44,761 nt of DNA from a virus. Shown here in pieces: positions 1 through 44,761 of this stretch. The translations under genes and the position numbers were made by a program. The notes below the pieces were generated by a model. It saw only the letters and a program-made list of their open reading frames with translations, had not been told where the DNA came from and ran no database searches. Numbering within the stretch: the first letter of the stretch is position 1; the number at the start of each line of letters is the position of its first letter. The stretch lies in the IMG/VR virus record IMGVR_UViG_3300045988_103633, positions 1-44,761 of that record; one strand, written 5' to 3'.

Positions 1-99
1 ATTCGAAAATGAAGGGTACGACTAAAATCCAAGATGGATTCATAATGCAAGATGTGGAAAATATCGGTTTGGATGCTTCAGGAGCAGAAACAAAAAAAT
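1..99. repeat. Terminal direct repeat, copy 1 (identical to 44663..44761). Indicates a circular or terminally redundant genome closed by an assembly overlap.
   Basis: Direct comparison: bases 1-99 (attcgaaaatgaagggtacg...gcagaaacaaaaaaat) are repeated exactly at 44663-44761. Confidence 0.95.
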
Positions 100-653
100 T
101 TCTTGAAAGCCATATGCGTTTGGCTTACGGTAGCTTTTTATCACAAAGCACGTTGTTTGATGATCAAGGGAAGGAAACAAGCAACTCATCATCTAATTTA
201 ACCGGTGGATATTTAAATCTTACTTTGAAAGATTCGAGCGGTACTTACAACGGAACACTTGATGCGAAAGCCTTAACGAATACAGGTTGGAAAACATTCC
301 GATTAGGGCCGTTGTTTGAGGTTAAAGAAGGAAATCCGCCACAATATAGGATTTTCTATCAATTGGACGGATCAAAACTTGTCAAATTCCGTGGTCAATT
401 TGGTTTGAAATCCGGAAATATGCGAGCAGGGGCAACATATTATCCGTTTAAAACTGAAAACAATGCGAGTTCCGGAGAAAACTACGTTCCGGCAGAAATC
501 ACGCCGGACGTGACAGCGTTCGGATATGGCGCAACAAGCACGGCGCAAGGCGGACGACTTGCAGCCACCACCTCAAGAAACATTTTGCTTTTCCCGGCAT
601 CCGATACATCTTATTGTTCGTTAGAAGCATTCCAATACATTATCGAACGTTAA
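1..653 (+). CDS. 3' end (receptor-binding head region) of the giant tail fibre gene that starts at 39304. The ORF-track entry 9..653 is only an internal Met.
   Basis: Position 9 corresponds to 44671, which is in the same frame as ATG 39304. That frame is open from 39304 to the window end by my manual translation. Stop TAA is at 651-653. Confidence 0.85.
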   Translation, partial: SKMKGTTKIQDGFIMQDVENIGLDASGAETKKFLESHMRLAYGSFLSQSTLFDDQGKETSNSSSNLTGGYLNLTLKDSSGTYNGTLDAKALTNTGWKTFRLGPLFEVKEGNPPQYRIFYQLDGSKLVKFRGQFGLKSGNMRAGATYYPFKTENNASSGENYVPAEITPDVTAFGYGATSTAQGGRLAATTSRNILLFPASDTSYCSLEAFQYIIER

Positions 654-673
654 AAGCGATTCTCTTTTTAATG

Positions 674-682
674 TGGCATAAT
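674..682 (+). promoter_or_regulatory. Candidate extended -10 promoter (TGgCATAAT) downstream of the fibre stop, ahead of the lysis cassette
   Basis: Sequence tgtggcataat. No clear -35 element. Confidence 0.35.
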
Positions 683-783
683 GAAAAGGAAAGGAGGTGA
701 AAGCCTATGCATTACACGAACAACTCAGTCGATGAAAGAGGGAAACCGGTATAGTAACAATCTGGGTTTTCCCCAATCCGGAT

Positions 784-799
784 TGTTTCATGTGGAACA
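784..799. promoter_or_regulatory. Palindrome copy a (TGTTTCATGTGGAACA) of the dispersed TGTTNCA-YR-TGNAACA motif
   Basis: 7-2-7 inverted repeat. It ends 2 nt before the GGAGG Shine-Dalgarno and 17 nt before GTG 816. Confidence 0.8.
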
Positions 800-815
800 A
801 TCGGAGGTGAAAAAA

Positions 816-1220
816 GTGAAACGAGATAACAGACTAAGTTATAAAGTCGGATTTGTTTCCTTTTTTTATTGGCTATTTGTATATATCTATCCAACGGAAC
901 GCCTCATTTCCCCGGATGGGATTCCGTTGAATGGGATTGGTTTGATAATTGATAATTTTAGCGATGGTTTTGTTTCTCTTTTTGTCATGATGGTTGCATC
1001 CCTTTACTTGGTGGCCATCTATGCATCAAAAGAAAAACTAAGGATCGTTATGGCCGGCATTTTGTTTGGCGTATGGGTTACGTCAACAAGTGCGATGGTT
1101 TGGTGGGCTTTCATGCGTGGCCTGGTTTCGCCATCATTAGCAATCTACGCCGGATATTGTGTTTCAATTTTCATTGATATTCGGACGGGGGTTGATAATA
1201 AATGGATTGGCAAAAAATAG
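816..1220 (+). CDS. Membrane protein with about 4 predicted TM helices, first gene of the lysis region. Function unknown.
   Basis: The GTG at 816 is preceded by GGAGGTG (803-809) and is in frame with ORF-track 681..1220. Hydrophobic runs: VGFVSFFYWLFVYIY, GFVSLFVMMVASLYLVAIYA, IVMAGILFGVWVTSTSAMVWWAF, LAIYAGYCVSIFIDI. ATG 681 has no RBS. Confidence 0.6.
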   Translation: MKRDNRLSYKVGFVSFFYWLFVYIYPTERLISPDGIPLNGIGLIIDNFSDGFVSLFVMMVASLYLVAIYASKEKLRIVMAGILFGVWVTSTSAMVWWAFMRGLVSPSLAIYAGYCVSIFIDIRTGVDNKWIGKK

Positions 1221-1588
1221 TTTTGGCCATAATCGCAATGATTTCCGGATCATATGGGGTCATTACAGGTTTCATCAACTACAAAAAAGATGTTAACAAG
1301 GGAAGAAACCAACGTGATCAAATAGCGTGGGAAACGATGGAAAAACAGTACAGAAACCTTGAAAAAAGTTATGATGATCTATCGAGAAAAGTTTCACAGC
1401 TAGAAAAAAAGTTGGATGAATTCCGGGAGGAAAACACAGCGAAAGACAAAATCATTTTAGAAAAAGATCGAATCATAATGAAAAAAGATGGCGAAATCGA
1501 AGACTTGAAAGAAGAGGTTTCCGATCTTAAAAAGACAAATAAAGCGTTGAGAGTTAAAATGGCAGAGATGGGAGGTGTCAAAACGTGA
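1202..1588 (+). CDS. N-terminal TM anchor plus long coiled-coil protein (128 aa), lysis-region accessory protein
   Basis: Translation has IVLAIIAMISGSYGVITGFI followed by a heptad-rich, charged segment (KVSQLEKKLDEFREENTAKDK...). It overlaps both neighbouring genes, suggesting translational coupling. Confidence 0.65.
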   Translation: MDWQKIVLAIIAMISGSYGVITGFINYKKDVNKGRNQRDQIAWETMEKQYRNLEKSYDDLSRKVSQLEKKLDEFREENTAKDKIILEKDRIIMKKDGEIEDLKEEVSDLKKTNKALRVKMAEMGGVKT

Positions 1589-1830
1589 AAGATCAGATCA
1601 TGAAAATGTTTAATTTGTCGGATGTTGCTTATAACCGTTTGAAATGGACAGTAAGCATTGTTTTGCCGGCAATCATCACTTTTTTCGGAATTCTAGGTCA
1701 AACAATGGGTTGGGATTTCACTGATAAAGTGATCACGATTGGAACGGCTTTCGTTGCAATGTTAGGGATCATTTTGGGAATTTCAACAAACGAATACAAC
1801 AAAAACGAAGAAAACAAAAAAGATGAATAA
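1585..1830 (+). CDS. Holin, phage phi-LC3 holin family-like (Phage_holin_1)
   Basis: 81 aa. Contains AYNRLKWTVSIVLPAIITFFGILG and a second TM segment (IGTAFVAMLGIILGIS), then a charged C-terminus. Sits immediately upstream of the endolysin. GTG start is 6-7 nt after GGAGGTG. Confidence 0.8.
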   Translation: MKDQIMKMFNLSDVAYNRLKWTVSIVLPAIITFFGILGQTMGWDFTDKVITIGTAFVAMLGIILGISTNEYNKNEENKKDE

Positions 1831-1845
1831 GGGAGGAAAAAGAAA

Positions 1846-2847
1846 ATGGCAGGAGAAGTTTTTAGCAAATTGATTACAAGCGTGAATCCAAAAATCATGA
1901 ATGCCAGCAGTCGAAACGGCATGAAGATTGATCGGATCATCATCCATCACAATGCAACAACGAACAAAGATGTCGCAATGGACACATGGGTAAAAGGTGG
2001 ACCGGCAGGAACATCCGCACATTATGAATGCACACCAGATGAAATCATTGGTTGCGTAGGCGAACAATATGCAGCATGGCACGCAGGAGGAACAGGCGGA
2101 TCAGACATCCCTAGAATTTCAAACCCTAATCAACGATCGATTGGTATTGAAAACGTCAATTCAAGCGGTGCGCCTAATTGGTCAGTTGATCCACGTACAA
2201 TCAGAAATTGTGCGAAATTAGTTGCTGACATTTGTAAACGATACAATATTCCATTGGATCGAAAACACGTATTAGGACATAACGAAGTAACAGCGACAGC
2301 TTGTCCGGGTGGAATAAACGTTGATGAAGTTGTCCGATTGGCGAAAGAGTACGCAAAAGGTGCGAGCGATTCAAATGTTGCACAAGAACAAAAGCCAAGC
2401 AAACCAACAACAAAAACGCATGATCAAATCATCGCTGAAAGTAAACCGAAAAAAGTCGGCAGATATGTTGGCAAATTGGAAAAATTCAATGAGTTTAAGT
2501 TAGGGATTTTCCGTATTGCTGGTTGGTTAGTTCCTACGGAGGGAGCGCCAGCTTTAAATTATGGTTTTGTTTTTTGGAAAGAAGCAGGAACAGGAAAAGA
2601 AATTGGCCGTTGTCCGTCGAAAGGCATCGTAAGAAACGACGTCAACAAAGCATACGGATTGCCTAACGGTTTGAAATTCGGCCTTGATGGTACGCTAGAC
2701 ATCAAGAAATTTGCAGGCAAGAAAGTATATCCATGTTTGCGCAGAACGAACGATAAAGCAGGAAACAGCATTGCAGGCAAACCAAACGGCAATGGTTGGA
2801 TCGATATCGAGTTTCCGGAATACGTTTTGACAATTCCGAAAAGATAG
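1846..2847 (+). CDS. Endolysin: N-acetylmuramoyl-L-alanine amidase (Amidase_2/PGRP fold) with an uncharacterised C-terminal cell-wall-binding region
   Basis: N-terminal motifs IIIHHNAT, SAHY, AWHAG, SIGIEN, VLGHNEV..TACPG are typical of Amidase_2. A linker (QEQKPSKPTTK) is followed by about 140 aa with no motif I recognise. Confidence 0.85.
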   Translation: MAGEVFSKLITSVNPKIMNASSRNGMKIDRIIIHHNATTNKDVAMDTWVKGGPAGTSAHYECTPDEIIGCVGEQYAAWHAGGTGGSDIPRISNPNQRSIGIENVNSSGAPNWSVDPRTIRNCAKLVADICKRYNIPLDRKHVLGHNEVTATACPGGINVDEVVRLAKEYAKGASDSNVAQEQKPSKPTTKTHDQIIAESKPKKVGRYVGKLEKFNEFKLGIFRIAGWLVPTEGAPALNYGFVFWKEAGTGKEIGRCPSKGIVRNDVNKAYGLPNGLKFGLDGTLDIKKFAGKKVYPCLRRTNDKAGNSIAGKPNGNGWIDIEFPEYVLTIPKR

Positions 2848-2901
2848 TTTATTCTTTGTTTTGTTATAATAATTGGCATGTTACTTCCTAAGTGAAAAGT
2901 T

Positions 2902-2930
2902 CGGTCAGAAATGGCCGTTCTTTTTTTATT
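2902..2930 (+). terminator. Weak candidate intrinsic terminator after the lysis cassette
   Basis: Short stem cggtc/ggccg (one G-U pair) followed by ttctttttttatttattttt. The stem is weak. Confidence 0.4.
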
Positions 2931-2950
2931 TATTTTTATGTAATAAATTG

Positions 2951-2979
2951 TTGCAAATTGTAACATATCATGATATACT
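2951..2979 (+). promoter_or_regulatory. Early promoter P1: TTGCAA-17 nt-TATACT with an extended -10 TG
   Basis: ttgcaa (2951-2956), 17-nt spacer ending in tga, then tatact (2974-2979). Same layout as P2 and P3. Confidence 0.7.
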
Positions 2980-3008
2980 TAATTCATAAAGTTAAGGAGG
3001 AAAAACAA

Positions 3009-3245
3009 ATGAAAAAAGTAGAAGTTAACGGATATTTCAATTTATACAAATGCAAAGATGGGTTTTGGGATGGTGCTTTCGTTTGGTCAAACACTGATTA
3101 TTCGGCTCTATACACATTTTTAGTTGATGTGGATAGCATGGAAAAATTGGGTTACGACTACGAAGGATATAGACTTGTAGAGGTCAACGGCATCCGATGC
3201 ATTCCAATGACATTTTCAAATGCAGAAGTCGAAAGAGTTTGCTAA
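3009..3245 (+). CDS. Hypothetical small early protein (78 aa)
   Basis: ATG is 8 nt after AAGGAGG. First gene after P1. In frame with ORF-track 2970..3245. Confidence 0.7.
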   Translation: MKKVEVNGYFNLYKCKDGFWDGAFVWSNTDYSALYTFLVDVDSMEKLGYDYEGYRLVEVNGIRCIPMTFSNAEVERVC

Positions 3246-3254
3246 AAAATAAAT

Positions 3255-3274
3255 GCCGGGTGTAAAAACCCGGC
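3255..3274. terminator. GC-rich stem-loop (GCCGGGT-gtaaaa-ACCCGGC). The U-run is on the minus-strand side only. Possible attenuator or RNA stabiliser.
   Basis: Perfect 7-bp stem. The plus strand lacks a T-run after it. The minus strand reads hairpin + ATTTATTTTTT. Confidence 0.4.
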
Positions 3275-3291
3275 TCTCTAGGAGGTAAAAA

Positions 3292-3507
3292 ATGAAACCT
3301 GATGTAACTTTGGAAAAGTACAAAGAAATTATTTCGGGGTGTGATCATCAGGAATTGCACATCGAAGCAAAAGGATTTTTGAATGGTGGAATAAACGAAC
3401 ACAACGAGGCATATGCGATCGCTCTATATGGGCGGTTATGTATGTTAGGCAGCTGGATTTCGGCATTATTAGGGGAGGAAATAGAGAAATGGAAAGAAAA
3501 CAAGTAA
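3292..3507 (+). CDS. Hypothetical small early protein (71 aa)
   Basis: ATG is 8 nt after AGGAGG. ORF track entry. Confidence 0.7.
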   Translation: MKPDVTLEKYKEIISGCDHQELHIEAKGFLNGGINEHNEAYAIALYGRLCMLGSWISALLGEEIEKWKENK

Positions 3508-3692
3508 ACACAGCAAGAATTCGTGTACAAATGAAAATGAGAGGGGAAACAGATGAAACGATGGCGAAGCGTTTAAATGTTTCACGTGTAACATACAACA
3601 AATTGATCAATAACAAATATGTTTCCGGAAACGCCGATGCTTATATCGAGACCATCGAAAAAATTCTTGGAATGGATCAAAATATCAGATAA
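3489..3692 (+). CDS. Small HTH DNA-binding protein (Cro/XRE-like, 67 aa)
   Basis: ATG 3489 follows GGGGAGG. The segment ETMAKRLNVSRVTYNKLINN reads as helix-turn-helix. In frame with ORF-track 3438..3692. Confidence 0.7.
   Translation: MERKQVNTARIRVQMKMRGETDETMAKRLNVSRVTYNKLINNKYVSGNADAYIETIEKILGMDQNIR
3578..3593. promoter_or_regulatory. Palindrome copy g (TGTTTCACGTGTAACA), inside the HTH gene
   Basis: Exact 16-mer, also present at 34447..34462. Confidence 0.7.
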
Positions 3693-3709
3693 AAAAAGGA
3701 GAATGAAAG

Positions 3710-4714
3710 ATGATAGATTTTGGAAAAGTAAACGAAAACATTTTGCACACACAGGATGGCAAAGAAACAAAAGAATACACTTACAGCGCAACTGATGGCG
3801 AACGTGGGATGTCAGATGAAGAAGTTTTGATGTTTCAACTACACAAAGAAAACGATGAACTGAAAAAAATGATCGAGGAATCGAATCAAGTGATCGATCA
3901 AGCAGGCATGATAAAATCGCTTGCAAAGATGGCGCAAAAGATCGCAAAAGTGATCGAGCAAACAAAAACGATTGAAAAATCCGGTTGGAACAGTTTTCAC
4001 AAATACGAATATGCAACAGAATCAGATGTGAAAAAAGGCGTTAGAAACGTAATGGCCGAAAATAAACTGATTTTGATGAACAACGTCAAAAAGTACGAAG
4101 AAAACATCGTTCAGACGAAAAACGGCGGAAAAGAATCACAAGTGAAATTACACATCGAATATACTTTGATCGATACAGAAACAGGATTCTCAAAAACATT
4201 CACAAAGATCGGCGTGGGTCAAGATGCAGGCGATAAAGCTTTCTACAAAGCCGAAACAGGCGCTTTGAAATACGCTTTGACAACATTGTTCTTGCTTCCT
4301 AGTGGCGATGGCGATCCGGAAATCAATAGCCAGGAAAACGATGGCACAGATGCCAAAAGCAAACCGCAAGAAAAAGACTTACTGAAAATGAAAACAACAG
4401 CCGAATTCATTTTGAAGGCAACAAAATTAGAACAGCAAAAAACAATAGTCGGATTTTTGCAAGACGTAGCCAACAAAAACAATATTTTAGATGAAAAAGG
4501 CAATGCGAAAAATCCGGATGATTTAACGGTGGCAGACGTGGCCAAAATGAACAATTATCTTTCTAAGTGGAAATTGAAGGTCATTGATGATCTGAAAACA
4601 CAGCAAAAACAAAACGAACAAATGGATAGAGAGAGAATGCAACAGCAAACAGAACGACAACATCAACAAGCAAAACAACAAAAAGATGCAAAAAGCATTT
4701 TCGGGGGTAGATAA
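3710..4714 (+). CDS. erf: ERF-family single-strand annealing recombinase
   Basis: SGWNSFHKYEYATESDVKKGVRNVMAENKLIL ... GQDAGDKAFYKAETGALKYAL matches the conserved ERF core. The C-terminal tail is Q/K-rich and low-complexity. Confidence 0.75.
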   Translation: MIDFGKVNENILHTQDGKETKEYTYSATDGERGMSDEEVLMFQLHKENDELKKMIEESNQVIDQAGMIKSLAKMAQKIAKVIEQTKTIEKSGWNSFHKYEYATESDVKKGVRNVMAENKLILMNNVKKYEENIVQTKNGGKESQVKLHIEYTLIDTETGFSKTFTKIGVGQDAGDKAFYKAETGALKYALTTLFLLPSGDGDPEINSQENDGTDAKSKPQEKDLLKMKTTAEFILKATKLEQQKTIVGFLQDVANKNNILDEKGNAKNPDDLTVADVAKMNNYLSKWKLKVIDDLKTQQKQNEQMDRERMQQQTERQHQQAKQQKDAKSIFGGR

Positions 4715-4716
4715 TA

Positions 4717-5763
4717 ATGGCAAACGAAATTCAAAAACAAGATAACAACATTGCAGACGTTTTGAAAATGGAGATCACGCCGGCCGTGATCTCTTTCCCA
4801 GGGGAAAAAGAATTGCGTGCTTATTTAGATGCAGAAATGAAAAAATATAAAAGCCTGGTAATCACTGATGAAAATATCAGCGATGCTAAAAAAGCGAAAA
4901 CGTATTTAAACAAAATGAAAAAGGCGTTAAACGATGCCAGAATTCAAAAAGAACGTGAAGTGATGCAACCTTTTAACGAATTCAAAACATCAATCGAAGC
5001 GTTGATCAAACAGCTTGATCAAACCATCGATCCAATTGATCAAAAAATCAAAGAAGCGGATATATTGGCAAGAGAGCAGAAGAAAGAGAAAATCAAAAAA
5101 GAGATCATGGAAATAATAGATGGCCACGGTATCACAGAAGAAGAAGCAGGTTTTTTCGAGATCGAACCGAAGTGGTTAAACAAAACGGCAAAGATGAAAG
5201 ATATTAGAGAATCACTTGTCATGCAAGCAAGATCATATTTGCAACAAAAGAAGGAATACGAAGACGGCGTAAAACTTATCCACAACCTATCCAAAACGCT
5301 TGACGTGACAGAAGACAATTACATCGAACTTTTCAAAGACGGCATGAGCATTGATGATGTTTTAGCTTTTATGAAAAGAGAGAAAGAAAATCGAGATCAA
5401 TTGCGAGAAAAAGAAGAGAAGAAGCGCCAGGAAGAAGAGCTAAGAAAATCCCAGGAAGAACAAACAAAACAAGAAGAACAGCCCGATCCAGATTTCGATT
5501 ATTTGGGCGGTATTGATCCGGAAGAGTACAAAGAGAAAAAAACAGATACACAATTCGACTTTGCTAGTTTGAAAGATTTCGATTTTGAAACAGGAGAAGT
5601 CTTTGAGAATGATTTGCCGGAAATAGAAAGTGACGTTCAAACGGTCACTTTGAAACTAAGCGGAACATATGAAAATTTAGAGCGTTTGAATAACGTTATG
5701 CAAGATTTAGGAATTTCATCCGAATTGATCGATCTTGCAAATGATTATGTACGTATCAGATAA
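4717..5763 (+). CDS. DUF1351-family phage protein (recombination-module partner of ERF/RecT in Firmicutes phages)
   Basis: N-terminal ITPAVISFPGEKELRAYLDAEMKKYKSLVITDENISDAKKAKTYLNKMKKALNDARI resembles DUF1351. Position is directly after erf. Confidence 0.6.
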   Translation: MANEIQKQDNNIADVLKMEITPAVISFPGEKELRAYLDAEMKKYKSLVITDENISDAKKAKTYLNKMKKALNDARIQKEREVMQPFNEFKTSIEALIKQLDQTIDPIDQKIKEADILAREQKKEKIKKEIMEIIDGHGITEEEAGFFEIEPKWLNKTAKMKDIRESLVMQARSYLQQKKEYEDGVKLIHNLSKTLDVTEDNYIELFKDGMSIDDVLAFMKREKENRDQLREKEEKKRQEEELRKSQEEQTKQEEQPDPDFDYLGGIDPEEYKEKKTDTQFDFASLKDFDFETGEVFENDLPEIESDVQTVTLKLSGTYENLERLNNVMQDLGISSELIDLANDYVRIR

Positions 5764-5786
5764 ACCATTCAAATTTGGAACGTTTT

Positions 5787-5819
5787 CCGGCCGATTTGGC
5801 GTTTTAAACGTCCGGCCGG
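5787..5819. other. GC-only stem-loop (CCGGCCG ... CGGCCGG) in the gap between the DUF1351 and HNH genes
   Basis: 7-bp G/C stem with a 19-nt loop and no U-run. Confidence 0.3.
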
Positions 5820-5872
5820 CGAATTATTCATGAAAAGAGTAAAACGGCTTAAAAACGAAAAGAGGTGGCATT

Positions 5873-6550
5873 TTGAGCATTGGGAAAATAATCGGTAAAA
5901 ACGAAAAATATTTGATGATCAAAATGGATGAAGATATAAACGAAAACTACATGAAGTTGCTTGCAGATGGCGGAAGCAATTGGATCGATGTCCGGTTGAT
6001 CGATAACCGACCGCGGTCAGTGGTACAGAATGCGTTGTCTCATGCGCTTATTCGAGATATTGCAAGAAGCCAGCTAGATGATCCACGCTATATCGAAGAA
6101 GTGTTGAAATACGAATTTTATGAACGTACCGGCATCGACTTCTTTCATTCAGTGGCAACTGTAGACGAAGCCAGAAAATGGATTTCGTTTTTGATTGATC
6201 TCATGCTTGAGTTTCGCATTCCATTCAAAAAACGATACGCCTATCTTTTTGAGGATTCGACATGGTTTTATCAAGCGTGCAAACATCGTGTTTGCGCCGT
6301 TTGTGGAAAAGAACATGCAGATATCCATCACATAACGGCCGTAGGCAACAGAAAAAGAAAATTAGTCGATCATCGATTGTTTCCGATGGTAGCACTTTGC
6401 AGGGAGCATCATCAAAAAGCGCATGAATTAGGTCAAATATTGTTTATTAAGCAATTCAAAATTATCCCGGTTTATTTATCGGGCATTGATCTCGTTAAGA
6501 TCGGCATCATGTCAAATGCGCAAATTAAAAGATTGGATGAGGTGGTTTGA
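5873..6550 (+). CDS. Putative HNH-type nuclease (phage 'putative HNHc nuclease' family)
   Basis: C-terminal CAVCGKEHADIHHITAVGNRKRK...LCREHHQKAHELG (Cys pair plus HH...HH..H). TTG start is 4 nt after AGAGGTGG, so the start is uncertain. Confidence 0.65.
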   Translation: MSIGKIIGKNEKYLMIKMDEDINENYMKLLADGGSNWIDVRLIDNRPRSVVQNALSHALIRDIARSQLDDPRYIEEVLKYEFYERTGIDFFHSVATVDEARKWISFLIDLMLEFRIPFKKRYAYLFEDSTWFYQACKHRVCAVCGKEHADIHHITAVGNRKRKLVDHRLFPMVALCREHHQKAHELGQILFIKQFKIIPVYLSGIDLVKIGIMSNAQIKRLDEVV

Positions 6551-6915
6551 TGGAAAAGAGAATGGAAGCATTAGTGTTGATCGATTTTGCCAGGTACAAA
6601 AAGGATTTATACAAGACGAAAAAGAGACTTGAAGCATTTGCAGATTTTTTGTTTAGTGTACACGATGAATATATGCAATTTTCGGCAGTTAATTATCTAG
6701 GGAAAACGATAGCAAGAGAATATTTCCCGGAAGAATTGAAAGACGATTTGCATGCCATCGTAAAAAATGCGATCGAAGGAATCAACAAAGAGATCGATCA
6801 AGCGGAAATGATTATTCAGAATTATCGAGCAGACGAAGCAAGCGAAGTTTTGAATGCTTATAACAAAGCTAGAATCAGAAGTGAAAAAATAAAAAGAAAA
6901 GGCGGTTTGGTGTGA
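6550..6915 (+). CDS. Hypothetical protein (121 aa)
   Basis: TGATG stop/start overlap with the upstream gene. ORF track 6547..6915. Confidence 0.65.
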   Translation: MEKRMEALVLIDFARYKKDLYKTKKRLEAFADFLFSVHDEYMQFSAVNYLGKTIAREYFPEELKDDLHAIVKNAIEGINKEIDQAEMIIQNYRADEASEVLNAYNKARIRSEKIKRKGGLV

Positions 6916-7229
6916 TGAAACAAAAAATATCGAATGAACGAAAATACGTGCTGATTTCAAATAGAAATAAAGGCGATAAAGATAAATTGTTGTTTTGGGG
7001 TCAATTGACATGGGATGATGAACAGCGAAGCTTTTCGGGATATACTCACGATTTCACTACGTGTGAAAGATACACGTTGGAAGAAATTCAAAAAGCTAAC
7101 TTCCCGAAAGAATATTTGGAAAAATTCAATCTCGAAGATTGGGTGGATTTTAAAGGCGAAACATTTTATTGTACCGCATTAGAATTGATCGAAATCATGG
7201 GAGCGCCTAAGACTGTTTTTGTTTATTAA
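6915..7229 (+). CDS. Hypothetical protein (104 aa)
   Basis: TGATG stop/start overlap. ORF track 6912..7229. Confidence 0.65.
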   Translation: MKQKISNERKYVLISNRNKGDKDKLLFWGQLTWDDEQRSFSGYTHDFTTCERYTLEEIQKANFPKEYLEKFNLEDWVDFKGETFYCTALELIEIMGAPKTVFVY

Positions 7230-7233
7230 TAGC

Positions 7234-7273
7234 AAAGGCCATCTTTCTTGAAAAAAGAAATTTGGCTTTTTTT
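7234..7273 (+). terminator. Intrinsic terminator ending the first early transcription unit
   Basis: Stem aaaggccatctttctt / aagaaatttggcttt with a 2-nt internal mismatch, followed by a T7 run. Confidence 0.7.
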
Positions 7274-7283
7274 AATATTTTAC

Positions 7284-7338
7284 TTGTGCAATCAGTTATA
7301 CAATGATACAATGATCTTGTGAGCAACTGATTGCACAA
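7284..7338 (+). promoter_or_regulatory. Early promoter P2 (TTGTGC-17 nt-TACAAT, extended -10), bracketed by a perfect 14-bp inverted repeat
   Basis: -35 at 7284-7289, -10 at 7307-7312. TTGTGCAATCAGTT (7284-7297) is the exact reverse complement of AACTGATTGCACAA (7325-7338). Confidence 0.75.
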
Positions 7339-7354
7339 AAGGAGGGGGATGAAC

Positions 7355-7540
7355 ATGGCAAACAAAGTGGATCGTATTGAGTTAGAAAAAATGCGACTAG
7401 ACAGCGGAAAAGAGTGGAAAGAGATTGCCGAAGAAGTTGGCATGACAAAGTATTATCTTTCAAGATTGATCAATGGTGGAACAGGTCAAGAAGCCATTGA
7501 TAAATGGTTGCCAAAAATCAAAAACGCTTTGAAGCGATAA
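7355..7540 (+). CDS. Small HTH DNA-binding protein (61 aa)
   Basis: ATG is 9 nt after GGAGG. The segment KEIAEEVGMTKYYLSRLINGG reads as helix-turn-helix. In frame with ORF-track 7331..7540. Confidence 0.7.
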   Translation: MANKVDRIELEKMRLDSGKEWKEIAEEVGMTKYYLSRLINGGTGQEAIDKWLPKIKNALKR

Positions 7541-7641
7541 AATCGTTTCTAAGACGTTTTAAAGTGTTTTGGGGTAATCATCCATGAAACGGATTAAAAC
7601 GCCGGAAACAAAAAAAGAAGTGGGAGAGGGAACGAAATAAC

Positions 7642-8403
7642 ATGGCAAAGATGAAAAAGGTAAAAAAAGATCATTTTGTTGTGATTGATAGCAATCTAAT
7701 TCGTGATGATCGGCTTTCGTGGAAAGCACGTGGCATTTTCGGTTATTTGTGGTCAATGTCCGACGATTGGGAATTCTACGAAAAAGAAGTGATGAAACAT
7801 TCATCGGACGGTCTGGCATCTTTACAAAGCGGATTGAAGGAATTAGAACGATATGGCTATCTAAAGCGTGTCAAGGTTCGTGACAAAGGAAAATTCAAAG
7901 GTTACGAATGGTTATTGACGGATACGCCAGAAATCATCGAAAACGAAGAAAATGACGATATACCAACGATTCAACCGAAATCAGAAAATCCGATCTCGGA
8001 AAAACCGTTCTCGGAAAAACCGTTCTCGGAAAATCCGATACTAAGTAATATAAATAATAAGCATTATCAAATACAAGAAAAATCAACAGAAGAAAAACCT
8101 ATGAGCGAATCAAATGATTCACTCGCAGAAGCGTTCGAAAAGCTTTGGAAATTGTATCCGAACAAAAAAGGCAAAAAGCCGGCTTTCATAGCATACAAAC
8201 GAGCGATCAAAAAAGGAACGACAAACAAGCAGATTCAAGATGGCATTGTCAGATACATTGCAGAAATCAAAAAGAGACGTACGCCGATCGATAAAGTGGC
8301 GCATGGATCGACGTTTTTCAATCAAGAAAGATGGTTGGATGATTATGATCAACAAGCAATGATTTCAGACGGTGGAAACAAATATTCGAATTTGGGATGG
8401 TGA
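7642..8403 (+). CDS. Replication initiator / replisome organizer (N-terminal winged-helix, DnaD-like C-terminal region)
   Basis: FVVIDSNLIRDDRLSWKARGIFGYLWSMSDDW...LKELERYGYLKR and C-terminal FEKLWKLYPNKKGKKPAFIAYKRAI...FFNQERWLDDY. Sits upstream of the DnaC-like loader. Confidence 0.7.
   Translation: MAKMKKVKKDHFVVIDSNLIRDDRLSWKARGIFGYLWSMSDDWEFYEKEVMKHSSDGLASLQSGLKELERYGYLKRVKVRDKGKFKGYEWLLTDTPEIIENEENDDIPTIQPKSENPISEKPFSEKPFSENPILSNINNKHYQIQEKSTEEKPMSESNDSLAEAFEKLWKLYPNKKGKKPAFIAYKRAIKKGTTNKQIQDGIVRYIAEIKKRRTPIDKVAHGSTFFNQERWLDDYDQQAMISDGGNKYSNLGW
7981..8040 (+). repeat. Four tandem 15-bp repeats (tcRgaaaaWccgWtc) inside the organizer gene. Candidate origin iterons.
   Basis: tcagaaaatccgatc tcggaaaaaccgttc tcggaaaaaccgttc tcggaaaatccgata, encoding SENPI SEKPF SEKPF SENPI. 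Confidence 0.8.
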
Positions 8404-8409
8404 TACCTG

Positions 8410-9291
8410 GTGGAAAACATGAGAGATTCAATGCAAATGCTTATGAGCAAGTTCATGATCAAAACGGATGAAATGTGCGAAATCCACGGAATTGCGAAAG
8501 TAATTGCCAGAAATCAAAACGACATGAAGCCTTTTTGCGTTGAATGTCGCAGGTTGGAAATCGAACAGCAAAACAAAGAAAGAGCGGATAAAGCCTTGCA
8601 AGCAGATATCAAGCGAAAAACGTATGATGCACTGAAATATGATTCGATTTGCTCGGATGATGATGTTTGGAAAGCATCTTTCGACACGTTCCGGACGGAT
8701 GGCAAAGATGCAGAAGCTTTGAAGATCGCAAAAGACAAAGCCAGACACATTGCCGGAGAGTACCTGGCGAAACGAATTGAAGTTGACGAAAAAGGGAAAA
8801 AGAAGATCGTTAGAAACGAATTTAATACGATTTTAACAGGCCCAGCCGGATCGGGAAAAAGCCATTTGGCCATGTCGATTCTTAAAGCCGTGAACGAACA
8901 TTCCGATCCCTGGCAAAGTTGCATTTTCGTTTCAACAGTCGATTTGCTGATGCTTATCCGTGACAGTTTCGGCAAACCGGATTCGAAATTTTCAGAAGCA
9001 AACATGATCAATCTGTTAACAAGTTGCGATTTGCTCGTATTGGATGATCTAGGAACAGAATCAAGCTTGGTAAGAAGTGCGAATGAATCATCGGATTTTG
9101 TGCAAAAAGTTTTGTTTAGCATCTTATCGAGGAAAAGGACAATCATCACGACAAATCTTTCATCGGGTCAATTGATGGATATGTACAATCCTAAAATCAT
9201 TTCTCGAATCAACAAGGGAGTAGGATTTGACGGAAAGCACGTGATCAAGATGCCGGATGATGTCGAAGACAAACGTATTTTATCGTTTTAG
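8410..9291 (+). CDS. DnaC/IstB-like AAA+ helicase loader with an N-terminal Cys-pair zinc motif
   Basis: Walker A GPAGSGKSHL, Walker B LLVLDDLGTE, sensor TTNLS. N-terminal CEIHG...CVEC. Confidence 0.8.
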   Translation: MENMRDSMQMLMSKFMIKTDEMCEIHGIAKVIARNQNDMKPFCVECRRLEIEQQNKERADKALQADIKRKTYDALKYDSICSDDDVWKASFDTFRTDGKDAEALKIAKDKARHIAGEYLAKRIEVDEKGKKKIVRNEFNTILTGPAGSGKSHLAMSILKAVNEHSDPWQSCIFVSTVDLLMLIRDSFGKPDSKFSEANMINLLTSCDLLVLDDLGTESSLVRSANESSDFVQKVLFSILSRKRTIITTNLSSGQLMDMYNPKIISRINKGVGFDGKHVIKMPDDVEDKRILSF

Positions 9292-9300
9292 GCGAGAAGA

Positions 9301-9336
9301 CTCCCACCTCAAGGAACGAAAGTGAATAGGTGGGAG
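9301..9336 (+). promoter_or_regulatory. Left-end (LE) subterminal hairpin of the IS
   Basis: CTCCCACC-tcaaggaacgaaagtgaata-GGTGGGAG. The loop shares GAAcGAAAGTG with the RE hairpin. Confidence 0.65.
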
Positions 9337-9362
9337 ATGAATCGCCTTTGAACAAGGGATGA

Positions 9363-9515
9363 CTACTTACCATCTCTATTGTCCAACTGTTCAAGTGCAT
9401 ATTGAATAAGATAAATAATTGTTTGGGTACGAGTTGTAAAACCTTTCTTTTCTTTGAACTCGTCAATTCGTTTCAATAATTCTTTTGGATAACGCATATT
9501 CAAAACTTGCGACAT
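9363..9515 (-). CDS. Ribbon-helix-helix (CopG/Arc/MetJ-like) protein, 50 aa. The only convincing minus-strand gene. Absent from the ORF track (under 60 aa).
   Basis: My translation is MSQVLNMRYPKELLKRIDEFKEKKGFTTRTQTIIYLIQYALEQLDNRDGK, which has a beta-strand/helix/turn/helix pattern. A GGAGG lies 6 nt upstream of the ATG (9515..9513). Confidence 0.65.
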   Translation of the reverse strand: MSQVLNMRYPKELLKRIDEFKEKKGFTTRTQTIIYLIQYALEQLDNRDGK

Positions 9516-9601
9516 TTTTTAACCTCCATATTGTGTATTAAAATAATACATGATATAATCAATGTATATTATAATAATACACAAATAAGGAGGTGAAAGC
9601 A
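9516..9601. promoter_or_regulatory. Divergent promoter/operator region between the RHH gene and tnpB
   Basis: TGATATAAT (9551-9559) faces tnpB, and a TATAAT is present on the minus strand. An imperfect inverted repeat (ttgtgtattaaaataataca / tgtatattataataatacacaa) brackets them. Confidence 0.5.
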
Positions 9602-10726
9602 ATGTTAGTGAATAAAGCCTATAAATTTCGTATCTATCCAAGCAAAGAACAAGAAATACTGATTGCTAAAACAATCGGTTGTTCTCGTTTTGTATTCAAT
9701 CATTTCCTCGCAAAATGGAACGATACTTATAAGGCAACAGGAAAAGGTTTGACTTACAATTCGTGTTCTTCTCAATTAACCCAATTAAAGAAAGAATTAG
9801 TTTGGCTAAAAGAAGTAGATAGTATTGCGATTCAATCGTCATTAAAAAATCTTGCTGATGCTTATTCTCGCTTCTTTAAGAAGCAAAACGATACACCTCG
9901 CTTCAAGTCCAAAAAGAATAAGGTTCAATCTTATACAACAAAACACACGAATGGAAACATTGCCATTGAAGGCAACAAAATCAAATTGCCTAAACTTGGA
10001 TGGATTCGTTTTGCAAAGAGTCGTGAAGTAGAAGGTCGTATTCTCAATGCAACAATTAGACGAAATCCAAGTGGCAAATATTTTGTATCCATTCTTGTAG
10101 AAACAGAAGTACAACCGTTAGAAAAAACAGGTTCTTCTGTGGGCATAGATGTCGGCTTGAAAGATTTTGCTATTATTTCAGATGGAACTGTCTACTCTAA
10201 TCCTAAGTTTTTTCGAAGATTAGAAGAAAAGTTGGCAAAAGAACAACGGATTCTTTCAAGACGTAAAAAAGGTGGTTCAAATTGGGATAAACAACGGGTT
10301 AAGGTTGCCAGAATCCATGAACGCATTGTAAATGCCCGAACAGATTACTTGCAAAAAATCTCTACTGAAATCATCAAAAACCACGATGTAATCGGTATTG
10401 AATATTTGAAAATAAGTAATATGCTAAAGAATCATAACCTTGCAAAAGCGATCAGCGAAGTATCTTGGTATCAATTCAGAACGATGCTTGAATACAAAGC
10501 GAAATGGTACGGAAAGCAAGTTGTCACAGTAGCAAAAAACTTTCCATCCAGTCAACTTTGTTCGTGTTGCGGATACAAAAACAAAGACGTTAAGAATCTA
10601 AATCTTCGTGAATGGGATTGCCCATCTTGTGGAACACATCACGACAGAGATATTAACGCAAGTTTGAATCTTAAAAATGAAGCCATAAGGCTTCTAACCG
10701 TAGGAACGACGGGGATAGCCTACTAA
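9602..10726 (+). CDS. tnpB: TnpB (OrfB_IS605) RNA-guided nuclease, 374 aa, with RuvC and zinc-ribbon motifs apparently intact
   Basis: N-terminal [13 protein letters not shown]. Ruv[12 protein letters not shown], RuvC-II IGIEYL, zinc ribbon CSCCG...CPSCG, Ruv[15 protein letters not shown] 9602 is 8 nt after AAGGAGG (the track starts at GTG 9593). Confidence 0.9.
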
Positions 10727-10800
10727 ATATCCGCTCGATAGAGCGAAGTTCGTAGGAATCTCCCAATTCTAAGCGAAGCGAAAGTGGGAGTAGTTCAATC
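10640..10800 (+). ncRNA. Putative omega/reRNA scaffold overlapping the tnpB 3' end and the RE. Extent is a guess.
   Basis: In characterised TnpB systems the guide RNA derives from this region. Local stems: gtagg...cctac (10700-10723), cgctc-gata-gagcg (10731-10745) and the RE hairpin. Confidence 0.4.
10760..10790 (+). promoter_or_regulatory. Right-end (RE) subterminal hairpin of the IS
   Basis: CTCCCA-attctaagcgaagcgaaag-TGGGAG. Same stem sequence and strand as the LE hairpin. Confidence 0.65.
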
Positions 10801-10803
10801 TAA

Positions 10804-10819
10804 TGTTTCACATGAAACA
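10804..10819. promoter_or_regulatory. Palindrome copy b (TGTTTCACATGAAACA), 14 nt after the RE hairpin
   Basis: Identical 16-mer to copy e. It ends 28 nt before ATG 10848. Confidence 0.8.
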
Positions 10820-10847
10820 AAATAATCGGATGAAAGGTGGAAAAAAC

Positions 10848-11024
10848 ATGTGTGAAGTATGCAAAGGGAAAAAAGTGGTAGTTGTTAACGTTGGCGGAGG
10901 GATTACATCTTTTCAACCTTGCCTAAAATGCAATAAACCAGAATACAACGAACGTCACAAAGAAACATGGGCTGATTTGGAGCGCATTTTAAACGTGTGC
11001 AATCCTAATACTAAAATCGATTAA
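10848..11024 (+). CDS. Small zinc-finger protein (58 aa, CxxC...CxxC)
   Basis: MCEVCKGKK...CLKCNK. ATG follows AAAGGTGG. In frame with ORF-track 10803..11024. Confidence 0.65.
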   Translation: MCEVCKGKKVVVVNVGGGITSFQPCLKCNKPEYNERHKETWADLERILNVCNPNTKID

Positions 11025-11088
11025 ATATATAGGCGTTGCTTAAAACGCCTTAAAACGAAAAATAGAGGCTATTTTGGAGGGGTAGGGA

Positions 11089-11571
11089 ATGACAAAAAAG
11101 GAGTTTCATCGTTTACGATCGATTTATCTTTCAATGTATGATCGAACCAAAAGCGAATTTTGGTTCGATAAAGTCAAAGAACTAACAAAAAAGTATGAAG
11201 AAGAAAATGACTATCGGCGGTTTGATGGTTATATAAAAATCCATTATCCGGATGGATCGGAATATTTGTATCGCAATTTGGATCGTGCAGGCGATCAATT
11301 CAAATTGTCGGGAGTGAAAATGTTTGACATGGCAAGAGCAGGCAAGAAGTTAAAAGATGGAACATTTTTCACGTTGGAAGAAATACCGAAGAAAAATCGG
11401 TTTGGTGTAACATTCGAATATCCGGACGGATGCATCAAGGAGTTTTTATCGGTTGCAAGCGCTAGCAAAGCAATCGGATTTTCGATCGATACAATTTCCA
11501 GATATAAGAATTCAGATAAGTTGTTGCTAGGAGAAATCAAGATCACAACGCTTCTGCATGAAGAATTATAA
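11089..11571 (+). CDS. Hypothetical DNA-binding protein with two NUMOD/IENR-like modules and no nuclease domain
   Basis: Internal repeat IKIHYPDGSEYLYRNLDRAGDQFKLSGVKMFDMARAGKKL / VTFEYPDGCIKEFLSVASASKAIGFSIDTISRYKNSDKL resembles homing-endonuclease DNA-binding modules. Confidence 0.45.
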   Translation: MTKKEFHRLRSIYLSMYDRTKSEFWFDKVKELTKKYEEENDYRRFDGYIKIHYPDGSEYLYRNLDRAGDQFKLSGVKMFDMARAGKKLKDGTFFTLEEIPKKNRFGVTFEYPDGCIKEFLSVASASKAIGFSIDTISRYKNSDKLLLGEIKITTLLHEEL

Positions 11572-11590
11572 AAAAAGTTTTATCTTTTTA

Positions 11591-11619
11591 TTGTACAATC
11601 AATTGCACAATGATATAAT
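11591..11619 (+). promoter_or_regulatory. Early promoter P3: TTGTAC-17 nt-TATAAT with an extended -10 TG
   Basis: -35 at 11591-11596, -10 at 11614-11619. The spacer contains ATTGCACAA. A related box, AACTAGTTGCATAA, lies downstream (11634-11647). Confidence 0.75.
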
Positions 11620-11672
11620 GCATTTATAAGGACAACTAGTTGCATAATAAAAAGGGAGAGAGGTGGAAAATA

Positions 11673-11855
11673 ATGTGGGCAATCGGATTTTTCGTTTTCG
11701 CATTCATCACGTTGGCTTTGCTATATAACGAATGGCAAAATGAGAAAGAAGCGAAATTGGAAGCTTTGAAAAAAATCGATGATTTGGAAAAACAAGTGCG
11801 AGTTTTAGAAGAAGTCGCAAGCATCACGAAAGAAGATGGAGGGATGGAGTTTTGA
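11673..11855 (+). CDS. Small TM plus coiled-coil protein (60 aa)
   Basis: MWAIGFFVFAFITLALLY followed by a charged helix. ATG follows GAGAGGTGG. Confidence 0.6.
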   Translation: MWAIGFFVFAFITLALLYNEWQNEKEAKLEALKKIDDLEKQVRVLEEVASITKEDGGMEF

Positions 11856-12358
11856 AAAAGTGGTCGGAGTTTGAAAGGGAAATAGAACAAACAAATGCAT
11901 ACTACCAAAGAAAAGGCCGTGGAGCGGTGGCGAAATTGCCGAATGGTGTGCAAACAGTCAAACAAGCAGGCACGATCAAAAATTTCCGGGTAAAAACGCC
12001 GTGTGATTTCATTGGACACGTTGACGGCGTTCCGGTGGCTTTCGATGTTAAAACGACATCAAGAAAGACCGCATTTCCAATTTTTACGAGAGGAAAGAAC
12101 AACAAAGAAACATATTCGCTTAAAAAACATCAAGCGATGTTTCTATCACAGTTTGACAACGGCGGAAGAGGTTATGTGCTAATCTATTCAATTCCGAAAG
12201 ATATATCGTGGCTTGTGCCGATCGAAGAATATTTGATGCTTAGCCAGGCAATGAAGAACAGTGGTAAGAAAAGCATTAATTTCATCCATTTTATCGGATA
12301 TGAAATCGAAAGAAAAGGCATGTTTTGGGATTATGCCGAAAAAATTTTCGGAGGTTAA
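11852..12358 (+). CDS. recU: RecU-like Holliday junction resolvase
   Basis: EIEQTNAYYQRKGRGAVAKLP...CDFIGHVDGVPVAFDVKTT...FPI...HQAMFL...GGRGYVLIY follows the RecU motif order. TTG start. Confidence 0.7.
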   Translation: MKKWSEFEREIEQTNAYYQRKGRGAVAKLPNGVQTVKQAGTIKNFRVKTPCDFIGHVDGVPVAFDVKTTSRKTAFPIFTRGKNNKETYSLKKHQAMFLSQFDNGGRGYVLIYSIPKDISWLVPIEEYLMLSQAMKNSGKKSINFIHFIGYEIERKGMFWDYAEKIFGG

Positions 12359-12359
12359 A

Positions 12360-12539
12360 ATGATGTATATTATAGGGTTCATAATCAAAATGATTCTTGC
12401 GATCATCGTGATTGCTTTCGTTGGTTTTGGCATTTTGTGGATATTGTTTCCAGAAAATTCGCTTGTTGTTTGGGTCGTTGCAATTGCTTTGCCGGTTATC
12501 ATTTGGCAAGGGTACAAAGAATTGGAGGAAAATCGATGA
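12360..12539 (+). CDS. Small 2-TM membrane protein (59 aa)
   Basis: ATG follows GGAGG. Two hydrophobic helices. Confidence 0.55.
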   Translation: MMYIIGFIIKMILAIIVIAFVGFGILWILFPENSLVVWVVAIALPVIIWQGYKELEENR

Positions 12540-12862
12540 TCGATGCAAACGAAGTGGAAAAGATTATCGGCGTTCGGCTTGACGATTGGCAAAAAGAAAT
12601 GATCGACAATTCTAATTCAATCAATTTCAATGCAAATCGGAGAAGGTCGGGGCGTGGGCTTGTGATGATCATTAAATTTTTATTACAGGTTGGCCATCCA
12701 TATTCCTTACCTAAAAAATCAATGTTATTAGATAAAAATAAAATTTATGCAATCAATTATTTTGAAATGATGGTTGATTGCTATGAGAAACTAAAAGCGG
12801 AAGGCATTCCAGTTCGCATACTTAAAAACACAGAAGAATATGAAAGAGAGGAAAACAAGTGA
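12536..12862 (+). CDS. Hypothetical protein (108 aa)
   Basis: ATGA overlap with the upstream gene. GGAGG upstream. Confidence 0.6.
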   Translation: MIDANEVEKIIGVRLDDWQKEMIDNSNSINFNANRRRSGRGLVMIIKFLLQVGHPYSLPKKSMLLDKNKIYAINYFEMMVDCYEKLKAEGIPVRILKNTEEYEREENK

Positions 12863-13179
12863 TCTATATAGGTGCAAAACAAACAGGAGAGAATGCACAA
12901 CCTATTCCAATCAGTGCCAGACCTATTGATATGATCGGCTTGCTGAAACGGCTAAAACAAGCTTACAATCAATTTCAGCAAGTATCAGAATATATCTATG
13001 TTAACGGACTGACATTGATCGATGTAGAACTCGAAACGGAACTTGATCGTCCAATATTCATTTGTAGAAACTTAAATGGCAAATTATTGTATCTGTTTCA
13101 CGATGGTTATATCAAAAGTGTTCGGAATAAGAACGGTAACATGGAAATCGAAGAAAATCATTTGTGGGATTGGAGGTAA
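12859..13179 (+). CDS. Hypothetical protein (106 aa)
   Basis: ORF track entry. GTG start overlaps the upstream stop. Confidence 0.55.
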   Translation: MIYIGAKQTGENAQPIPISARPIDMIGLLKRLKQAYNQFQQVSEYIYVNGLTLIDVELETELDRPIFICRNLNGKLLYLFHDGYIKSVRNKNGNMEIEENHLWDWR

Positions 13180-13183
13180 AGAA

Positions 13184-13390
13184 TTGATATTTATTAGCTA
13201 TTTGATTCTTGTTTTGTTGGCCAGCGGTTTGGGAATTTTTACGATCAGCACATTTTTCCGTCAGGCATTCAATCACGATCAAGAAATCGATAATTTTAAC
13301 GCAATATTTTGGTTTGGCATCGCAATCGTTTTGGCCGTTGTCATATTGGCTTGCCTAGTATTCATAGGATTGGAGTTGAAACAGATATGA
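13184..13390 (+). CDS. Small 2-TM membrane protein (68 aa, TTG start)
   Basis: TTG is 7 nt after GGAGG. Hydrophobic helices ISYLILVLLASGLGIFTI and IFWFGIAIVLAVVILACLVFIG. Confidence 0.5.
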   Translation: MIFISYLILVLLASGLGIFTISTFFRQAFNHDQEIDNFNAIFWFGIAIVLAVVILACLVFIGLELKQI

Positions 13391-13710
13391 AAAAGCACGT
13401 GTTGGAAATCGTAGTCAAAAAGAAAAATGTGATTTTAAGGAAAACAGTCAAGCATGCAGGATCAGAACAGATCGCAAGAGATGTGTTTCACGTGGAACAT
13501 GATCGATTAAGAAAAATGCAAGTCGAACAAGACGTGAAAGAAATCCAAAAAGCGCAACGGCGTGGATTTTATGATGTTTATCTAAGATATATCAAGATGA
13601 ACCAAAAAACGAACGGCGTACAGGTGTCAGAAAGCTTTATGGAAGAACATTTCACTTTTGCCAACGATCAAAAATTCGGGAGGGTTGATGATGTTAGCAA
13701 AGCAAAATGA
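13387..13710 (+). CDS. Hypothetical protein (107 aa)
   Basis: ATGA overlap with the upstream ORF. In frame with ORF-track 13309..13710. Confidence 0.6.
   Translation: MKKHVLEIVVKKKNVILRKTVKHAGSEQIARDVFHVEHDRLRKMQVEQDVKEIQKAQRRGFYDVYLRYIKMNQKTNGVQVSESFMEEHFTFANDQKFGRVDDVSKAK
13484..13499. promoter_or_regulatory. Palindrome copy f (TGTTTCACGTGGAACA), inside a CDS
   Basis: Matches TGTTNCA-YR-TGNAACA. Confidence 0.65.
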
Positions 13711-13756
13711 TTCGGATATTTTCAAATATGAGCGACTAGAATCGGGGTATTGATCG

Positions 13757-13840
13757 ATGCAACCAGTATATATTTTGTGGGCGGTATTTATCGCAATTTT
13801 TATCGGTGTAATTATTTTCAAAGATGGCGAAGGAGATTAG
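13757..13840 (+). CDS. Possible 27-aa single-TM micro-protein
   Basis: My translation is MQPVYILWAVFIAIFIGVIIFKDGEGD. The RBS is weak. Confidence 0.3.
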   Translation: MQPVYILWAVFIAIFIGVIIFKDGEGD

Positions 13841-13842
13841 AA

Positions 13843-13980
13843 ATGGGAAAACGTGGCAAACGAATCAAAAAGAAAAACAGAAAACAAAAAGAATTGCGTG
13901 AGATCAACGAACAAAAAACAAAGAAAGTGAGTGTTCAAAATGGCATTAGTGGAGTACACAGCAACAAAAGTCGTTTGTGA
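13843..13980 (+). CDS. Possible 45-aa highly basic peptide
   Basis: ATG is 6 nt after GAAGGAGA. It overlaps the next gene by 41 nt. Confidence 0.35.
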   Translation: MGKRGKRIKKKNRKQKELREINEQKTKKVSVQNGISGVHSNKSRL

Positions 13981-14248
13981 TATTTGTGGAGCGGATGCAA
14001 ACGGATCATGGTTTCGCAGGGAAGAAGTAAACGGAATTATAAATCGATTGTTTATCAGTCCGATCGATTTATGCGACACACATTCGAAGATGTATGACGA
14101 AGACGAAGCATTCAAAAAGTACGTTGTATTGGAAAGCGATAAAAACAATTATCCACAGGAAAAGAAAGATGAATTGATTCAGGCAATGAAACAAAAATGG
14201 GAGGGTATGGAAGAATGGCAACAAGATCAAATGAAGAACAACAATTGA
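13940..14248 (+). CDS. Hypothetical protein (102 aa) with a CxxC...C..H motif
   Basis: ORF track 13931..14248. The ATG at 13940 is preferred as the start. Confidence 0.55.
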   Translation: MALVEYTATKVVCDICGADANGSWFRREEVNGIINRLFISPIDLCDTHSKMYDEDEAFKKYVVLESDKNNYPQEKKDELIQAMKQKWEGMEEWQQDQMKNNN

Positions 14249-14463
14249 TCGCAGAAATAAAAGCAAATTACACAGGATTTGTGAATAACTCTTTTATCGG
14301 AAATATAAGCACAAGCGGACATCCCAGGATTTTGGATGGTTTATTGGTAAACTTGATCGCAGACATTATCAACCGCAAAGAAACGGACGAAGAGCGCCAC
14401 AATCTTTGCTATCAGATTGACCAGGTTATTTCAGATCACTTGAAGCAGGAGGAAGATCGATGA
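14215..14463 (+). CDS. Hypothetical protein (82 aa)
   Basis: ATG is 10 nt after GGAGG. In frame with ORF-track 14197..14463. Confidence 0.55.
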   Translation: MATRSNEEQQLIAEIKANYTGFVNNSFIGNISTSGHPRILDGLLVNLIADIINRKETDEERHNLCYQIDQVISDHLKQEEDR

Positions 14464-14699
14464 AATATCGGGTTGGGGATAGGTTCATGGCAAGAGTGAA
14501 AGGAGAGTTCCTTATTCGTGAGGTGGTCGCAGTCGATTGCGATCATCCACACGGATATCATTATAAAATGATGGCCAACGATTCAAAACCGTTTTGGCAA
14601 ACAGAAAAGCAATTGGATAAATATATTCACGTTGGAAATGTTTTTCGAATTGAACGTTCTTGCGAGATATACAAAGCAACACAAGAAAAAACGATGTGA
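14460..14699 (+). CDS. Hypothetical protein (79 aa)
   Basis: ATGA overlap with the upstream gene. Confidence 0.6.
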   Translation: MKYRVGDRFMARVKGEFLIREVVAVDCDHPHGYHYKMMANDSKPFWQTEKQLDKYIHVGNVFRIERSCEIYKATQEKTM

Positions 14700-14713
14700 A
14701 GAGGGGTTATAGC

Positions 14714-14914
14714 ATGGAAATGAATCAATTTAGCGCAGGTGACCGGATCATTTGCAAATATTCGGATGTTGCTGATTGGATTTATAAGGTTGATAAATTC
14801 GAAAAGAAGGATCGAAATGGCGTGTATCATTTACTTTCGCCATCAGGTGTGAATTTTGAGTGTCAACAAGCGAACGTGGAAGATGTTTGTGAATTGTATG
14901 AGAAAGGACGTTGA
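14714..14914 (+). CDS. Hypothetical protein (66 aa)
   Basis: ATG follows GAGGGG. In frame with ORF-track 14660..14914. Confidence 0.55.
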   Translation: MEMNQFSAGDRIICKYSDVADWIYKVDKFEKKDRNGVYHLLSPSGVNFECQQANVEDVCELYEKGR

Positions 14915-14917
14915 CAA

Positions 14918-15079
14918 ATGACAGAAATTGAATGGGCGTTATTCATCGTAGCATTATTTTTCGGCAATATCTCATTTCGTGATAGACAAGGCGTGCCACG
15001 CTTTGAATATAGCGGATTGGTTGCATATCTAATCAAAAAGGCTTTTGAAGCTATAAAAACGATAAAAGAGGATGATTGA
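14918..15079 (+). CDS. Hypothetical 53-aa protein missing from the ORF track
   Basis: My translation is MTEIEWALFIVALFFGNISFRDRQGVPRFEYSGLVAYLIKKAFEAIKTIKEDD. It exactly fills the gap between neighbouring genes and ends in a TGATG overlap. Confidence 0.5.
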   Translation: MTEIEWALFIVALFFGNISFRDRQGVPRFEYSGLVAYLIKKAFEAIKTIKEDD

Positions 15080-15576
15080 TGATGGAAAAAGGACAATATA
15101 TGTGCGCTTTAAACACAGATCAAAAAGTATGGGAAGTAACAGAACGTTTCAACACAAGAATCGAAGCTATTAATGCAGGCATTAAAGGTTTGGCAGAAAA
15201 AGACGAAGACATTTTCGGAGAAATCCCAGAAATAGGAACGACAAAATTCGCAGTTGGCAGAATAAGCGAATACAAAATCAATTTTGAAAACGTGGCAGAA
15301 GAGATCATGGAGATCATAAGTGAAGATGCCTATGATTATCTAGGAGAATCGGCAACGAACTATCTTGAAGACGTTGAGGACGATCAAAAGAAAAGATTTG
15401 CAAGCTTGATCGAAAAATTTTTCAAGGAAGAAGAATTGATGCCAAAATGTTTCAACATCGTTGACATTGAAGAATATGACATCACGGACTTATTCGGATC
15501 ATACGTGAAAAACAATACATTTCCGGATTTCGTCAAAAAGGAATGGAGAAGCGGCTTTGATGCAGACATGGCTTAA
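15079..15576 (+). CDS. Strongly acidic hypothetical protein (165 aa)
   Basis: Rich in D/E (EDAYDYLGESATNYLEDVEDDQ..., IVDIEEYDITDLF). ORF track 15076..15576. Confidence 0.65.
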   Translation: MMEKGQYMCALNTDQKVWEVTERFNTRIEAINAGIKGLAEKDEDIFGEIPEIGTTKFAVGRISEYKINFENVAEEIMEIISEDAYDYLGESATNYLEDVEDDQKKRFASLIEKFFKEEELMPKCFNIVDIEEYDITDLFGSYVKNNTFPDFVKKEWRSGFDADMA

Positions 15577-15994
15577 AGAATACCGAATGAAACAAGCAAA
15601 CGAGTTGATCCGAATGATCGCAAATCGTGGCCGGCGTTTCTTTGATTATACGACAGTTAAGAGAATGGATAACGAAGCACTTTTGGGGAGTGTGTCGCAT
15701 TTCATTATCAAAAACAACCGTGTCTATTTCAAGGATGGTTATACACAGAAAGAAATGTTTGCTTATAACCATCTTTACATGAAAGAATTCACGCCAGGCG
15801 GAACGCTCGAAGCGCTTGTGTTGGATTTGTCGGAGTTCATTCGAACAGGCGAACCAACTAACGGCAATAATGGATATGGCGGTGTATATGCGCCAACAGA
15901 ACATTGGGGCTATTCGATCGAAGAAATGGAAGAGATCAGAGCGTATGCAGAGGAAATCGGATTTGCTAAGGGGGAAACAAAGTGGAAGGCTTGA
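15560..15994 (+). CDS. Hypothetical protein (144 aa)
   Basis: ORF track 15557..15994. ATG at 15560. Confidence 0.6.
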   Translation: MQTWLKEYRMKQANELIRMIANRGRRFFDYTTVKRMDNEALLGSVSHFIIKNNRVYFKDGYTQKEMFAYNHLYMKEFTPGGTLEALVLDLSEFIRTGEPTNGNNGYGGVYAPTEHWGYSIEEMEEIRAYAEEIGFAKGETKWKA

Positions 15995-16212
15995 ATTTGA
16001 GAACGTTCGTTGTGGTCAACGGCAATGAATACGTGGTCAGCACCGTTTATGCTTATGCTTTGGGATGGGAAACAATGGTTTCCAGAACAAACGGCGATCA
16101 AACGGTTGTGGATTGGCAAGAAATAGATAAATATACCAGGCGTTACTTTTCCGAGGAAAAAGCAAGAGAAGGCCATCGGGAAACGATTATCGCTTTAAGG
16201 AGGGATGCTTGA
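15982..16212 (+). CDS. Hypothetical protein (76 aa)
   Basis: ORF track entry. GTG start. Confidence 0.5.
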   Translation: MEGLNLRTFVVVNGNEYVVSTVYAYALGWETMVSRTNGDQTVVDWQEIDKYTRRYFSEEKAREGHRETIIALRRDA

Positions 16213-16394
16213 TGGCTGACATCGTTTTCCGGATAGCGTGTGGCATGGCAATTGTATTGCTGGCTATATACGCAAAAAAAGAATTTAAAGAAACATCAAG
16301 AAGAAATGAACAGTTGCGCAGAACAATCACAGGAAGAAGGAAAAAACAGAATGAACGAACGCCAGAAGAAAAAACAACTGAAAAAGATCGTTGA
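16212..16394 (+). CDS. Small TM protein with a basic tail (60 aa)
   Basis: TGATG overlap. Translation begins MADIVFRIACGMAIVLLAIYA. Confidence 0.5.
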   Translation: MADIVFRIACGMAIVLLAIYAKKEFKETSRRNEQLRRTITGRRKKQNERTPEEKTTEKDR

Positions 16395-16695
16395 TCTAAT
16401 GAATCAAATCGAAATCGATGATTATGACGGCCAGGAAAATGAATTGTTTTATGTTTTGGCCGAAGCAAATGAAAAACATCAAGCGATTCTTGAAAAAATA
16501 TGCAGTATAACGAAGGCGAACAAGTTACTCGTTCACATGATGTACGAATACGAAGACATGATGGATGATTTTAGGGATTGGGTCGTACAATTCGATTTAA
16601 CAGAAGTATGGATGCTTATCAAGCAATGGCCGAAAAAATATGACATGGCTTATAACTCGAAAAAAGGATTTGTGATCGTGAGGGATCAAATGTGA
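16351..16695 (+). CDS. Hypothetical protein (114 aa)
   Basis: ATG follows GGAAGAAGG. In frame with ORF-track 16240..16695. Confidence 0.55.
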   Translation: MNERQKKKQLKKIVDLMNQIEIDDYDGQENELFYVLAEANEKHQAILEKICSITKANKLLVHMMYEYEDMMDDFRDWVVQFDLTEVWMLIKQWPKKYDMAYNSKKGFVIVRDQM

Positions 16696-16919
16696 CAAAC
16701 AAAGAGATCAAAGAAGCATTGCAACAAGAGGGAATGCCGATTTTAAGAACTATGAAAGGAAATCTAGTTTTATATCTACCGCTAGGATCAGCAGATCGAT
16801 ATAAACCGATCGCAGAGACCTGGCACAGGAAATGGATCATCCTTGATGATATCAAGCTTTTGGGAAACAAGGCGTTTGATGTAATAAAGTTATTAAACAA
16901 ATGGGATCATAAAAACTAA
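16692..16919 (+). CDS. Hypothetical protein (75 aa), last early gene
   Basis: ORF track entry. GTG start overlaps the upstream stop. Confidence 0.55.
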   Translation: MTNKEIKEALQQEGMPILRTMKGNLVLYLPLGSADRYKPIAETWHRKWIILDDIKLLGNKAFDVIKLLNKWDHKN

Positions 16920-16926
16920 TTAAGGA

Positions 16927-16942
16927 TGTTTCACATGGAACA
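16927..16942. promoter_or_regulatory. Palindrome copy c (TGTTTCACATGGAACA), covering the -35 region of the promoter at 16949
   Basis: It ends 6 nt before TATAAT 16949-16954. Confidence 0.8.
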
Positions 16943-16948
16943 TTAGTG

Positions 16949-16954
16949 TATAAT
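16949..16954 (+). promoter_or_regulatory. Candidate -10 box (gtgTATAAT), first of two identical boxes in the late leader
   Basis: GTGTATAAT occurs here and again at 17148-17156. Confidence 0.5.
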
Positions 16955-16961
16955 GAACGAA

Positions 16962-17137
16962 GGTGCCACGGCATCGATCATTTGGTTTCTTCTTTCATGA
17001 TTCAAGTCCGATTTTTGTTGGAGAAGTCGGCAACGATGTGGATTGATTGGACTACTCACAATTTTCCATTTCTTATCCTATCAAATTCGGCCGTTGGTAG
17101 TCGGGATGAAGGTTTGCTTAACAGCAAGCCTTTTTTT
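16962..17137 (+). ncRNA. Candidate ~175-nt untranslated leader/regulatory RNA ending at an intrinsic terminator
   Basis: It is bounded by the promoter-like box at 16949 and the terminator at 17111-17137. There is no RBS-preceded ORF. The track ORF 16946..17155 starts inside the -10 box. Confidence 0.35.
17111..17137 (+). terminator. Intrinsic terminator inside the late leader
   Basis: Stem ggtttgct-taac-agcaagcc (one G-U pair) followed by T7. Confidence 0.7.
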
Positions 17138-17150
17138 GTTGGTTTCCGTG

Positions 17151-17156
17151 TATAAT
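17151..17156 (+). promoter_or_regulatory. Second gtgTATAAT box, 32 nt before the ParB-like gene
   Basis: ccgtgtataatagacg. Duplicate of the 16946-16954 box. Confidence 0.5.
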
Positions 17157-17188
17157 AGACGTATCAAATGCAAGAAAGGAGAAAGGAC

Positions 17189-17809
17189 ATGAAAAACAAT
17201 GATGAAATGATCGGATCAAAGGAAATAAAGATCGTTCCGATTGATCTCGTGATCCCTTACGAAGAAAATCCACGCTTGAATGATAAGGCGGTGGAGTACG
17301 TGAAGAATTCAATTAAACAATTCAAATTTGCACAGCCGATCGCAGTCGATAAAGATGGCGTGATCATTGCAGGGCATACGAGATATAGAGCATCGAAAGA
17401 ATTAGGCCTGGAAAGTGTGCCGGTGGTCGTATTGGACTATTTAAACGATGAAGAAGTAAAGGCCTATCGATTGGCAGATAATAAAGTGGCCGAATTTGCT
17501 GATTGGGATTTTGAAAAGCTGAATTTGGAACTAGACAGCTTATTAGATACAGAAATCAGCATGGAAGATTTTGGTTTTGCATTTAATACCGAATTGGAGT
17601 TCGAAGACGAAGAAGAGCAGGAAGCATCGGAAATGATACAGATCAAATTTGCATTAGCACCAGAGCAAGCCGAGATCATGGAAGGCGTGTTCCAGTTATT
17701 AGAACCGAACTCGAAGACATATGGCAACGAAGATCAATTGGGAAACAAGTTCTTTTCATTAGCAGAACAGTGGGCTAAGATGAAGCAGGAAGCGAGGGGA
17801 TCAGATTGA
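17189..17809 (+). CDS. ParB-like nuclease-domain protein (ParBc), first gene of the packaging/late block
   Basis: IKIVPIDLVIPYEENPR...QPIAVDKDGVIIAGHTRYRASKELGLESVPVVVL matches the ParB box order (GxxRxRA). ATG 17189 is 6 nt after AAAGGAGA. Confidence 0.75.
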   Translation: MKNNDEMIGSKEIKIVPIDLVIPYEENPRLNDKAVEYVKNSIKQFKFAQPIAVDKDGVIIAGHTRYRASKELGLESVPVVVLDYLNDEEVKAYRLADNKVAEFADWDFEKLNLELDSLLDTEISMEDFGFAFNTELEFEDEEEQEASEMIQIKFALAPEQAEIMEGVFQLLEPNSKTYGNEDQLGNKFFSLAEQWAKMKQEARGSD

Positions 17810-18411
17810 CGAAGAAGAAGCCGGCCGATCAAAAGAAGCGTGCAGGCCGTAAAAGCAAGTATGAAACACACGTCAAGCCTTACTTTGAGCGCATCGAACT
17901 AATGAAGAAAAACGGATATCATGATGAAGACATCGCAAAAGCATTGGACGTCAACAAGTCGACATTTTCATCTTTCAAAAGCAAATATCCCGAATTAAGA
18001 GAATTATTGGAAAAGGCAAACGTTGATCTTGAATTGAAAGTGATTGATTCATTAGCGCAAAGAGCCGTAGGGATGAGATACACCGAAAAGAAGAAGATCA
18101 TGCGCAAGAAAGAAGGCCAGGTGGTATTTCAAGAGATTGTGGAAACAGAAAAATTCTTGCCACCAGACGTGGGAGCAATAGCGTTATACATGAAGCGTAA
18201 CAACATTTACAACACAGCAGAAGAAGAATTGACGAAAGCCCGGATCAGAAAGGCCAACGCCGAAACGGATATGCTAACCGGAGAAAGCCAGGGAGAAGAT
18301 GCAAACAATTGGGCGCAAGGCGTGCTAAGCCTTACAGAAAGACAAAGGATGGCCAATGGAGAGCGTAGGCGCATCTTTGATGATGAGGAAACGGACAAAA
18401 TGGAAGAGTAA
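17806..18411 (+). CDS. terS: Terminase small subunit
   Basis: N-terminal GRKSKYETHVKPYFERIELMKKNGYHDEDIAKALDVNKSTFSSFKSKYPELRELLEKA is a typical HTH TerS N-terminus. Sits upstream of TerL. TTG start. Confidence 0.75.
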   Translation: MTKKKPADQKKRAGRKSKYETHVKPYFERIELMKKNGYHDEDIAKALDVNKSTFSSFKSKYPELRELLEKANVDLELKVIDSLAQRAVGMRYTEKKKIMRKKEGQVVFQEIVETEKFLPPDVGAIALYMKRNNIYNTAEEELTKARIRKANAETDMLTGESQGEDANNWAQGVLSLTERQRMANGERRRIFDDEETDKMEE

Positions 18412-18530
18412 TGTTATTTTTATTTTGTACCGCCACCGGAGCAGTATCAAACAAAAGTATTGATATATCAACAATCACGAAAAAACGGCAATTTTAACAG
18501 ACTGTTATTTTTGCCAGAAAGGAAAGAAAT

Positions 18531-20006
18531 ATGACTGAAAAAGATAAAAACATCGAAGCGGATAAGATCGATTGGGCAGAAATTGTCAGTGTATACTACA
18601 ATGATCCAGTCGCATTTGCAGAAGACTTTTTGAATTTCGTGCCGGATGATTGGCAAGCAAAGGTTATGTATGATATTTGTGATCATCCATTCGTTGCCGT
18701 CAAGTCCGGTCAAGGTGTAGGGAAAACAGGGGTCGAATCAGCAGTGATCTTATGGTACTTATGCACAAGACCGAATGCAAGGATCGTGGCAACAGCACCG
18801 ACGAAACAGCAGCTGCAAGATGTTTTGTGGGCGGAGGTTTCGAAGTGGCTTGTAAACACAAAGCTCGAACGATTGATCACGTGGACGAAAACAAAGATAT
18901 ACATGAACGGTCATGGGGAACGATGGTTCGCAGTAGCTAAGACATCTAACCGGCCAGAAAACATGCAAGGTTATCACGAAGAAAACATGATCTTTATTGT
19001 GGACGAAGCATCCGGGATCGATGATGAAGTAATGGAAGCTGTATTGGGTACGTTGTCCGGTAAAGATAACAAGCTTTTGATGATGGGAAACCCCACGAAA
19101 GTTTCCGGGATATTCTACGATGCATTTCATAAGGATCGCAGAGATTACAAAACACACACAGTCGATTCCAGAAACAGCCCAAGAGCATCCAAAGAAAACA
19201 TCCGGCGTTTGATTAATCGTTACGGCGAAGAAAGTGACGTGGTGGCAGTCCGTGTCAAAGGCGATTTCCCAAGTGGAGAGCCGAACGCATTCATTTCACT
19301 AACCGAAGTAGAAAAGGCCGTATCAAGAGATTTGGAAGGCTACGAGAAACGCAAGTTCGATGCTTACAAGTTTTATACAAACGGCGTGATCCAAAACATC
19401 ATCGATATTCCAAAAGATGCAGAAATACGGATCGGGGTCGATATTGCCAGACATGGGGATGATGAAACGGTTCTCGCACCACGTGTCGGCCTTTACTCGC
19501 TACCATTGCAAACATTCGGTAAGCAAGACTTAATGACCACCACAGGGCGCATCATGCTAATGGCGAAAGAGCTACACGAGATATACAACCGCAAGATCGC
19601 AATAACATTGGATGATACAGGGGTCGGCGGTGGTGTCACAGACCGACTGAAAGAGATCGTGACAGAAGAAAATTTGGATTGGATGCAGGTCGATCCGGTC
19701 AACTTTGCTGAAAAGGGTAACGATGATTATATGGGCGTTATCTCTTTGATGTATGGGAACTTTAAAGATTACATCGATTCCATCAAGTTGCCAGATGATA
19801 ACGATATGATCGGACAACTTACGATCCGCCGGTTCGATGTCGAAAGTAAAGGGCGCATCAAGATCGAATCCAAAAAGGAAATGAAGCGCCGTGGCCATCC
19901 GTCACCGGATAGAGCCGAAGCCGTTGTGATGTCGTATTACAAACCGCCATTCGATGCTACTCAATTCAAGATAACGCCACAAATGATCAAAATTAATAAG
20001 AAATAG
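18531..20006 (+). CDS. terL: Terminase large subunit
   Basis: Walker A SGQGVGKT, Walker B IFIVDEASGI, C-terminal nuclease-like GVDIARHGDDETV. 491 aa. Confidence 0.9.
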   Translation: MTEKDKNIEADKIDWAEIVSVYYNDPVAFAEDFLNFVPDDWQAKVMYDICDHPFVAVKSGQGVGKTGVESAVILWYLCTRPNARIVATAPTKQQLQDVLWAEVSKWLVNTKLERLITWTKTKIYMNGHGERWFAVAKTSNRPENMQGYHEENMIFIVDEASGIDDEVMEAVLGTLSGKDNKLLMMGNPTKVSGIFYDAFHKDRRDYKTHTVDSRNSPRASKENIRRLINRYGEESDVVAVRVKGDFPSGEPNAFISLTEVEKAVSRDLEGYEKRKFDAYKFYTNGVIQNIIDIPKDAEIRIGVDIARHGDDETVLAPRVGLYSLPLQTFGKQDLMTTTGRIMLMAKELHEIYNRKIAITLDDTGVGGGVTDRLKEIVTEENLDWMQVDPVNFAEKGNDDYMGVISLMYGNFKDYIDSIKLPDDNDMIGQLTIRRFDVESKGRIKIESKKEMKRRGHPSPDRAEAVVMSYYKPPFDATQFKITPQMIKINKK

Positions 20007-20018
20007 GGGGATAACACA

Positions 20019-21539
20019 ATGAATTTTTTTAACAAGAGCATCCGGGAAAAGAAAGAACGTGAGAAAGCCAGTAAGGAAAAGCGAAACCGTGAGTTAGTCA
20101 TGCAACAGTTGGATGCAGTAGGCAACCAGGCAAGGGATATGATTTCCGTCATGGCCGTTAAAAAAGCCGAAAACAATCCAAAAGGACGGCAGACAGAACC
20201 AAAATACGAGCAGTTTAATTTAATTAAGAACATGCCAATCAAGCGTGAATATTATCGATCGAAACAAGCGATCGAATTGCTTTATTATATTTTGAATGTA
20301 ACACCGGACGGATCGCAGGCAAAGAACAATTATTTGCGACTAGCTAACAAGGGTCATTATGTCGAAGTATTGGGATTTGATGGTAAACCGCACGCAGAAG
20401 GCACAGCCTACATCAACGAAGAACTTGCGCCACGCATCGGCAAGATATACGGCAAGGGCGCTGATGGCCTGGTAGACGTTTTGAATCTATCGGCATATGT
20501 TTCCGGGGCGGAAGCAATGGAAGTCGAATTGACGGAAAACCTCGATGATGTCGTGGATTTTCACATCATTTCGCCAGAAACCTTGCAATACATCATCAAG
20601 GAAGAAGATGGAACGTTGCAATTGGCGCAGGTTTTAACAGATGGAACAACGCAAGAATTGAATGATCAAGTCCGATATATCCCGATTGATCCGATGATTG
20701 ATGATCCTTATGGAGTAAGCCCAATCATTCCAGCATTGCAAGCGTTGATCTTTCAAAAAGAATTCATTGACGATCTGAAAGCAGTAGCACATCATCAAGG
20801 CCACGCAAGAATGGATGTTTCCATCGTAGCCGATAGCATTATTTCATCAGCGCCAGACAGCATCAAGAATGATCCAGAACGATTGACTACGTTTGTGAAT
20901 CAGCAGATCGATCAGATCAAGTCAGACTTTGAGGAATTAGAGCCAACAAGCGATTTTTTCCACACAGACGGTGTACAAGTAGATATGGCAGGCGGAACGC
21001 AAGGAAGATCGATGGACTTCACACCACTAATGACCGTAGTCGATCGACAAGTTATGCAGGCATTGAAACAATTGCCGATCTTGATGGGTAGAAACGAATC
21101 GACAACAGAAACGCATGGATCAATCCAATGGCAAATCTTTGTTGATACTATTGAAGCATGGCAAAACGTCACAAAGCGGATGCTTGAATGGGGATATAAC
21201 CTGGCATTGCAGGTCAAAGGCATCCCAGCAAAAGCAACAGTGACGTTCGAGAAGGTACGTGCAGAAGATCGCAAGGCAGAAGCCGAAGCATACGAAATCG
21301 AGATCAGAAACAATCAGGCTTTATATCAACAAGGCATCATCGATCAAGAAACGTTTGCTATGAATACCACCGGAGAAGACCCGGCAGAAGAAACGCCACG
21401 ATCCCAGGGAACAGGCACAAGCGGTTCGGGAACGAACTTTTCATCGCTATTGGCTAAGTACAGCACACCGGCCAACGAAGAAGGCACAGAAGATGACGAA
21501 GAGAACGCCGGTCGTAGTCGTTCGGCATTTCCCTATTAA
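20019..21539 (+). CDS. Portal protein
   Basis: 506 aa, directly after TerL and before the Mu-F-like gene. Acidic C-terminal tail. Called on size and synteny. Confidence 0.8.
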   Translation: MNFFNKSIREKKEREKASKEKRNRELVMQQLDAVGNQARDMISVMAVKKAENNPKGRQTEPKYEQFNLIKNMPIKREYYRSKQAIELLYYILNVTPDGSQAKNNYLRLANKGHYVEVLGFDGKPHAEGTAYINEELAPRIGKIYGKGADGLVDVLNLSAYVSGAEAMEVELTENLDDVVDFHIISPETLQYIIKEEDGTLQLAQVLTDGTTQELNDQVRYIPIDPMIDDPYGVSPIIPALQALIFQKEFIDDLKAVAHHQGHARMDVSIVADSIISSAPDSIKNDPERLTTFVNQQIDQIKSDFEELEPTSDFFHTDGVQVDMAGGTQGRSMDFTPLMTVVDRQVMQALKQLPILMGRNESTTETHGSIQWQIFVDTIEAWQNVTKRMLEWGYNLALQVKGIPAKATVTFEKVRAEDRKAEAEAYEIEIRNNQALYQQGIIDQETFAMNTTGEDPAEETPRSQGTGTSGSGTNFSSLLAKYSTPANEEGTEDDEENAGRSRSAFPY

Positions 21540-22512
21540 GCCCGGAATGAACCGGGCAGAAGGATCAGACGAATTCATTGCAGAGATCGGACAGCCGTTT
21601 TCGGATGAGGTAGCCAAGCAATCGATAAAGATGCAAGATGAGATCACGAAGCTATTGAGCAAACAACGTGGATATTTCGAAAAGATGATCAAAGAATCAA
21701 CAGCTTTGCCGGATTTGTTTGTGGATAAGTATGTCGGAGAGAAAGAAGACAGCGAAAAGCGGATCGATTTCGAAGAATTAGGCTTTGAGTTTGACACAGA
21801 GCAGGAGAAAGAAGCGTTCCTTTTATGGTTCAAAGCGAACTTTTACACCGATGAAATGGATAAGTTGATGCAAGAGGAATGGACGGAAATCCTTATGCGT
21901 TGGATCACGGATATTGTGACAGTGGTCGGCGAAATTAATCTCGCAGTTATCGGCATCGATACGGATTTCGGTTGGATTGATGATGCATTAGTCGAGCAAG
22001 TCGAATATATGGCCACCACATCCACCAGGGAAATAGTGGGAACAAACTATCGATCAGTTATGAAAAACATCCTGGCAACGGTAAAGAAGGGCAATTGGTC
22101 GATTCCAGAAGCCGTGAAGAATCTCAAAGAAGAGTTTGCCTTTTCGAATAAGCGTGCAAAAGTGATCGCACGAACGGAGATATTACGAGCGCAATCAACA
22201 GGCCAATTCGGATCGGACATTGATGCATATGATCGGGGATTGATCATCGGCAAGGAATGGCACAGCACACATGATCATCGCACAAGAGATTCGCACGTGT
22301 CAGCAGATGGCCAGGTTCGGGAGTTCCTAGAGCCGTTCGAATTAGTCAACAATGGCACAGTCTCTTATATGTTTTATCCGAGAGACACATCGCTATCAGC
22401 GCCGGCAGAAGAGGTCATTCAGTGTAGATGTTTCTATACTCGTATCATGGCAGGCCAGGAACAAAAAATGATCGATGCCGGATATAGCGTTGACGAAAAA
22501 GAAACCAACTGA
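21493..22512 (+). CDS. Minor head / head morphogenesis protein (Phage_Mu_F, SPP1 gp7 family)
   Basis: ARTEILRAQSTGQ...GKEWHSTHDHRTRDSHVSADGQ...PF...YPRD...IQCRCF is the Mu-F signature. The start is uncertain (ATG 21493 overlaps the portal gene; ATG 21547 is the alternative). Confidence 0.8.
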   Translation: MTKRTPVVVVRHFPIKPGMNRAEGSDEFIAEIGQPFSDEVAKQSIKMQDEITKLLSKQRGYFEKMIKESTALPDLFVDKYVGEKEDSEKRIDFEELGFEFDTEQEKEAFLLWFKANFYTDEMDKLMQEEWTEILMRWITDIVTVVGEINLAVIGIDTDFGWIDDALVEQVEYMATTSTREIVGTNYRSVMKNILATVKKGNWSIPEAVKNLKEEFAFSNKRAKVIARTEILRAQSTGQFGSDIDAYDRGLIIGKEWHSTHDHRTRDSHVSADGQVREFLEPFELVNNGTVSYMFYPRDTSLSAPAEEVIQCRCFYTRIMAGQEQKMIDAGYSVDEKETN

Positions 22513-22737
22513 TAGTATTAAATTTGTCAGAAGAACCGAACACAATTATACAAAACTAAAAAATTCACTATTTTTTATCGGTTTAACTGATTCTTTCTTT
22601 TTCTGAAATGCATGTGAGGTCGTAAGGGGAAACGATCAGCGATGAGGGTTGCGAAAGCAATCCTTTTCGTTTATATTTATCTCATACCTACTTTTTCATT
22701 TGTTTTTTCCATACAAGGGAACTCTTTCATTCGAGAA

Positions 22738-22768
22738 GCGGTGCTGACGTTTTCAGCGCCGTTTTTTT
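22738..22768 (+). terminator. Intrinsic terminator in the 430-bp non-coding island
   Basis: Stem gcggtgctga-cgttt-tcagcgccg followed by T7. Confidence 0.75.
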
Positions 22769-22784
22769 ATGTTAAAATGAATAT

Positions 22785-22867
22785 ACCATGCGGAAACATG
22801 GCGTGTTTAACAAAAACCATTCTTTCGACAAGGGGCGATCTCATCTTTTGATGGGGTTGCCTTTTTT
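22785..22867 (+). ncRNA. Candidate ~80-nt small RNA (extended -10 TGtTAAAAT at 22770-22778 to the terminator at 22831-22867)
   Basis: A promoter-like box lies immediately after terminator 1. There is an internal hairpin ccatg-cggaaa-catgg, a second terminator, and no RBS or credible ORF. Confidence 0.3.
22831..22867 (+). terminator. Second intrinsic terminator of the island (long imperfect stem plus T6)
   Basis: aggggcgatctcatc-tttt-gatggggttgcc followed by ttttttatt. Confidence 0.55.
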
Positions 22868-22891
22868 ATTTGCACATGAACGCTTGTTTGC

Positions 22892-22900
22892 TGATATAAT
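22892..22900 (+). promoter_or_regulatory. Extended -10 promoter TGATATAAT ahead of the head-assembly genes
   Basis: ctgatataat. Palindrome copy d starts 6 nt downstream. Confidence 0.6.
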
Positions 22901-22905
22901 CGAAT

Positions 22906-22921
22906 TGTTACATGTGAAACA
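22906..22921. promoter_or_regulatory. Palindrome copy d (TGTTACATGTGAAACA) between the promoter and the RBS
   Basis: It ends 2 nt before AGGAGGG and about 18 nt before GTG 22940. Confidence 0.8.
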
Positions 22922-22939
22922 TAAGGAGGGAAAGAAATT

Positions 22940-23287
22940 GTGCTAAGAAGAGAAAGAGGAATCAGAATGCCAGTGCCGGACAAAGACAACATATGTCCGC
23001 CAGTTTGCAAAAATATGTTTGGTTTTACGATACCAGCAGATCGCAGACCACCACAACCACCAAAACCAGTGAAAACACAAATAAAGATCGATTTTGAAGG
23101 CCAGATGTTTGAATGCGATGTCATTGACGGAGTGGCCAAAATACCAGATGAAATCGTGCAGGAAATGAAAAAAACAAACGAAAAGCACGAAAAAGAAACA
23201 GAAATAACGATCAAAACCGGATATGGCAAGCAAAACGAAGATATTTCTGCTAAAATTCTAGTGAAGACGAAAGGAGGTGGAGAATAA
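22940..23287 (+). CDS. Hypothetical protein (106-115 aa) preceding the protease. Proline-rich N-terminal part.
   Basis: GTG is 9 nt after GGAGGG (ATG 22967 is the alternative). ORF track entry. Confidence 0.6.
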   Translation: MLRRERGIRMPVPDKDNICPPVCKNMFGFTIPADRRPPQPPKPVKTQIKIDFEGQMFECDVIDGVAKIPDEIVQEMKKTNEKHEKETEITIKTGYGKQNEDISAKILVKTKGGGE

Positions 23288-24424
23288 ATGAACTTATACG
23301 AAAGACAAATGGCAGTTCAAACAGCATCCGGAAGCGTGGAACAATACATGGATCGCATTAATCAGATGTCACATGTACAATTAAGCGCAGAAGATGTGTT
23401 CGTGTATCAAGGTATTATCTCATCGGATGCGATGGATAGTTACTACACGAAAATGGATGCAGAAACTTCCTTGCGAAACTATGCCAACGATCTGAAAGCA
23501 GGTACGCCATTAATGACGTATCACGAAACATCACAATCGCCGATCGGCCGATCCTTTGATTCATCAATTGATGTCAAGGAGGATGGGAAAACAGTTGTTC
23601 GGGGATTGTTTTACATCGTTCGTCATACGAAAATCAATGGAGAAAGCACAGATGATCTTATCCGCCAGATCGAGACAGGAACATTGACAGAAATGTCAGT
23701 GGGATTCGGTGGGATAAATTTATGGTATAAGTCTAGTTACGATGGCAAAGATATCTATGAATCACGCTACTATCCAGGAGATAAAGACGAAAACGGCAAT
23801 TTGGTGTATTATTACATTATGGATGCGACATTGCGAGAAGTCTCTCTCGTTTACAAGGGAGCTTGTCCGGATGCCGTAGTCGAACGAATCAGAAACGATT
23901 TGCCGAATATGGAGGATGCCGAAAGACAAATCCAGAAATACGAAACACGTTTCAACGTTCGGATCGATATGCCAAAACAGCGAAGCAAGGAGGGAAAACG
24001 AATGAACATTGAAGAAATCACAAGAGCAGTAGAAAAAGGCGATTTGCAACGTGGCGAATTGCTGAAAGCATTGAAAGTCGATGCGATCACAGATGGCCAA
24101 CGTTCGATCCTTAAAGAGTTGGGCGAAGATGCAAGCATCGAAACCGTTCGATCACTGAAAGAGAAAGCAGAGATCGGAGAACGAGCATTCAACGAAAAAT
24201 TGGATGAGTTAGTGAAAGCACGTGTTGCGATTGGTCAAGAGTTCGATCAAGAAAAATACAAAGAACAAATGCGATCAATGGATGTCGATTTCATCGAAGA
24301 TCAAATTCGATTATTCGAAGACATCAAGAAAGCAGAATTCAAACCAGGCCGACAAACACAAAAACAAAATGACGAAGACGGCAAAGCCATTTTCGTAAGT
24401 GAATCATATAAGGGGGAGAAATAA
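23288..24424 (+). CDS. Prohead serine protease (HK97 / Peptidase_S78 family) fused to a C-terminal coiled-coil scaffold-like region
   Basis: GTPLMTYHETSQSPIGRSF...EDGKTVVRGLF...IETGTLTEMSVGFGG follows the S78 His/Ser motif order. The last ~170 aa are charged and helical. Confidence 0.7.
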   Translation: MNLYERQMAVQTASGSVEQYMDRINQMSHVQLSAEDVFVYQGIISSDAMDSYYTKMDAETSLRNYANDLKAGTPLMTYHETSQSPIGRSFDSSIDVKEDGKTVVRGLFYIVRHTKINGESTDDLIRQIETGTLTEMSVGFGGINLWYKSSYDGKDIYESRYYPGDKDENGNLVYYYIMDATLREVSLVYKGACPDAVVERIRNDLPNMEDAERQIQKYETRFNVRIDMPKQRSKEGKRMNIEEITRAVEKGDLQRGELLKALKVDAITDGQRSILKELGEDASIETVRSLKEKAEIGERAFNEKLDELVKARVAIGQEFDQEKYKEQMRSMDVDFIEDQIRLFEDIKKAEFKPGRQTQKQNDEDGKAIFVSESYKGEK

Positions 24425-24425
24425 A

Positions 24426-24833
24426 ATGGCAAAAAGAACGCAAGTTTTAACACCAACAAACGGCATCAACCTAACCGTATATCCTAAAGCCGGCCAAGTT
24501 ATCAAACCTGGCGATGCTTTAGTATTAGACACAACGGATGCGCTAGGTTATGGCGTTAAGTTAGCAGGAGCAAACGAAGCACCTTTATTCGTTGCAATGA
24601 TCGGCAATGAGATCGGCGAAGCAAAAACAAAACGCAACACAATTTCCGCAAAAGTAGTCGGCAAATACAACACTGTTTTATCATTGCCAAGCGATGATAG
24701 TGCAAACATCGGTGATTATGTATTGCCAGATGGAAACGGCTTGTATGTCAAAGAAACAGTGGCAGAAGCAGGAACGCCAAAAGGATTCCTAGTTGTCTAT
24801 AAAGACAGCAAAAAAGTGGAGGTGCTATTCTAA
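24426..24833 (+). CDS. Head decoration-like protein (DUF2190-like by size and position)
   Basis: 135 aa, Gly/Val-rich, between the protease and the major capsid gene. ATG follows GGGGGAGA. Confidence 0.45.
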   Translation: MAKRTQVLTPTNGINLTVYPKAGQVIKPGDALVLDTTDALGYGVKLAGANEAPLFVAMIGNEIGEAKTKRNTISAKVVGKYNTVLSLPSDDSANIGDYVLPDGNGLYVKETVAEAGTPKGFLVVYKDSKKVEVLF

Positions 24834-25927
24834 TGAAAATCTTTAAACAACCGAAAATCGAAGTGAAAAACCGTTTCGGCCAATTGGTCACATTGGAAGA
24901 AGCGAATTTCATCGAAACAGTTCGTGAACATGCAAAAAACGAACGTAACATCAGCGAAGATTTTATCAACGAAGATTCATCCATGATGGTTCGTTCATTC
25001 CTGGAAGATAATGGCTTGACAATGGGAGATTTCAACAATTTCTTATCACGTGATGTAAAAGATGCTCGTGTTCGTGATTTCATTTATAATACAGGACTTG
25101 AACCAGTATTCACAACAATCGTAGAATCATATGTACGTGGTCAATACGAATCAATTGACGAATTGGGCGATCTTGTGATGTCTCGTGTGCCAATGGATCA
25201 AATGACACAAGCTTATTATTCAGCAATCAGCGAAGACGGCGAAGAATATGAAATGGTTGTCGTGGCAGAAAGTGCAGATATCCCGGTTACTAAACTAGTA
25301 ACAGATACAAAACACATCATCGTCGCAGAGAAAAAAGGTCGTGGGCTTTCATTAACTGATGAATCAGTGAAATCACAACGTATCGATCAATTACAAGCAT
25401 TTTTCCGCAAATTGGGGATTCGCTTGCAAAAATCCGAAGTTAAGCAAGCGATCAGCGTGCTATTAAACGGATATTTTGGCGATATCGATGCGCCACAAAC
25501 AATCGGTGTGAAAAGCACAACATCTTATGATCTAACTGATTTATGGTTCGCACATCGTGTCATGACGGATGATTATGGTTTCGTTCCTAACGAATACATC
25601 ATGAACCGCAAGACAGCGACTGAATATCTAGGATTGAAAGATGGCCAGGGCAATTTCTTCTTTTTGCAAAACATTTTGAATGCATCATTGCCAGAAGGTA
25701 TCCAAAACGCAACAATCCGCATCAACGAAGAAATCACAGATGATAAAATCTTACTTGTGGATAAACGCAACGCCTTGCAAGAATACGTGTTCAAAGACTT
25801 ATCAAGCGAAACAGAACGTTCAGCAGGCAAACAAGCAACAACAGTCTACACATCTAAGATCAATCAATTCGTTCCGTTTGAAAAGAACGCACGTATGATC
25901 CTAGATTTGAAACAAACACGCAGTTAA
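24833..25927 (+). CDS. Major capsid protein
   Basis: 364 aa, follows the protease and decoration genes, and is followed by a terminator. Called on synteny and size. Confidence 0.75.
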   Translation: MKIFKQPKIEVKNRFGQLVTLEEANFIETVREHAKNERNISEDFINEDSSMMVRSFLEDNGLTMGDFNNFLSRDVKDARVRDFIYNTGLEPVFTTIVESYVRGQYESIDELGDLVMSRVPMDQMTQAYYSAISEDGEEYEMVVVAESADIPVTKLVTDTKHIIVAEKKGRGLSLTDESVKSQRIDQLQAFFRKLGIRLQKSEVKQAISVLLNGYFGDIDAPQTIGVKSTTSYDLTDLWFAHRVMTDDYGFVPNEYIMNRKTATEYLGLKDGQGNFFFLQNILNASLPEGIQNATIRINEEITDDKILLVDKRNALQEYVFKDLSSETERSAGKQATTVYTSKINQFVPFEKNARMILDLKQTRS

Positions 25928-25962
25928 GCCGGCTATTATAGCCGGTTTCCATTAATTTTTTA
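25927..25962 (+). terminator. Intrinsic terminator after the major capsid gene
   Basis: Stem agccggcta-tta-tagccggtt followed by a T-rich tail (ccattaatttttt). Confidence 0.6.
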
Positions 25963-25972
25963 GGTGGTGTAA

Positions 25973-26209
25973 ATGATGGCCAAAAAGAGTGAAGAAACAA
26001 AGAAAAAAACCAAAGAAGAAGTGAAACAGGAAGAGAAAGCACCGGAAGAAAAGTCAGAACGCTATCGGGCGAAAAAAGGTTATCCAGTTTTCTATTACAA
26101 ATACGGCGTGATCGATCACGAATGGCGTGAACTAGATGGAGCAATGCCATTGCTGATGAAGAGACGAATTGAAGATGGTATGATCGAAGTAGAATCAGAG
26201 GTGGAATGA
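25973..26209 (+). CDS. Hypothetical protein (78 aa) with a lysine/glutamate-rich N-terminus
   Basis: ORF track entry. AGGTGG upstream. Confidence 0.6.
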   Translation: MMAKKSEETKKKTKEEVKQEEKAPEEKSERYRAKKGYPVFYYKYGVIDHEWRELDGAMPLLMKRRIEDGMIEVESEVE

Positions 26210-26643
26210 TTATGTTTATAACCATCGATGATTTGAAAACAAAAGGCCGTTACAAAGAACAACGTTCGAAGATGGCCGATAATGATCTAAACGATTTGCT
26301 TGATCGGATCGATATTTATATCGAATCAAGAACCGGATGCAGTAAGTTAGAAGAAACGGACGATCCGAAGATCAAGAAACGTTTGGCCATCGCATCGATC
26401 GGCGTTGCTGATTATCTTTATTTTGTGGATAACGTTATGAAGATCGAACAAAACATGATGGGCGTTAAAAGCGAGAACATCGGAGATTATTCTTATTCGC
26501 TATCTGATGGGGGTATCGATTACAGTAAGATCGGCAATCCGGAAATCGATAGCATTTTAGATGGTTTGAGTTGTAAGAGCGAATCAGTTTTCGCATTTAG
26601 CATTTCACATCCGGAAAAACACAGATGGGGAAAGCGGTGGTAA
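26206..26643 (+). CDS. Head-tail connector (gp6-like) protein
   Basis: 145 aa, first of four connector-sized genes after the capsid gene. Call rests on synteny. Confidence 0.55.
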   Translation: MIMFITIDDLKTKGRYKEQRSKMADNDLNDLLDRIDIYIESRTGCSKLEETDDPKIKKRLAIASIGVADYLYFVDNVMKIEQNMMGVKSENIGDYSYSLSDGGIDYSKIGNPEIDSILDGLSCKSESVFAFSISHPEKHRWGKRW

Positions 26644-26644
26644 A

Positions 26645-27019
26645 ATGTTCGGCGATTTTATGATTCACACAGCAGACGTCACAGAACAAATCAAAGATGA
26701 GAGCGCAGGCACAGACGAATTCAATAGACCAATCACAATCGAAAAGACCACGAGGGGAATTGAATGCCGTTTTGTCACATCCATTAAGCCGGTTTTAGAT
26801 GGAGATAAGTCCGGGTTACTAGAAACAAGCTATATTCTAGTAGATGCCGACAGCGTTCCGGACATCACTTTCAATCAAAGCACAACTGTTTCGAACATCC
26901 GGCTAAAATCGGATGATTCTATCGTTTCAGACGGCACATTCACTGTTTCCACCGTTGGCATACAAAATGCCATGATGGGCATCCACCACCTAAAAATCTA
27001 TTTGGAAAGTGGTGGTTAA
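26645..27019 (+). CDS. Head closure / head-tail adaptor protein
   Basis: 124 aa. Call rests on synteny. Confidence 0.5.
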   Translation: MFGDFMIHTADVTEQIKDESAGTDEFNRPITIEKTTRGIECRFVTSIKPVLDGDKSGLLETSYILVDADSVPDITFNQSTTVSNIRLKSDDSIVSDGTFTVSTVGIQNAMMGIHHLKIYLESGG

Positions 27020-27439
27020 ATGGCCAAAAAATCGATGGTTGCATTTGGCTTTGATGAAGAAGCCAGAAAATGGATGAATAACCTAGAAAAGAACGTGCAG
27101 AAGGCCTCAAGCGATGCAGTCGAAGCGATGGGCATGGTTTGGGCGGATAATGCGAAGCTTATGACCAGGAACGATCAACACATCGACACCGGGGCATACG
27201 TGAACAGCATTGCATATGCCACCAGTTTTCCCGGAAGAGATGGTGGATTCGCAGTTGGTGCAGTGATCAACGAAAAGAAGGCATTGCACATGATGGAACA
27301 GATCACTTTAGGTAGTGGAGTTTCATATGCGGTTTATCTTGAAAAAAGATATAATATATTTGCACGTTCGTTGGATGCTAGTATGGCAGAAATGAAACGT
27401 GTCGGCACAGAAGTATTCAAAAGGTCATTGGGGGTGTGA
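27020..27439 (+). CDS. Neck / tail-attachment protein (HK97 gp10-like by position)
   Basis: 139 aa. Call rests on synteny. Confidence 0.5.
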   Translation: MAKKSMVAFGFDEEARKWMNNLEKNVQKASSDAVEAMGMVWADNAKLMTRNDQHIDTGAYVNSIAYATSFPGRDGGFAVGAVINEKKALHMMEQITLGSGVSYAVYLEKRYNIFARSLDASMAEMKRVGTEVFKRSLGV

Positions 27440-27442
27440 TAA

Positions 27443-27811
27443 GTGCAGTACAAAGATATATCACTAAGCATCGCACGTGCGGTCGATCGGGAAATGCCTG
27501 GCAAATTCAAATCGATTCGCAAAATGATTGCTGATGATGGGGAAAAACCGCAGTTAGTGGCCAAGATGGCAGGAACACAAACGATCATGCTATCTGTTTA
27601 CACCGACAAGGCACAACCTGGATCGGATTCATTGGCTTACAGCCTATGTGTGGATGCAGTGAACGTGCTTATCGATCCCACAACGGCAATTGATGAAATG
27701 ATTCAAAGCATCGATTTGCAGAGTACGCCGGATTTGGTAAACGATGCAGATCGTAACGCCTGGCAGGCGTGGTGCTATTTGGATATAACTCATTTATATA
27801 CAGGAGGTTAG
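27443..27811 (+). CDS. Tail completion protein (by position)
   Basis: 122 aa, GTG start. Call rests on synteny. Confidence 0.5.
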   Translation: MQYKDISLSIARAVDREMPGKFKSIRKMIADDGEKPQLVAKMAGTQTIMLSVYTDKAQPGSDSLAYSLCVDAVNVLIDPTTAIDEMIQSIDLQSTPDLVNDADRNAWQAWCYLDITHLYTGG

Positions 27812-27815
27812 GAAA

Positions 27816-28040
27816 ATGGCAAAGGAAGAATCAAAAGCGCCAAAAACAGAAGCGAAATCTAACACGTTCAAAGCAAAAGTGAAAATGCCTGGTTATAGTA
27901 AACGAGCAATCGTGACAGCTAAAATCGGCAATAAAGAAATTGCTTTGATGGAAAACGAAGTTATCGAAGTAACACAACAAGAGTTCGATCAATTAAACCT
28001 TGCAACGTCAAGTGCAGTCGAAATTGTAAAAGTTAAATAA
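27816..28040 (+). CDS. Hypothetical small structural-module protein (74 aa)
   Basis: ATG follows GGAGG. ORF track entry. Confidence 0.55.
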   Translation: MAKEESKAPKTEAKSNTFKAKVKMPGYSKRAIVTAKIGNKEIALMENEVIEVTQQEFDQLNLATSSAVEIVKVK

Positions 28041-28057
28041 GAGAGGATGAAGAAAAA

Positions 28058-28894
28058 ATGGCAGAAACAGGATCAAACGTGATGAAATGGAACAAAGCGG
28101 AAATTTTAGGTGGGCCAGGTCGTTTAGTAATCAACGATGATATTTCTTTACGTCCTACAAAAATTTCTGATGTTATGGATTTAACAGCGCCATTTGCTTT
28201 GAAAGAAGGATGGAGAGATTTAGGAGCAACACAAGAAGGAATCAATATTTCACGTGGTTTCGACACAGAAGATTTCGAGATCGATCAATCTGTACAGCCT
28301 ATTGATCGCACGATTTCAAGTTTCACAACATCACTAAGCACAACATTAGCACAAGATTCCATCAATAATCGTCAATTGGCTATGATCGGCGGAACGATCA
28401 AAGAAAATGCAGCCACATTAGGAACGCCAGTTGCATTGACAGCGCCAACGCTTATCGGTGCGAAAGTAATCAAAGTTGATGCAGTCACAGGCATCCAAAA
28501 AGATGGCTTTGTGATTATTGGCGATGAAACACGTCAAGTTGCCAATGTTGATGCAGGAACAAAAACAGTGACATTGAAAAAATCACTTGAAAAAGCACAC
28601 GAAGCAGATGCATCAGAAGCAAAATCAGTAACACCAGTTACCGAATTAGGTACAAAAGAAATTGGCTACGGTGCGCCAAGCGAAATCGATCACTTTCAAA
28701 CAGCGATCATTTCAAAAATGGATGATGGAACATTGCGCTTGACTGTATTCTACGATACAACGCTATCCGGCGATGAAGTAGAAACAACTTACGGAAAAGA
28801 CAAGAAAGTCTTGCCAATCGGCTTGACGGCGTTCCCAGTTGATGATCTACCAGAAGACGAAAATGTGTTCAAAGAATTCCAACAAACAGTATAA
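28058..28894 (+). CDS. Major tail protein
   Basis: 278 aa, immediately upstream of the chaperone pair and the tape measure gene. Strong RBS (GAGAGGATGAAG). Confidence 0.7.
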   Translation: MAETGSNVMKWNKAEILGGPGRLVINDDISLRPTKISDVMDLTAPFALKEGWRDLGATQEGINISRGFDTEDFEIDQSVQPIDRTISSFTTSLSTTLAQDSINNRQLAMIGGTIKENAATLGTPVALTAPTLIGAKVIKVDAVTGIQKDGFVIIGDETRQVANVDAGTKTVTLKKSLEKAHEADASEAKSVTPVTELGTKEIGYGAPSEIDHFQTAIISKMDDGTLRLTVFYDTTLSGDEVETTYGKDKKVLPIGLTAFPVDDLPEDENVFKEFQQTV

Positions 28895-28899
28895 GTTTT

Positions 28900-28908
28900 T
28901 GATATAAT
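28900..28908 (+). promoter_or_regulatory. Extended -10 promoter-like box TGATATAAT after the major tail gene
   Basis: tttttgatataatgg, followed by a short hairpin (tggcga-tattat-tcgcca) and palindrome copy e. Confidence 0.5.
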
Positions 28909-28935
28909 GGTGGTGGCGATATTATTCGCCATCAC

Positions 28936-28951
28936 TGTTTCACATGAAACA
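28936..28951. promoter_or_regulatory. Palindrome copy e (TGTTTCACATGAAACA) upstream of the chaperone RBS
   Basis: It ends 6 nt before AGGAGGG and 20 nt before ATG 28972. Confidence 0.8.
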
Positions 28952-28971
28952 CCAATCAGGAGGGAAATCAA

Positions 28972-29481
28972 ATGACAGAATTAGAAAACCAATTAAAAAG
29001 CACAGATGTAACAACAAAACCAACTCATATCGAGTTATCAGACGGAAAAGTTATGGCAGTTCCGAAATTAGACGTTGGGAAAACGTTGGGGCTTGCACGT
29101 GTTATCGCAGGCGATGGTTTCGCATTATGGCGCAAGGCGCAAGGCCTATTCACAGAAGTTGAAAAGAAAGATGATTTTGGCAATCCAATGTTAGATGATG
29201 AAGGCCAACCGGTCGTTGAGATCATCGAACCAGAAAACGAACAAATTTTCGCATTCATCGTGGAAAACGTGGGCGAAGATTTATTGCCAAAAGTATTAGG
29301 GATTTTATTCGGTATCAAAGCAGAAGAAGTCGAAAATATGGAATTATACGATGCGATTGAATTGTTGACAGCTTTAATCGATGCGAACGACTTAAAGAAA
29401 ACTTTTTTAGCAGTGAAGAAACTGACGGAAAAACTAGTCTCACGCCAGACAAACGAACCGATAGCAACGCCGGCAGGCTAA
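28972..29481 (+). CDS. Tail assembly chaperone (gpG-like)
   Basis: 169 aa, acidic, located between the major tail and tape measure genes. Confidence 0.75.
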   Translation: MTELENQLKSTDVTTKPTHIELSDGKVMAVPKLDVGKTLGLARVIAGDGFALWRKAQGLFTEVEKKDDFGNPMLDDEGQPVVEIIEPENEQIFAFIVENVGEDLLPKVLGILFGIKAEEVENMELYDAIELLTALIDANDLKKTFLAVKKLTEKLVSRQTNEPIATPAG

Positions 29482-29885
29482 CATGGAAAGAACAAATTGA
29501 TTTTTTAAAAGGGATTTTCGAAGCAAACGTGTTGACCATCATCCGACAAGTGGACGAAGTGGCAGACCATTTCAATTATACGGATGAATATATCATGGAT
29601 CATTCGTTGTCCTGGTTAAAAAGAAAATACAGCTTTGCAATGAACAAACAAAAAGATCGATTGGTTCAATCGCAACGATCAACATTCAGTGCCATTCAAG
29701 CGGTTGTTTCGTCATTCATGGGATCAAAAGTGAACATCGATGAAATACTAATACCACAACGAGAACCATCGGAAGCAGAGAAACATCTAACGGAATTGCT
29801 TGAAAGTCTCAAAGAAGGCAATACGAAGGTTTCCGGCGTTAACGAAGAAGGGTTTGTGGTAGATGAATGGTGGAAAACAACATAA
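28972..29885 (+). CDS. Tail assembly chaperone -1 frameshift fusion (gpGT-like): 28972..29409 joined to 29409..29885
   Basis: The -1 frame is open from 29361 to 29885. The slippery heptamer T_TTT_TTA sits in the correct zero-frame phase at 29403-29409. ORF-track 29529..29885 has no RBS of its own. Confidence 0.65.
29403..29409 (+). promoter_or_regulatory. Programmed -1 ribosomal frameshift slippery site T_TTT_TTA
   Basis: Zero-frame codons are act ttt tta. After the slip the reading is ttt ttt agc agt gaa ... Confidence 0.6.
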
Positions 29886-29895
29886 TTTTTTGGAA

Positions 29896-29926
29896 GGCTA
29901 TGAATTTTCGTTCATAGTCTTTTTTT
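29896..29926 (+). terminator. Intrinsic terminator between the chaperone genes and the tape measure gene
   Basis: Stem ggctatgaa-ttttcg-ttcatagtc (one mismatch) followed by T7. Confidence 0.65.
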
Positions 29927-29949
29927 ATTAAGAAAGGGGAGAAAATCAG

Positions 29950-32900
29950 ATGGCAGACGGAAAAAGAATTGGTGGTGCGTTTTTAGATTTTCAAGTGGAC
30001 TATTCACAACTAAAAACATTTCTAAGCACAATGAACAGCCTATCAGACCAGACGAACAAACAAATATCCGGCATCGGGTCAGTGATCGAATCAACGATCC
30101 AGAAAACGAAGAACTTGACGAAGGAAACGGCGAGTGGTGCGAATCAGCAAAAGAATGCCATGAGTAACATCATGACACAATATGCAAACGCATCGAAAAA
30201 GGTCGAAGAAATGACCAACAGCATTTCAAAAACAAAGACAACATCATCAAACGCCACAAAATCGATTCTAAGCGATTCTAAGAGTATAGCAGGAGAATCA
30301 TCCAAAACAGCTTTTAAAATGTCGCAATCGACATCACAGGCGTTCGATTCGATGAAAAAAGACAGTCGTTCATTGAATCAAACACTTGTGGCCGGAATGA
30401 AAGCCAACGTGCAGGAGTTTGGGCAAAGTTTCAAAAATCTAGGTTCGACATTCAGTGGAATCGCATCATCGATTATTAACACGTTCAAAAAGATTCCGTC
30501 CGGGATCGCATCGATTCCGAAAACGATCGCAACACAGATGAAAAATCTAGCCGGATCGATTACATCGGGATTCGCACGTGCGAAAGATTCGGCAATCTCA
30601 CAGATAAAGAAAATACCGGATGCAGTACGATCGGCAGGTAATTCAATCAAGACAGGATTTGCAACGGCGTTCAATACAGTTGTTTCCACAGCTACAAACG
30701 TAGTCAACAAGACGAACAGAGCAATCCAGACATTGCCACAAACGATCTCACGTGCAGGCAGTGCCATCAAGAATGGATTTTCAAATGGGATCAAAGCAAT
30801 TCCACAGATTGCAAGCAACGTGGCCAAGACAGCAGGCAACGCCTTTTCATCCATAGGAACAACCGTGAAGAATGTCGCATCGGCATCCGGAAGTGCAATG
30901 AAATCATTCCTATCCAGTGGGATGCAAAACGTTCTTTCAAAAGCACGTTCGGTTTTCCCTGGTGTCAAGAAACAGATTCAAGACGGCGTGGACGAACCGG
31001 CCAAAACAGCATCGCTTTCATTAGGTAAAATCGCAGGCGCTATCGGTGTGATGAAAGTCGCATCTAAAGCCTTTTCGATGATTGGATCATCGATGGAAGG
31101 TGCGATCAATCGGATCGATACACTAGCAAATGCCGATCGTGTGTTCGAAAACATGGGATTCAAGGCAGAAGAAACACGAAAGATGATGCAGGCGCTAAAC
31201 AAATCAATAACCGGGCTACCTACGGCGTTGAATGATGCCGTTTCCGGCGTTCAGTTGATAGCATCATCAACAGGGGATATAGGCAAATCACAAAAGATTT
31301 TCGAAGCGTTGAATAATGGGATTCTAGGGTTCGGCGGATCGGCTGACATGGTAAACAATGCCATCGTTCAGTTATCACAATCATTCTCAAATGGGAAAGT
31401 CGATGCCGAAACATGGAACTCGATGATCAATAGTGGATTAGGACCAGCTTTGAACGCTATTGCGAAACAGATGGGCAAGACGGCCGGAGAGTTAAAAACA
31501 GGGCTATCAGAGGGTACTATATCTGTCAAAGATTTCCAAGATCGTTTGATTGAATTAAACGAAAAAGGTGGCGGAGGACTGAAATCCTTGCAACAAATCG
31601 CACAGGATGCCACAAAAGGGATCAAGACATCCATTGCCAACTTTAAAACGTCAGTGACACGTGGTGTCGCAGAGATCATCAAGGCGTTTGACAAGTTTAT
31701 CACAGCAGTAACAGGCAAAGGCGTTGCGGATTGGATCGGAACATTTGCATCCGGATTCGAAGCAGGATTGAAGAAAATTGCATCCGGATTCGAAGCAGTC
31801 ACGCCATTAGCTAAGAAGCTTTATGATACGTTGAAACCATTTGCACCAGTGATCGGTGGAGTGGTGGCCGGTTTGCTCGCAATGGGCGGAATCAACTCAG
31901 CAATCTTTGCCATTAGCAAACTATCGGGAGTATTCGCAATGTTTACGAAGGCATTGTGGGCAAATCCAATCGGGTTAGTTGTCGGCCTTATCGTAACATT
32001 AGGCGTTGCATTCTATAATGCTTATAATAAATCAGAAACGTTCCGCAAGAGTGTTGATAACTTGCTAAAACCGCTGAAAAAAGTCGGAGAAATGGCACAG
32101 TTAGCAGGTAAGATGATCCAATTGTATTTATTCGGAGAATATACACAGGATAAAGGGGAACAATTTGCTAAAACACGCAAAGCGTTAGAAGAAATGTTGC
32201 CAAAACAAGTGGTCGATGCATTTGTAAATCAAATTCAACGTGTGAGTGATGCAAAAGAAAAATTGACGACTATCATCAAAGCCATATCGTTATCATTCCA
32301 AGATTTAAAACCGGAAGAATATGGCGAAAAAATGAAATCTTTGCATGATTATCTTGGCCAATTCATCCCACAAGAACAATTGAATGCAATTTGGGTCAGA
32401 ATCGCCAATTTTAACAATGCGATAAACCAGTTCAAAGATATATTTAGTATTTTCTACGATGCTTTAACAGGTAATTTTAAAGATTTTAATCAATTGTATG
32501 AGGAATACGGAGATATTTTCGATATTAGTCAACTGTTTGATATAGTATATATTTCTCAAATATTGAATCAAGTAGGCGATACGTTTAGAACAGCGTTTAC
32601 ACAAATTAAACAAGCCATTTTGACAGGTATCACAGAGGGCGATTTTACGCAACTCTATGCATTGATCCAACAAATAGCGCCAACGATTATCGGGATGCTA
32701 TTGGGCGGTATTCCACAGATTGCCATCGCAGGCGGACGGCTATTGCTTTCGATTGCCGATGGTATGGGATTGAATATTCCACAGTTGATCACGAAGCTAA
32801 CAACTGAAATTTTGCCTAGCATCGTTAACACATTGGTAACCGGAGCAATTACATTTGTGAATGTCGGCATCCAATGGATCAACAACATCATTGCCGGCAT

Positions 32901-35900
32901 TAATCAATCATTGCCAACATTATTGCCAATCGCATCGGGTATCATTTCGAACCTGGTAACTTTTATCATGCAGGCATTGCCAGTAATTGTGCAAACAGGA
33001 TGGACGATCCTTTCAAACTTGATGGATGGGATCATGAAGGCGTTGCCTAACTTGATCAATATCGCCGTTCAATTGGTAGTGTGGCTTGCACAGACCATCG
33101 CACAAAACTTACCGATAATTGTCAATAAAGGGATGGATATCGTTTTAAACTTGTTACAAGGAATTCTCAAGAAGTTCCCTGAATGGTGGGAAATGGCAGT
33201 CAAGTTGATCATTCAATTTGGTACAAAATTAGCTGAAAACTTCCCATCGATCGTGAAAAAAGGTTGGGAATTGCTGACGAAGCTTGTGCAAGGGATTGGC
33301 GAAAGAATTCCGGCGTTGCTTGCAATGGTCGTTCGGTTTATGGGCGTTATGCTTGGTAAGATATTGGAGTATTTGCCAGACTTAATAATTCTAGGTGTGA
33401 AATTGATCGTTGCTTTGATCAAAGGTTTGTGGGAGTTCGGCAAAGGATTGGGCGGATTCATCAGCGGATTTTGGGATTCACTGAAAAAAGGTTTTTCTCA
33501 AATTGATTGGGGCGAAATCGGTCGAAACGTAATCGATGGGATTGTCAAAGGGTTTACAAAAGGATTCAAGAAGGCAAAAGATGCCGTGACCGATCTTGCA
33601 GGAAACATCGGCGGATGGTTCAAAGAAAAAATGGGTATCAAGTCGCCGTCACGAGTTATGGCCAAGATTTCTCAATGGGTGCCGGCAGGGGTAGCGGTCG
33701 GAGTGGAAAAAGGTGCGCCGTTAGTTGATAAAGCGATGGATGCATTAACAGCCACAATGACGAAAACTGTACAAAGCGCCGATCCAACCGTTAAAAATGA
33801 AATCAAAGTCGAATCGAAACCGACATCGATGCCAGTAGATACAAATCAGATCACAAACGATGGTTCGTTGAATGCATCGGCCTTTAATACCGGATTGCAA
33901 ACGATCGTTCCACAAGTTGCAAACACGATCGGCACAATGGCAAATACAGTGGATACAGCCTTGACAAATCAAGTGCCAAAAATGCTTTCAAGCGGCCGTG
34001 AATGGATAACAAACATGAACAACGGAATTATTCAGGCAGTGCCACAAGTTACGAACACAATCGGCACAATGGCGAATTCAGTTGATACAGTTTTGACGAA
34101 TCAAGTGCCAGGAATGCTTTCAAGTGGTCGTGAATGGATAACAAACATGAAAAATGGAATTATTCAGACAGTGCCACAGCTTACAGCAAGCGTTTCGAAC
34201 ATGGTCAATCAAACAAACAGCAGGATCGATGCGAACGATGCTACAATGACCAGAAACGGAACTGAATGGGGAAGAAACATTCTATCCGGGTTTAATTCGA
34301 TTTATCCACAATTTATCAATCGGGTTGGGCAATTCACAAATGATACTGTTAACCGCTTGAGATCGATCAATAATACTGTTTTATCCATCGGCAGACAATA
34401 TATGCAGTTGCTTCTTAACGGAATCAATCAATTGTATGGCACAGTTGTTTCACGTGTAACAGCGTTGGGAAATCAGATGGTTTCGTCCTTAAATTCAAAA
34501 CGTGGCGGATTCTACAATGCCGGAACGTATTTGATGAATGGACTAATATCCGGAATAAACGCCGTCAAAGGTTCGCTTAATACGACAATGAACAGCGTTG
34601 CAAATGCAATGGTCGGAGGAATTGGAAAAGGTGTGAACGGCGTTGCCAGTGGTGTAAACTACATCATGGGTCAAGTTGAATCGAAAAAACGTATTGGAAA
34701 TTGGAAAATACCGAAATACGCCAGTGGTACAGATGGGCATCCAGAAGATGGATTGGCAATGGTCAATGACCAACCGGGGTCGAATTATCATGAGATCGTT
34801 CAACGTCCGAATGGAGAAACGTTTATCCCTAAAGCAAGAAATGCCGTGTTATGGTTAGAAAAAGGCACAAAGGTTGTCAAAGCATCCATGACGAAGCAAA
34901 TCCTCAAGGCTAGAAAAAACGCCATTCCACGATATAAAAATGGTGTCGGGGATATCGATGTGGCAGATTTCATCGATGATGAAGATGCATTGAAACGATT
35001 TTTCCAAAGTAAAGTGAATTATTCGAAAATCAAGTCACCGTGGAACGGCATGACAAGAACAGCCGTTGACATGATGGGCCATGCATCAAATGACATGGTA
35101 CAAACGGCATTGAGTGATTTCTTTAGTCACGGCAATTTTGATGGATCATTGTTTGCAGGCGGTGGAGCGTTCAACAACGTTTACACGTATCTTGTAGACG
35201 TAGCGCAAAAACTCATGACGAAGTTCCCTGGTTTAATTCCTACATCCGGTTACCGTCCGGGCGATGCTTATTATCACGGAAAACACCAGGCAATCGATTT
35301 GGCTTATCCTGGAGTTTCAAACGATCCAAGATATACCACGATCGCAAATTACGCTTTTGAGAAATTCAAGAATCAAATTGCTTACGTCATTACAAATGGC
35401 CGAGTACGTGACCGCATGGGGCTATCCGGTACAGGCGCATCCGGCAAATGGGTAACATGGCCAGCCCACGATCACTTTGACCATATCCATCTAAACGGAG
35501 CGTTTGGCGGTGGCCAGTTGCAAAGCGGTGGTGGCGGTGGCGTTGAAAAATGGCGTGGCCTAGCTATCAAAGCATTAAGAATGGAAGGACAATATTCGCC
35601 GGCCAACCTTAATGCGCTATTGAATCAAATGCGAACAGAATCGAACGGCGATCCGAATGCTATCAACTTATGGGACCCGAACGCCCTTAAAGGAACGCCA
35701 TCAAAAGGGTTGATGCAGGTTATCGATCCAACGTTCCGAGCTTATGCACGTCCGCCATACAATAAAAACATCTTTGATCCTATTTCGAACATACTGGCAT
35801 CAATCAGATACACGTTGAGAACGTACGGCAGTTTGATTGCCGGATGGCGTGGTGTAGGCTATGAAAACGGCGGAATGGTCACAAAAGATGGGCTTTATAG

Positions 35901-36282
35901 AATGGGCGAAGGCAACAAAGCTGAAATGGTTATACCATTGACCAAGCCACAAAGAGCGATGGAACTAATTATGCAAGCCATCCAATATATGGGCGGTGGC
36001 GGATTGATCAAATCGCTTTCAAATGTCGCAATTCCGGTCATGGATAATCTGACAGGATTCGCAATAAACAGCGCAGGCATTTCCGGTGGTGCGGATGATC
36101 CAACCAACAGAGCCATTTTAAGTGCTATCATGGAACAAAATGAAATATTGCGCCAGATTCTAGCGAAGAACACTGATGTCATTTTGAATGGCCGTGTTGT
36201 TTCACAAGAATTGTTGCCAGAATTGGATAAACAGCGTGCAAGAAATCAATTGTTAGAAAGACGAAAAGAAGGGAAGAAATAG
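29950..36282 (+). CDS. Tape measure protein (2110 aa) with C-terminal LAS-type metallopeptidase and lytic transglycosylase (SLT) domains
   Basis: Long helical repeats and a central TM-like block. YHGKHQAIDL ... HDHFDHIHL (H..D / H.H metallopeptidase, about 35250-35500). RTESNGDPNAIN...GLMQVIDPTF...IRY (SLT, about 35545-35870). Confidence 0.9.
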   Translation: MADGKRIGGAFLDFQVDYSQLKTFLSTMNSLSDQTNKQISGIGSVIESTIQKTKNLTKETASGANQQKNAMSNIMTQYANASKKVEEMTNSISKTKTTSSNATKSILSDSKSIAGESSKTAFKMSQSTSQAFDSMKKDSRSLNQTLVAGMKANVQEFGQSFKNLGSTFSGIASSIINTFKKIPSGIASIPKTIATQMKNLAGSITSGFARAKDSAISQIKKIPDAVRSAGNSIKTGFATAFNTVVSTATNVVNKTNRAIQTLPQTISRAGSAIKNGFSNGIKAIPQIASNVAKTAGNAFSSIGTTVKNVASASGSAMKSFLSSGMQNVLSKARSVFPGVKKQIQDGVDEPAKTASLSLGKIAGAIGVMKVASKAFSMIGSSMEGAINRIDTLANADRVFENMGFKAEETRKMMQALNKSITGLPTALNDAVSGVQLIASSTGDIGKSQKIFEALNNGILGFGGSADMVNNAIVQLSQSFSNGKVDAETWNSMINSGLGPALNAIAKQMGKTAGELKTGLSEGTISVKDFQDRLIELNEKGGGGLKSLQQIAQDATKGIKTSIANFKTSVTRGVAEIIKAFDKFITAVTGKGVADWIGTFASGFEAGLKKIASGFEAVTPLAKKLYDTLKPFAPVIGGVVAGLLAMGGINSAIFAISKLSGVFAMFTKALWANPIGLVVGLIVTLGVAFYNAYNKSETFRKSVDNLLKPLKKVGEMAQLAGKMIQLYLFGEYTQDKGEQFAKTRKALEEMLPKQVVDAFVNQIQRVSDAKEKLTTIIKAISLSFQDLKPEEYGEKMKSLHDYLGQFIPQEQLNAIWVRIANFNNAINQFKDIFSIFYDALTGNFKDFNQLYEEYGDIFDISQLFDIVYISQILNQVGDTFRTAFTQIKQAILTGITEGDFTQLYALIQQIAPTIIGMLLGGIPQIAIAGGRLLLSIADGMGLNIPQLITKLTTEILPSIVNTLVTGAITFVNVGIQWINNIIAGINQSLPTLLPIASGIISNLVTFIMQALPVIVQTGWTILSNLMDGIMKALPNLINIAVQLVVWLAQTIAQNLPIIVNKGMDIVLNLLQGILKKFPEWWEMAVKLIIQFGTKLAENFPSIVKKGWELLTKLVQGIGERIPALLAMVVRFMGVMLGKILEYLPDLIILGVKLIVALIKGLWEFGKGLGGFISGFWDSLKKGFSQIDWGEIGRNVIDGIVKGFTKGFKKAKDAVTDLAGNIGGWFKEKMGIKSPSRVMAKISQWVPAGVAVGVEKGAPLVDKAMDALTATMTKTVQSADPTVKNEIKVESKPTSMPVDTNQITNDGSLNASAFNTGLQTIVPQVANTIGTMANTVDTALTNQVPKMLSSGREWITNMNNGIIQAVPQVTNTIGTMANSVDTVLTNQVPGMLSSGREWITNMKNGIIQTVPQLTASVSNMVNQTNSRIDANDATMTRNGTEWGRNILSGFNSIYPQFINRVGQFTNDTVNRLRSINNTVLSIGRQYMQLLLNGINQLYGTVVSRVTALGNQMVSSLNSKRGGFYNAGTYLMNGLISGINAVKGSLNTTMNSVANAMVGGIGKGVNGVASGVNYIMGQVESKKRIGNWKIPKYASGTDGHPEDGLAMVNDQPGSNYHEIVQRPNGETFIPKARNAVLWLEKGTKVVKASMTKQILKARKNAIPRYKNGVGDIDVADFIDDEDALKRFFQSKVNYSKIKSPWNGMTRTAVDMMGHASNDMVQTALSDFFSHGNFDGSLFAGGGAFNNVYTYLVDVAQKLMTKFPGLIPTSGYRPGDAYYHGKHQAIDLAYPGVSNDPRYTTIANYAFEKFKNQIAYVITNGRVRDRMGLSGTGASGKWVTWPAHDHFDHIHLNGAFGGGQLQSGGGGGVEKWRGLAIKALRMEGQYSPANLNALLNQMRTESNGDPNAINLWDPNALKGTPSKGLMQVIDPTFRAYARPPYNKNIFDPISNILASIRYTLRTYGSLIAGWRGVGYENGGMVTKDGLYRMGEGNKAEMVIPLTKPQRAMELIMQAIQYMGGGGLIKSLSNVAIPVMDNLTGFAINSAGISGGADDPTNRAILSAIMEQNEILRQILAKNTDVILNGRVVSQELLPELDKQRARNQLLERRKEGKK
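33907..34170 (+). repeat. Two tandem 132-bp (44-aa) repeats in the tape measure gene, with a degenerate third unit starting at 34171
   Basis: VPQVANTIGTMANTVDTALTNQVPKMLSSGREWITNMNNGIIQA / VPQVTNTIGTMANSVDTVLTNQVPGMLSSGREWITNMKNGIIQT. Confidence 0.9.
34447..34462. promoter_or_regulatory. Palindrome copy h (TGTTTCACGTGTAACA), inside the tape measure gene
   Basis: Identical to copy g. Confidence 0.65.
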
Positions 36283-36283
36283 A

Positions 36284-37843
36284 ATGGTAGATCAAAAAGT
36301 AGATCAAAAAGAGTTCCGAGGAACAAAGATGATCGTTGATGGGAAAAGGCTTTCGAGCCTTTTCCAGATCAACAAGATCAGTCGGCCATCGACACCAGTC
36401 GAACACGACAAGCAAGAAACGCAGTTCGGTTATAGATACATCCGGACAAAAGAAAAGGACAACACCTTGAAAATTGATATAACCATCCGATCGAACGAAA
36501 TCAATGACTTTCGTCCGGTTGCTGATTTAAGGGATGACATCGTTCGGGAGTTATACAAAGACGGTTTGAGAAAGTACCAGTTTACCGATCAACCAGATCG
36601 ATATTGGGAAGGGAAATTCGATGGATCGTTAGAATTGGAGTATATCAACAAGCGAAACGCAAAAACTACGATTGAATTGTGGATTCCGGCCGGTCATGCT
36701 ATTTCGGCATTAAACGAAAAAGAATTCACGAATGACGTTGAAAACGATCCTGGTGTAATCAATGCAGTAAACGGTGGAACAAGACGTGTTTATCCACTGA
36801 CGGAGGTTCTATTCACGAAAGAATGCGGATATATCGCATTTATGAATGAGAGTGGCAATCTATTGCAGTTTGGCAATCCGGACGAAGTAGACGGAACTAT
36901 TAAAGAAAAGAATGAACTTTTGTTCGATGATCATATGCAACAAGAACGGCCGGGGTGGGTTAGAAACCAGGGGATCACACCGCCAGTCACTTATCGCAGG
37001 GATCAAGTGGGAACAGTTAGCTATATTGATGATTCGGCCAACTATCCAGACGTTCCGAACGAAGGTTATTTCAGATGTTACAACTACGGAGATACAACCT
37101 TGCCAAGTTGGCACGGATTGGCTATGACGAAAGAAATTCCATTGCCATCCGATGGAGAATATCCCACGAACTTTCATTCGGCATTCCGTTTCGATTTCAA
37201 TAACGATGGAGTTCCTAACAAAGAAAAACCATCAAGAATCGGCCATTTTTCCGTGACATATTCGGACGAAAACGACAACATCATTTGTTCGTTCGGTATC
37301 GAGGACAACAATCCATCGGCAGAAAAGAGCGACATGTTTTTCTATATTGGGAACAAACGTGTATTCGATAATCGTAATACGACAAAATATTATACAAATC
37401 AGCGATATCCGGGAAGATGGATCACGATCGAAAAGGTGGGTAATGTGATCACGATGCGTGCGCAGGCTTATGGAATAACCAAAACATTTACCATTCCGAG
37501 CGATGCCAATTTCGGCAAGTTGAGAAAAGTCACGGTATACCATGCGCAATATAAAAATCATAAGGTAATGGGAAACATTGTTTTTCGTGCTTTGCAGGTA
37601 ACAAAATACAATACGCAATATTGGTCAGATTTCAAAAATATTTTCCAACCAGGGGATTTTCTTTCGATCGATTTCGAAGGGCGTTCGATCATGCGGAACG
37701 GCCAACCGCTCGACAAATTAGGCGCATACGGTAACGAATGGTTTCCGTTAGTTCCTGGAGAAAATGAGGTGGTTGTCAGTTATTCGGATTGGGTTATCGA
37801 ACCGCCACAAGTGAAAATGAAATTTAAGGAGTTGTGGTATTAA
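36284..37843 (+). CDS. Distal tail protein (Dit), enlarged form with an extra internal/C-terminal domain
   Basis: The N-terminal IVDGKRLSSLF...YIRTKEKDNTLKIDITI...YWEGKFDGSLELE resembles siphovirus tail component (Sipho_tail). At 519 aa it is about twice the size of a minimal Dit. Sits directly after the tape measure gene. ATG 36329 is an alternative start. Confidence 0.7.
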   Translation: MVDQKVDQKEFRGTKMIVDGKRLSSLFQINKISRPSTPVEHDKQETQFGYRYIRTKEKDNTLKIDITIRSNEINDFRPVADLRDDIVRELYKDGLRKYQFTDQPDRYWEGKFDGSLELEYINKRNAKTTIELWIPAGHAISALNEKEFTNDVENDPGVINAVNGGTRRVYPLTEVLFTKECGYIAFMNESGNLLQFGNPDEVDGTIKEKNELLFDDHMQQERPGWVRNQGITPPVTYRRDQVGTVSYIDDSANYPDVPNEGYFRCYNYGDTTLPSWHGLAMTKEIPLPSDGEYPTNFHSAFRFDFNNDGVPNKEKPSRIGHFSVTYSDENDNIICSFGIEDNNPSAEKSDMFFYIGNKRVFDNRNTTKYYTNQRYPGRWITIEKVGNVITMRAQAYGITKTFTIPSDANFGKLRKVTVYHAQYKNHKVMGNIVFRALQVTKYNTQYWSDFKNIFQPGDFLSIDFEGRSIMRNGQPLDKLGAYGNEWFPLVPGENEVVVSYSDWVIEPPQVKMKFKELWY

Positions 37844-39300
37844 TGGCAGAATTTTATTTTGCGGATAGACGTATGGAAATTCAAGCCGTTGGATCGACTG
37901 ATGAAACAGATGCGATTTTGGTCATGGAAGATGATCTGCAAGAAACATTGAAAACGGCATCCGGCATCTATACAATCACGATTTCCACGCTATCCGAGAA
38001 GTACAAACCGGCAGATATACAGGAGTACACAAAAATTTTGAATTATATTCTTGTAAAACGTCCGGATTCGAATAAGTGTGATTATTATACGATCATGGAT
38101 ATTGAAGAAGACTATGAGAATTTCACAAGATCGCTGACAGTTGAAAATGCCGGGCTTGATCTATTGAATGAAGTTTTGCCACCGTGGGGATTGCCGGCCG
38201 ATCAACATAACATTGTTTGGTATATGGAAAAAGCAATATACGATTCCGGGTTCGTGATTGGCATCAATGAATACGGAAGCGACAAACGAAGAAAATTGCA
38301 ATGGGATGGATCGAGTACAGCTTTAGAAAGAGCGCAATCGATTGCCACACAGTTTGACAATTGCGAATTAGGCTTTTCTTTCGAGGTAAAAGGCTTGCAG
38401 GTAACAAAAAAATATTTGGATATTTACAAGCATCGAGGATCACAGGAAAGAAAGCAGTTGTTTTTCGGTCGTGAGATTAAAAACATCAAAAAGACTGAAA
38501 GTGCCTATGATCTTGCAACGGCTTTGCAAGCAACAGGCGGAACGCCAGAAGGCAAAGAAAAGCCAATCAATCTATATAGTTATGTGGGATCAAGCGACAA
38601 TGGCCGATATTACACTGAAAAAAATTCGTACTATGTGAAAGATCGGGATGCTTTACAGATTTATAGCCGATACATTGCGCCGAATGAAACCGGGAAAGAT
38701 GTCGGACATATCGTGGCGCAATACAGTTACGAAACAACGAGCCAATCAGAGCTATTCAATCGAACCGTTGCCGAGTTGAAAAAAAGAAACCATCCAACGG
38801 AAGGATGGGAAGTTGAATTGTATTATATGCCGGATGGCTTATCAGTTGGCGATGAGGTGGCCATATTACATCCGGAGCGTGATTTGTATTTGGAAGCCAG
38901 GGTGGAAGAAATAACCTATTCGATAACCGGACTACCAACCGTTAAATTTGGAGATTTCTTGCAGGTTGATTCCGGGATCGATGAAGACTTGCGAAAAATG
39001 GCCGATGCCATCGCTAACATTGAAAAAACACAAATCTATTATAGAATTGTATTTGTATCAACTAACGGATTTAATTTCATGAATGGCGAAGGTTATTCGG
39101 ATGTTACGGCGCTTGTATTCAAAGGAAATGAAGACGTAACAGAAGCATTCGAACCAGAACGATTCGTGTGGCAAAAGTACGATGATCAAGGCATACACGA
39201 TACCGAATGGGAAGCCCAACATAACGGAACAGGTAACACGATTCGCATTTATGGAAATGATCCGGCAAATTACGACGTTAACATCACGAAGGAGGAATGA
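37843..39300 (+). CDS. Tail-associated protein (Tal / phage minor structural protein, N-terminal-region family)
   Basis: AEFYFADRRMEIQAVGS...YYTIMDIEEDYENFTRSLTVENAGLDLLNEV is typical of the prophage-tail/Tal N-terminus. Position is after Dit. ORF track starts at GTG 37834. Confidence 0.7.
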   Translation: MAEFYFADRRMEIQAVGSTDETDAILVMEDDLQETLKTASGIYTITISTLSEKYKPADIQEYTKILNYILVKRPDSNKCDYYTIMDIEEDYENFTRSLTVENAGLDLLNEVLPPWGLPADQHNIVWYMEKAIYDSGFVIGINEYGSDKRRKLQWDGSSTALERAQSIATQFDNCELGFSFEVKGLQVTKKYLDIYKHRGSQERKQLFFGREIKNIKKTESAYDLATALQATGGTPEGKEKPINLYSYVGSSDNGRYYTEKNSYYVKDRDALQIYSRYIAPNETGKDVGHIVAQYSYETTSQSELFNRTVAELKKRNHPTEGWEVELYYMPDGLSVGDEVAILHPERDLYLEARVEEITYSITGLPTVKFGDFLQVDSGIDEDLRKMADAIANIEKTQIYYRIVFVSTNGFNFMNGEGYSDVTALVFKGNEDVTEAFEPERFVWQKYDDQGIHDTEWEAQHNGTGNTIRIYGNDPANYDVNITKEE

Positions 39301-39303
39301 CAA

Positions 39304-42300
39304 ATGGCAAATTTGGTTTCGGGTAGTTTCAAATCAACAAATGTAAACGATGGAGCAGATGCAAGGTTGCTGATACTTGAAACATCGGGAAATGTGATCG
39401 GATTTGATGCAGAAGGAAAAGCAGTGCCAGGGCAAAAAGTAGATATTGTTGCATACATTCAAAATATAGAGGGTTCGCCGATATTCACGGCGATCCCTTA
39501 CATTGGAGAAACGGCACAAACACCGATCACATTAAAAGGATCGGGAAATGCTAGGTATATCACAGGGGAAGAATGGAATAAAGATTGGAACAGATTAATT
39601 GTTTCGGTATCGTTGGCAGGTTTCACAGATTCCACCACGATTGCAAAGGTACAAGATGGTTCGGGTAAAGATGGCCAAAACGCTATTGTTGGCCTTTTAA
39701 CGAACGAAGCCATCACGTTATCCGCAGATGAAAACGGAAATATCCCGGACTTTTCCACAGCTACCGGAGAATTTCAAATTTACGACGGATTGGCGAAAGT
39801 CACAGAAGGCGTTTCTTTTGCGATTTCCGACCAAGTAGGCGCATCCGGTACAATTAACCAGAACGGCGTTTACAACGTCACAGCGATGACAGCAGACACA
39901 GCAACGATCGAATTCAAAGCGACATACAAAGGAACGGAGATCGTTAAGAAATTAAGTCTGGCAAAATCTCGCAAAGGACAACCAGGTAAAAACGCCAATT
40001 TGCTTTATTTATCCGTTTCGAACAATGTGATCGTATTTGATGCAAACGATGTCGCATTTCCTAACCAACGCATTTCGATCGTGGCTAAGTTACAAAACAT
40101 TTCCGGCACAGCCACATTCAAAGCGATCCCTTACATCAACGCAACAGCGCAATCAGAAATCGCATTATCGGGTTCGGGCAATGATCGATACATTTCCGGG
40201 GAAAATTGGGATAAGCGATGGACGAGCCTATCAGTCACGGCAACGATCGGGGGATTAAGCGATCAAACAACTATTTATAAGATCAGCGAAGTAAAAGGAG
40301 CAGACGGCAAAAATACGATCATCGGCATCTTAACAAACGAATCGATCACGATTTCAGCGGATGCAAATGGGAACGTTCCAGACTTCACAAAGGCAACAGG
40401 AACATTCCAGATTTACGATGGCATCGCATTGGTTGATCCGAAAAACGTCACTTATGCAGTTCAGACACAAACAGGCGCAACGACTACGATCGGCACAGAT
40501 GGCGTTTATAGAGTTACCGCAATGAGTGCAGACACAGCAACAGTCGTTTTCAAGGCTACCTATGGCGGAGTTGAGAGAACGAAACAATTATCCATCGCAA
40601 AATCAAAAGCCGGCCAAAAAGGCGAAGCAGGCAACGGCATCAAGTCAACGAAAACACAATATCAAAGATCAGCAGACGGACAAACACCGCCAACAGGCGC
40701 ATGGCTTGATGAAATCCCGGTAGTTTCACCAGGAGAATTCTTGTGGACGAGGGTCACGCAAACATTCGATGATGATACAACATCGGTCAGCTATAGTGTT
40801 TCAAAAATGGGGGAAGATGGCGAAAATGGCAAACCATCATATATTCACACCGCATGGGCAAACGTTGATACGTTCCCGGAATTTGTTAAGGGCGCACGCC
40901 CTAACGTTCATCGAAAATCTGAATTGTATTCTATGCTATCAAATAATTCCGCAGATTATCCCAATCAAGGTTATTGGCTAACAGATACAGATGGAAGGTT
41001 ATTTTTCAGAACAGAAAGAACGAACTTAGAAAAGAACCCTGATAAATTTTCTGTATATAACGGAATTGGGATGGATTATAATTCGAATGATCCAGAGAAT
41101 TCAGGTAGCATTGACACAAATCTAGTAGGCAAAAAAGTGATTGTTTCCGGCAGATGGAGAGGGTCAAGAGAAACAGAACTTGTGTTTATGTCTAAAGTAA
41201 TTGTTGACGGAGTAACAAAAGCATTGCCTAAAGACAAAGAGAAGGTCAAAATATCTACAGATTGGCAAACTTTTTCAACTGTAATCGATAAAGTAGAAGA
41301 AGGAACGAGTGTAGTTAGATTTTTGCCGTCATATAATTATCCTGGCAATTGGGAAACGGCGGAAGGTTTTTATTTAGATCAAAAAGATATCAAAATTGAA
41401 ATTGTCGATGAGGGAGAAAGCGAAGAACCTACGCCGTGGATTCCGCCAATCACTCGCAAATTGTTCAATCCTAAAAATATTTTTGAAGGAGGAAATTCCA
41501 GAAATCCAGCTAACTTTCAAGGTTCGAACGTGGAAGCGACAAAAAATGTAGAGGTAGCAGAATGGGGAGCTAAAGATGCATCTACATTTGTGATAACAGG
41601 AGGAACACACGTTACCAAAGGTGTAATGAAAGTTAGGTTGACCAATCCGCCTTTGCAATCAGATGGAAAAACGTTTTATCGAACAAATTTTCATATACGT
41701 AATAATCACGAAACAAATACTTTGATCATTGCATTAAATGGAGGAACGAGCGTTTCTGTTCCACCTAAAGCAATCGGATATTTTGGAACGCCTACAAACC
41801 AACACGTTGCAAACAGTGATTTGCAATTTCACTTTCAGGTGGCCGATCCTAGTATGGATATCAATTGCACATTTTGGAATCCAGAATTTTATGCGTACGA
41901 TATCGAACATGGGTTCACGGAGAAAGCACCTGGAAGCGACGGGCGTATTTATTTGGGAACATACACAGATAGCAACGAAGAAGCATCGGGAAATCCGGCT
42001 GATTATGATTGGGCAAAAGTCAAAGGCGAAGACGGTGTGGGGCTAGAATCAACAGAAATCTTTTATGTAGGTTCAACAAACGGACAAACACCGCCAGAAA
42101 GCGGATGGCAAACGACTGTTCCTAACGTGCCACAAGGTCAATACATGTGGACAAAGATTGTGTGGACTTATTCGGATGATTCCATAAAAACCGCTTATTC
42201 AGTGGGTAAAATTGGTGCTAATGGAACAAACGGAAACGATGGCTTGCCTGGAAAAGATGGCGTAGGGATCGATGACACGTTGATTGAATATGCGGTCAGC

Positions 42301-44761
42301 ACAAGTGGCACAGTTAGGCCAACAAGTGGATGGTCTACAAACACACCAAGTGTTCCACAAGGTCAATATTTGTGGACGAGAATCACATGGACTTATACCG
42401 ACAACACAACAGAACAAGGCTATATAGTAGCTAGACAAGGCGCTAATGGTAAAGATGGCGTGAGTGTTAAAACTATCACAACGACATATCAGGCAGGCAC
42501 AAGCGGAACGACACCGCCAACAGGTGCATGGCTACCGACACCGCCGACAGTTGCTGAAAATCAATTCTTATGGACGAAGATCGAAATCTCATTGGATGAT
42601 GGTACGAAAAGCACAGGTTATTCCGTTGGTAAAATGGGAGCGCAAGGACAGCCGGGAGAAAAAGGTGATCCAGGTGCGCCAGGAACACCAGGAAACGGCA
42701 TCAAATCATCATCCGTCACTTATCAAGTTTCAACAAGTGGAACAACTACGCCAACAGGCACATGGGTATCGACACCGCCGGCAGTGCCACAAGGTCAATA
42801 TTTGTGGACAAGAACAGTGCTGACGTTCGACAACGGACAAAGCGTGACCGCCTATGCAGTAAGCAAAGCCGGAATAGATGGCGAAAATGGATTGAATAAC
42901 GATAACATGGTTTTCAACAACCGTTTCGAGAAATTTAATGAATGGCCACAAAATTCGATGGGTTGGTACAAAACGCAATTCACACAGGCAACACAACCAG
43001 AAACAGACAAGCCAACAAATAATATTTTGAAAATTGGTGGCGATGCATCTAGCGGATCACGCTATACATTTTCGAGAAATATCGCAGTTGTTCCTGGTAC
43101 TACGATCGAATTATCGTTTGATGCAAAACTATCGAGATTATTCACGAATAAAAACATCGCTATCATTCGGATGTTTGATGCCGAACATGCGAATTCATCC
43201 AGCCAACCGGACACAGCGGGCGGAAACAGCTATATCAATCTATTTACAGATGGAACAGCAAATGCCGGCGCAGGTGTGACAGAATATGACGGAAAAAATA
43301 CACCGATCACAACCGCAAACACCTGGTATAGATACAAGGTTCGATTTTTAGTTCCAGATAACGTGGCGAATGTCAAAATGTTTTTCATCACGACCGATCC
43401 GAACGCATCATCATTCCTTTTTGTTCGTGATCCGCAAGGCGTGATCTACAAAGATTTAAACGCCAACACACGAAATTTTGCGCTTGATTCACGTTTTCCA
43501 AGTGCCAAAACAATCGGAGGAACTACGACACGAAGAAAGAACATTCAGCTTTCAAGACCGACAAAAGCAGGCGAAAAATATACAATTGCATTAGATTATT
43601 CATTGATTTCCGGAACGCTAACCAGTCAAATTCAAGTTGTTTTGGCAGATAAGAACGAAGCAGTAAAAGGAAAGGTTTTGCTTAATACGTCCGGCAACAA
43701 AAACAGACTAGTCGGAGAGATCACAGCAACCGGCGAAGCCGATCATTTGCAAATTTTCCACGGTGTGAATGGAGCAACAACAGAAGCCACAAATTACGAG
43801 TTTGAAAAGATCATGTTTAATTTGGGCGATAAAACATTCGACTATGAACAAGCGCCAGAAGATGGATTCAGCACAACGAACGTTTGGCCGAATAGTTCAT
43901 GGAACATTGGAAAAGGTTCGTGGGTATTCACAGATGATCAGTTCGAAATTTTAGAACCAGAAACAGACAAACCAGAATCATCGATCTTACATGGTAAGCC
44001 AACAAATATCAATTTCCAACAAGCCTACCAGATGCCACATCCAAGATTTGTGAATGCAGGGGATATCATACACGTTTCTTTTGATTACAAAGAAAAAAAC
44101 CGAACGAAAGATACTTTGCTTGCTATAATACGAATTTTTTCGGAAAAAGACACAGCTAACAGCGCAGCAAATGCATTGGCTGAAAAACCTATAAAACCAT
44201 CTGTTTTGGGTTGGAGTATGGCAAACAATACCGATTGGGTAAACGTGGACTACGTTTTCCGATCAACAGTTTCCGGGTGGCTCGAAATCTTGCCATACGA
44301 TGATGATGTAACCGGCAATCACGAGAGCTTTTATCGTGAAATATTCGTAACCAATGCAGGAAAGTTGCATGGCGAATGGAGTCCGGCACAAATTGACTTT
44401 GCAACGCAAATCGATGGCATTCCAAAAGTGTTCGTACAGGCAAACATGCCAACCGATCCAAGTATCAAAAATGGCGATCAATGGTGGGTACAGTCCGGAA
44501 ATAGAGTGACATCGATCAAGGTATATGGAAATGGTGCATGGCACGATCAAGCGATCGATCAAGCCGTTTTGAATATCGTGCAATTGAATGCCGTTAACAT
44601 CAACGGATCAGTCGTGAATGGTTCGCAGTTTATCAATACGTTTGACATTAAAGACAGCGATCATTCGAAAATGAAGGGTACGACTAAAATCCAAGATGGA
44701 TTCATAATGCAAGATGTGGAAAATATCGGTTTGGATGCTTCAGGAGCAGAAACAAAAAAAT
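39304..44761 (+). CDS. Giant tail fibre / receptor-binding protein, 5' part. Open to the window end, continues at 1..653, about 2003 aa in total.
   Basis: ATG 39304 comes 4 nt after the Tal stop. Frame 1 has no stop to 44761 by my manual translation. Contains duplicated modules, TPPTGxW...QxLWT repeats, Gly-X-Y runs and CBM-like modules. It is absent from the ORF track because it has no in-window stop. Confidence 0.85.
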   Translation, partial: MANLVSGSFKSTNVNDGADARLLILETSGNVIGFDAEGKAVPGQKVDIVAYIQNIEGSPIFTAIPYIGETAQTPITLKGSGNARYITGEEWNKDWNRLIVSVSLAGFTDSTTIAKVQDGSGKDGQNAIVGLLTNEAITLSADENGNIPDFSTATGEFQIYDGLAKVTEGVSFAISDQVGASGTINQNGVYNVTAMTADTATIEFKATYKGTEIVKKLSLAKSRKGQPGKNANLLYLSVSNNVIVFDANDVAFPNQRISIVAKLQNISGTATFKAIPYINATAQSEIALSGSGNDRYISGENWDKRWTSLSVTATIGGLSDQTTIYKISEVKGADGKNTIIGILTNESITISADANGNVPDFTKATGTFQIYDGIALVDPKNVTYAVQTQTGATTTIGTDGVYRVTAMSADTATVVFKATYGGVERTKQLSIAKSKAGQKGEAGNGIKSTKTQYQRSADGQTPPTGAWLDEIPVVSPGEFLWTRVTQTFDDDTTSVSYSVSKMGEDGENGKPSYIHTAWANVDTFPEFVKGARPNVHRKSELYSMLSNNSADYPNQGYWLTDTDGRLFFRTERTNLEKNPDKFSVYNGIGMDYNSNDPENSGSIDTNLVGKKVIVSGRWRGSRETELVFMSKVIVDGVTKALPKDKEKVKISTDWQTFSTVIDKVEEGTSVVRFLPSYNYPGNWETAEGFYLDQKDIKIEIVDEGESEEPTPWIPPITRKLFNPKNIFEGGNSRNPANFQGSNVEATKNVEVAEWGAKDASTFVITGGTHVTKGVMKVRLTNPPLQSDGKTFYRTNFHIRNNHETNTLIIALNGGTSVSVPPKAIGYFGTPTNQHVANSDLQFHFQVADPSMDINCTFWNPEFYAYDIEHGFTEKAPGSDGRIYLGTYTDSNEEASGNPADYDWAKVKGEDGVGLESTEIFYVGSTNGQTPPESGWQTTVPNVPQGQYMWTKIVWTYSDDSIKTAYSVGKIGANGTNGNDGLPGKDGVGIDDTLIEYAVSTSGTVRPTSGWSTNTPSVPQGQYLWTRITWTYTDNTTEQGYIVARQGANGKDGVSVKTITTTYQAGTSGTTPPTGAWLPTPPTVAENQFLWTKIEISLDDGTKSTGYSVGKMGAQGQPGEKGDPGAPGTPGNGIKSSSVTYQVSTSGTTTPTGTWVSTPPAVPQGQYLWTRTVLTFDNGQSVTAYAVSKAGIDGENGLNNDNMVFNNRFEKFNEWPQNSMGWYKTQFTQATQPETDKPTNNILKIGGDASSGSRYTFSRNIAVVPGTTIELSFDAKLSRLFTNKNIAIIRMFDAEHANSSSQPDTAGGNSYINLFTDGTANAGAGVTEYDGKNTPITTANTWYRYKVRFLVPDNVANVKMFFITTDPNASSFLFVRDPQGVIYKDLNANTRNFALDSRFPSAKTIGGTTTRRKNIQLSRPTKAGEKYTIALDYSLISGTLTSQIQVVLADKNEAVKGKVLLNTSGNKNRLVGEITATGEADHLQIFHGVNGATTEATNYEFEKIMFNLGDKTFDYEQAPEDGFSTTNVWPNSSWNIGKGSWVFTDDQFEILEPETDKPESSILHGKPTNINFQQAYQMPHPRFVNAGDIIHVSFDYKEKNRTKDTLLAIIRIFSEKDTANSAANALAEKPIKPSVLGWSMANNTDWVNVDYVFRSTVSGWLEILPYDDDVTGNHESFYREIFVTNAGKLHGEWSPAQIDFATQIDGIPKVFVQANMPTDPSIKNGDQWWVQSGNRVTSIKVYGNGAWHDQAIDQAVLNIVQLNAVNINGSVVNGSQFINTFDIKDSDHSKMKGTTKIQDGFIMQDVENIGLDASGAETKK
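39367..40632 (+). repeat. Tandem duplication of a 633-bp (211-aa) module at the fibre N-terminus
   Basis: Unit A (39367-39999) and unit B (40000-40632) align colinearly: FDAEGKAVPGQKVDIVAYIQNIEGSPIFTAIPYIGETAQ... versus FDANDVAFPNQRISIVAKLQNISGTATFKAIPYINATAQ..., and both end ...VYxVTAMxADTATxxFKATYxGxExxKxLSxAKSxxGQ. Confidence 0.85.
42043..42893 (+). repeat. Four tandem ~65-70-aa repeats (Y..S..G.TPP.G W....P.V.QGQYLWT....Y.D......Y.V.K.G) separated by collagen-like Gly-X-Y runs. A fifth, isolated copy lies at about 40639-40836.
   Basis: Read from my translation. Gly-X-Y runs are at 42214-42267 (6 triplets) and 42637-42699 (7 triplets). Confidence 0.85.
44663..44761. repeat. Terminal direct repeat, copy 2 (identical to 1..99)
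   Basis: Direct comparison with bases 1-99. Confidence 0.95.

Follow-up and report, generated by a model that had tools for sequence, protein, structure and literature searches.

The genome of an Enterococcus faecium siphophage carries eight dispersed copies of a 16-bp palindrome which, to judge from their sequence, are parS sites of the chromosomal type, the centromere sequence of bacterial chromosomes. Their places are conserved in a family of Enterococcus phages of the lytic type, and the phage thus probably draws ParB, the segregation protein of its host, onto its own genome, as is known of Bacillus phage phi29. The window, i.e., the whole stretch of 44,761 nt that was analyzed, is 96.7% identical to fHoEfm07.

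A dispersed palindrome of the parS type

The window contains exactly eight exact matches to TGTTNCANNTGNAACA, starting at positions 784, 3578, 10804, 13484, 16927, 22906, 28936, and 34446, while 100 dinucleotide-preserving shuffles of it contained none (mean, 0.00). A first-pass annotation of this DNA had described the repeat as eight copies that could not be due to chance, and this was borne out; its last copy, however, had been placed at 34447-34462 and needs to be shifted by one nucleotide. The sites, with mismatches counted against the parS consensus given below, are as follows.

784..799, unstranded: parS-like site TGTTTCATGTGGAACA, 2 mismatches
3578..3593, unstranded: parS-like site TGTTTCACGTGTAACA, 1 mismatch, intact CACGTG core; in the XRE-type HTH gene 3438..3692
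10804..10819, unstranded: parS-like site TGTTTCACATGAAACA, 1 mismatch
13484..13499, unstranded: parS-like site TGTTTCACGTGGAACA, 1 mismatch, intact core; inside the small ORF 13309..13710
16927..16942, unstranded: parS-like site TGTTTCACATGGAACA, 2 mismatches
22906..22921, unstranded: parS-like site TGTTACATGTGAAACA, 2 mismatches
28936..28951, unstranded: parS-like site TGTTTCACATGAAACA, 1 mismatch; in the 5' leader between the major tail and chaperone genes
34446..34461, unstranded: parS-like site TGTTTCACGTGTAACA, 1 mismatch, intact core; inside the tape-measure gene 29950..36282

Across the copies, 12 columns are invariant, two are Y/R, and two (positions 5 and 12) vary freely, so that the earlier figure of fourteen invariant positions does not hold. 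No sequence similarity was found among the flanks of the eight copies, as expected from the earlier description of a discrete site that is neither a MITE nor a duplicated block. The distribution reported at first pass was also recovered: five copies are intergenic, taking GTG 816 as the gene start for copy 784, and three are intragenic (HTH gene, an ORF of ~107 aa, and tape measure). Non-coding DNA makes up 5.4% of the window, and the probability of finding at least five of eight copies there is ~2e-5. Additionally, the copies are over-dispersed, i.e., evenly spaced, with inter-site distances of 2.7 to 6 kb plus a single 11-kb gap; the probability of a minimum gap at least as large as the observed one is 0.010, or 0.004 without the insertion element.

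All eight palindromes are at most two mismatches, the cut-off of a published parS scan, from the published parS consensus TGTTTCACGTGAAACA used by Jalal et al. The variability at positions 5 and 12 includes the N of TGTTNCACGTGAAACA, the B. subtilis parS consensus bound by ParB/Spo0J. Furthermore, Jalal et al. separated parS from the Noc site (TATTTCCCGGGAAATA) by the bases at positions 2 and 7, and all eight copies harbor the parS-type, not the Noc-type, bases (G and A, respectively). We read the candidates as discrete, selected binding sites for a dimeric DNA-binding protein. The first-pass annotation had proposed an operator set for such a protein, with a host protein among the options, but had missed the identity with parS.

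One feature counts against the parS-ParB reading: in five of the eight copies, a single base of the CACGTG core is altered, giving CACATG or CATGTG; in Pseudomonas aeruginosa, an intact parS core matters for the affinity of ParB. The weakened core is found in all five intergenic copies and the intact one in all three intragenic copies (Fisher p = 0.018, calculated by hand).

The sites could instead be operators of a phage regulator sharing the parS sequence, for instance, one of the two small XRE-type HTH proteins encoded at 3438..3692 and 7331..7540. Indeed, one of these genes contains a site, and some sites are located at promoters. However, the half-site equals parS at every conserved position, including those discriminating parS from Noc, which makes a chance match unlikely, and the unrelated phi29 has the same motif, linked there to host Spo0J. 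Our searches (see below) found no ParB-type HTH protein in the phage, and the even spread through structural genes is unlike Cro/CI-type operators, which are usually clustered at their own promoters. Such a regulator therefore appears improbable. Cluster A mycobacteriophages also harbor one short site in many copies scattered through the genome, the stoperators (L5 gp71), which number in the tens and lie mostly in short intergenic gaps. These 13-mers are nevertheless asymmetric, follow the direction of transcription, and are recognized by the repressor that the temperate phage itself encodes.

Conservation in related phages

All eight sites have syntenic copies in relatives, whose proteins are 63 to 83% identical, and 14 to 16 of the 16 positions are invariant in these copies versus 9 to 63% of the flank columns; position and motif have been kept while the flanks drifted. 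Site density in the clade is one per 3.6 to 7.2 kb. In contrast, parS-like sites were absent from 369 kb of unrelated loci, from phiEf11, and from B83.

Two of the intragenic sites are invariant at 16/16 positions: 13484 (L001 39226, L122 4932, and L123 3907; 48% of flank columns invariant) and 34446 (L001 16513, L127 15519, L128 15366, and L129 9298; 63%). The counterparts of site 3578 (L001 30382, L270 10798, L271 3290, and L272 7448) differ at the outermost position 1 or 16 only, and our reading of the codons indicates that these differences are synonymous. Among the intergenic sites, 784 (L001 27345, L270 8270, L271 296, and L272 4454) is located between the tail-fibre stop codon (653) and GTG 816, 3 nt upstream of the RBS GGAGGTG (803-809), which lies 6 nt upstream of that GTG. 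The fHoEfm07 annotation puts the start of this gene at an ATG equivalent to 681; conservation of the RBS in relatives and the gene call of one relative make GTG 816 the probable start. Site 10804 (L001 36091, L122 1349, L123 804, and L271 8902) is found in relatives immediately 3' of the stop codon of a DnaC/IstB-like helicase loader, from which it is separated in the window by a TnpB insertion element (9284-10798). Site 22906 is invariant at 14/16 positions across relatives (L001 5105, L122 15753, L123 15715, L127 3848, and L128 3820) versus 9% of flank columns, and site 28936 has counterparts at L001 11135, L127 9993, L128 9993, and L129 3925. Site 16927 is kept in L001 43524 and L122 9739, with no copy at the equivalent spot in L123. 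Because of this absence, and because relatives carry additional sites beyond the set of the window, no single position seems essential.

What is conserved at the sites is sequence rather than pairing, which bears on the alternative, already raised at first pass, that the palindrome forms an RNA hairpin serving to process the transcript or to control translation of the downstream gene. Four sites are indeed located 3 to 16 nt upstream of an RBS, and stable folds are predicted at 784 (-9.9 kcal/mol) and 16927 (-6.9 kcal/mol). However, no covariation links positions 5 and 12, where U-U, A-A, and C-A are found opposite each other; predicted stabilities span -0.5 to -9.9 kcal/mol, and the folds of four sites are not more stable than those of shuffles. 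Moreover, the 5'-leader site 22906 folds at only -0.5 kcal/mol, site 16927 is upstream of its own promoter, and three sites lie within long ORFs. The hairpin is thus largely refuted, and we give it hardly any credence.

Candidate ParB proteins and comparison with known systems

We saw no integrase or repressor module in the phage genome, and the relatives occur only as free contigs of 44 to 45.6 kb; its gene content suggests a non-integrating, lytic-type phage. ParA and full-length ParB were not found in it. One ParB-related gene was present:

17168..17809, + strand: encodes a 213-aa product made up of a ParB N-terminal (CTPase-fold) domain and a short helical tail, without the parS-binding HTH

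The ParB_N domain was the sole ParB-related Pfam match among the early proteins, a structure model of the 17168..17809 product matched only the N-domains of ParB, Noc, and KorB, and tblastn with Spo0J gave a match confined to the N-domain of the same product; none of these approaches revealed a phage protein with a ParB-type HTH. Homologues of the gene are present in phages without parS. Its product is a neighbour of the system that probably does not bind parS itself. As for the host, all 12 genomes of the Oligo-MM12 set, including that of Enterococcus faecalis, have been reported to contain ParABS homologues and parS, and ParB binds parS in Streptococcus pneumoniae, which belongs to the same order as Enterococcus.

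The phi29 genome harbors four copies of TGTTTCACGTGGAACA, the sequence of site 13484, plus one degenerate copy, about one per 4 to 5 kb. This fits the five parS sites of a published paper (PMC2731898), which also assigns Spo0J a part in the transfer of phi29 DNA to the prespore and, citing earlier work, states that entrapment of the phage genome in spores depends on host Spo0J. Like the window phage, phi29 is of the lytic type, has several dispersed copies of the same 16-bp motif (about one per 4 to 6 kb), some inside genes and some right after stop codons, and lists no ParA or ParB in its annotated genome. They differ in that phi29, a protein-primed podovirus with a genome of 19 kb, infects a spore former, whereas the window phage is a 45-kb siphovirus of a non-sporulating coccus. 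Moreover, phi29 has no copies at annotated promoters, compared to two or three in the window phage, where most copies also have a core mismatch. Since Enterococcus does not sporulate, the benefit shown for phi29, prespore entry, cannot apply as such.

The sites share their consensus, the tolerance at position 5, and the location of some copies within genes with the chromosomal ParB-parS(-SMC, -ParA) systems of Firmicutes (B. subtilis Spo0J and S. pneumoniae ParB). Chromosomal parS are, however, clustered around oriC and serve the chromosome, whereas those of the window are viral and spread around the whole genome, and ParB would be borrowed. Phage genomes with centromere sites for a ParB-family protein are also known from P1 (ParABS) and N15 (SopAB), the latter with four separate inverted-repeat sites dispersed through its genome rather than one array. 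In contrast to the window phage, which encodes neither ParA nor full-length ParB and uses the sequence of the host, these stable plasmid prophages have their own ParA, ParB, and site sequence.

We consider it most likely, with moderate confidence, that the ParB of the host is loaded onto the phage genome and thereby couples phage DNA to the host segregation/condensation machinery. Host ParB dimers would nucleate on the phage parS after DNA entry. As established for the ParB family, parS-triggered CTP binding closes ParB into clamps sliding several kilobases; given a spacing of 2.7 to 6 kb apart from a single 11-kb gap, such clamps would turn most of the 45-kb genome into a ParB partition complex. 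By analogy with phi29, this complex may plug phage DNA into the host ParB-SMC(-ParA) machinery, so that the unintegrated genome would be carried and inherited during delayed lytic growth (carrier state or pseudolysogeny).

The same sites could also work as a sponge: with eight of them per genome, hundreds of replicating phage genomes would strip ParB from the host origin; SMC loading and ParA control would be lost, and the phage would benefit from disturbed host segregation, replication control, or division. The many dispersed sites, the lack of a phage ParA, the absence of an obvious need for partition in a lytic cycle, and the limited ParB pools of cells are compatible with this. However, a sponge needs no conserved positions, even spacing, or intergenic placement, a tandem cluster would serve equally well, and the benefit has been demonstrated in no phage, which leaves this explanation very unlikely.

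Promoter-adjacent sites and late transcription

The recruitment of host ParB for segregation does not require the intergenic, promoter-adjacent bias of the sites, which hints at another or additional role. The elements concerned are the following.

16949..16954, + strand: TATAAT hexamer, 6 nt downstream of site 16927
22830..22865, + strand: intrinsic-terminator-like hairpin, 16 pairs plus T-run
22892..22900, + strand: extended -10 box TGATATAAT with TGCACA 18 nt upstream; predicted promoter
28900..28908, + strand: extended -10 box TGATATAAT; predicted promoter 27 nt upstream of site 28936

Site 16927 covers roughly -34 to -19 relative to the TATAAT; this hexamer heads a conserved leader followed by the parB_N gene and the terminase genes. 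The hairpin closes the upstream unit just before the promoter at 22892, whose predicted start site is on site 22906. The latter lies 5 nt after the extended -10 box and would thus take up about +1 to +16 of the transcript predicted there; the RBS GGAGGG (22925-22930) of gene 22940..23287 follows 3 nt downstream. Similarly, site 28936 ends 7 nt upstream of an RBS GGAGGG (28959-28964). The first-pass annotation had placed extended -10 boxes upstream of 784, 22906, and 28936; the last two stand, but 784 is preceded only by a TATAGT-like hexamer without TG. Its proposal that the sites are operators of the temporal switch is not established: only two or three of the eight touch a promoter core and three are deep inside genes.

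Host ParB might nonetheless mainly gate the late operons, with segregation irrelevant. ParB would occlude the promoters at 16949 and 22892 and block the 28900 leader; late operons would stay low until the sites had been multiplied by replication and the limited ParB pool had been titrated. The promoter-proximal layout of 16927, 22906, and 28936, its retention in relatives although the flanks diverged, the intergenic bias, and the split in core strength all speak for such a timer, and genes near parS are repressed by ParB in S. pneumoniae and, according to the title of one paper, in P. aeruginosa. On the other hand, the three conserved intragenic sites are far from promoters, and, of the four intergenic TGNTATAAT boxes outside the IS, two (2862 and 11611) lack parS. 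In S. pneumoniae, moreover, ParB does not act as a global regulator, and parS upstream of a constitutive promoter had no effect on it. Finally, a compact genome leaves little space for a 16-bp palindrome outside promoter/RBS regions, and promoter adjacency may therefore be incidental. As the main function of the sites, gating thus seems rather unlikely. A model for it is the KorB protein encoded by RK2, a CTP clamp of the ParB family that serves as a global repressor and works from about a dozen dispersed palindromic OB operators; like the window sites, these are distributed across a mobile genome and in part lie close to promoters. KorB differs in being plasmid encoded, with its own HTH and its own non-parS site, and no such protein was found in the window phage.

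Gating of some late promoters by bound ParB is possible alongside the favoured recruitment for segregation: as sites 16927, 22906, and 28936 overlap or immediately follow promoters, ParB occupancy may, more speculatively, also damp late transcription until replication titrates ParB.

Eight copies of a parS-type palindrome

The window contains exactly eight matches to the pattern TGTTNCANNTGNAACA, starting at 784, 3578, 10804, 13484, 16927, 22906, 28936, and 34446, while 100 dinucleotide-preserving shuffles yielded no match at all. The first-pass annotation had held that eight dispersed copies exceed chance, and this count agrees with it; its start for the last copy, 34447, was one base too high. 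It had also reported fourteen invariant positions, where we count 12, with positions 5 and 12 varying freely. The central pair is CG, CA, or TG and hence always YR, as had been noted, and the copies have unrelated flanks, as expected of a discrete site. Relaxing the pattern by two mismatches added only 6 weak matches, compared with about 3.5 expected, and the palindrome family is therefore sharply bounded.

Judged by its sequence, this palindrome is parS, the 16-bp centromere site on which bacterial ParB (Spo0J) is loaded. As parS we accepted a 16-bp palindrome fitting tGTTNCACGTGAAACa with no more than 2 mismatches, a threshold taken from a published genome scan. All eight sites differ from TGTTTCACGTGAAACA by one or two mismatches, and shuffled sequences contained on average 0.57 matches to TGTTTCACGTGAAACA at up to 3 mismatches. 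The parS consensus of B. subtilis is TGTTNCACGTGAAACA, and structural work has contrasted an idealised parS, TGTTTCAC-GTGAAACA, with the site of the paralogue Noc, TATTTCCC-GGGAAATA; the bases that discriminate parS from the Noc site are G instead of A at position 2, A instead of C at position 7, and their mirror positions. Each of the eight sites carries the parS bases (TG at the start, CA at 6-7, TG at 10-11, and CA at the end), and the discriminating G and A, kept in every copy, rule out a Noc-binding site. The CACGTG core is intact in three sites (3578, 13484, and 34446) and reads CACATG or CATGTG in the other five. In P. aeruginosa, core changes lowered the affinity of ParB.

The window shares 96.7% identity with Enterococcus phage fHoEfm07, which was recovered from wastewater and isolated on E. 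faecium, and a single strand carries all its genes. Pfam searches of the early proteins revealed a recombination module (Erf, DUF1351, and an HNH-type nuclease), an HTH_36/DnaD-like initiator, an IstB/DnaC-like loader, RecU, a Dp-1 holin, an amidase, two small XRE-type HTH proteins, a TnpB insertion element, and one ParB N-terminal-domain protein. Neither an integrase nor ParA nor a full-length ParB with N-domain, HTH, and dimerisation domain was found among these proteins, and the gene tables of the relatives agree. The relatives were seen only as free contigs of 44.1 to 45.6 kb. Searching bacterial contigs with one representative genome per species with the large terminase returned only distant matches (≤40% identity), with no close relative and no Enterococcus prophage. 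A major capsid protein search of viral contigs found no relatives. In the cultured-phage collection, fHoEfm07 was the sole close relative, the next terminase relative being Bacillus phage B83, which has its own ParM/ParG. Both ends of the window lie within one very long tail-fibre or structural gene (1-653 and 39304-44761), and the window is therefore a complete phage genome in circularly permuted form. Apart from the 11-kb stretch at this gene, no long region lacks a parS site.

Conservation of the sites in related phages

Ten further loci of related phages were traced via homologues of three window proteins, with protein identities of 63 to 83%. Positional conservation in relatives had been put forward as a check on the first-pass annotation, and indeed, all eight sites have a counterpart in the same place.

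Places of the parS sites (start in the window) and of their counterparts in related phages
784: ahead of the lysis-side membrane protein gene
3578: within the HTH gene
10804: directly 3' of the loader stop codon
13484: within the gene of about 107 aa
16927: ahead of the parB_N leader
22906: gap between the head-morphogenesis and scaffold-region genes
28936: gap between the major tail and chaperone genes
34446: within the tape-measure gene

In site-anchored alignments, 14 to 16 of the 16 site positions were invariant, with the exception of the post-loader site (12/16), compared with only 9 to 63% of the flank columns. The two intragenic sites compared in this way were invariant at 16/16 positions. 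Within the HTH gene, the site changes among relatives only at the outermost positions 1 or 16; with the codons read by eye, these changes are silent substitutions, which agrees with the weak outer positions of the consensus. To judge from these alignments, the sites are under selection. The related phage clade carries one site per 3.6 to 7.2 kb, while no site was found in 369 kb of unrelated terminase-linked loci, in the temperate Enterococcus phage phiEf11, or in phage B83. Scanning public viral contigs with TGTTNCACGTGNAACA and TGTTTCACATGAAACA gave at least 120 matches each, mostly single per contig among the matches listed; by a rough estimate this is near chance, and these matches are thus uninformative on how common phages with several parS sites are.

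A palindrome could also act as an RNA element, and the first-pass annotation had offered a conserved hairpin as an alternative. However, neither compensatory pairing nor comparable stability was observed: U-U or A-A at positions 5/12 breaks the stem in three of the eight window sites, C-A occurs there in relatives, and predicted stabilities range from -0.5 to -9.9 kcal/mol, four sites being no better than shuffles. Site 22906, the clearest leader site, folds at -0.5 kcal/mol, and one site lies upstream of its promoter. An Rfam scan of the window gave no match. An RNA hairpin, one of the lesser alternatives, is therefore not supported, and we rejected it.

Candidate binder, site placement, and possible function

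The sole ParB-like protein of the phage, encoded at 17168..17809, consists of an N-terminal CTPase-fold domain, an acidic linker, and a two-helix tail. Its structure model (pLDDT 82) matched only the N-domains of ParB, Noc, and KorB, and tblastn with Spo0J matched only the N-domain stretch of this gene; an element-encoded ParB-family protein with its own HTH, as in the KorB type, was not found. Homologues of this parB_N gene precede the terminase genes in many phages, often adjoining Mom-like or DUF4417 genes, and no parS was present in four such phages examined. The protein was rejected as the parS binder because it has no HTH and its homologues occur in parS-free phages; the family may instead aid a DNA-modifying or packaging enzyme. 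With only an N-domain on the phage side, and that in a family also found without parS, the sequences point to host ParB as the most likely binder. ParABS homologues and parS have been reported in all 12 Oligo-MM12 genomes, including E. faecalis, and ParB-parS has been characterised in S. pneumoniae. A phage-encoded regulator, one form of the dimeric DNA-binding protein previously suggested, is a lesser alternative. Operators of the Cro/CI or stoperator type would be centred on the regulatory region of their own repressor or oriented with transcription. The phage does encode two small HTH proteins; the sites have a symmetric sequence, are scattered over the whole genome, and are identical to the site of a host protein. 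The ParB N-domain gene itself (17168-17809; about 43760-44400 in the related locus L001) lies just 5' of the small terminase gene and is unannotated in the fHoEfm07 record.

Noncoding DNA makes up 5.4% of the window but holds five of the eight sites (P ~2e-5). Site 784 is counted as intergenic since the gene at 681-1220 (fHoEfm07_00022) probably starts at GTG 816, 6 nt after a GGAGGTG; this arrangement is conserved in relatives, one of which has the gene called from GTG 816, and the annotated ATG at 681 is probably too far upstream. The first-pass annotation had placed sites next to promoters and RBSs, and this holds for part of the set. Site 22906 lies 5 nt after a predicted promoter (TGCACA-18-TGATATAAT), itself preceded by a strong terminator, site 28936 lies 27 nt downstream of another TGATATAAT, and site 16927 ends 6 nt ahead of a TATAAT. 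Sites 784, 22906, and 28936 end 3 to 7 nt upstream of a GGAGG-type RBS, and site 10804 ends 16 nt upstream of a weaker one, GGTGG. However, the association with promoters is not one-to-one: the intergenic extended -10 boxes at 2862 and 11611 have no site, and three sites lie deep in genes. The sites are also spaced more evenly than random points on a circle (P of a minimum gap at least as large as observed, 0.010; 0.004 in fHoEfm07, without the insertion element). The intact CACGTG core is found in all three intragenic sites and CACATG or CATGTG in all five intergenic ones (Fisher p = 0.018, by hand), a split that relatives mostly keep (exceptions are 15753 and 9165 in locus L122 and 9130 in L123) and that may represent an adjustment of ParB affinity close to promoters. 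A short hairpin (GGTGGCGA...TCGCCATCAC) occupies 28909-28935, after the TGATATAAT promoter and ahead of parS 28936; by eye, its pairing is apparently kept with a different sequence in the related loci L127 and L128.

From the identity of the sites, their conservation, and the absence of a phage-encoded binder, we infer that host ParB would load on the phage sites, close into CTP clamps, and spread. ParB of S. pneumoniae spread over more than 5 kb from a parS; with such loading and spreading, the whole phage genome would thus become a partition complex. The ParB-coated genome could then recruit SMC and follow the host origins, so that unintegrated phage DNA would be kept in both daughters when lysis is delayed, a non-sporulating counterpart of the entrapment of phi29 in spores. 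The main alternative in function is that ParB gates promoters, which titration would release; the promoter-near sites fit this, the intragenic ones less so. A ParB sponge is a lesser alternative. A broader scenario, which we consider rather unlikely, is that a virulent-type Enterococcus phage family captured the host centromere sequence and puts host ParB to two uses: it would hitch the phage genome to the segregation and condensin machinery of the host, and it would brake late promoters in a way that senses copy number. A lytic phage would thereby gain a carrier state that is inherited without integration, in a gut pathogen that does not sporulate, and the difference between intact-core intragenic and weakened-core promoter sites would correspond to the two jobs.

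Host parS on a lytic phage is already known from phi29, for which five parS sites and a part of Spo0J in moving the genome into the prespore have been described (PMC2731898). Our scan of phi29 found four copies of TGTTTCACGTGGAACA, the very 16-mer of window site 13484, plus one copy with three mismatches, at a site density similar to that of the window. Like phi29, the window belongs to a lytic-type phage that bears host parS, here in eight copies, and for which no ParA or full-length ParB was found. To the phi29 case it adds a larger number of sites, conservation of their positions across the clade, and copies next to promoters. Spo0J-dependent genome delivery has been demonstrated only for phi29 and spores, whereas the host of the window phage does not sporulate. 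In the literature, we found parS on phages reported only within the phi29 family or in phages with their own par genes; new here are the unrelated phage family and the non-sporulating, clinically important host. Extending an observation so far tied to sporulation in this way suggests that phages may more generally borrow host ParB as a strategy. Lytic phage genomes recur in assemblies of purified bacterial isolates, for which the authors favour a carrier-like persistent state by a mechanism not known to them, and the host-type centromere sites of a lytic phage provide a specific feature, open to mutation, with which to approach the question of how such genomes persist. E. faecium is clinically important, and fHoEfm07-like phages were presumably isolated with therapy in mind; a phage able to ride host segregation may persist instead of clearing its host. 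A simple motif scan could let annotation pipelines flag parS-bearing phages.

Conserved leader and insertion element

Two further elements lie close to parS sites.

16955-17140: conserved non-coding stretch of about 170 nt, also at 43550-43740 in L001, 9765-9950 in L122, and 9790-9950 in L123
9593..10726: tnpB, with OrfB_IS605, Cas12f1-like TNB, and HTH domains

A TATAAT of its own (16949-16954) heads the non-coding stretch, and an intrinsic terminator (17108-17133) lies within it; a second TATAAT (17151-17156) and the start of parB_N come next. Relatives share the stretch almost unchanged, with neighbouring proteins at only about 63% identity. Rfam gave no match for it, and its fold gains no stability over shuffled sequences (z = -1.2). 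A small RNA, a leader under regulation, and a packaging signal are possible readings.

The tnpB gene belongs to an IS200/IS605-family element (9284-10798) that carries tnpB only, has its own TGATATAAT at 9551, and is absent from fHoEfm07. In TnpB-type elements, the DNA flanking the right end supplies the guide of the TnpB RNA. The insertion point is ...CGTATTTTAT^TCTAA, on the stop codon of the helicase loader, and the right flank consists of TCTAA followed by parS 10804.

Follow-up and report, generated by a model that had tools for sequence, protein, structure and literature searches.

Arc-like ribbon-helix-helix (RHH) genes were reported to be associated with TnpB in IS605-family elements, some of which have arc and tnpB as their only genes (Zedaveinyte et al. 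2023, bioRxiv 10.1101/2023.11.20.567912). ChIP-seq and reporter assays by Moon, Zedaveinyte, Wiegand and Sternberg demonstrated binding of Arc to the divergent promoter and repression of tnpB, again including elements with arc and tnpB only (Moon et al. 2026, bioRxiv 10.64898/2026.09.24.754181). The published Arc motifs are oppositely oriented and overlap the -35 of tnpB and the -10 of arc, some of the proteins are 50 aa or shorter and often overlooked by annotation, and those tested include WP_094548610.1, with elements from Petroclostridium xylanilyticum, Clostridium botulinum and other bacteria (10.64898/2026.09.24.754181). For ISGst2 of Geobacillus stearothermophilus, activity was demonstrated for both TnpA and TnpB2; cleavage of the donor joint by TnpB, with a guide RNA derived from the right end, lets recombination restore the element (Meers et al. 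2023, PMC10055086). An archaeal RHH/MazE-TnpB pair was also described, in which the RHH protein was co-folded with TnpB and a toxin-antitoxin role was proposed (Altae-Tran et al. 2023, PMC10691335). The sequence-only reading of the locus analysed here had suspected that an RHH-TnpB pair was an undescribed unit, a suggestion that the first two reports overturn. Since the pairing of an RHH repressor with TnpB is already published, the present case adds no new kind of system.

The whole stretch of DNA analysed, hereafter the window, is 44,761 nucleotides of IMG/VR record IMGVR_UViG_3300045988_103633. It represents a whole genome in circularly permuted form, with about 96% identity to the isolated phage fHoEfm07, and its siblings are E. 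faecium phages. The host genome is that of a virulent-looking Enterococcus siphophage, and the insertion lies within its replication genes. Positions 9284-10798 are a complete ISGst2-type IS200/IS605 "arc-tnpB" insertion sequence, located at the end of a helicase-loader gene. The features of the element and its insertion site are as follows.

8410..9291, plus strand: DnaC/IstB-like helicase loader gene (Pfam IstB_IS21, 3.5e-10; compared with fHoEfm07)
9279..9283, plus strand: TTTAT, the target-adjacent motif (TAM), phage-derived, within the final loader-gene codons, and directly 5′ of the left end (empty sites, 6 contexts)
9284..10798, plus strand: IS200/IS605-family element of 1515 bp with arc and tnpB and no transposase gene (empty sites and flank divergence)
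9284..9349, plus strand: left end (LE), a subterminal hairpin with inner stem 9301-9309/9328-9336 and outer stem 9290-9295/9342-9347
9363..9515, minus strand: arc, predicted 50-aa RHH repressor gene, divergent from tnpB (PHROG, AlphaFold2, Foldseek, purifying selection)
9602..10726, plus strand: tnpB, 374-aa RNA-guided endonuclease by homology (Pfam, NCBIfam, ISDra2 TnpB match)

Two sibling phages, fHoEfm07 and metagenome contig L186, have the site empty and thereby define the element boundaries at single-base resolution; both read GTATTTTAT running directly into TCTAATG. The filled site reads TATTTTAT, the element and then TCTAATG, versus TATTTTAT joined at once to TCTAATG in the empty one. 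Flanking sequences diverge exactly past GTAGTTCAA, the 3′ terminus of the element, in at least nine independent insertions, and exactly before CGTTTTA in six contexts, while TTTAT or TTTAC stands directly 5′ of the left end in six different contexts. The first 8 nt of the element provide the end of the upstream DnaC-like gene, namely its last two codons and its stop; the insertion changed the C-terminus of the loader from KRILF to KRILSF, each followed by a stop, and the present stop codon is IS-derived. The nearest known copy of the element is 92% identical, so the insertion is not necessarily recent. An exact search of IMG/VR with the left flank returned no match. The corresponding search of metagenome contigs with the 20-nt right flank returned 65 matches, of which L186 alone is the phage in question; the rest were rejected as unrelated occurrences of a common GTTTCA-CA-TGAAAC palindrome, such as the tandem copies in L231.

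Two hallmarks of the IS200/IS605 family are present. Each end has an imperfect subterminal hairpin, both on the same strand, while terminal inverted repeats are lacking, and the element is inserted 3′ of a fixed motif without target-site duplication. The LE inner stem pairs CTCCCACC (9301-9308) with GGTGGGAG (9329-9336), and the stem of the right end (RE) pairs CTCCCA (10760-10765) with TGGGAG (10785-10790). Folded as single-stranded DNA, LE reaches -13.6 kcal/mol (z = -4.5; none of 200 shuffles folded as well) and RE -11 kcal/mol (z = -2.6), and the RE stem co-varies across copies (CTCCCA/TGGGAG versus CCCCCA/TGGGGG). LE is 98.5% identical to that of the copy in a second Enterococcus phage, iF6, and is also common to three tnpA-carrying relatives (L096, L110, and L139); in these relatives TTTAT is followed by CGTTTT at the left end and the right end is GTAGTTCAA, as in the phage element. 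According to the ORF list and a profile search, no gene for a Y1 (HUH) transposase TnpA exists within 9284-10798, and the element therefore cannot move autonomously. The IS1341 group of ISfinder takes in tnpB-only members.

The sequence-only reading had described a tnpB-only IS200/IS605-family element without a Y1 transposase, bounded by two hairpins at these same positions. This description holds, given decisive profile matches and exact ends from the empty sites. Two details were revised. The extent given earlier, 9292-10800, becomes 9284-10798, and the loop motif GAAnGAAAGTG, thought to be shared by the two hairpins, fits LE but not RE, which reads GAAGCGAAAGTG; the exact common part is CGAAAGTG.

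The tnpB gene is preceded by a GGAGG ribosome-binding site at 9589-9593. Its product matches OrfB_IS605 (2.6e-29), Cas12f1-like_TNB (1.8e-26), and HTH_OrfB_IS605 (6.6e-21) of Pfam, scores 628 bits against NCBIfam IS200_TnpB (cutoff 425), and is matched over residues 1-364 by ISDra2 TnpB structures (E 3.9e-113). The RuvC motifs GIDVG (181), IGIEYL (264), and HDRDINAS (347) provide D183, E267, and D348/D350, and the zinc ribbon motifs CSCC (320) and CPSC (340) provide C320/C323 and C340/C343, so that the D/E/D and CxxC...CxxC sets are complete, as had been read earlier. Judging from these residues, TnpB is probably an intact RuvC nuclease.

Comparison of copies of the element pointed to a guide RNA at its right end, with the following predicted features.

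10678..10798, plus strand: predicted omega RNA (guide-RNA) scaffold, minimum extent (RNAalifold covariation, 22 copies)
10698-10702/10708-10712, 10719-10723/10752-10756, 10730-10736/10741-10747, 10760-10768/10782-10790 and 10678-10681/10794-10797, plus strand: predicted omega RNA helices (RNAalifold)
10799..10818, plus strand: right flank, predicted guide segment of the omega RNA, TCTAATGTTTCACATGAAAC (same 20-mer after TTTAT in IS-free siblings)

The scaffold takes in the RE hairpin (10760-10790) and the end motif TTCAA (10794-10798). RNAalifold predicted 29 pairs from the 22 copies, 14 of them with compensatory changes. In the scaffold alignment, 98.3% of cells were paired, versus 37-52% when partners were slid, and the covariation score was 0.412 versus at most 0.10 in controls; the scaffold thus clearly beats both shuffled and slid controls. 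No Rfam model matched anywhere in the window at gathering thresholds, and at E <= 1 the region 9200-10900 gave just two chance microRNA-like matches, on an AT-rich palindrome. In fHoEfm07 and L186, the 20 nt after TTTAT agree with the predicted guide at 20/20 positions. The element's own locus has TTCAA instead of TTTAT before the guide sequence, and hence offers no target.

The small gene between LE and tnpB occupies the position that tnpA takes in autonomous relatives. Its ATG is preceded, 7 nt ahead, by GGAGG at 9527-9523 (minus strand), and compared with the L013 copy it shows 10 synonymous and 0 non-synonymous differences. The protein matches PHROG 4738, "transcriptional repressor" (1.1e-8), and has at least 234 homolog clusters, some of which are labelled RHH or CopG/Arc/MetJ by their sources. 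Its AlphaFold2 model (pLDDT 86.8) has an extended N-terminus followed by helices 11-24 and 29-48. The best Foldseek matches of this model are all RHH proteins, NikR, P22 Arc (1par), CopG, and MazE, with probabilities of 0.96-0.99, TM of about 0.7, and E-values of only 0.06-0.2, as expected with a 50-residue query. Pfam RHH models did not match the ORF at E <= 0.1, NCBIfam gave nothing beyond weak NikR N-terminal matches, and the Arc profile found no significant match among PDB sequences (NikR, E = 1.7). The ORF is thus a real gene under purifying selection, and its product is predicted to have the RHH fold. The same arrangement, with arc inside the element, was found at different insertion sites in L004, L005, L013, L014, L117, and phiNIT1. 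The earlier reading had picked out this minus-strand ORF with its GGAGG and called it an RHH gene in the tnpA position, and both points were supported; among the profiles, PHROG 4738 agreed and the RHH models of Pfam did not match.

The region between the two genes (9516-9601, 86 bp) contains TGATATAAT at 9551-9559, and the imperfect inverted repeat noticed there from the start proved to be 18 nt long (9531-9548/9567-9584, 89% complementary), lying around the -10 box and overlapping both predicted promoters. The predicted control elements are the following.

9531..9584, no strand: predicted Arc operator region, two 19-nt palindromic units, O1 and O2, 31 nt apart
9532-9550, no strand: predicted operator O1, TGTGTATTAAAATAATACA, a palindromic unit that covers the -35 of the predicted tnpB promoter
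9563-9581, no strand: predicted operator O2, TGTATATTATAATAATACA, a palindromic unit that contains the -10 of the predicted arc promoter
9531..9559, plus strand: predicted tnpB promoter, TTGTGT (9531-9536), 17-nt spacer, extended -10 TGaTATAAT (9551-9559)
9568..9597, minus strand: predicted arc promoter, TTCACC (9597-9592), 18-nt spacer, TATAAT (9573-9568); promoter scan 10/12

The predicted tnpB promoter was read from the sequence and was not reported by a simple consensus scan, because its -35 fits 3 of 6 positions; the same ATGATATAATCA box is also found upstream of tnpA in autonomous relatives. O1 and O2 are the sole operator matches in the 44.8-kb window, versus 0.1 expected by chance. 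Relatives that share the Arc type keep these units, and another inverted repeat takes their place where the Arc type differs. The predicted layout of promoters and operators fits that of the published Arc motifs. By analogy with the Arc proteins tested previously, we infer that this Arc is an RHH repressor of the divergent arc and tnpB promoters. Arc was also considered as a regulator of phage genes, and this was rejected, as a scan of the window that allowed up to 3 mismatches gave no other operator-like site. The element is co-oriented with all phage genes, and read-through transcription could thus express tnpB regardless of Arc.

Among close relatives, most have tnpB without any RHH gene, and arc and tnpA were never found together in the surveyed clade. 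Geobacillus locus L003 has the same Arc type and similar ends. Some relatives are decaying: arc is frameshifted in L124, a DDE transposase gene splits the tnpB of L003, and no tnpB is called in L012. The copy in iF6 has arc deleted and tnpB intact. Microhomology was considered as the cause of this deletion, based on a 10-nt identity, GCGAGAAGAC, between Porthos and LE, but it was rejected because iF6 retains 8 nt of LE (CGTTTTAG) preceding GCGAGAAGAC. A plasmid collection contained only copies of about 77% identity, which lack arc and are carried by Bacillus cereus-group plasmids; none was from Enterococcus, and so no source of a cognate TnpA was found there.

We put the probability of the full model, in which a trans-mobilised insertion, an omega-RNA-guided TnpB and repression by Arc are taken jointly, at about 80%. 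Movement of the element would need a Y1 transposase (TnpA) supplied in trans. The final ~120 nt of the element together with the next 16-20 nt of flank would, as homology and covariation suggest, be transcribed as the omega RNA, and TnpB with this RNA would cut DNA in which TTTAT is followed by TCTAATGTTTCACATG, which is the vacated or never-occupied site. Homologous recombination would then copy the element back in after the cut. Arc, once accumulated, would keep the expression of both tnpB and arc low, if it behaves as in the published Arc experiments.

The element could also serve the phage beyond transposon retention, either driving its own RNA-guided homing or working as a weapon against competitors, roles that the sequence-only reading had raised in similar terms and that we regard as possible if doubtful. 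During co-infection, TnpB would cut IS-free siblings at the empty site, and the break would be repaired from the IS-bearing genome or the rival would be lost; Arc would set the timing, with an early pulse of TnpB from an incoming genome that meets no Arc, followed by shut-off. The two IS-free siblings do carry TTTAT and the full guide match that the element's own locus, with its TTCAA, does not present, an Erf-like annealing protein is annotated in a sibling phage and a RecU-type resolvase is found in both phages, and no integrase is annotated. Two mutually unrelated Enterococcus phage lineages carry copies, as do seven phiNIT1-like Bacillus phages, and a 2026 review discussed TnpA-independent plasmid spread and "non-restorative homing" into co-infecting phages. 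The argument is, however, entirely inferential; our literature search found no experimental report of TnpB homing between phages. The known genomes, two IS-free siblings and one IS-bearing phage, do not make spread of the allele evident. Of the close relatives of the element, 9 of 18 on viral contigs carried an RHH gene, versus 12 of 71 in genomes (p = 0.01), but this enrichment is weak, with p = 0.07 once obvious duplicates are removed, and IMG/VR includes prophages. A repressor would also be an odd accessory for a weapon, and it has been lost from the iF6 copy. That arc-tnpB is an RNA-guided gene drive between co-infecting phages, cutting at TTTAT followed by TCTAATGTTTCACATGAAAC, seems unlikely to us; in such a case, phage recombination proteins would copy in the element along with the replication-module alleles linked to it, or else the rival would be lost, and the arc-less iF6 copy would be a constitutively expressed version of the device.

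It is rather improbable that the element is an inert relic, that is, an old and immobile insertion whose genes have fallen out of use. The phage has no tnpA, the nearest copy is as distant as 92% identity, and decay is seen in the arc of L124 and the tnpB of L003 and L012. Both ORFs here are nevertheless full length, the catalytic motifs, zinc ribbon, hairpins, end motif and RNA helices are all intact, the arc differences from L013 are synonymous only, and filled and empty versions of the site still coexist in a phage species whose members are about 96% identical. A toxin-antitoxin pair, in which Arc would bind and neutralise TnpB instead of or besides repressing transcription, is very improbable even though RHH proteins are common antitoxins, such a mechanism was proposed for the archaeal pair from co-folding (Altae-Tran et al., PMC10691335) and Moon et al. 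note an Arc-TnpB interaction as proposed (10.64898/2026.09.24.754181), for the archaeal tnpB is non-mobile with a rearranged site whereas the phage element is mobile with divergent genes and canonical motifs, its predicted operator palindromes overlap both promoters, and the loss of arc from iF6 with tnpB kept intact, together with the many close relatives that have tnpB and no RHH gene, would not be tolerable if TnpB were a lethal toxin.

Read as a trans-mobilised transposon with an RNA-guided nuclease and its repressor, the locus is of value as a well-defined natural example from a virus, with ends set to the base, a known TAM and a predicted guide. It comes with a matched partner, the isolated phage fHoEfm07, which is about 96% identical and keeps the intact target, and with a natural deletion of arc in the copy of Enterococcus phage iF6. 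This trio permits a test of whether TnpB drives transposase-free copying into co-infecting genomes ("non-restorative homing"), and of the part played by Arc in a replicon for which each infection begins in a cell free of repressor. There is also a bearing on phage therapy, since the siblings infect E. faecium and a transposon with an RNA-guided nuclease could bias the outcome of a cocktail.

Compared with ISGst2, the phage element has the same TAM, TTTAT (that of ISGst2 TnpB2), an end motif, TTCAA, that differs from the TAM at positions 3 and 5, and a guide RNA from the right end, which for the phage element is predicted. The likeness is set by TAM, end motif and guide-RNA position, and where ISGst2 is autonomous with tnpA and tnpB, the phage element has a divergent arc in place of tnpA. 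The TAM of ISDra2 from Deinococcus radiodurans is TTGAT. ISDra2 TnpB (PDB 8exa, 8h1j, 8bf8) is homologous to the phage TnpB over its full length, with the same RuvC D/E/D residues and zinc ribbon, but ISDra2 has no arc gene.

In the archaeal RHH/MazE-TnpB pair, as in the phage element, a small RHH gene adjoins a tnpB predicted to be active. The archaeal tnpB is non-mobile, has a rearranged catalytic site and has its RHH gene upstream (PMC10691335), and none of these three traits is found in the phage element, which has divergent genes, a canonical active site, mobility, and predicted operators over both promoters. The free-standing homing endonucleases Seg and Mob of T4, known for localized marker exclusion, likewise have as their target the element-less allele of a co-infecting relative; their specificity lies in protein-DNA contacts, whereas that of the phage element would lie in a guide RNA and TAM.

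The published Arc elements are alike in having a small RHH gene inside the IS, divergent from tnpB, with a bidirectional promoter region between them, predicted in the phage case, and the likeness is one of architecture and predicted fold, by description of the tested Arcs. Their main examples have tnpA beside arc, unlike the phage element. The main text of that study covers neither a phage-borne element nor Bacillus or Enterococcus, whereas the present copy is carried by a phage.

The exact ends of the element were determined by comparison with two IS-free sibling phages, Enterococcus phage fHoEfm07 (PV296021) and the metagenome contig L186 of the same phage species, whose empty sites are identical. 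In fHoEfm07 this site is located at the 3′ end of the DnaC-like gene (...GTATTTTAT|TCTAATGTTTCACATGAAAC...), and the window has 1515 bp (9284-10798) between its two halves with 0 duplicated bases, altering the C-terminus of the helicase loader from KRILF* to KRILSF*. Flank similarity stopped directly after ...GTAGTTCAA in at least 9 independent insertions, and directly before CGTTTTA.../CTAAAATA... in 6 contexts, each with TTTAT or TTTAC 5′ of the left end. Since the flanks of independent copies diverged exactly at these positions, both boundaries were confirmed. The element proposed in the sequence-only reading is real, but had been started 8 nt too late (true start 9284). Its two hairpins were found exactly where that reading had placed them, although their common loop sequence is CGAAAGTG and not GAAnGAAAGTG. 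As single-stranded DNA, the left-end (LE) hairpin region had a folding energy of -13.6 kcal/mol (z = -4.5, equalled by 0 of 200 shuffles) and the right-end (RE) region one of -11 kcal/mol (z = -2.6). The features between the ends are as follows.

9363-9515, minus strand: arc, 50-aa ORF, GGAGG located 7 nt before the ATG
9532-9550: O1, 19-nt unit covering TTGTGT, the best tnpB -35 candidate
9563-9581: O2, 19-nt unit containing the -10 of the predicted minus-strand arc promoter
9602 (ATG) to 10726, plus strand: tnpB, 374-aa ORF

The identification of TnpB, with RuvC motifs and a zinc ribbon, was borne out by profiles from Pfam (OrfB_IS605, 2.6e-29; Cas12f1-like_TNB, 1.8e-26; HTH_OrfB_IS605, 6.6e-21) and NCBIfam (IS200_TnpB, 628 bits against a cutoff of 425), and by the solved structure of ISDra2 TnpB (E 3.9e-113, residues 1-364). 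The motifs GIDVG (D183), IGIEYL (E267) and HDRD (D348/D350) were all present, together with a CSCC...CPSC zinc ribbon. The final 180 nt of 22 non-identical element copies were then aligned and folded by RNAalifold, giving five helices with 29 pairs, 14 of which showed compensatory changes. Standard pairs filled 98.3% of cells, compared to 37-52% when partners were slid by 1-3 columns, and the covariation score of 0.412 (0.10 or less in slid versions) was reached by 0 of 500 shuffles. Two helices lie within the 3′ end of the tnpB coding sequence and the last is the RE hairpin, which is the anatomy expected of a TnpB guide RNA (omega RNA). The RE stem would be equally well explained as a DNA hairpin for recognition by the transposase, and no Rfam family matched the predicted guide RNA.

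The small ORF, which had been read as a ribbon-helix-helix (RHH) gene, proved to be a real one. Its product matched PHROG 4738 'transcriptional repressor' (1.1e-8) and, weakly, NCBIfam profiles, all for the RHH domain of NikR. Homologs formed 43 close clusters, and at least 234 by profile search, some named 'ribbon-helix-helix domain-containing protein' or 'CopG/Arc/MetJ family regulator' at source. All 10 nucleotide differences between arc and its counterpart at locus L013 were synonymous. The AlphaFold2 model (pLDDT 86.8) showed an extended N-terminus and two helices, with NikR, operator-bound P22 Arc, CopG and MazE as best structural matches (probability 0.96-0.99, TM ~0.7; E-values 0.06-0.2, a low significance expected for 50 residues). 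Additionally, arc was found divergent from an adjoining tnpB in bacterial chromosomes at differing insertion sites. Decaying copies were also observed: in Geobacillus (L003) an intact arc adjoins a tnpB that is split by a DDE transposase gene, in Virgibacillus (L012) arc lies beside an uncalled, ~70% identical tnpB remnant, and in Bacillus bingmayongensis (L124) arc is frameshifted past residue 36.

The 86-bp spacer between arc and tnpB contains TGATATAAT at 9551-9559. O1 and O2 are 31 nt apart and jointly make an 18-nt inverted repeat flanking the extended -10, and the predicted arc promoter on the minus strand matches 10 of 12 consensus positions. No further copy of the operator unit was found in the phage genome at 3 or fewer mismatches. 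Relatives with the same RHH type retain the O1/O2 sequences, whereas the phiNIT1-type RHH, 62% identical, has another inverted repeat, GATATACA...TGTATATC, at this position. Because the repeat differs where the RHH type differs, this indirect evidence supports the repeats as predicted operators of Arc.

In relatives from Paenibacillus, Sporosarcina and Bacillus, tnpB is immediately preceded by a same-strand Y1 transposase gene. These relatives share with the window element the start TTTAT|CGTTTT..., the end ...GTAGTTCAA and the -10 box ATGATATAATCA. The window element therefore derives from such an arrangement by replacement of tnpA with the divergent small gene, in agreement with the sequence-only reading, and is immobile unless TnpA is supplied in trans. 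Among TnpB relatives of at least 70% identity with sufficient upstream sequence, 71 genome loci comprised 12 with tnpA, 12 with a divergent RHH-like ORF and 47 with neither, compared to 1, 9 and 8 of 18 IMG/VR viral loci; in neither set did tnpA and an RHH gene occur together. The enrichment of RHH-bearing elements on viral loci (p = 0.01; p = 0.07 without obvious duplicates) is only a hint. The RHH-like ORFs of the clade were of at least 4 sequence types. At least three of these, 44-57 aa long and undetected by tblastn with the window Arc, lie ~60-95 nt upstream of related tnpB genes on the opposite strand, such as MERIPKLIKFPVDLV..., MSENRGLKTRKALSNAVRMDLYEQL... and MRVKFTTTLDSELLEKIK... (L018, L047, L094, L095, L101, L102, L121, L125, L149, L170; L028, L030, L032; L034, L035). 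RHH and TnpB identities to the window were decoupled (100% and 87% in L013, 98% and 81% in L004, 62% and 90% in phiNIT1), and nucleotide identity was 93-97% in the arc region where tnpB reached merely 80-86%; this decoupling suggests that the regulator cassette may have been exchanged or recombined between elements.

In a collection of 50,697 phage records, similar elements were confined to phiNIT1-like Bacillus phages and Enterococcus phage iF6 (Schiekvirus), the latter being the closest known copy (92%). In iF6 (L002, 3059-3123), window position 9349 is joined directly to 9551. The missing 9350-9550 leaves the copy without arc, O1 and the tnpB -35, while O2, the extended -10 and the ribosome-binding site are kept at 100% identity, with an intact 374-aa tnpB. 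Most simply, it is a deletion derivative of an arc-bearing element. The iF6 copy (L002, 3007-4320) has TTTAT, the target-adjacent motif (TAM), on its left flank, and its right flank CGCTCTTATT is preceded by TTTAT in phage Porthos too. Porthos has 886 bp between its two TTTAT sites (1002-1006 and 1886-1890), covering a prohibitin-like gene and the 5′ part of the following gene, that are absent from iF6. This gap is consistent with recombination between two IS copies, one at each TAM site; if true, more than one transposition would have occurred in the iF6 lineage. The iF6 insertion lies in a variable neighbourhood of Schiekvirus genomes, which holds a different, fragmentary 'transposase' annotation in Enterococcus phage EFP01 (L174, 2547-2678) and an HNH endonuclease in the relatives ZJGS3 and EFDG1, and resembles a mobile-gene hotspot.

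The window spans an entire phage genome, which is circularly permuted relative to fHoEfm07 and shares ~96% identity with it across 41.5 of its 44.8 kb. fHoEfm07 has all genes on one strand, with an Erf-like annealing protein and a RecU-type resolvase, the latter also found in the window, and no integrase among its annotations. Other differing or rearranged segments (window 1818-2404, 13722-14726, 40827-42016) fall on the endolysin side, at a block that is missing near fHoEfm07 39.5-40.1 kb, and within the large structural gene. Since TTTAT in both siblings is followed by a sequence that matches the predicted guide at 20/20 positions, and the occupied locus has TTCAA in place of TTTAT, homing into, or exclusion of, co-infecting siblings would be mechanistically possible. 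The idea of 'non-restorative homing' into phages is treated as theoretical in a 2026 review, and our literature search found no experimental report of such homing by TnpB. As a natural system already in place, the element could serve to examine whether TnpB drives homing from phage to phage, and what Arc contributes.

Both siblings (L001 3085-3564, L186 1094-1570) also have a 438-bp zinc-finger gene, annotated 'RPC12/RpoP', that starts ~31 nt right of the empty site and is absent from the window (10799-10830 region). The junction of this deletion is found 20-21 nt beyond the RE, close to the expected position of TnpB cleavage in a target (15-21 nt away from the TAM for ISDra2 TnpB); the agreement could be coincidental, since the intergenic spacer is short. 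The predicted protospacer contains the palindrome GTTTCA-CA-TGAAAC (window 10805-10818). Of 65 metagenome contigs containing the exact 20-mer (L175-L239), only L186 matches the window phage, and L231 has tandem GTTTCACATGAAACATTT repeats; the palindrome looks like a widespread binding-site-like motif.

The RHH-TnpB pairing, which had been thought perhaps undescribed, was already reported by Zedaveinyte et al. Moon et al. (bioRxiv, 28 Sep 2026) named the protein Arc; in the elements they describe, arc, alone or accompanied by tnpA, lies on the strand opposite to tnpB. They also noted that annotation misses Arc proteins of 50 aa or less. In their ChIP-seq, Arc bound the promoter between the genes, where its motifs overlap the tnpB -35 and the -10 of arc/tnpA; a tnpB-promoter reporter was repressed by Arc, and the binding data also cover elements with only arc and tnpB. 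The regulatory mechanism proposed from the sequence thus matches published experiments on homologous architectures, and the claim of novelty falls. The archaeal RHH/MazE-TnpB pair of Altae-Tran et al., proposed as a toxin-antitoxin system, has defining features that the window element does not share. ISGst2 of Geobacillus stearothermophilus has the TAM TTTAT and an end motif differing from it at positions 3 and 5 (Meers et al.), a pattern that TTCAA of the window fits exactly. The window element is an ISGst2-like member of the known IS605-family Arc-TnpB elements, found in a new host replicon, and not a new type of system.
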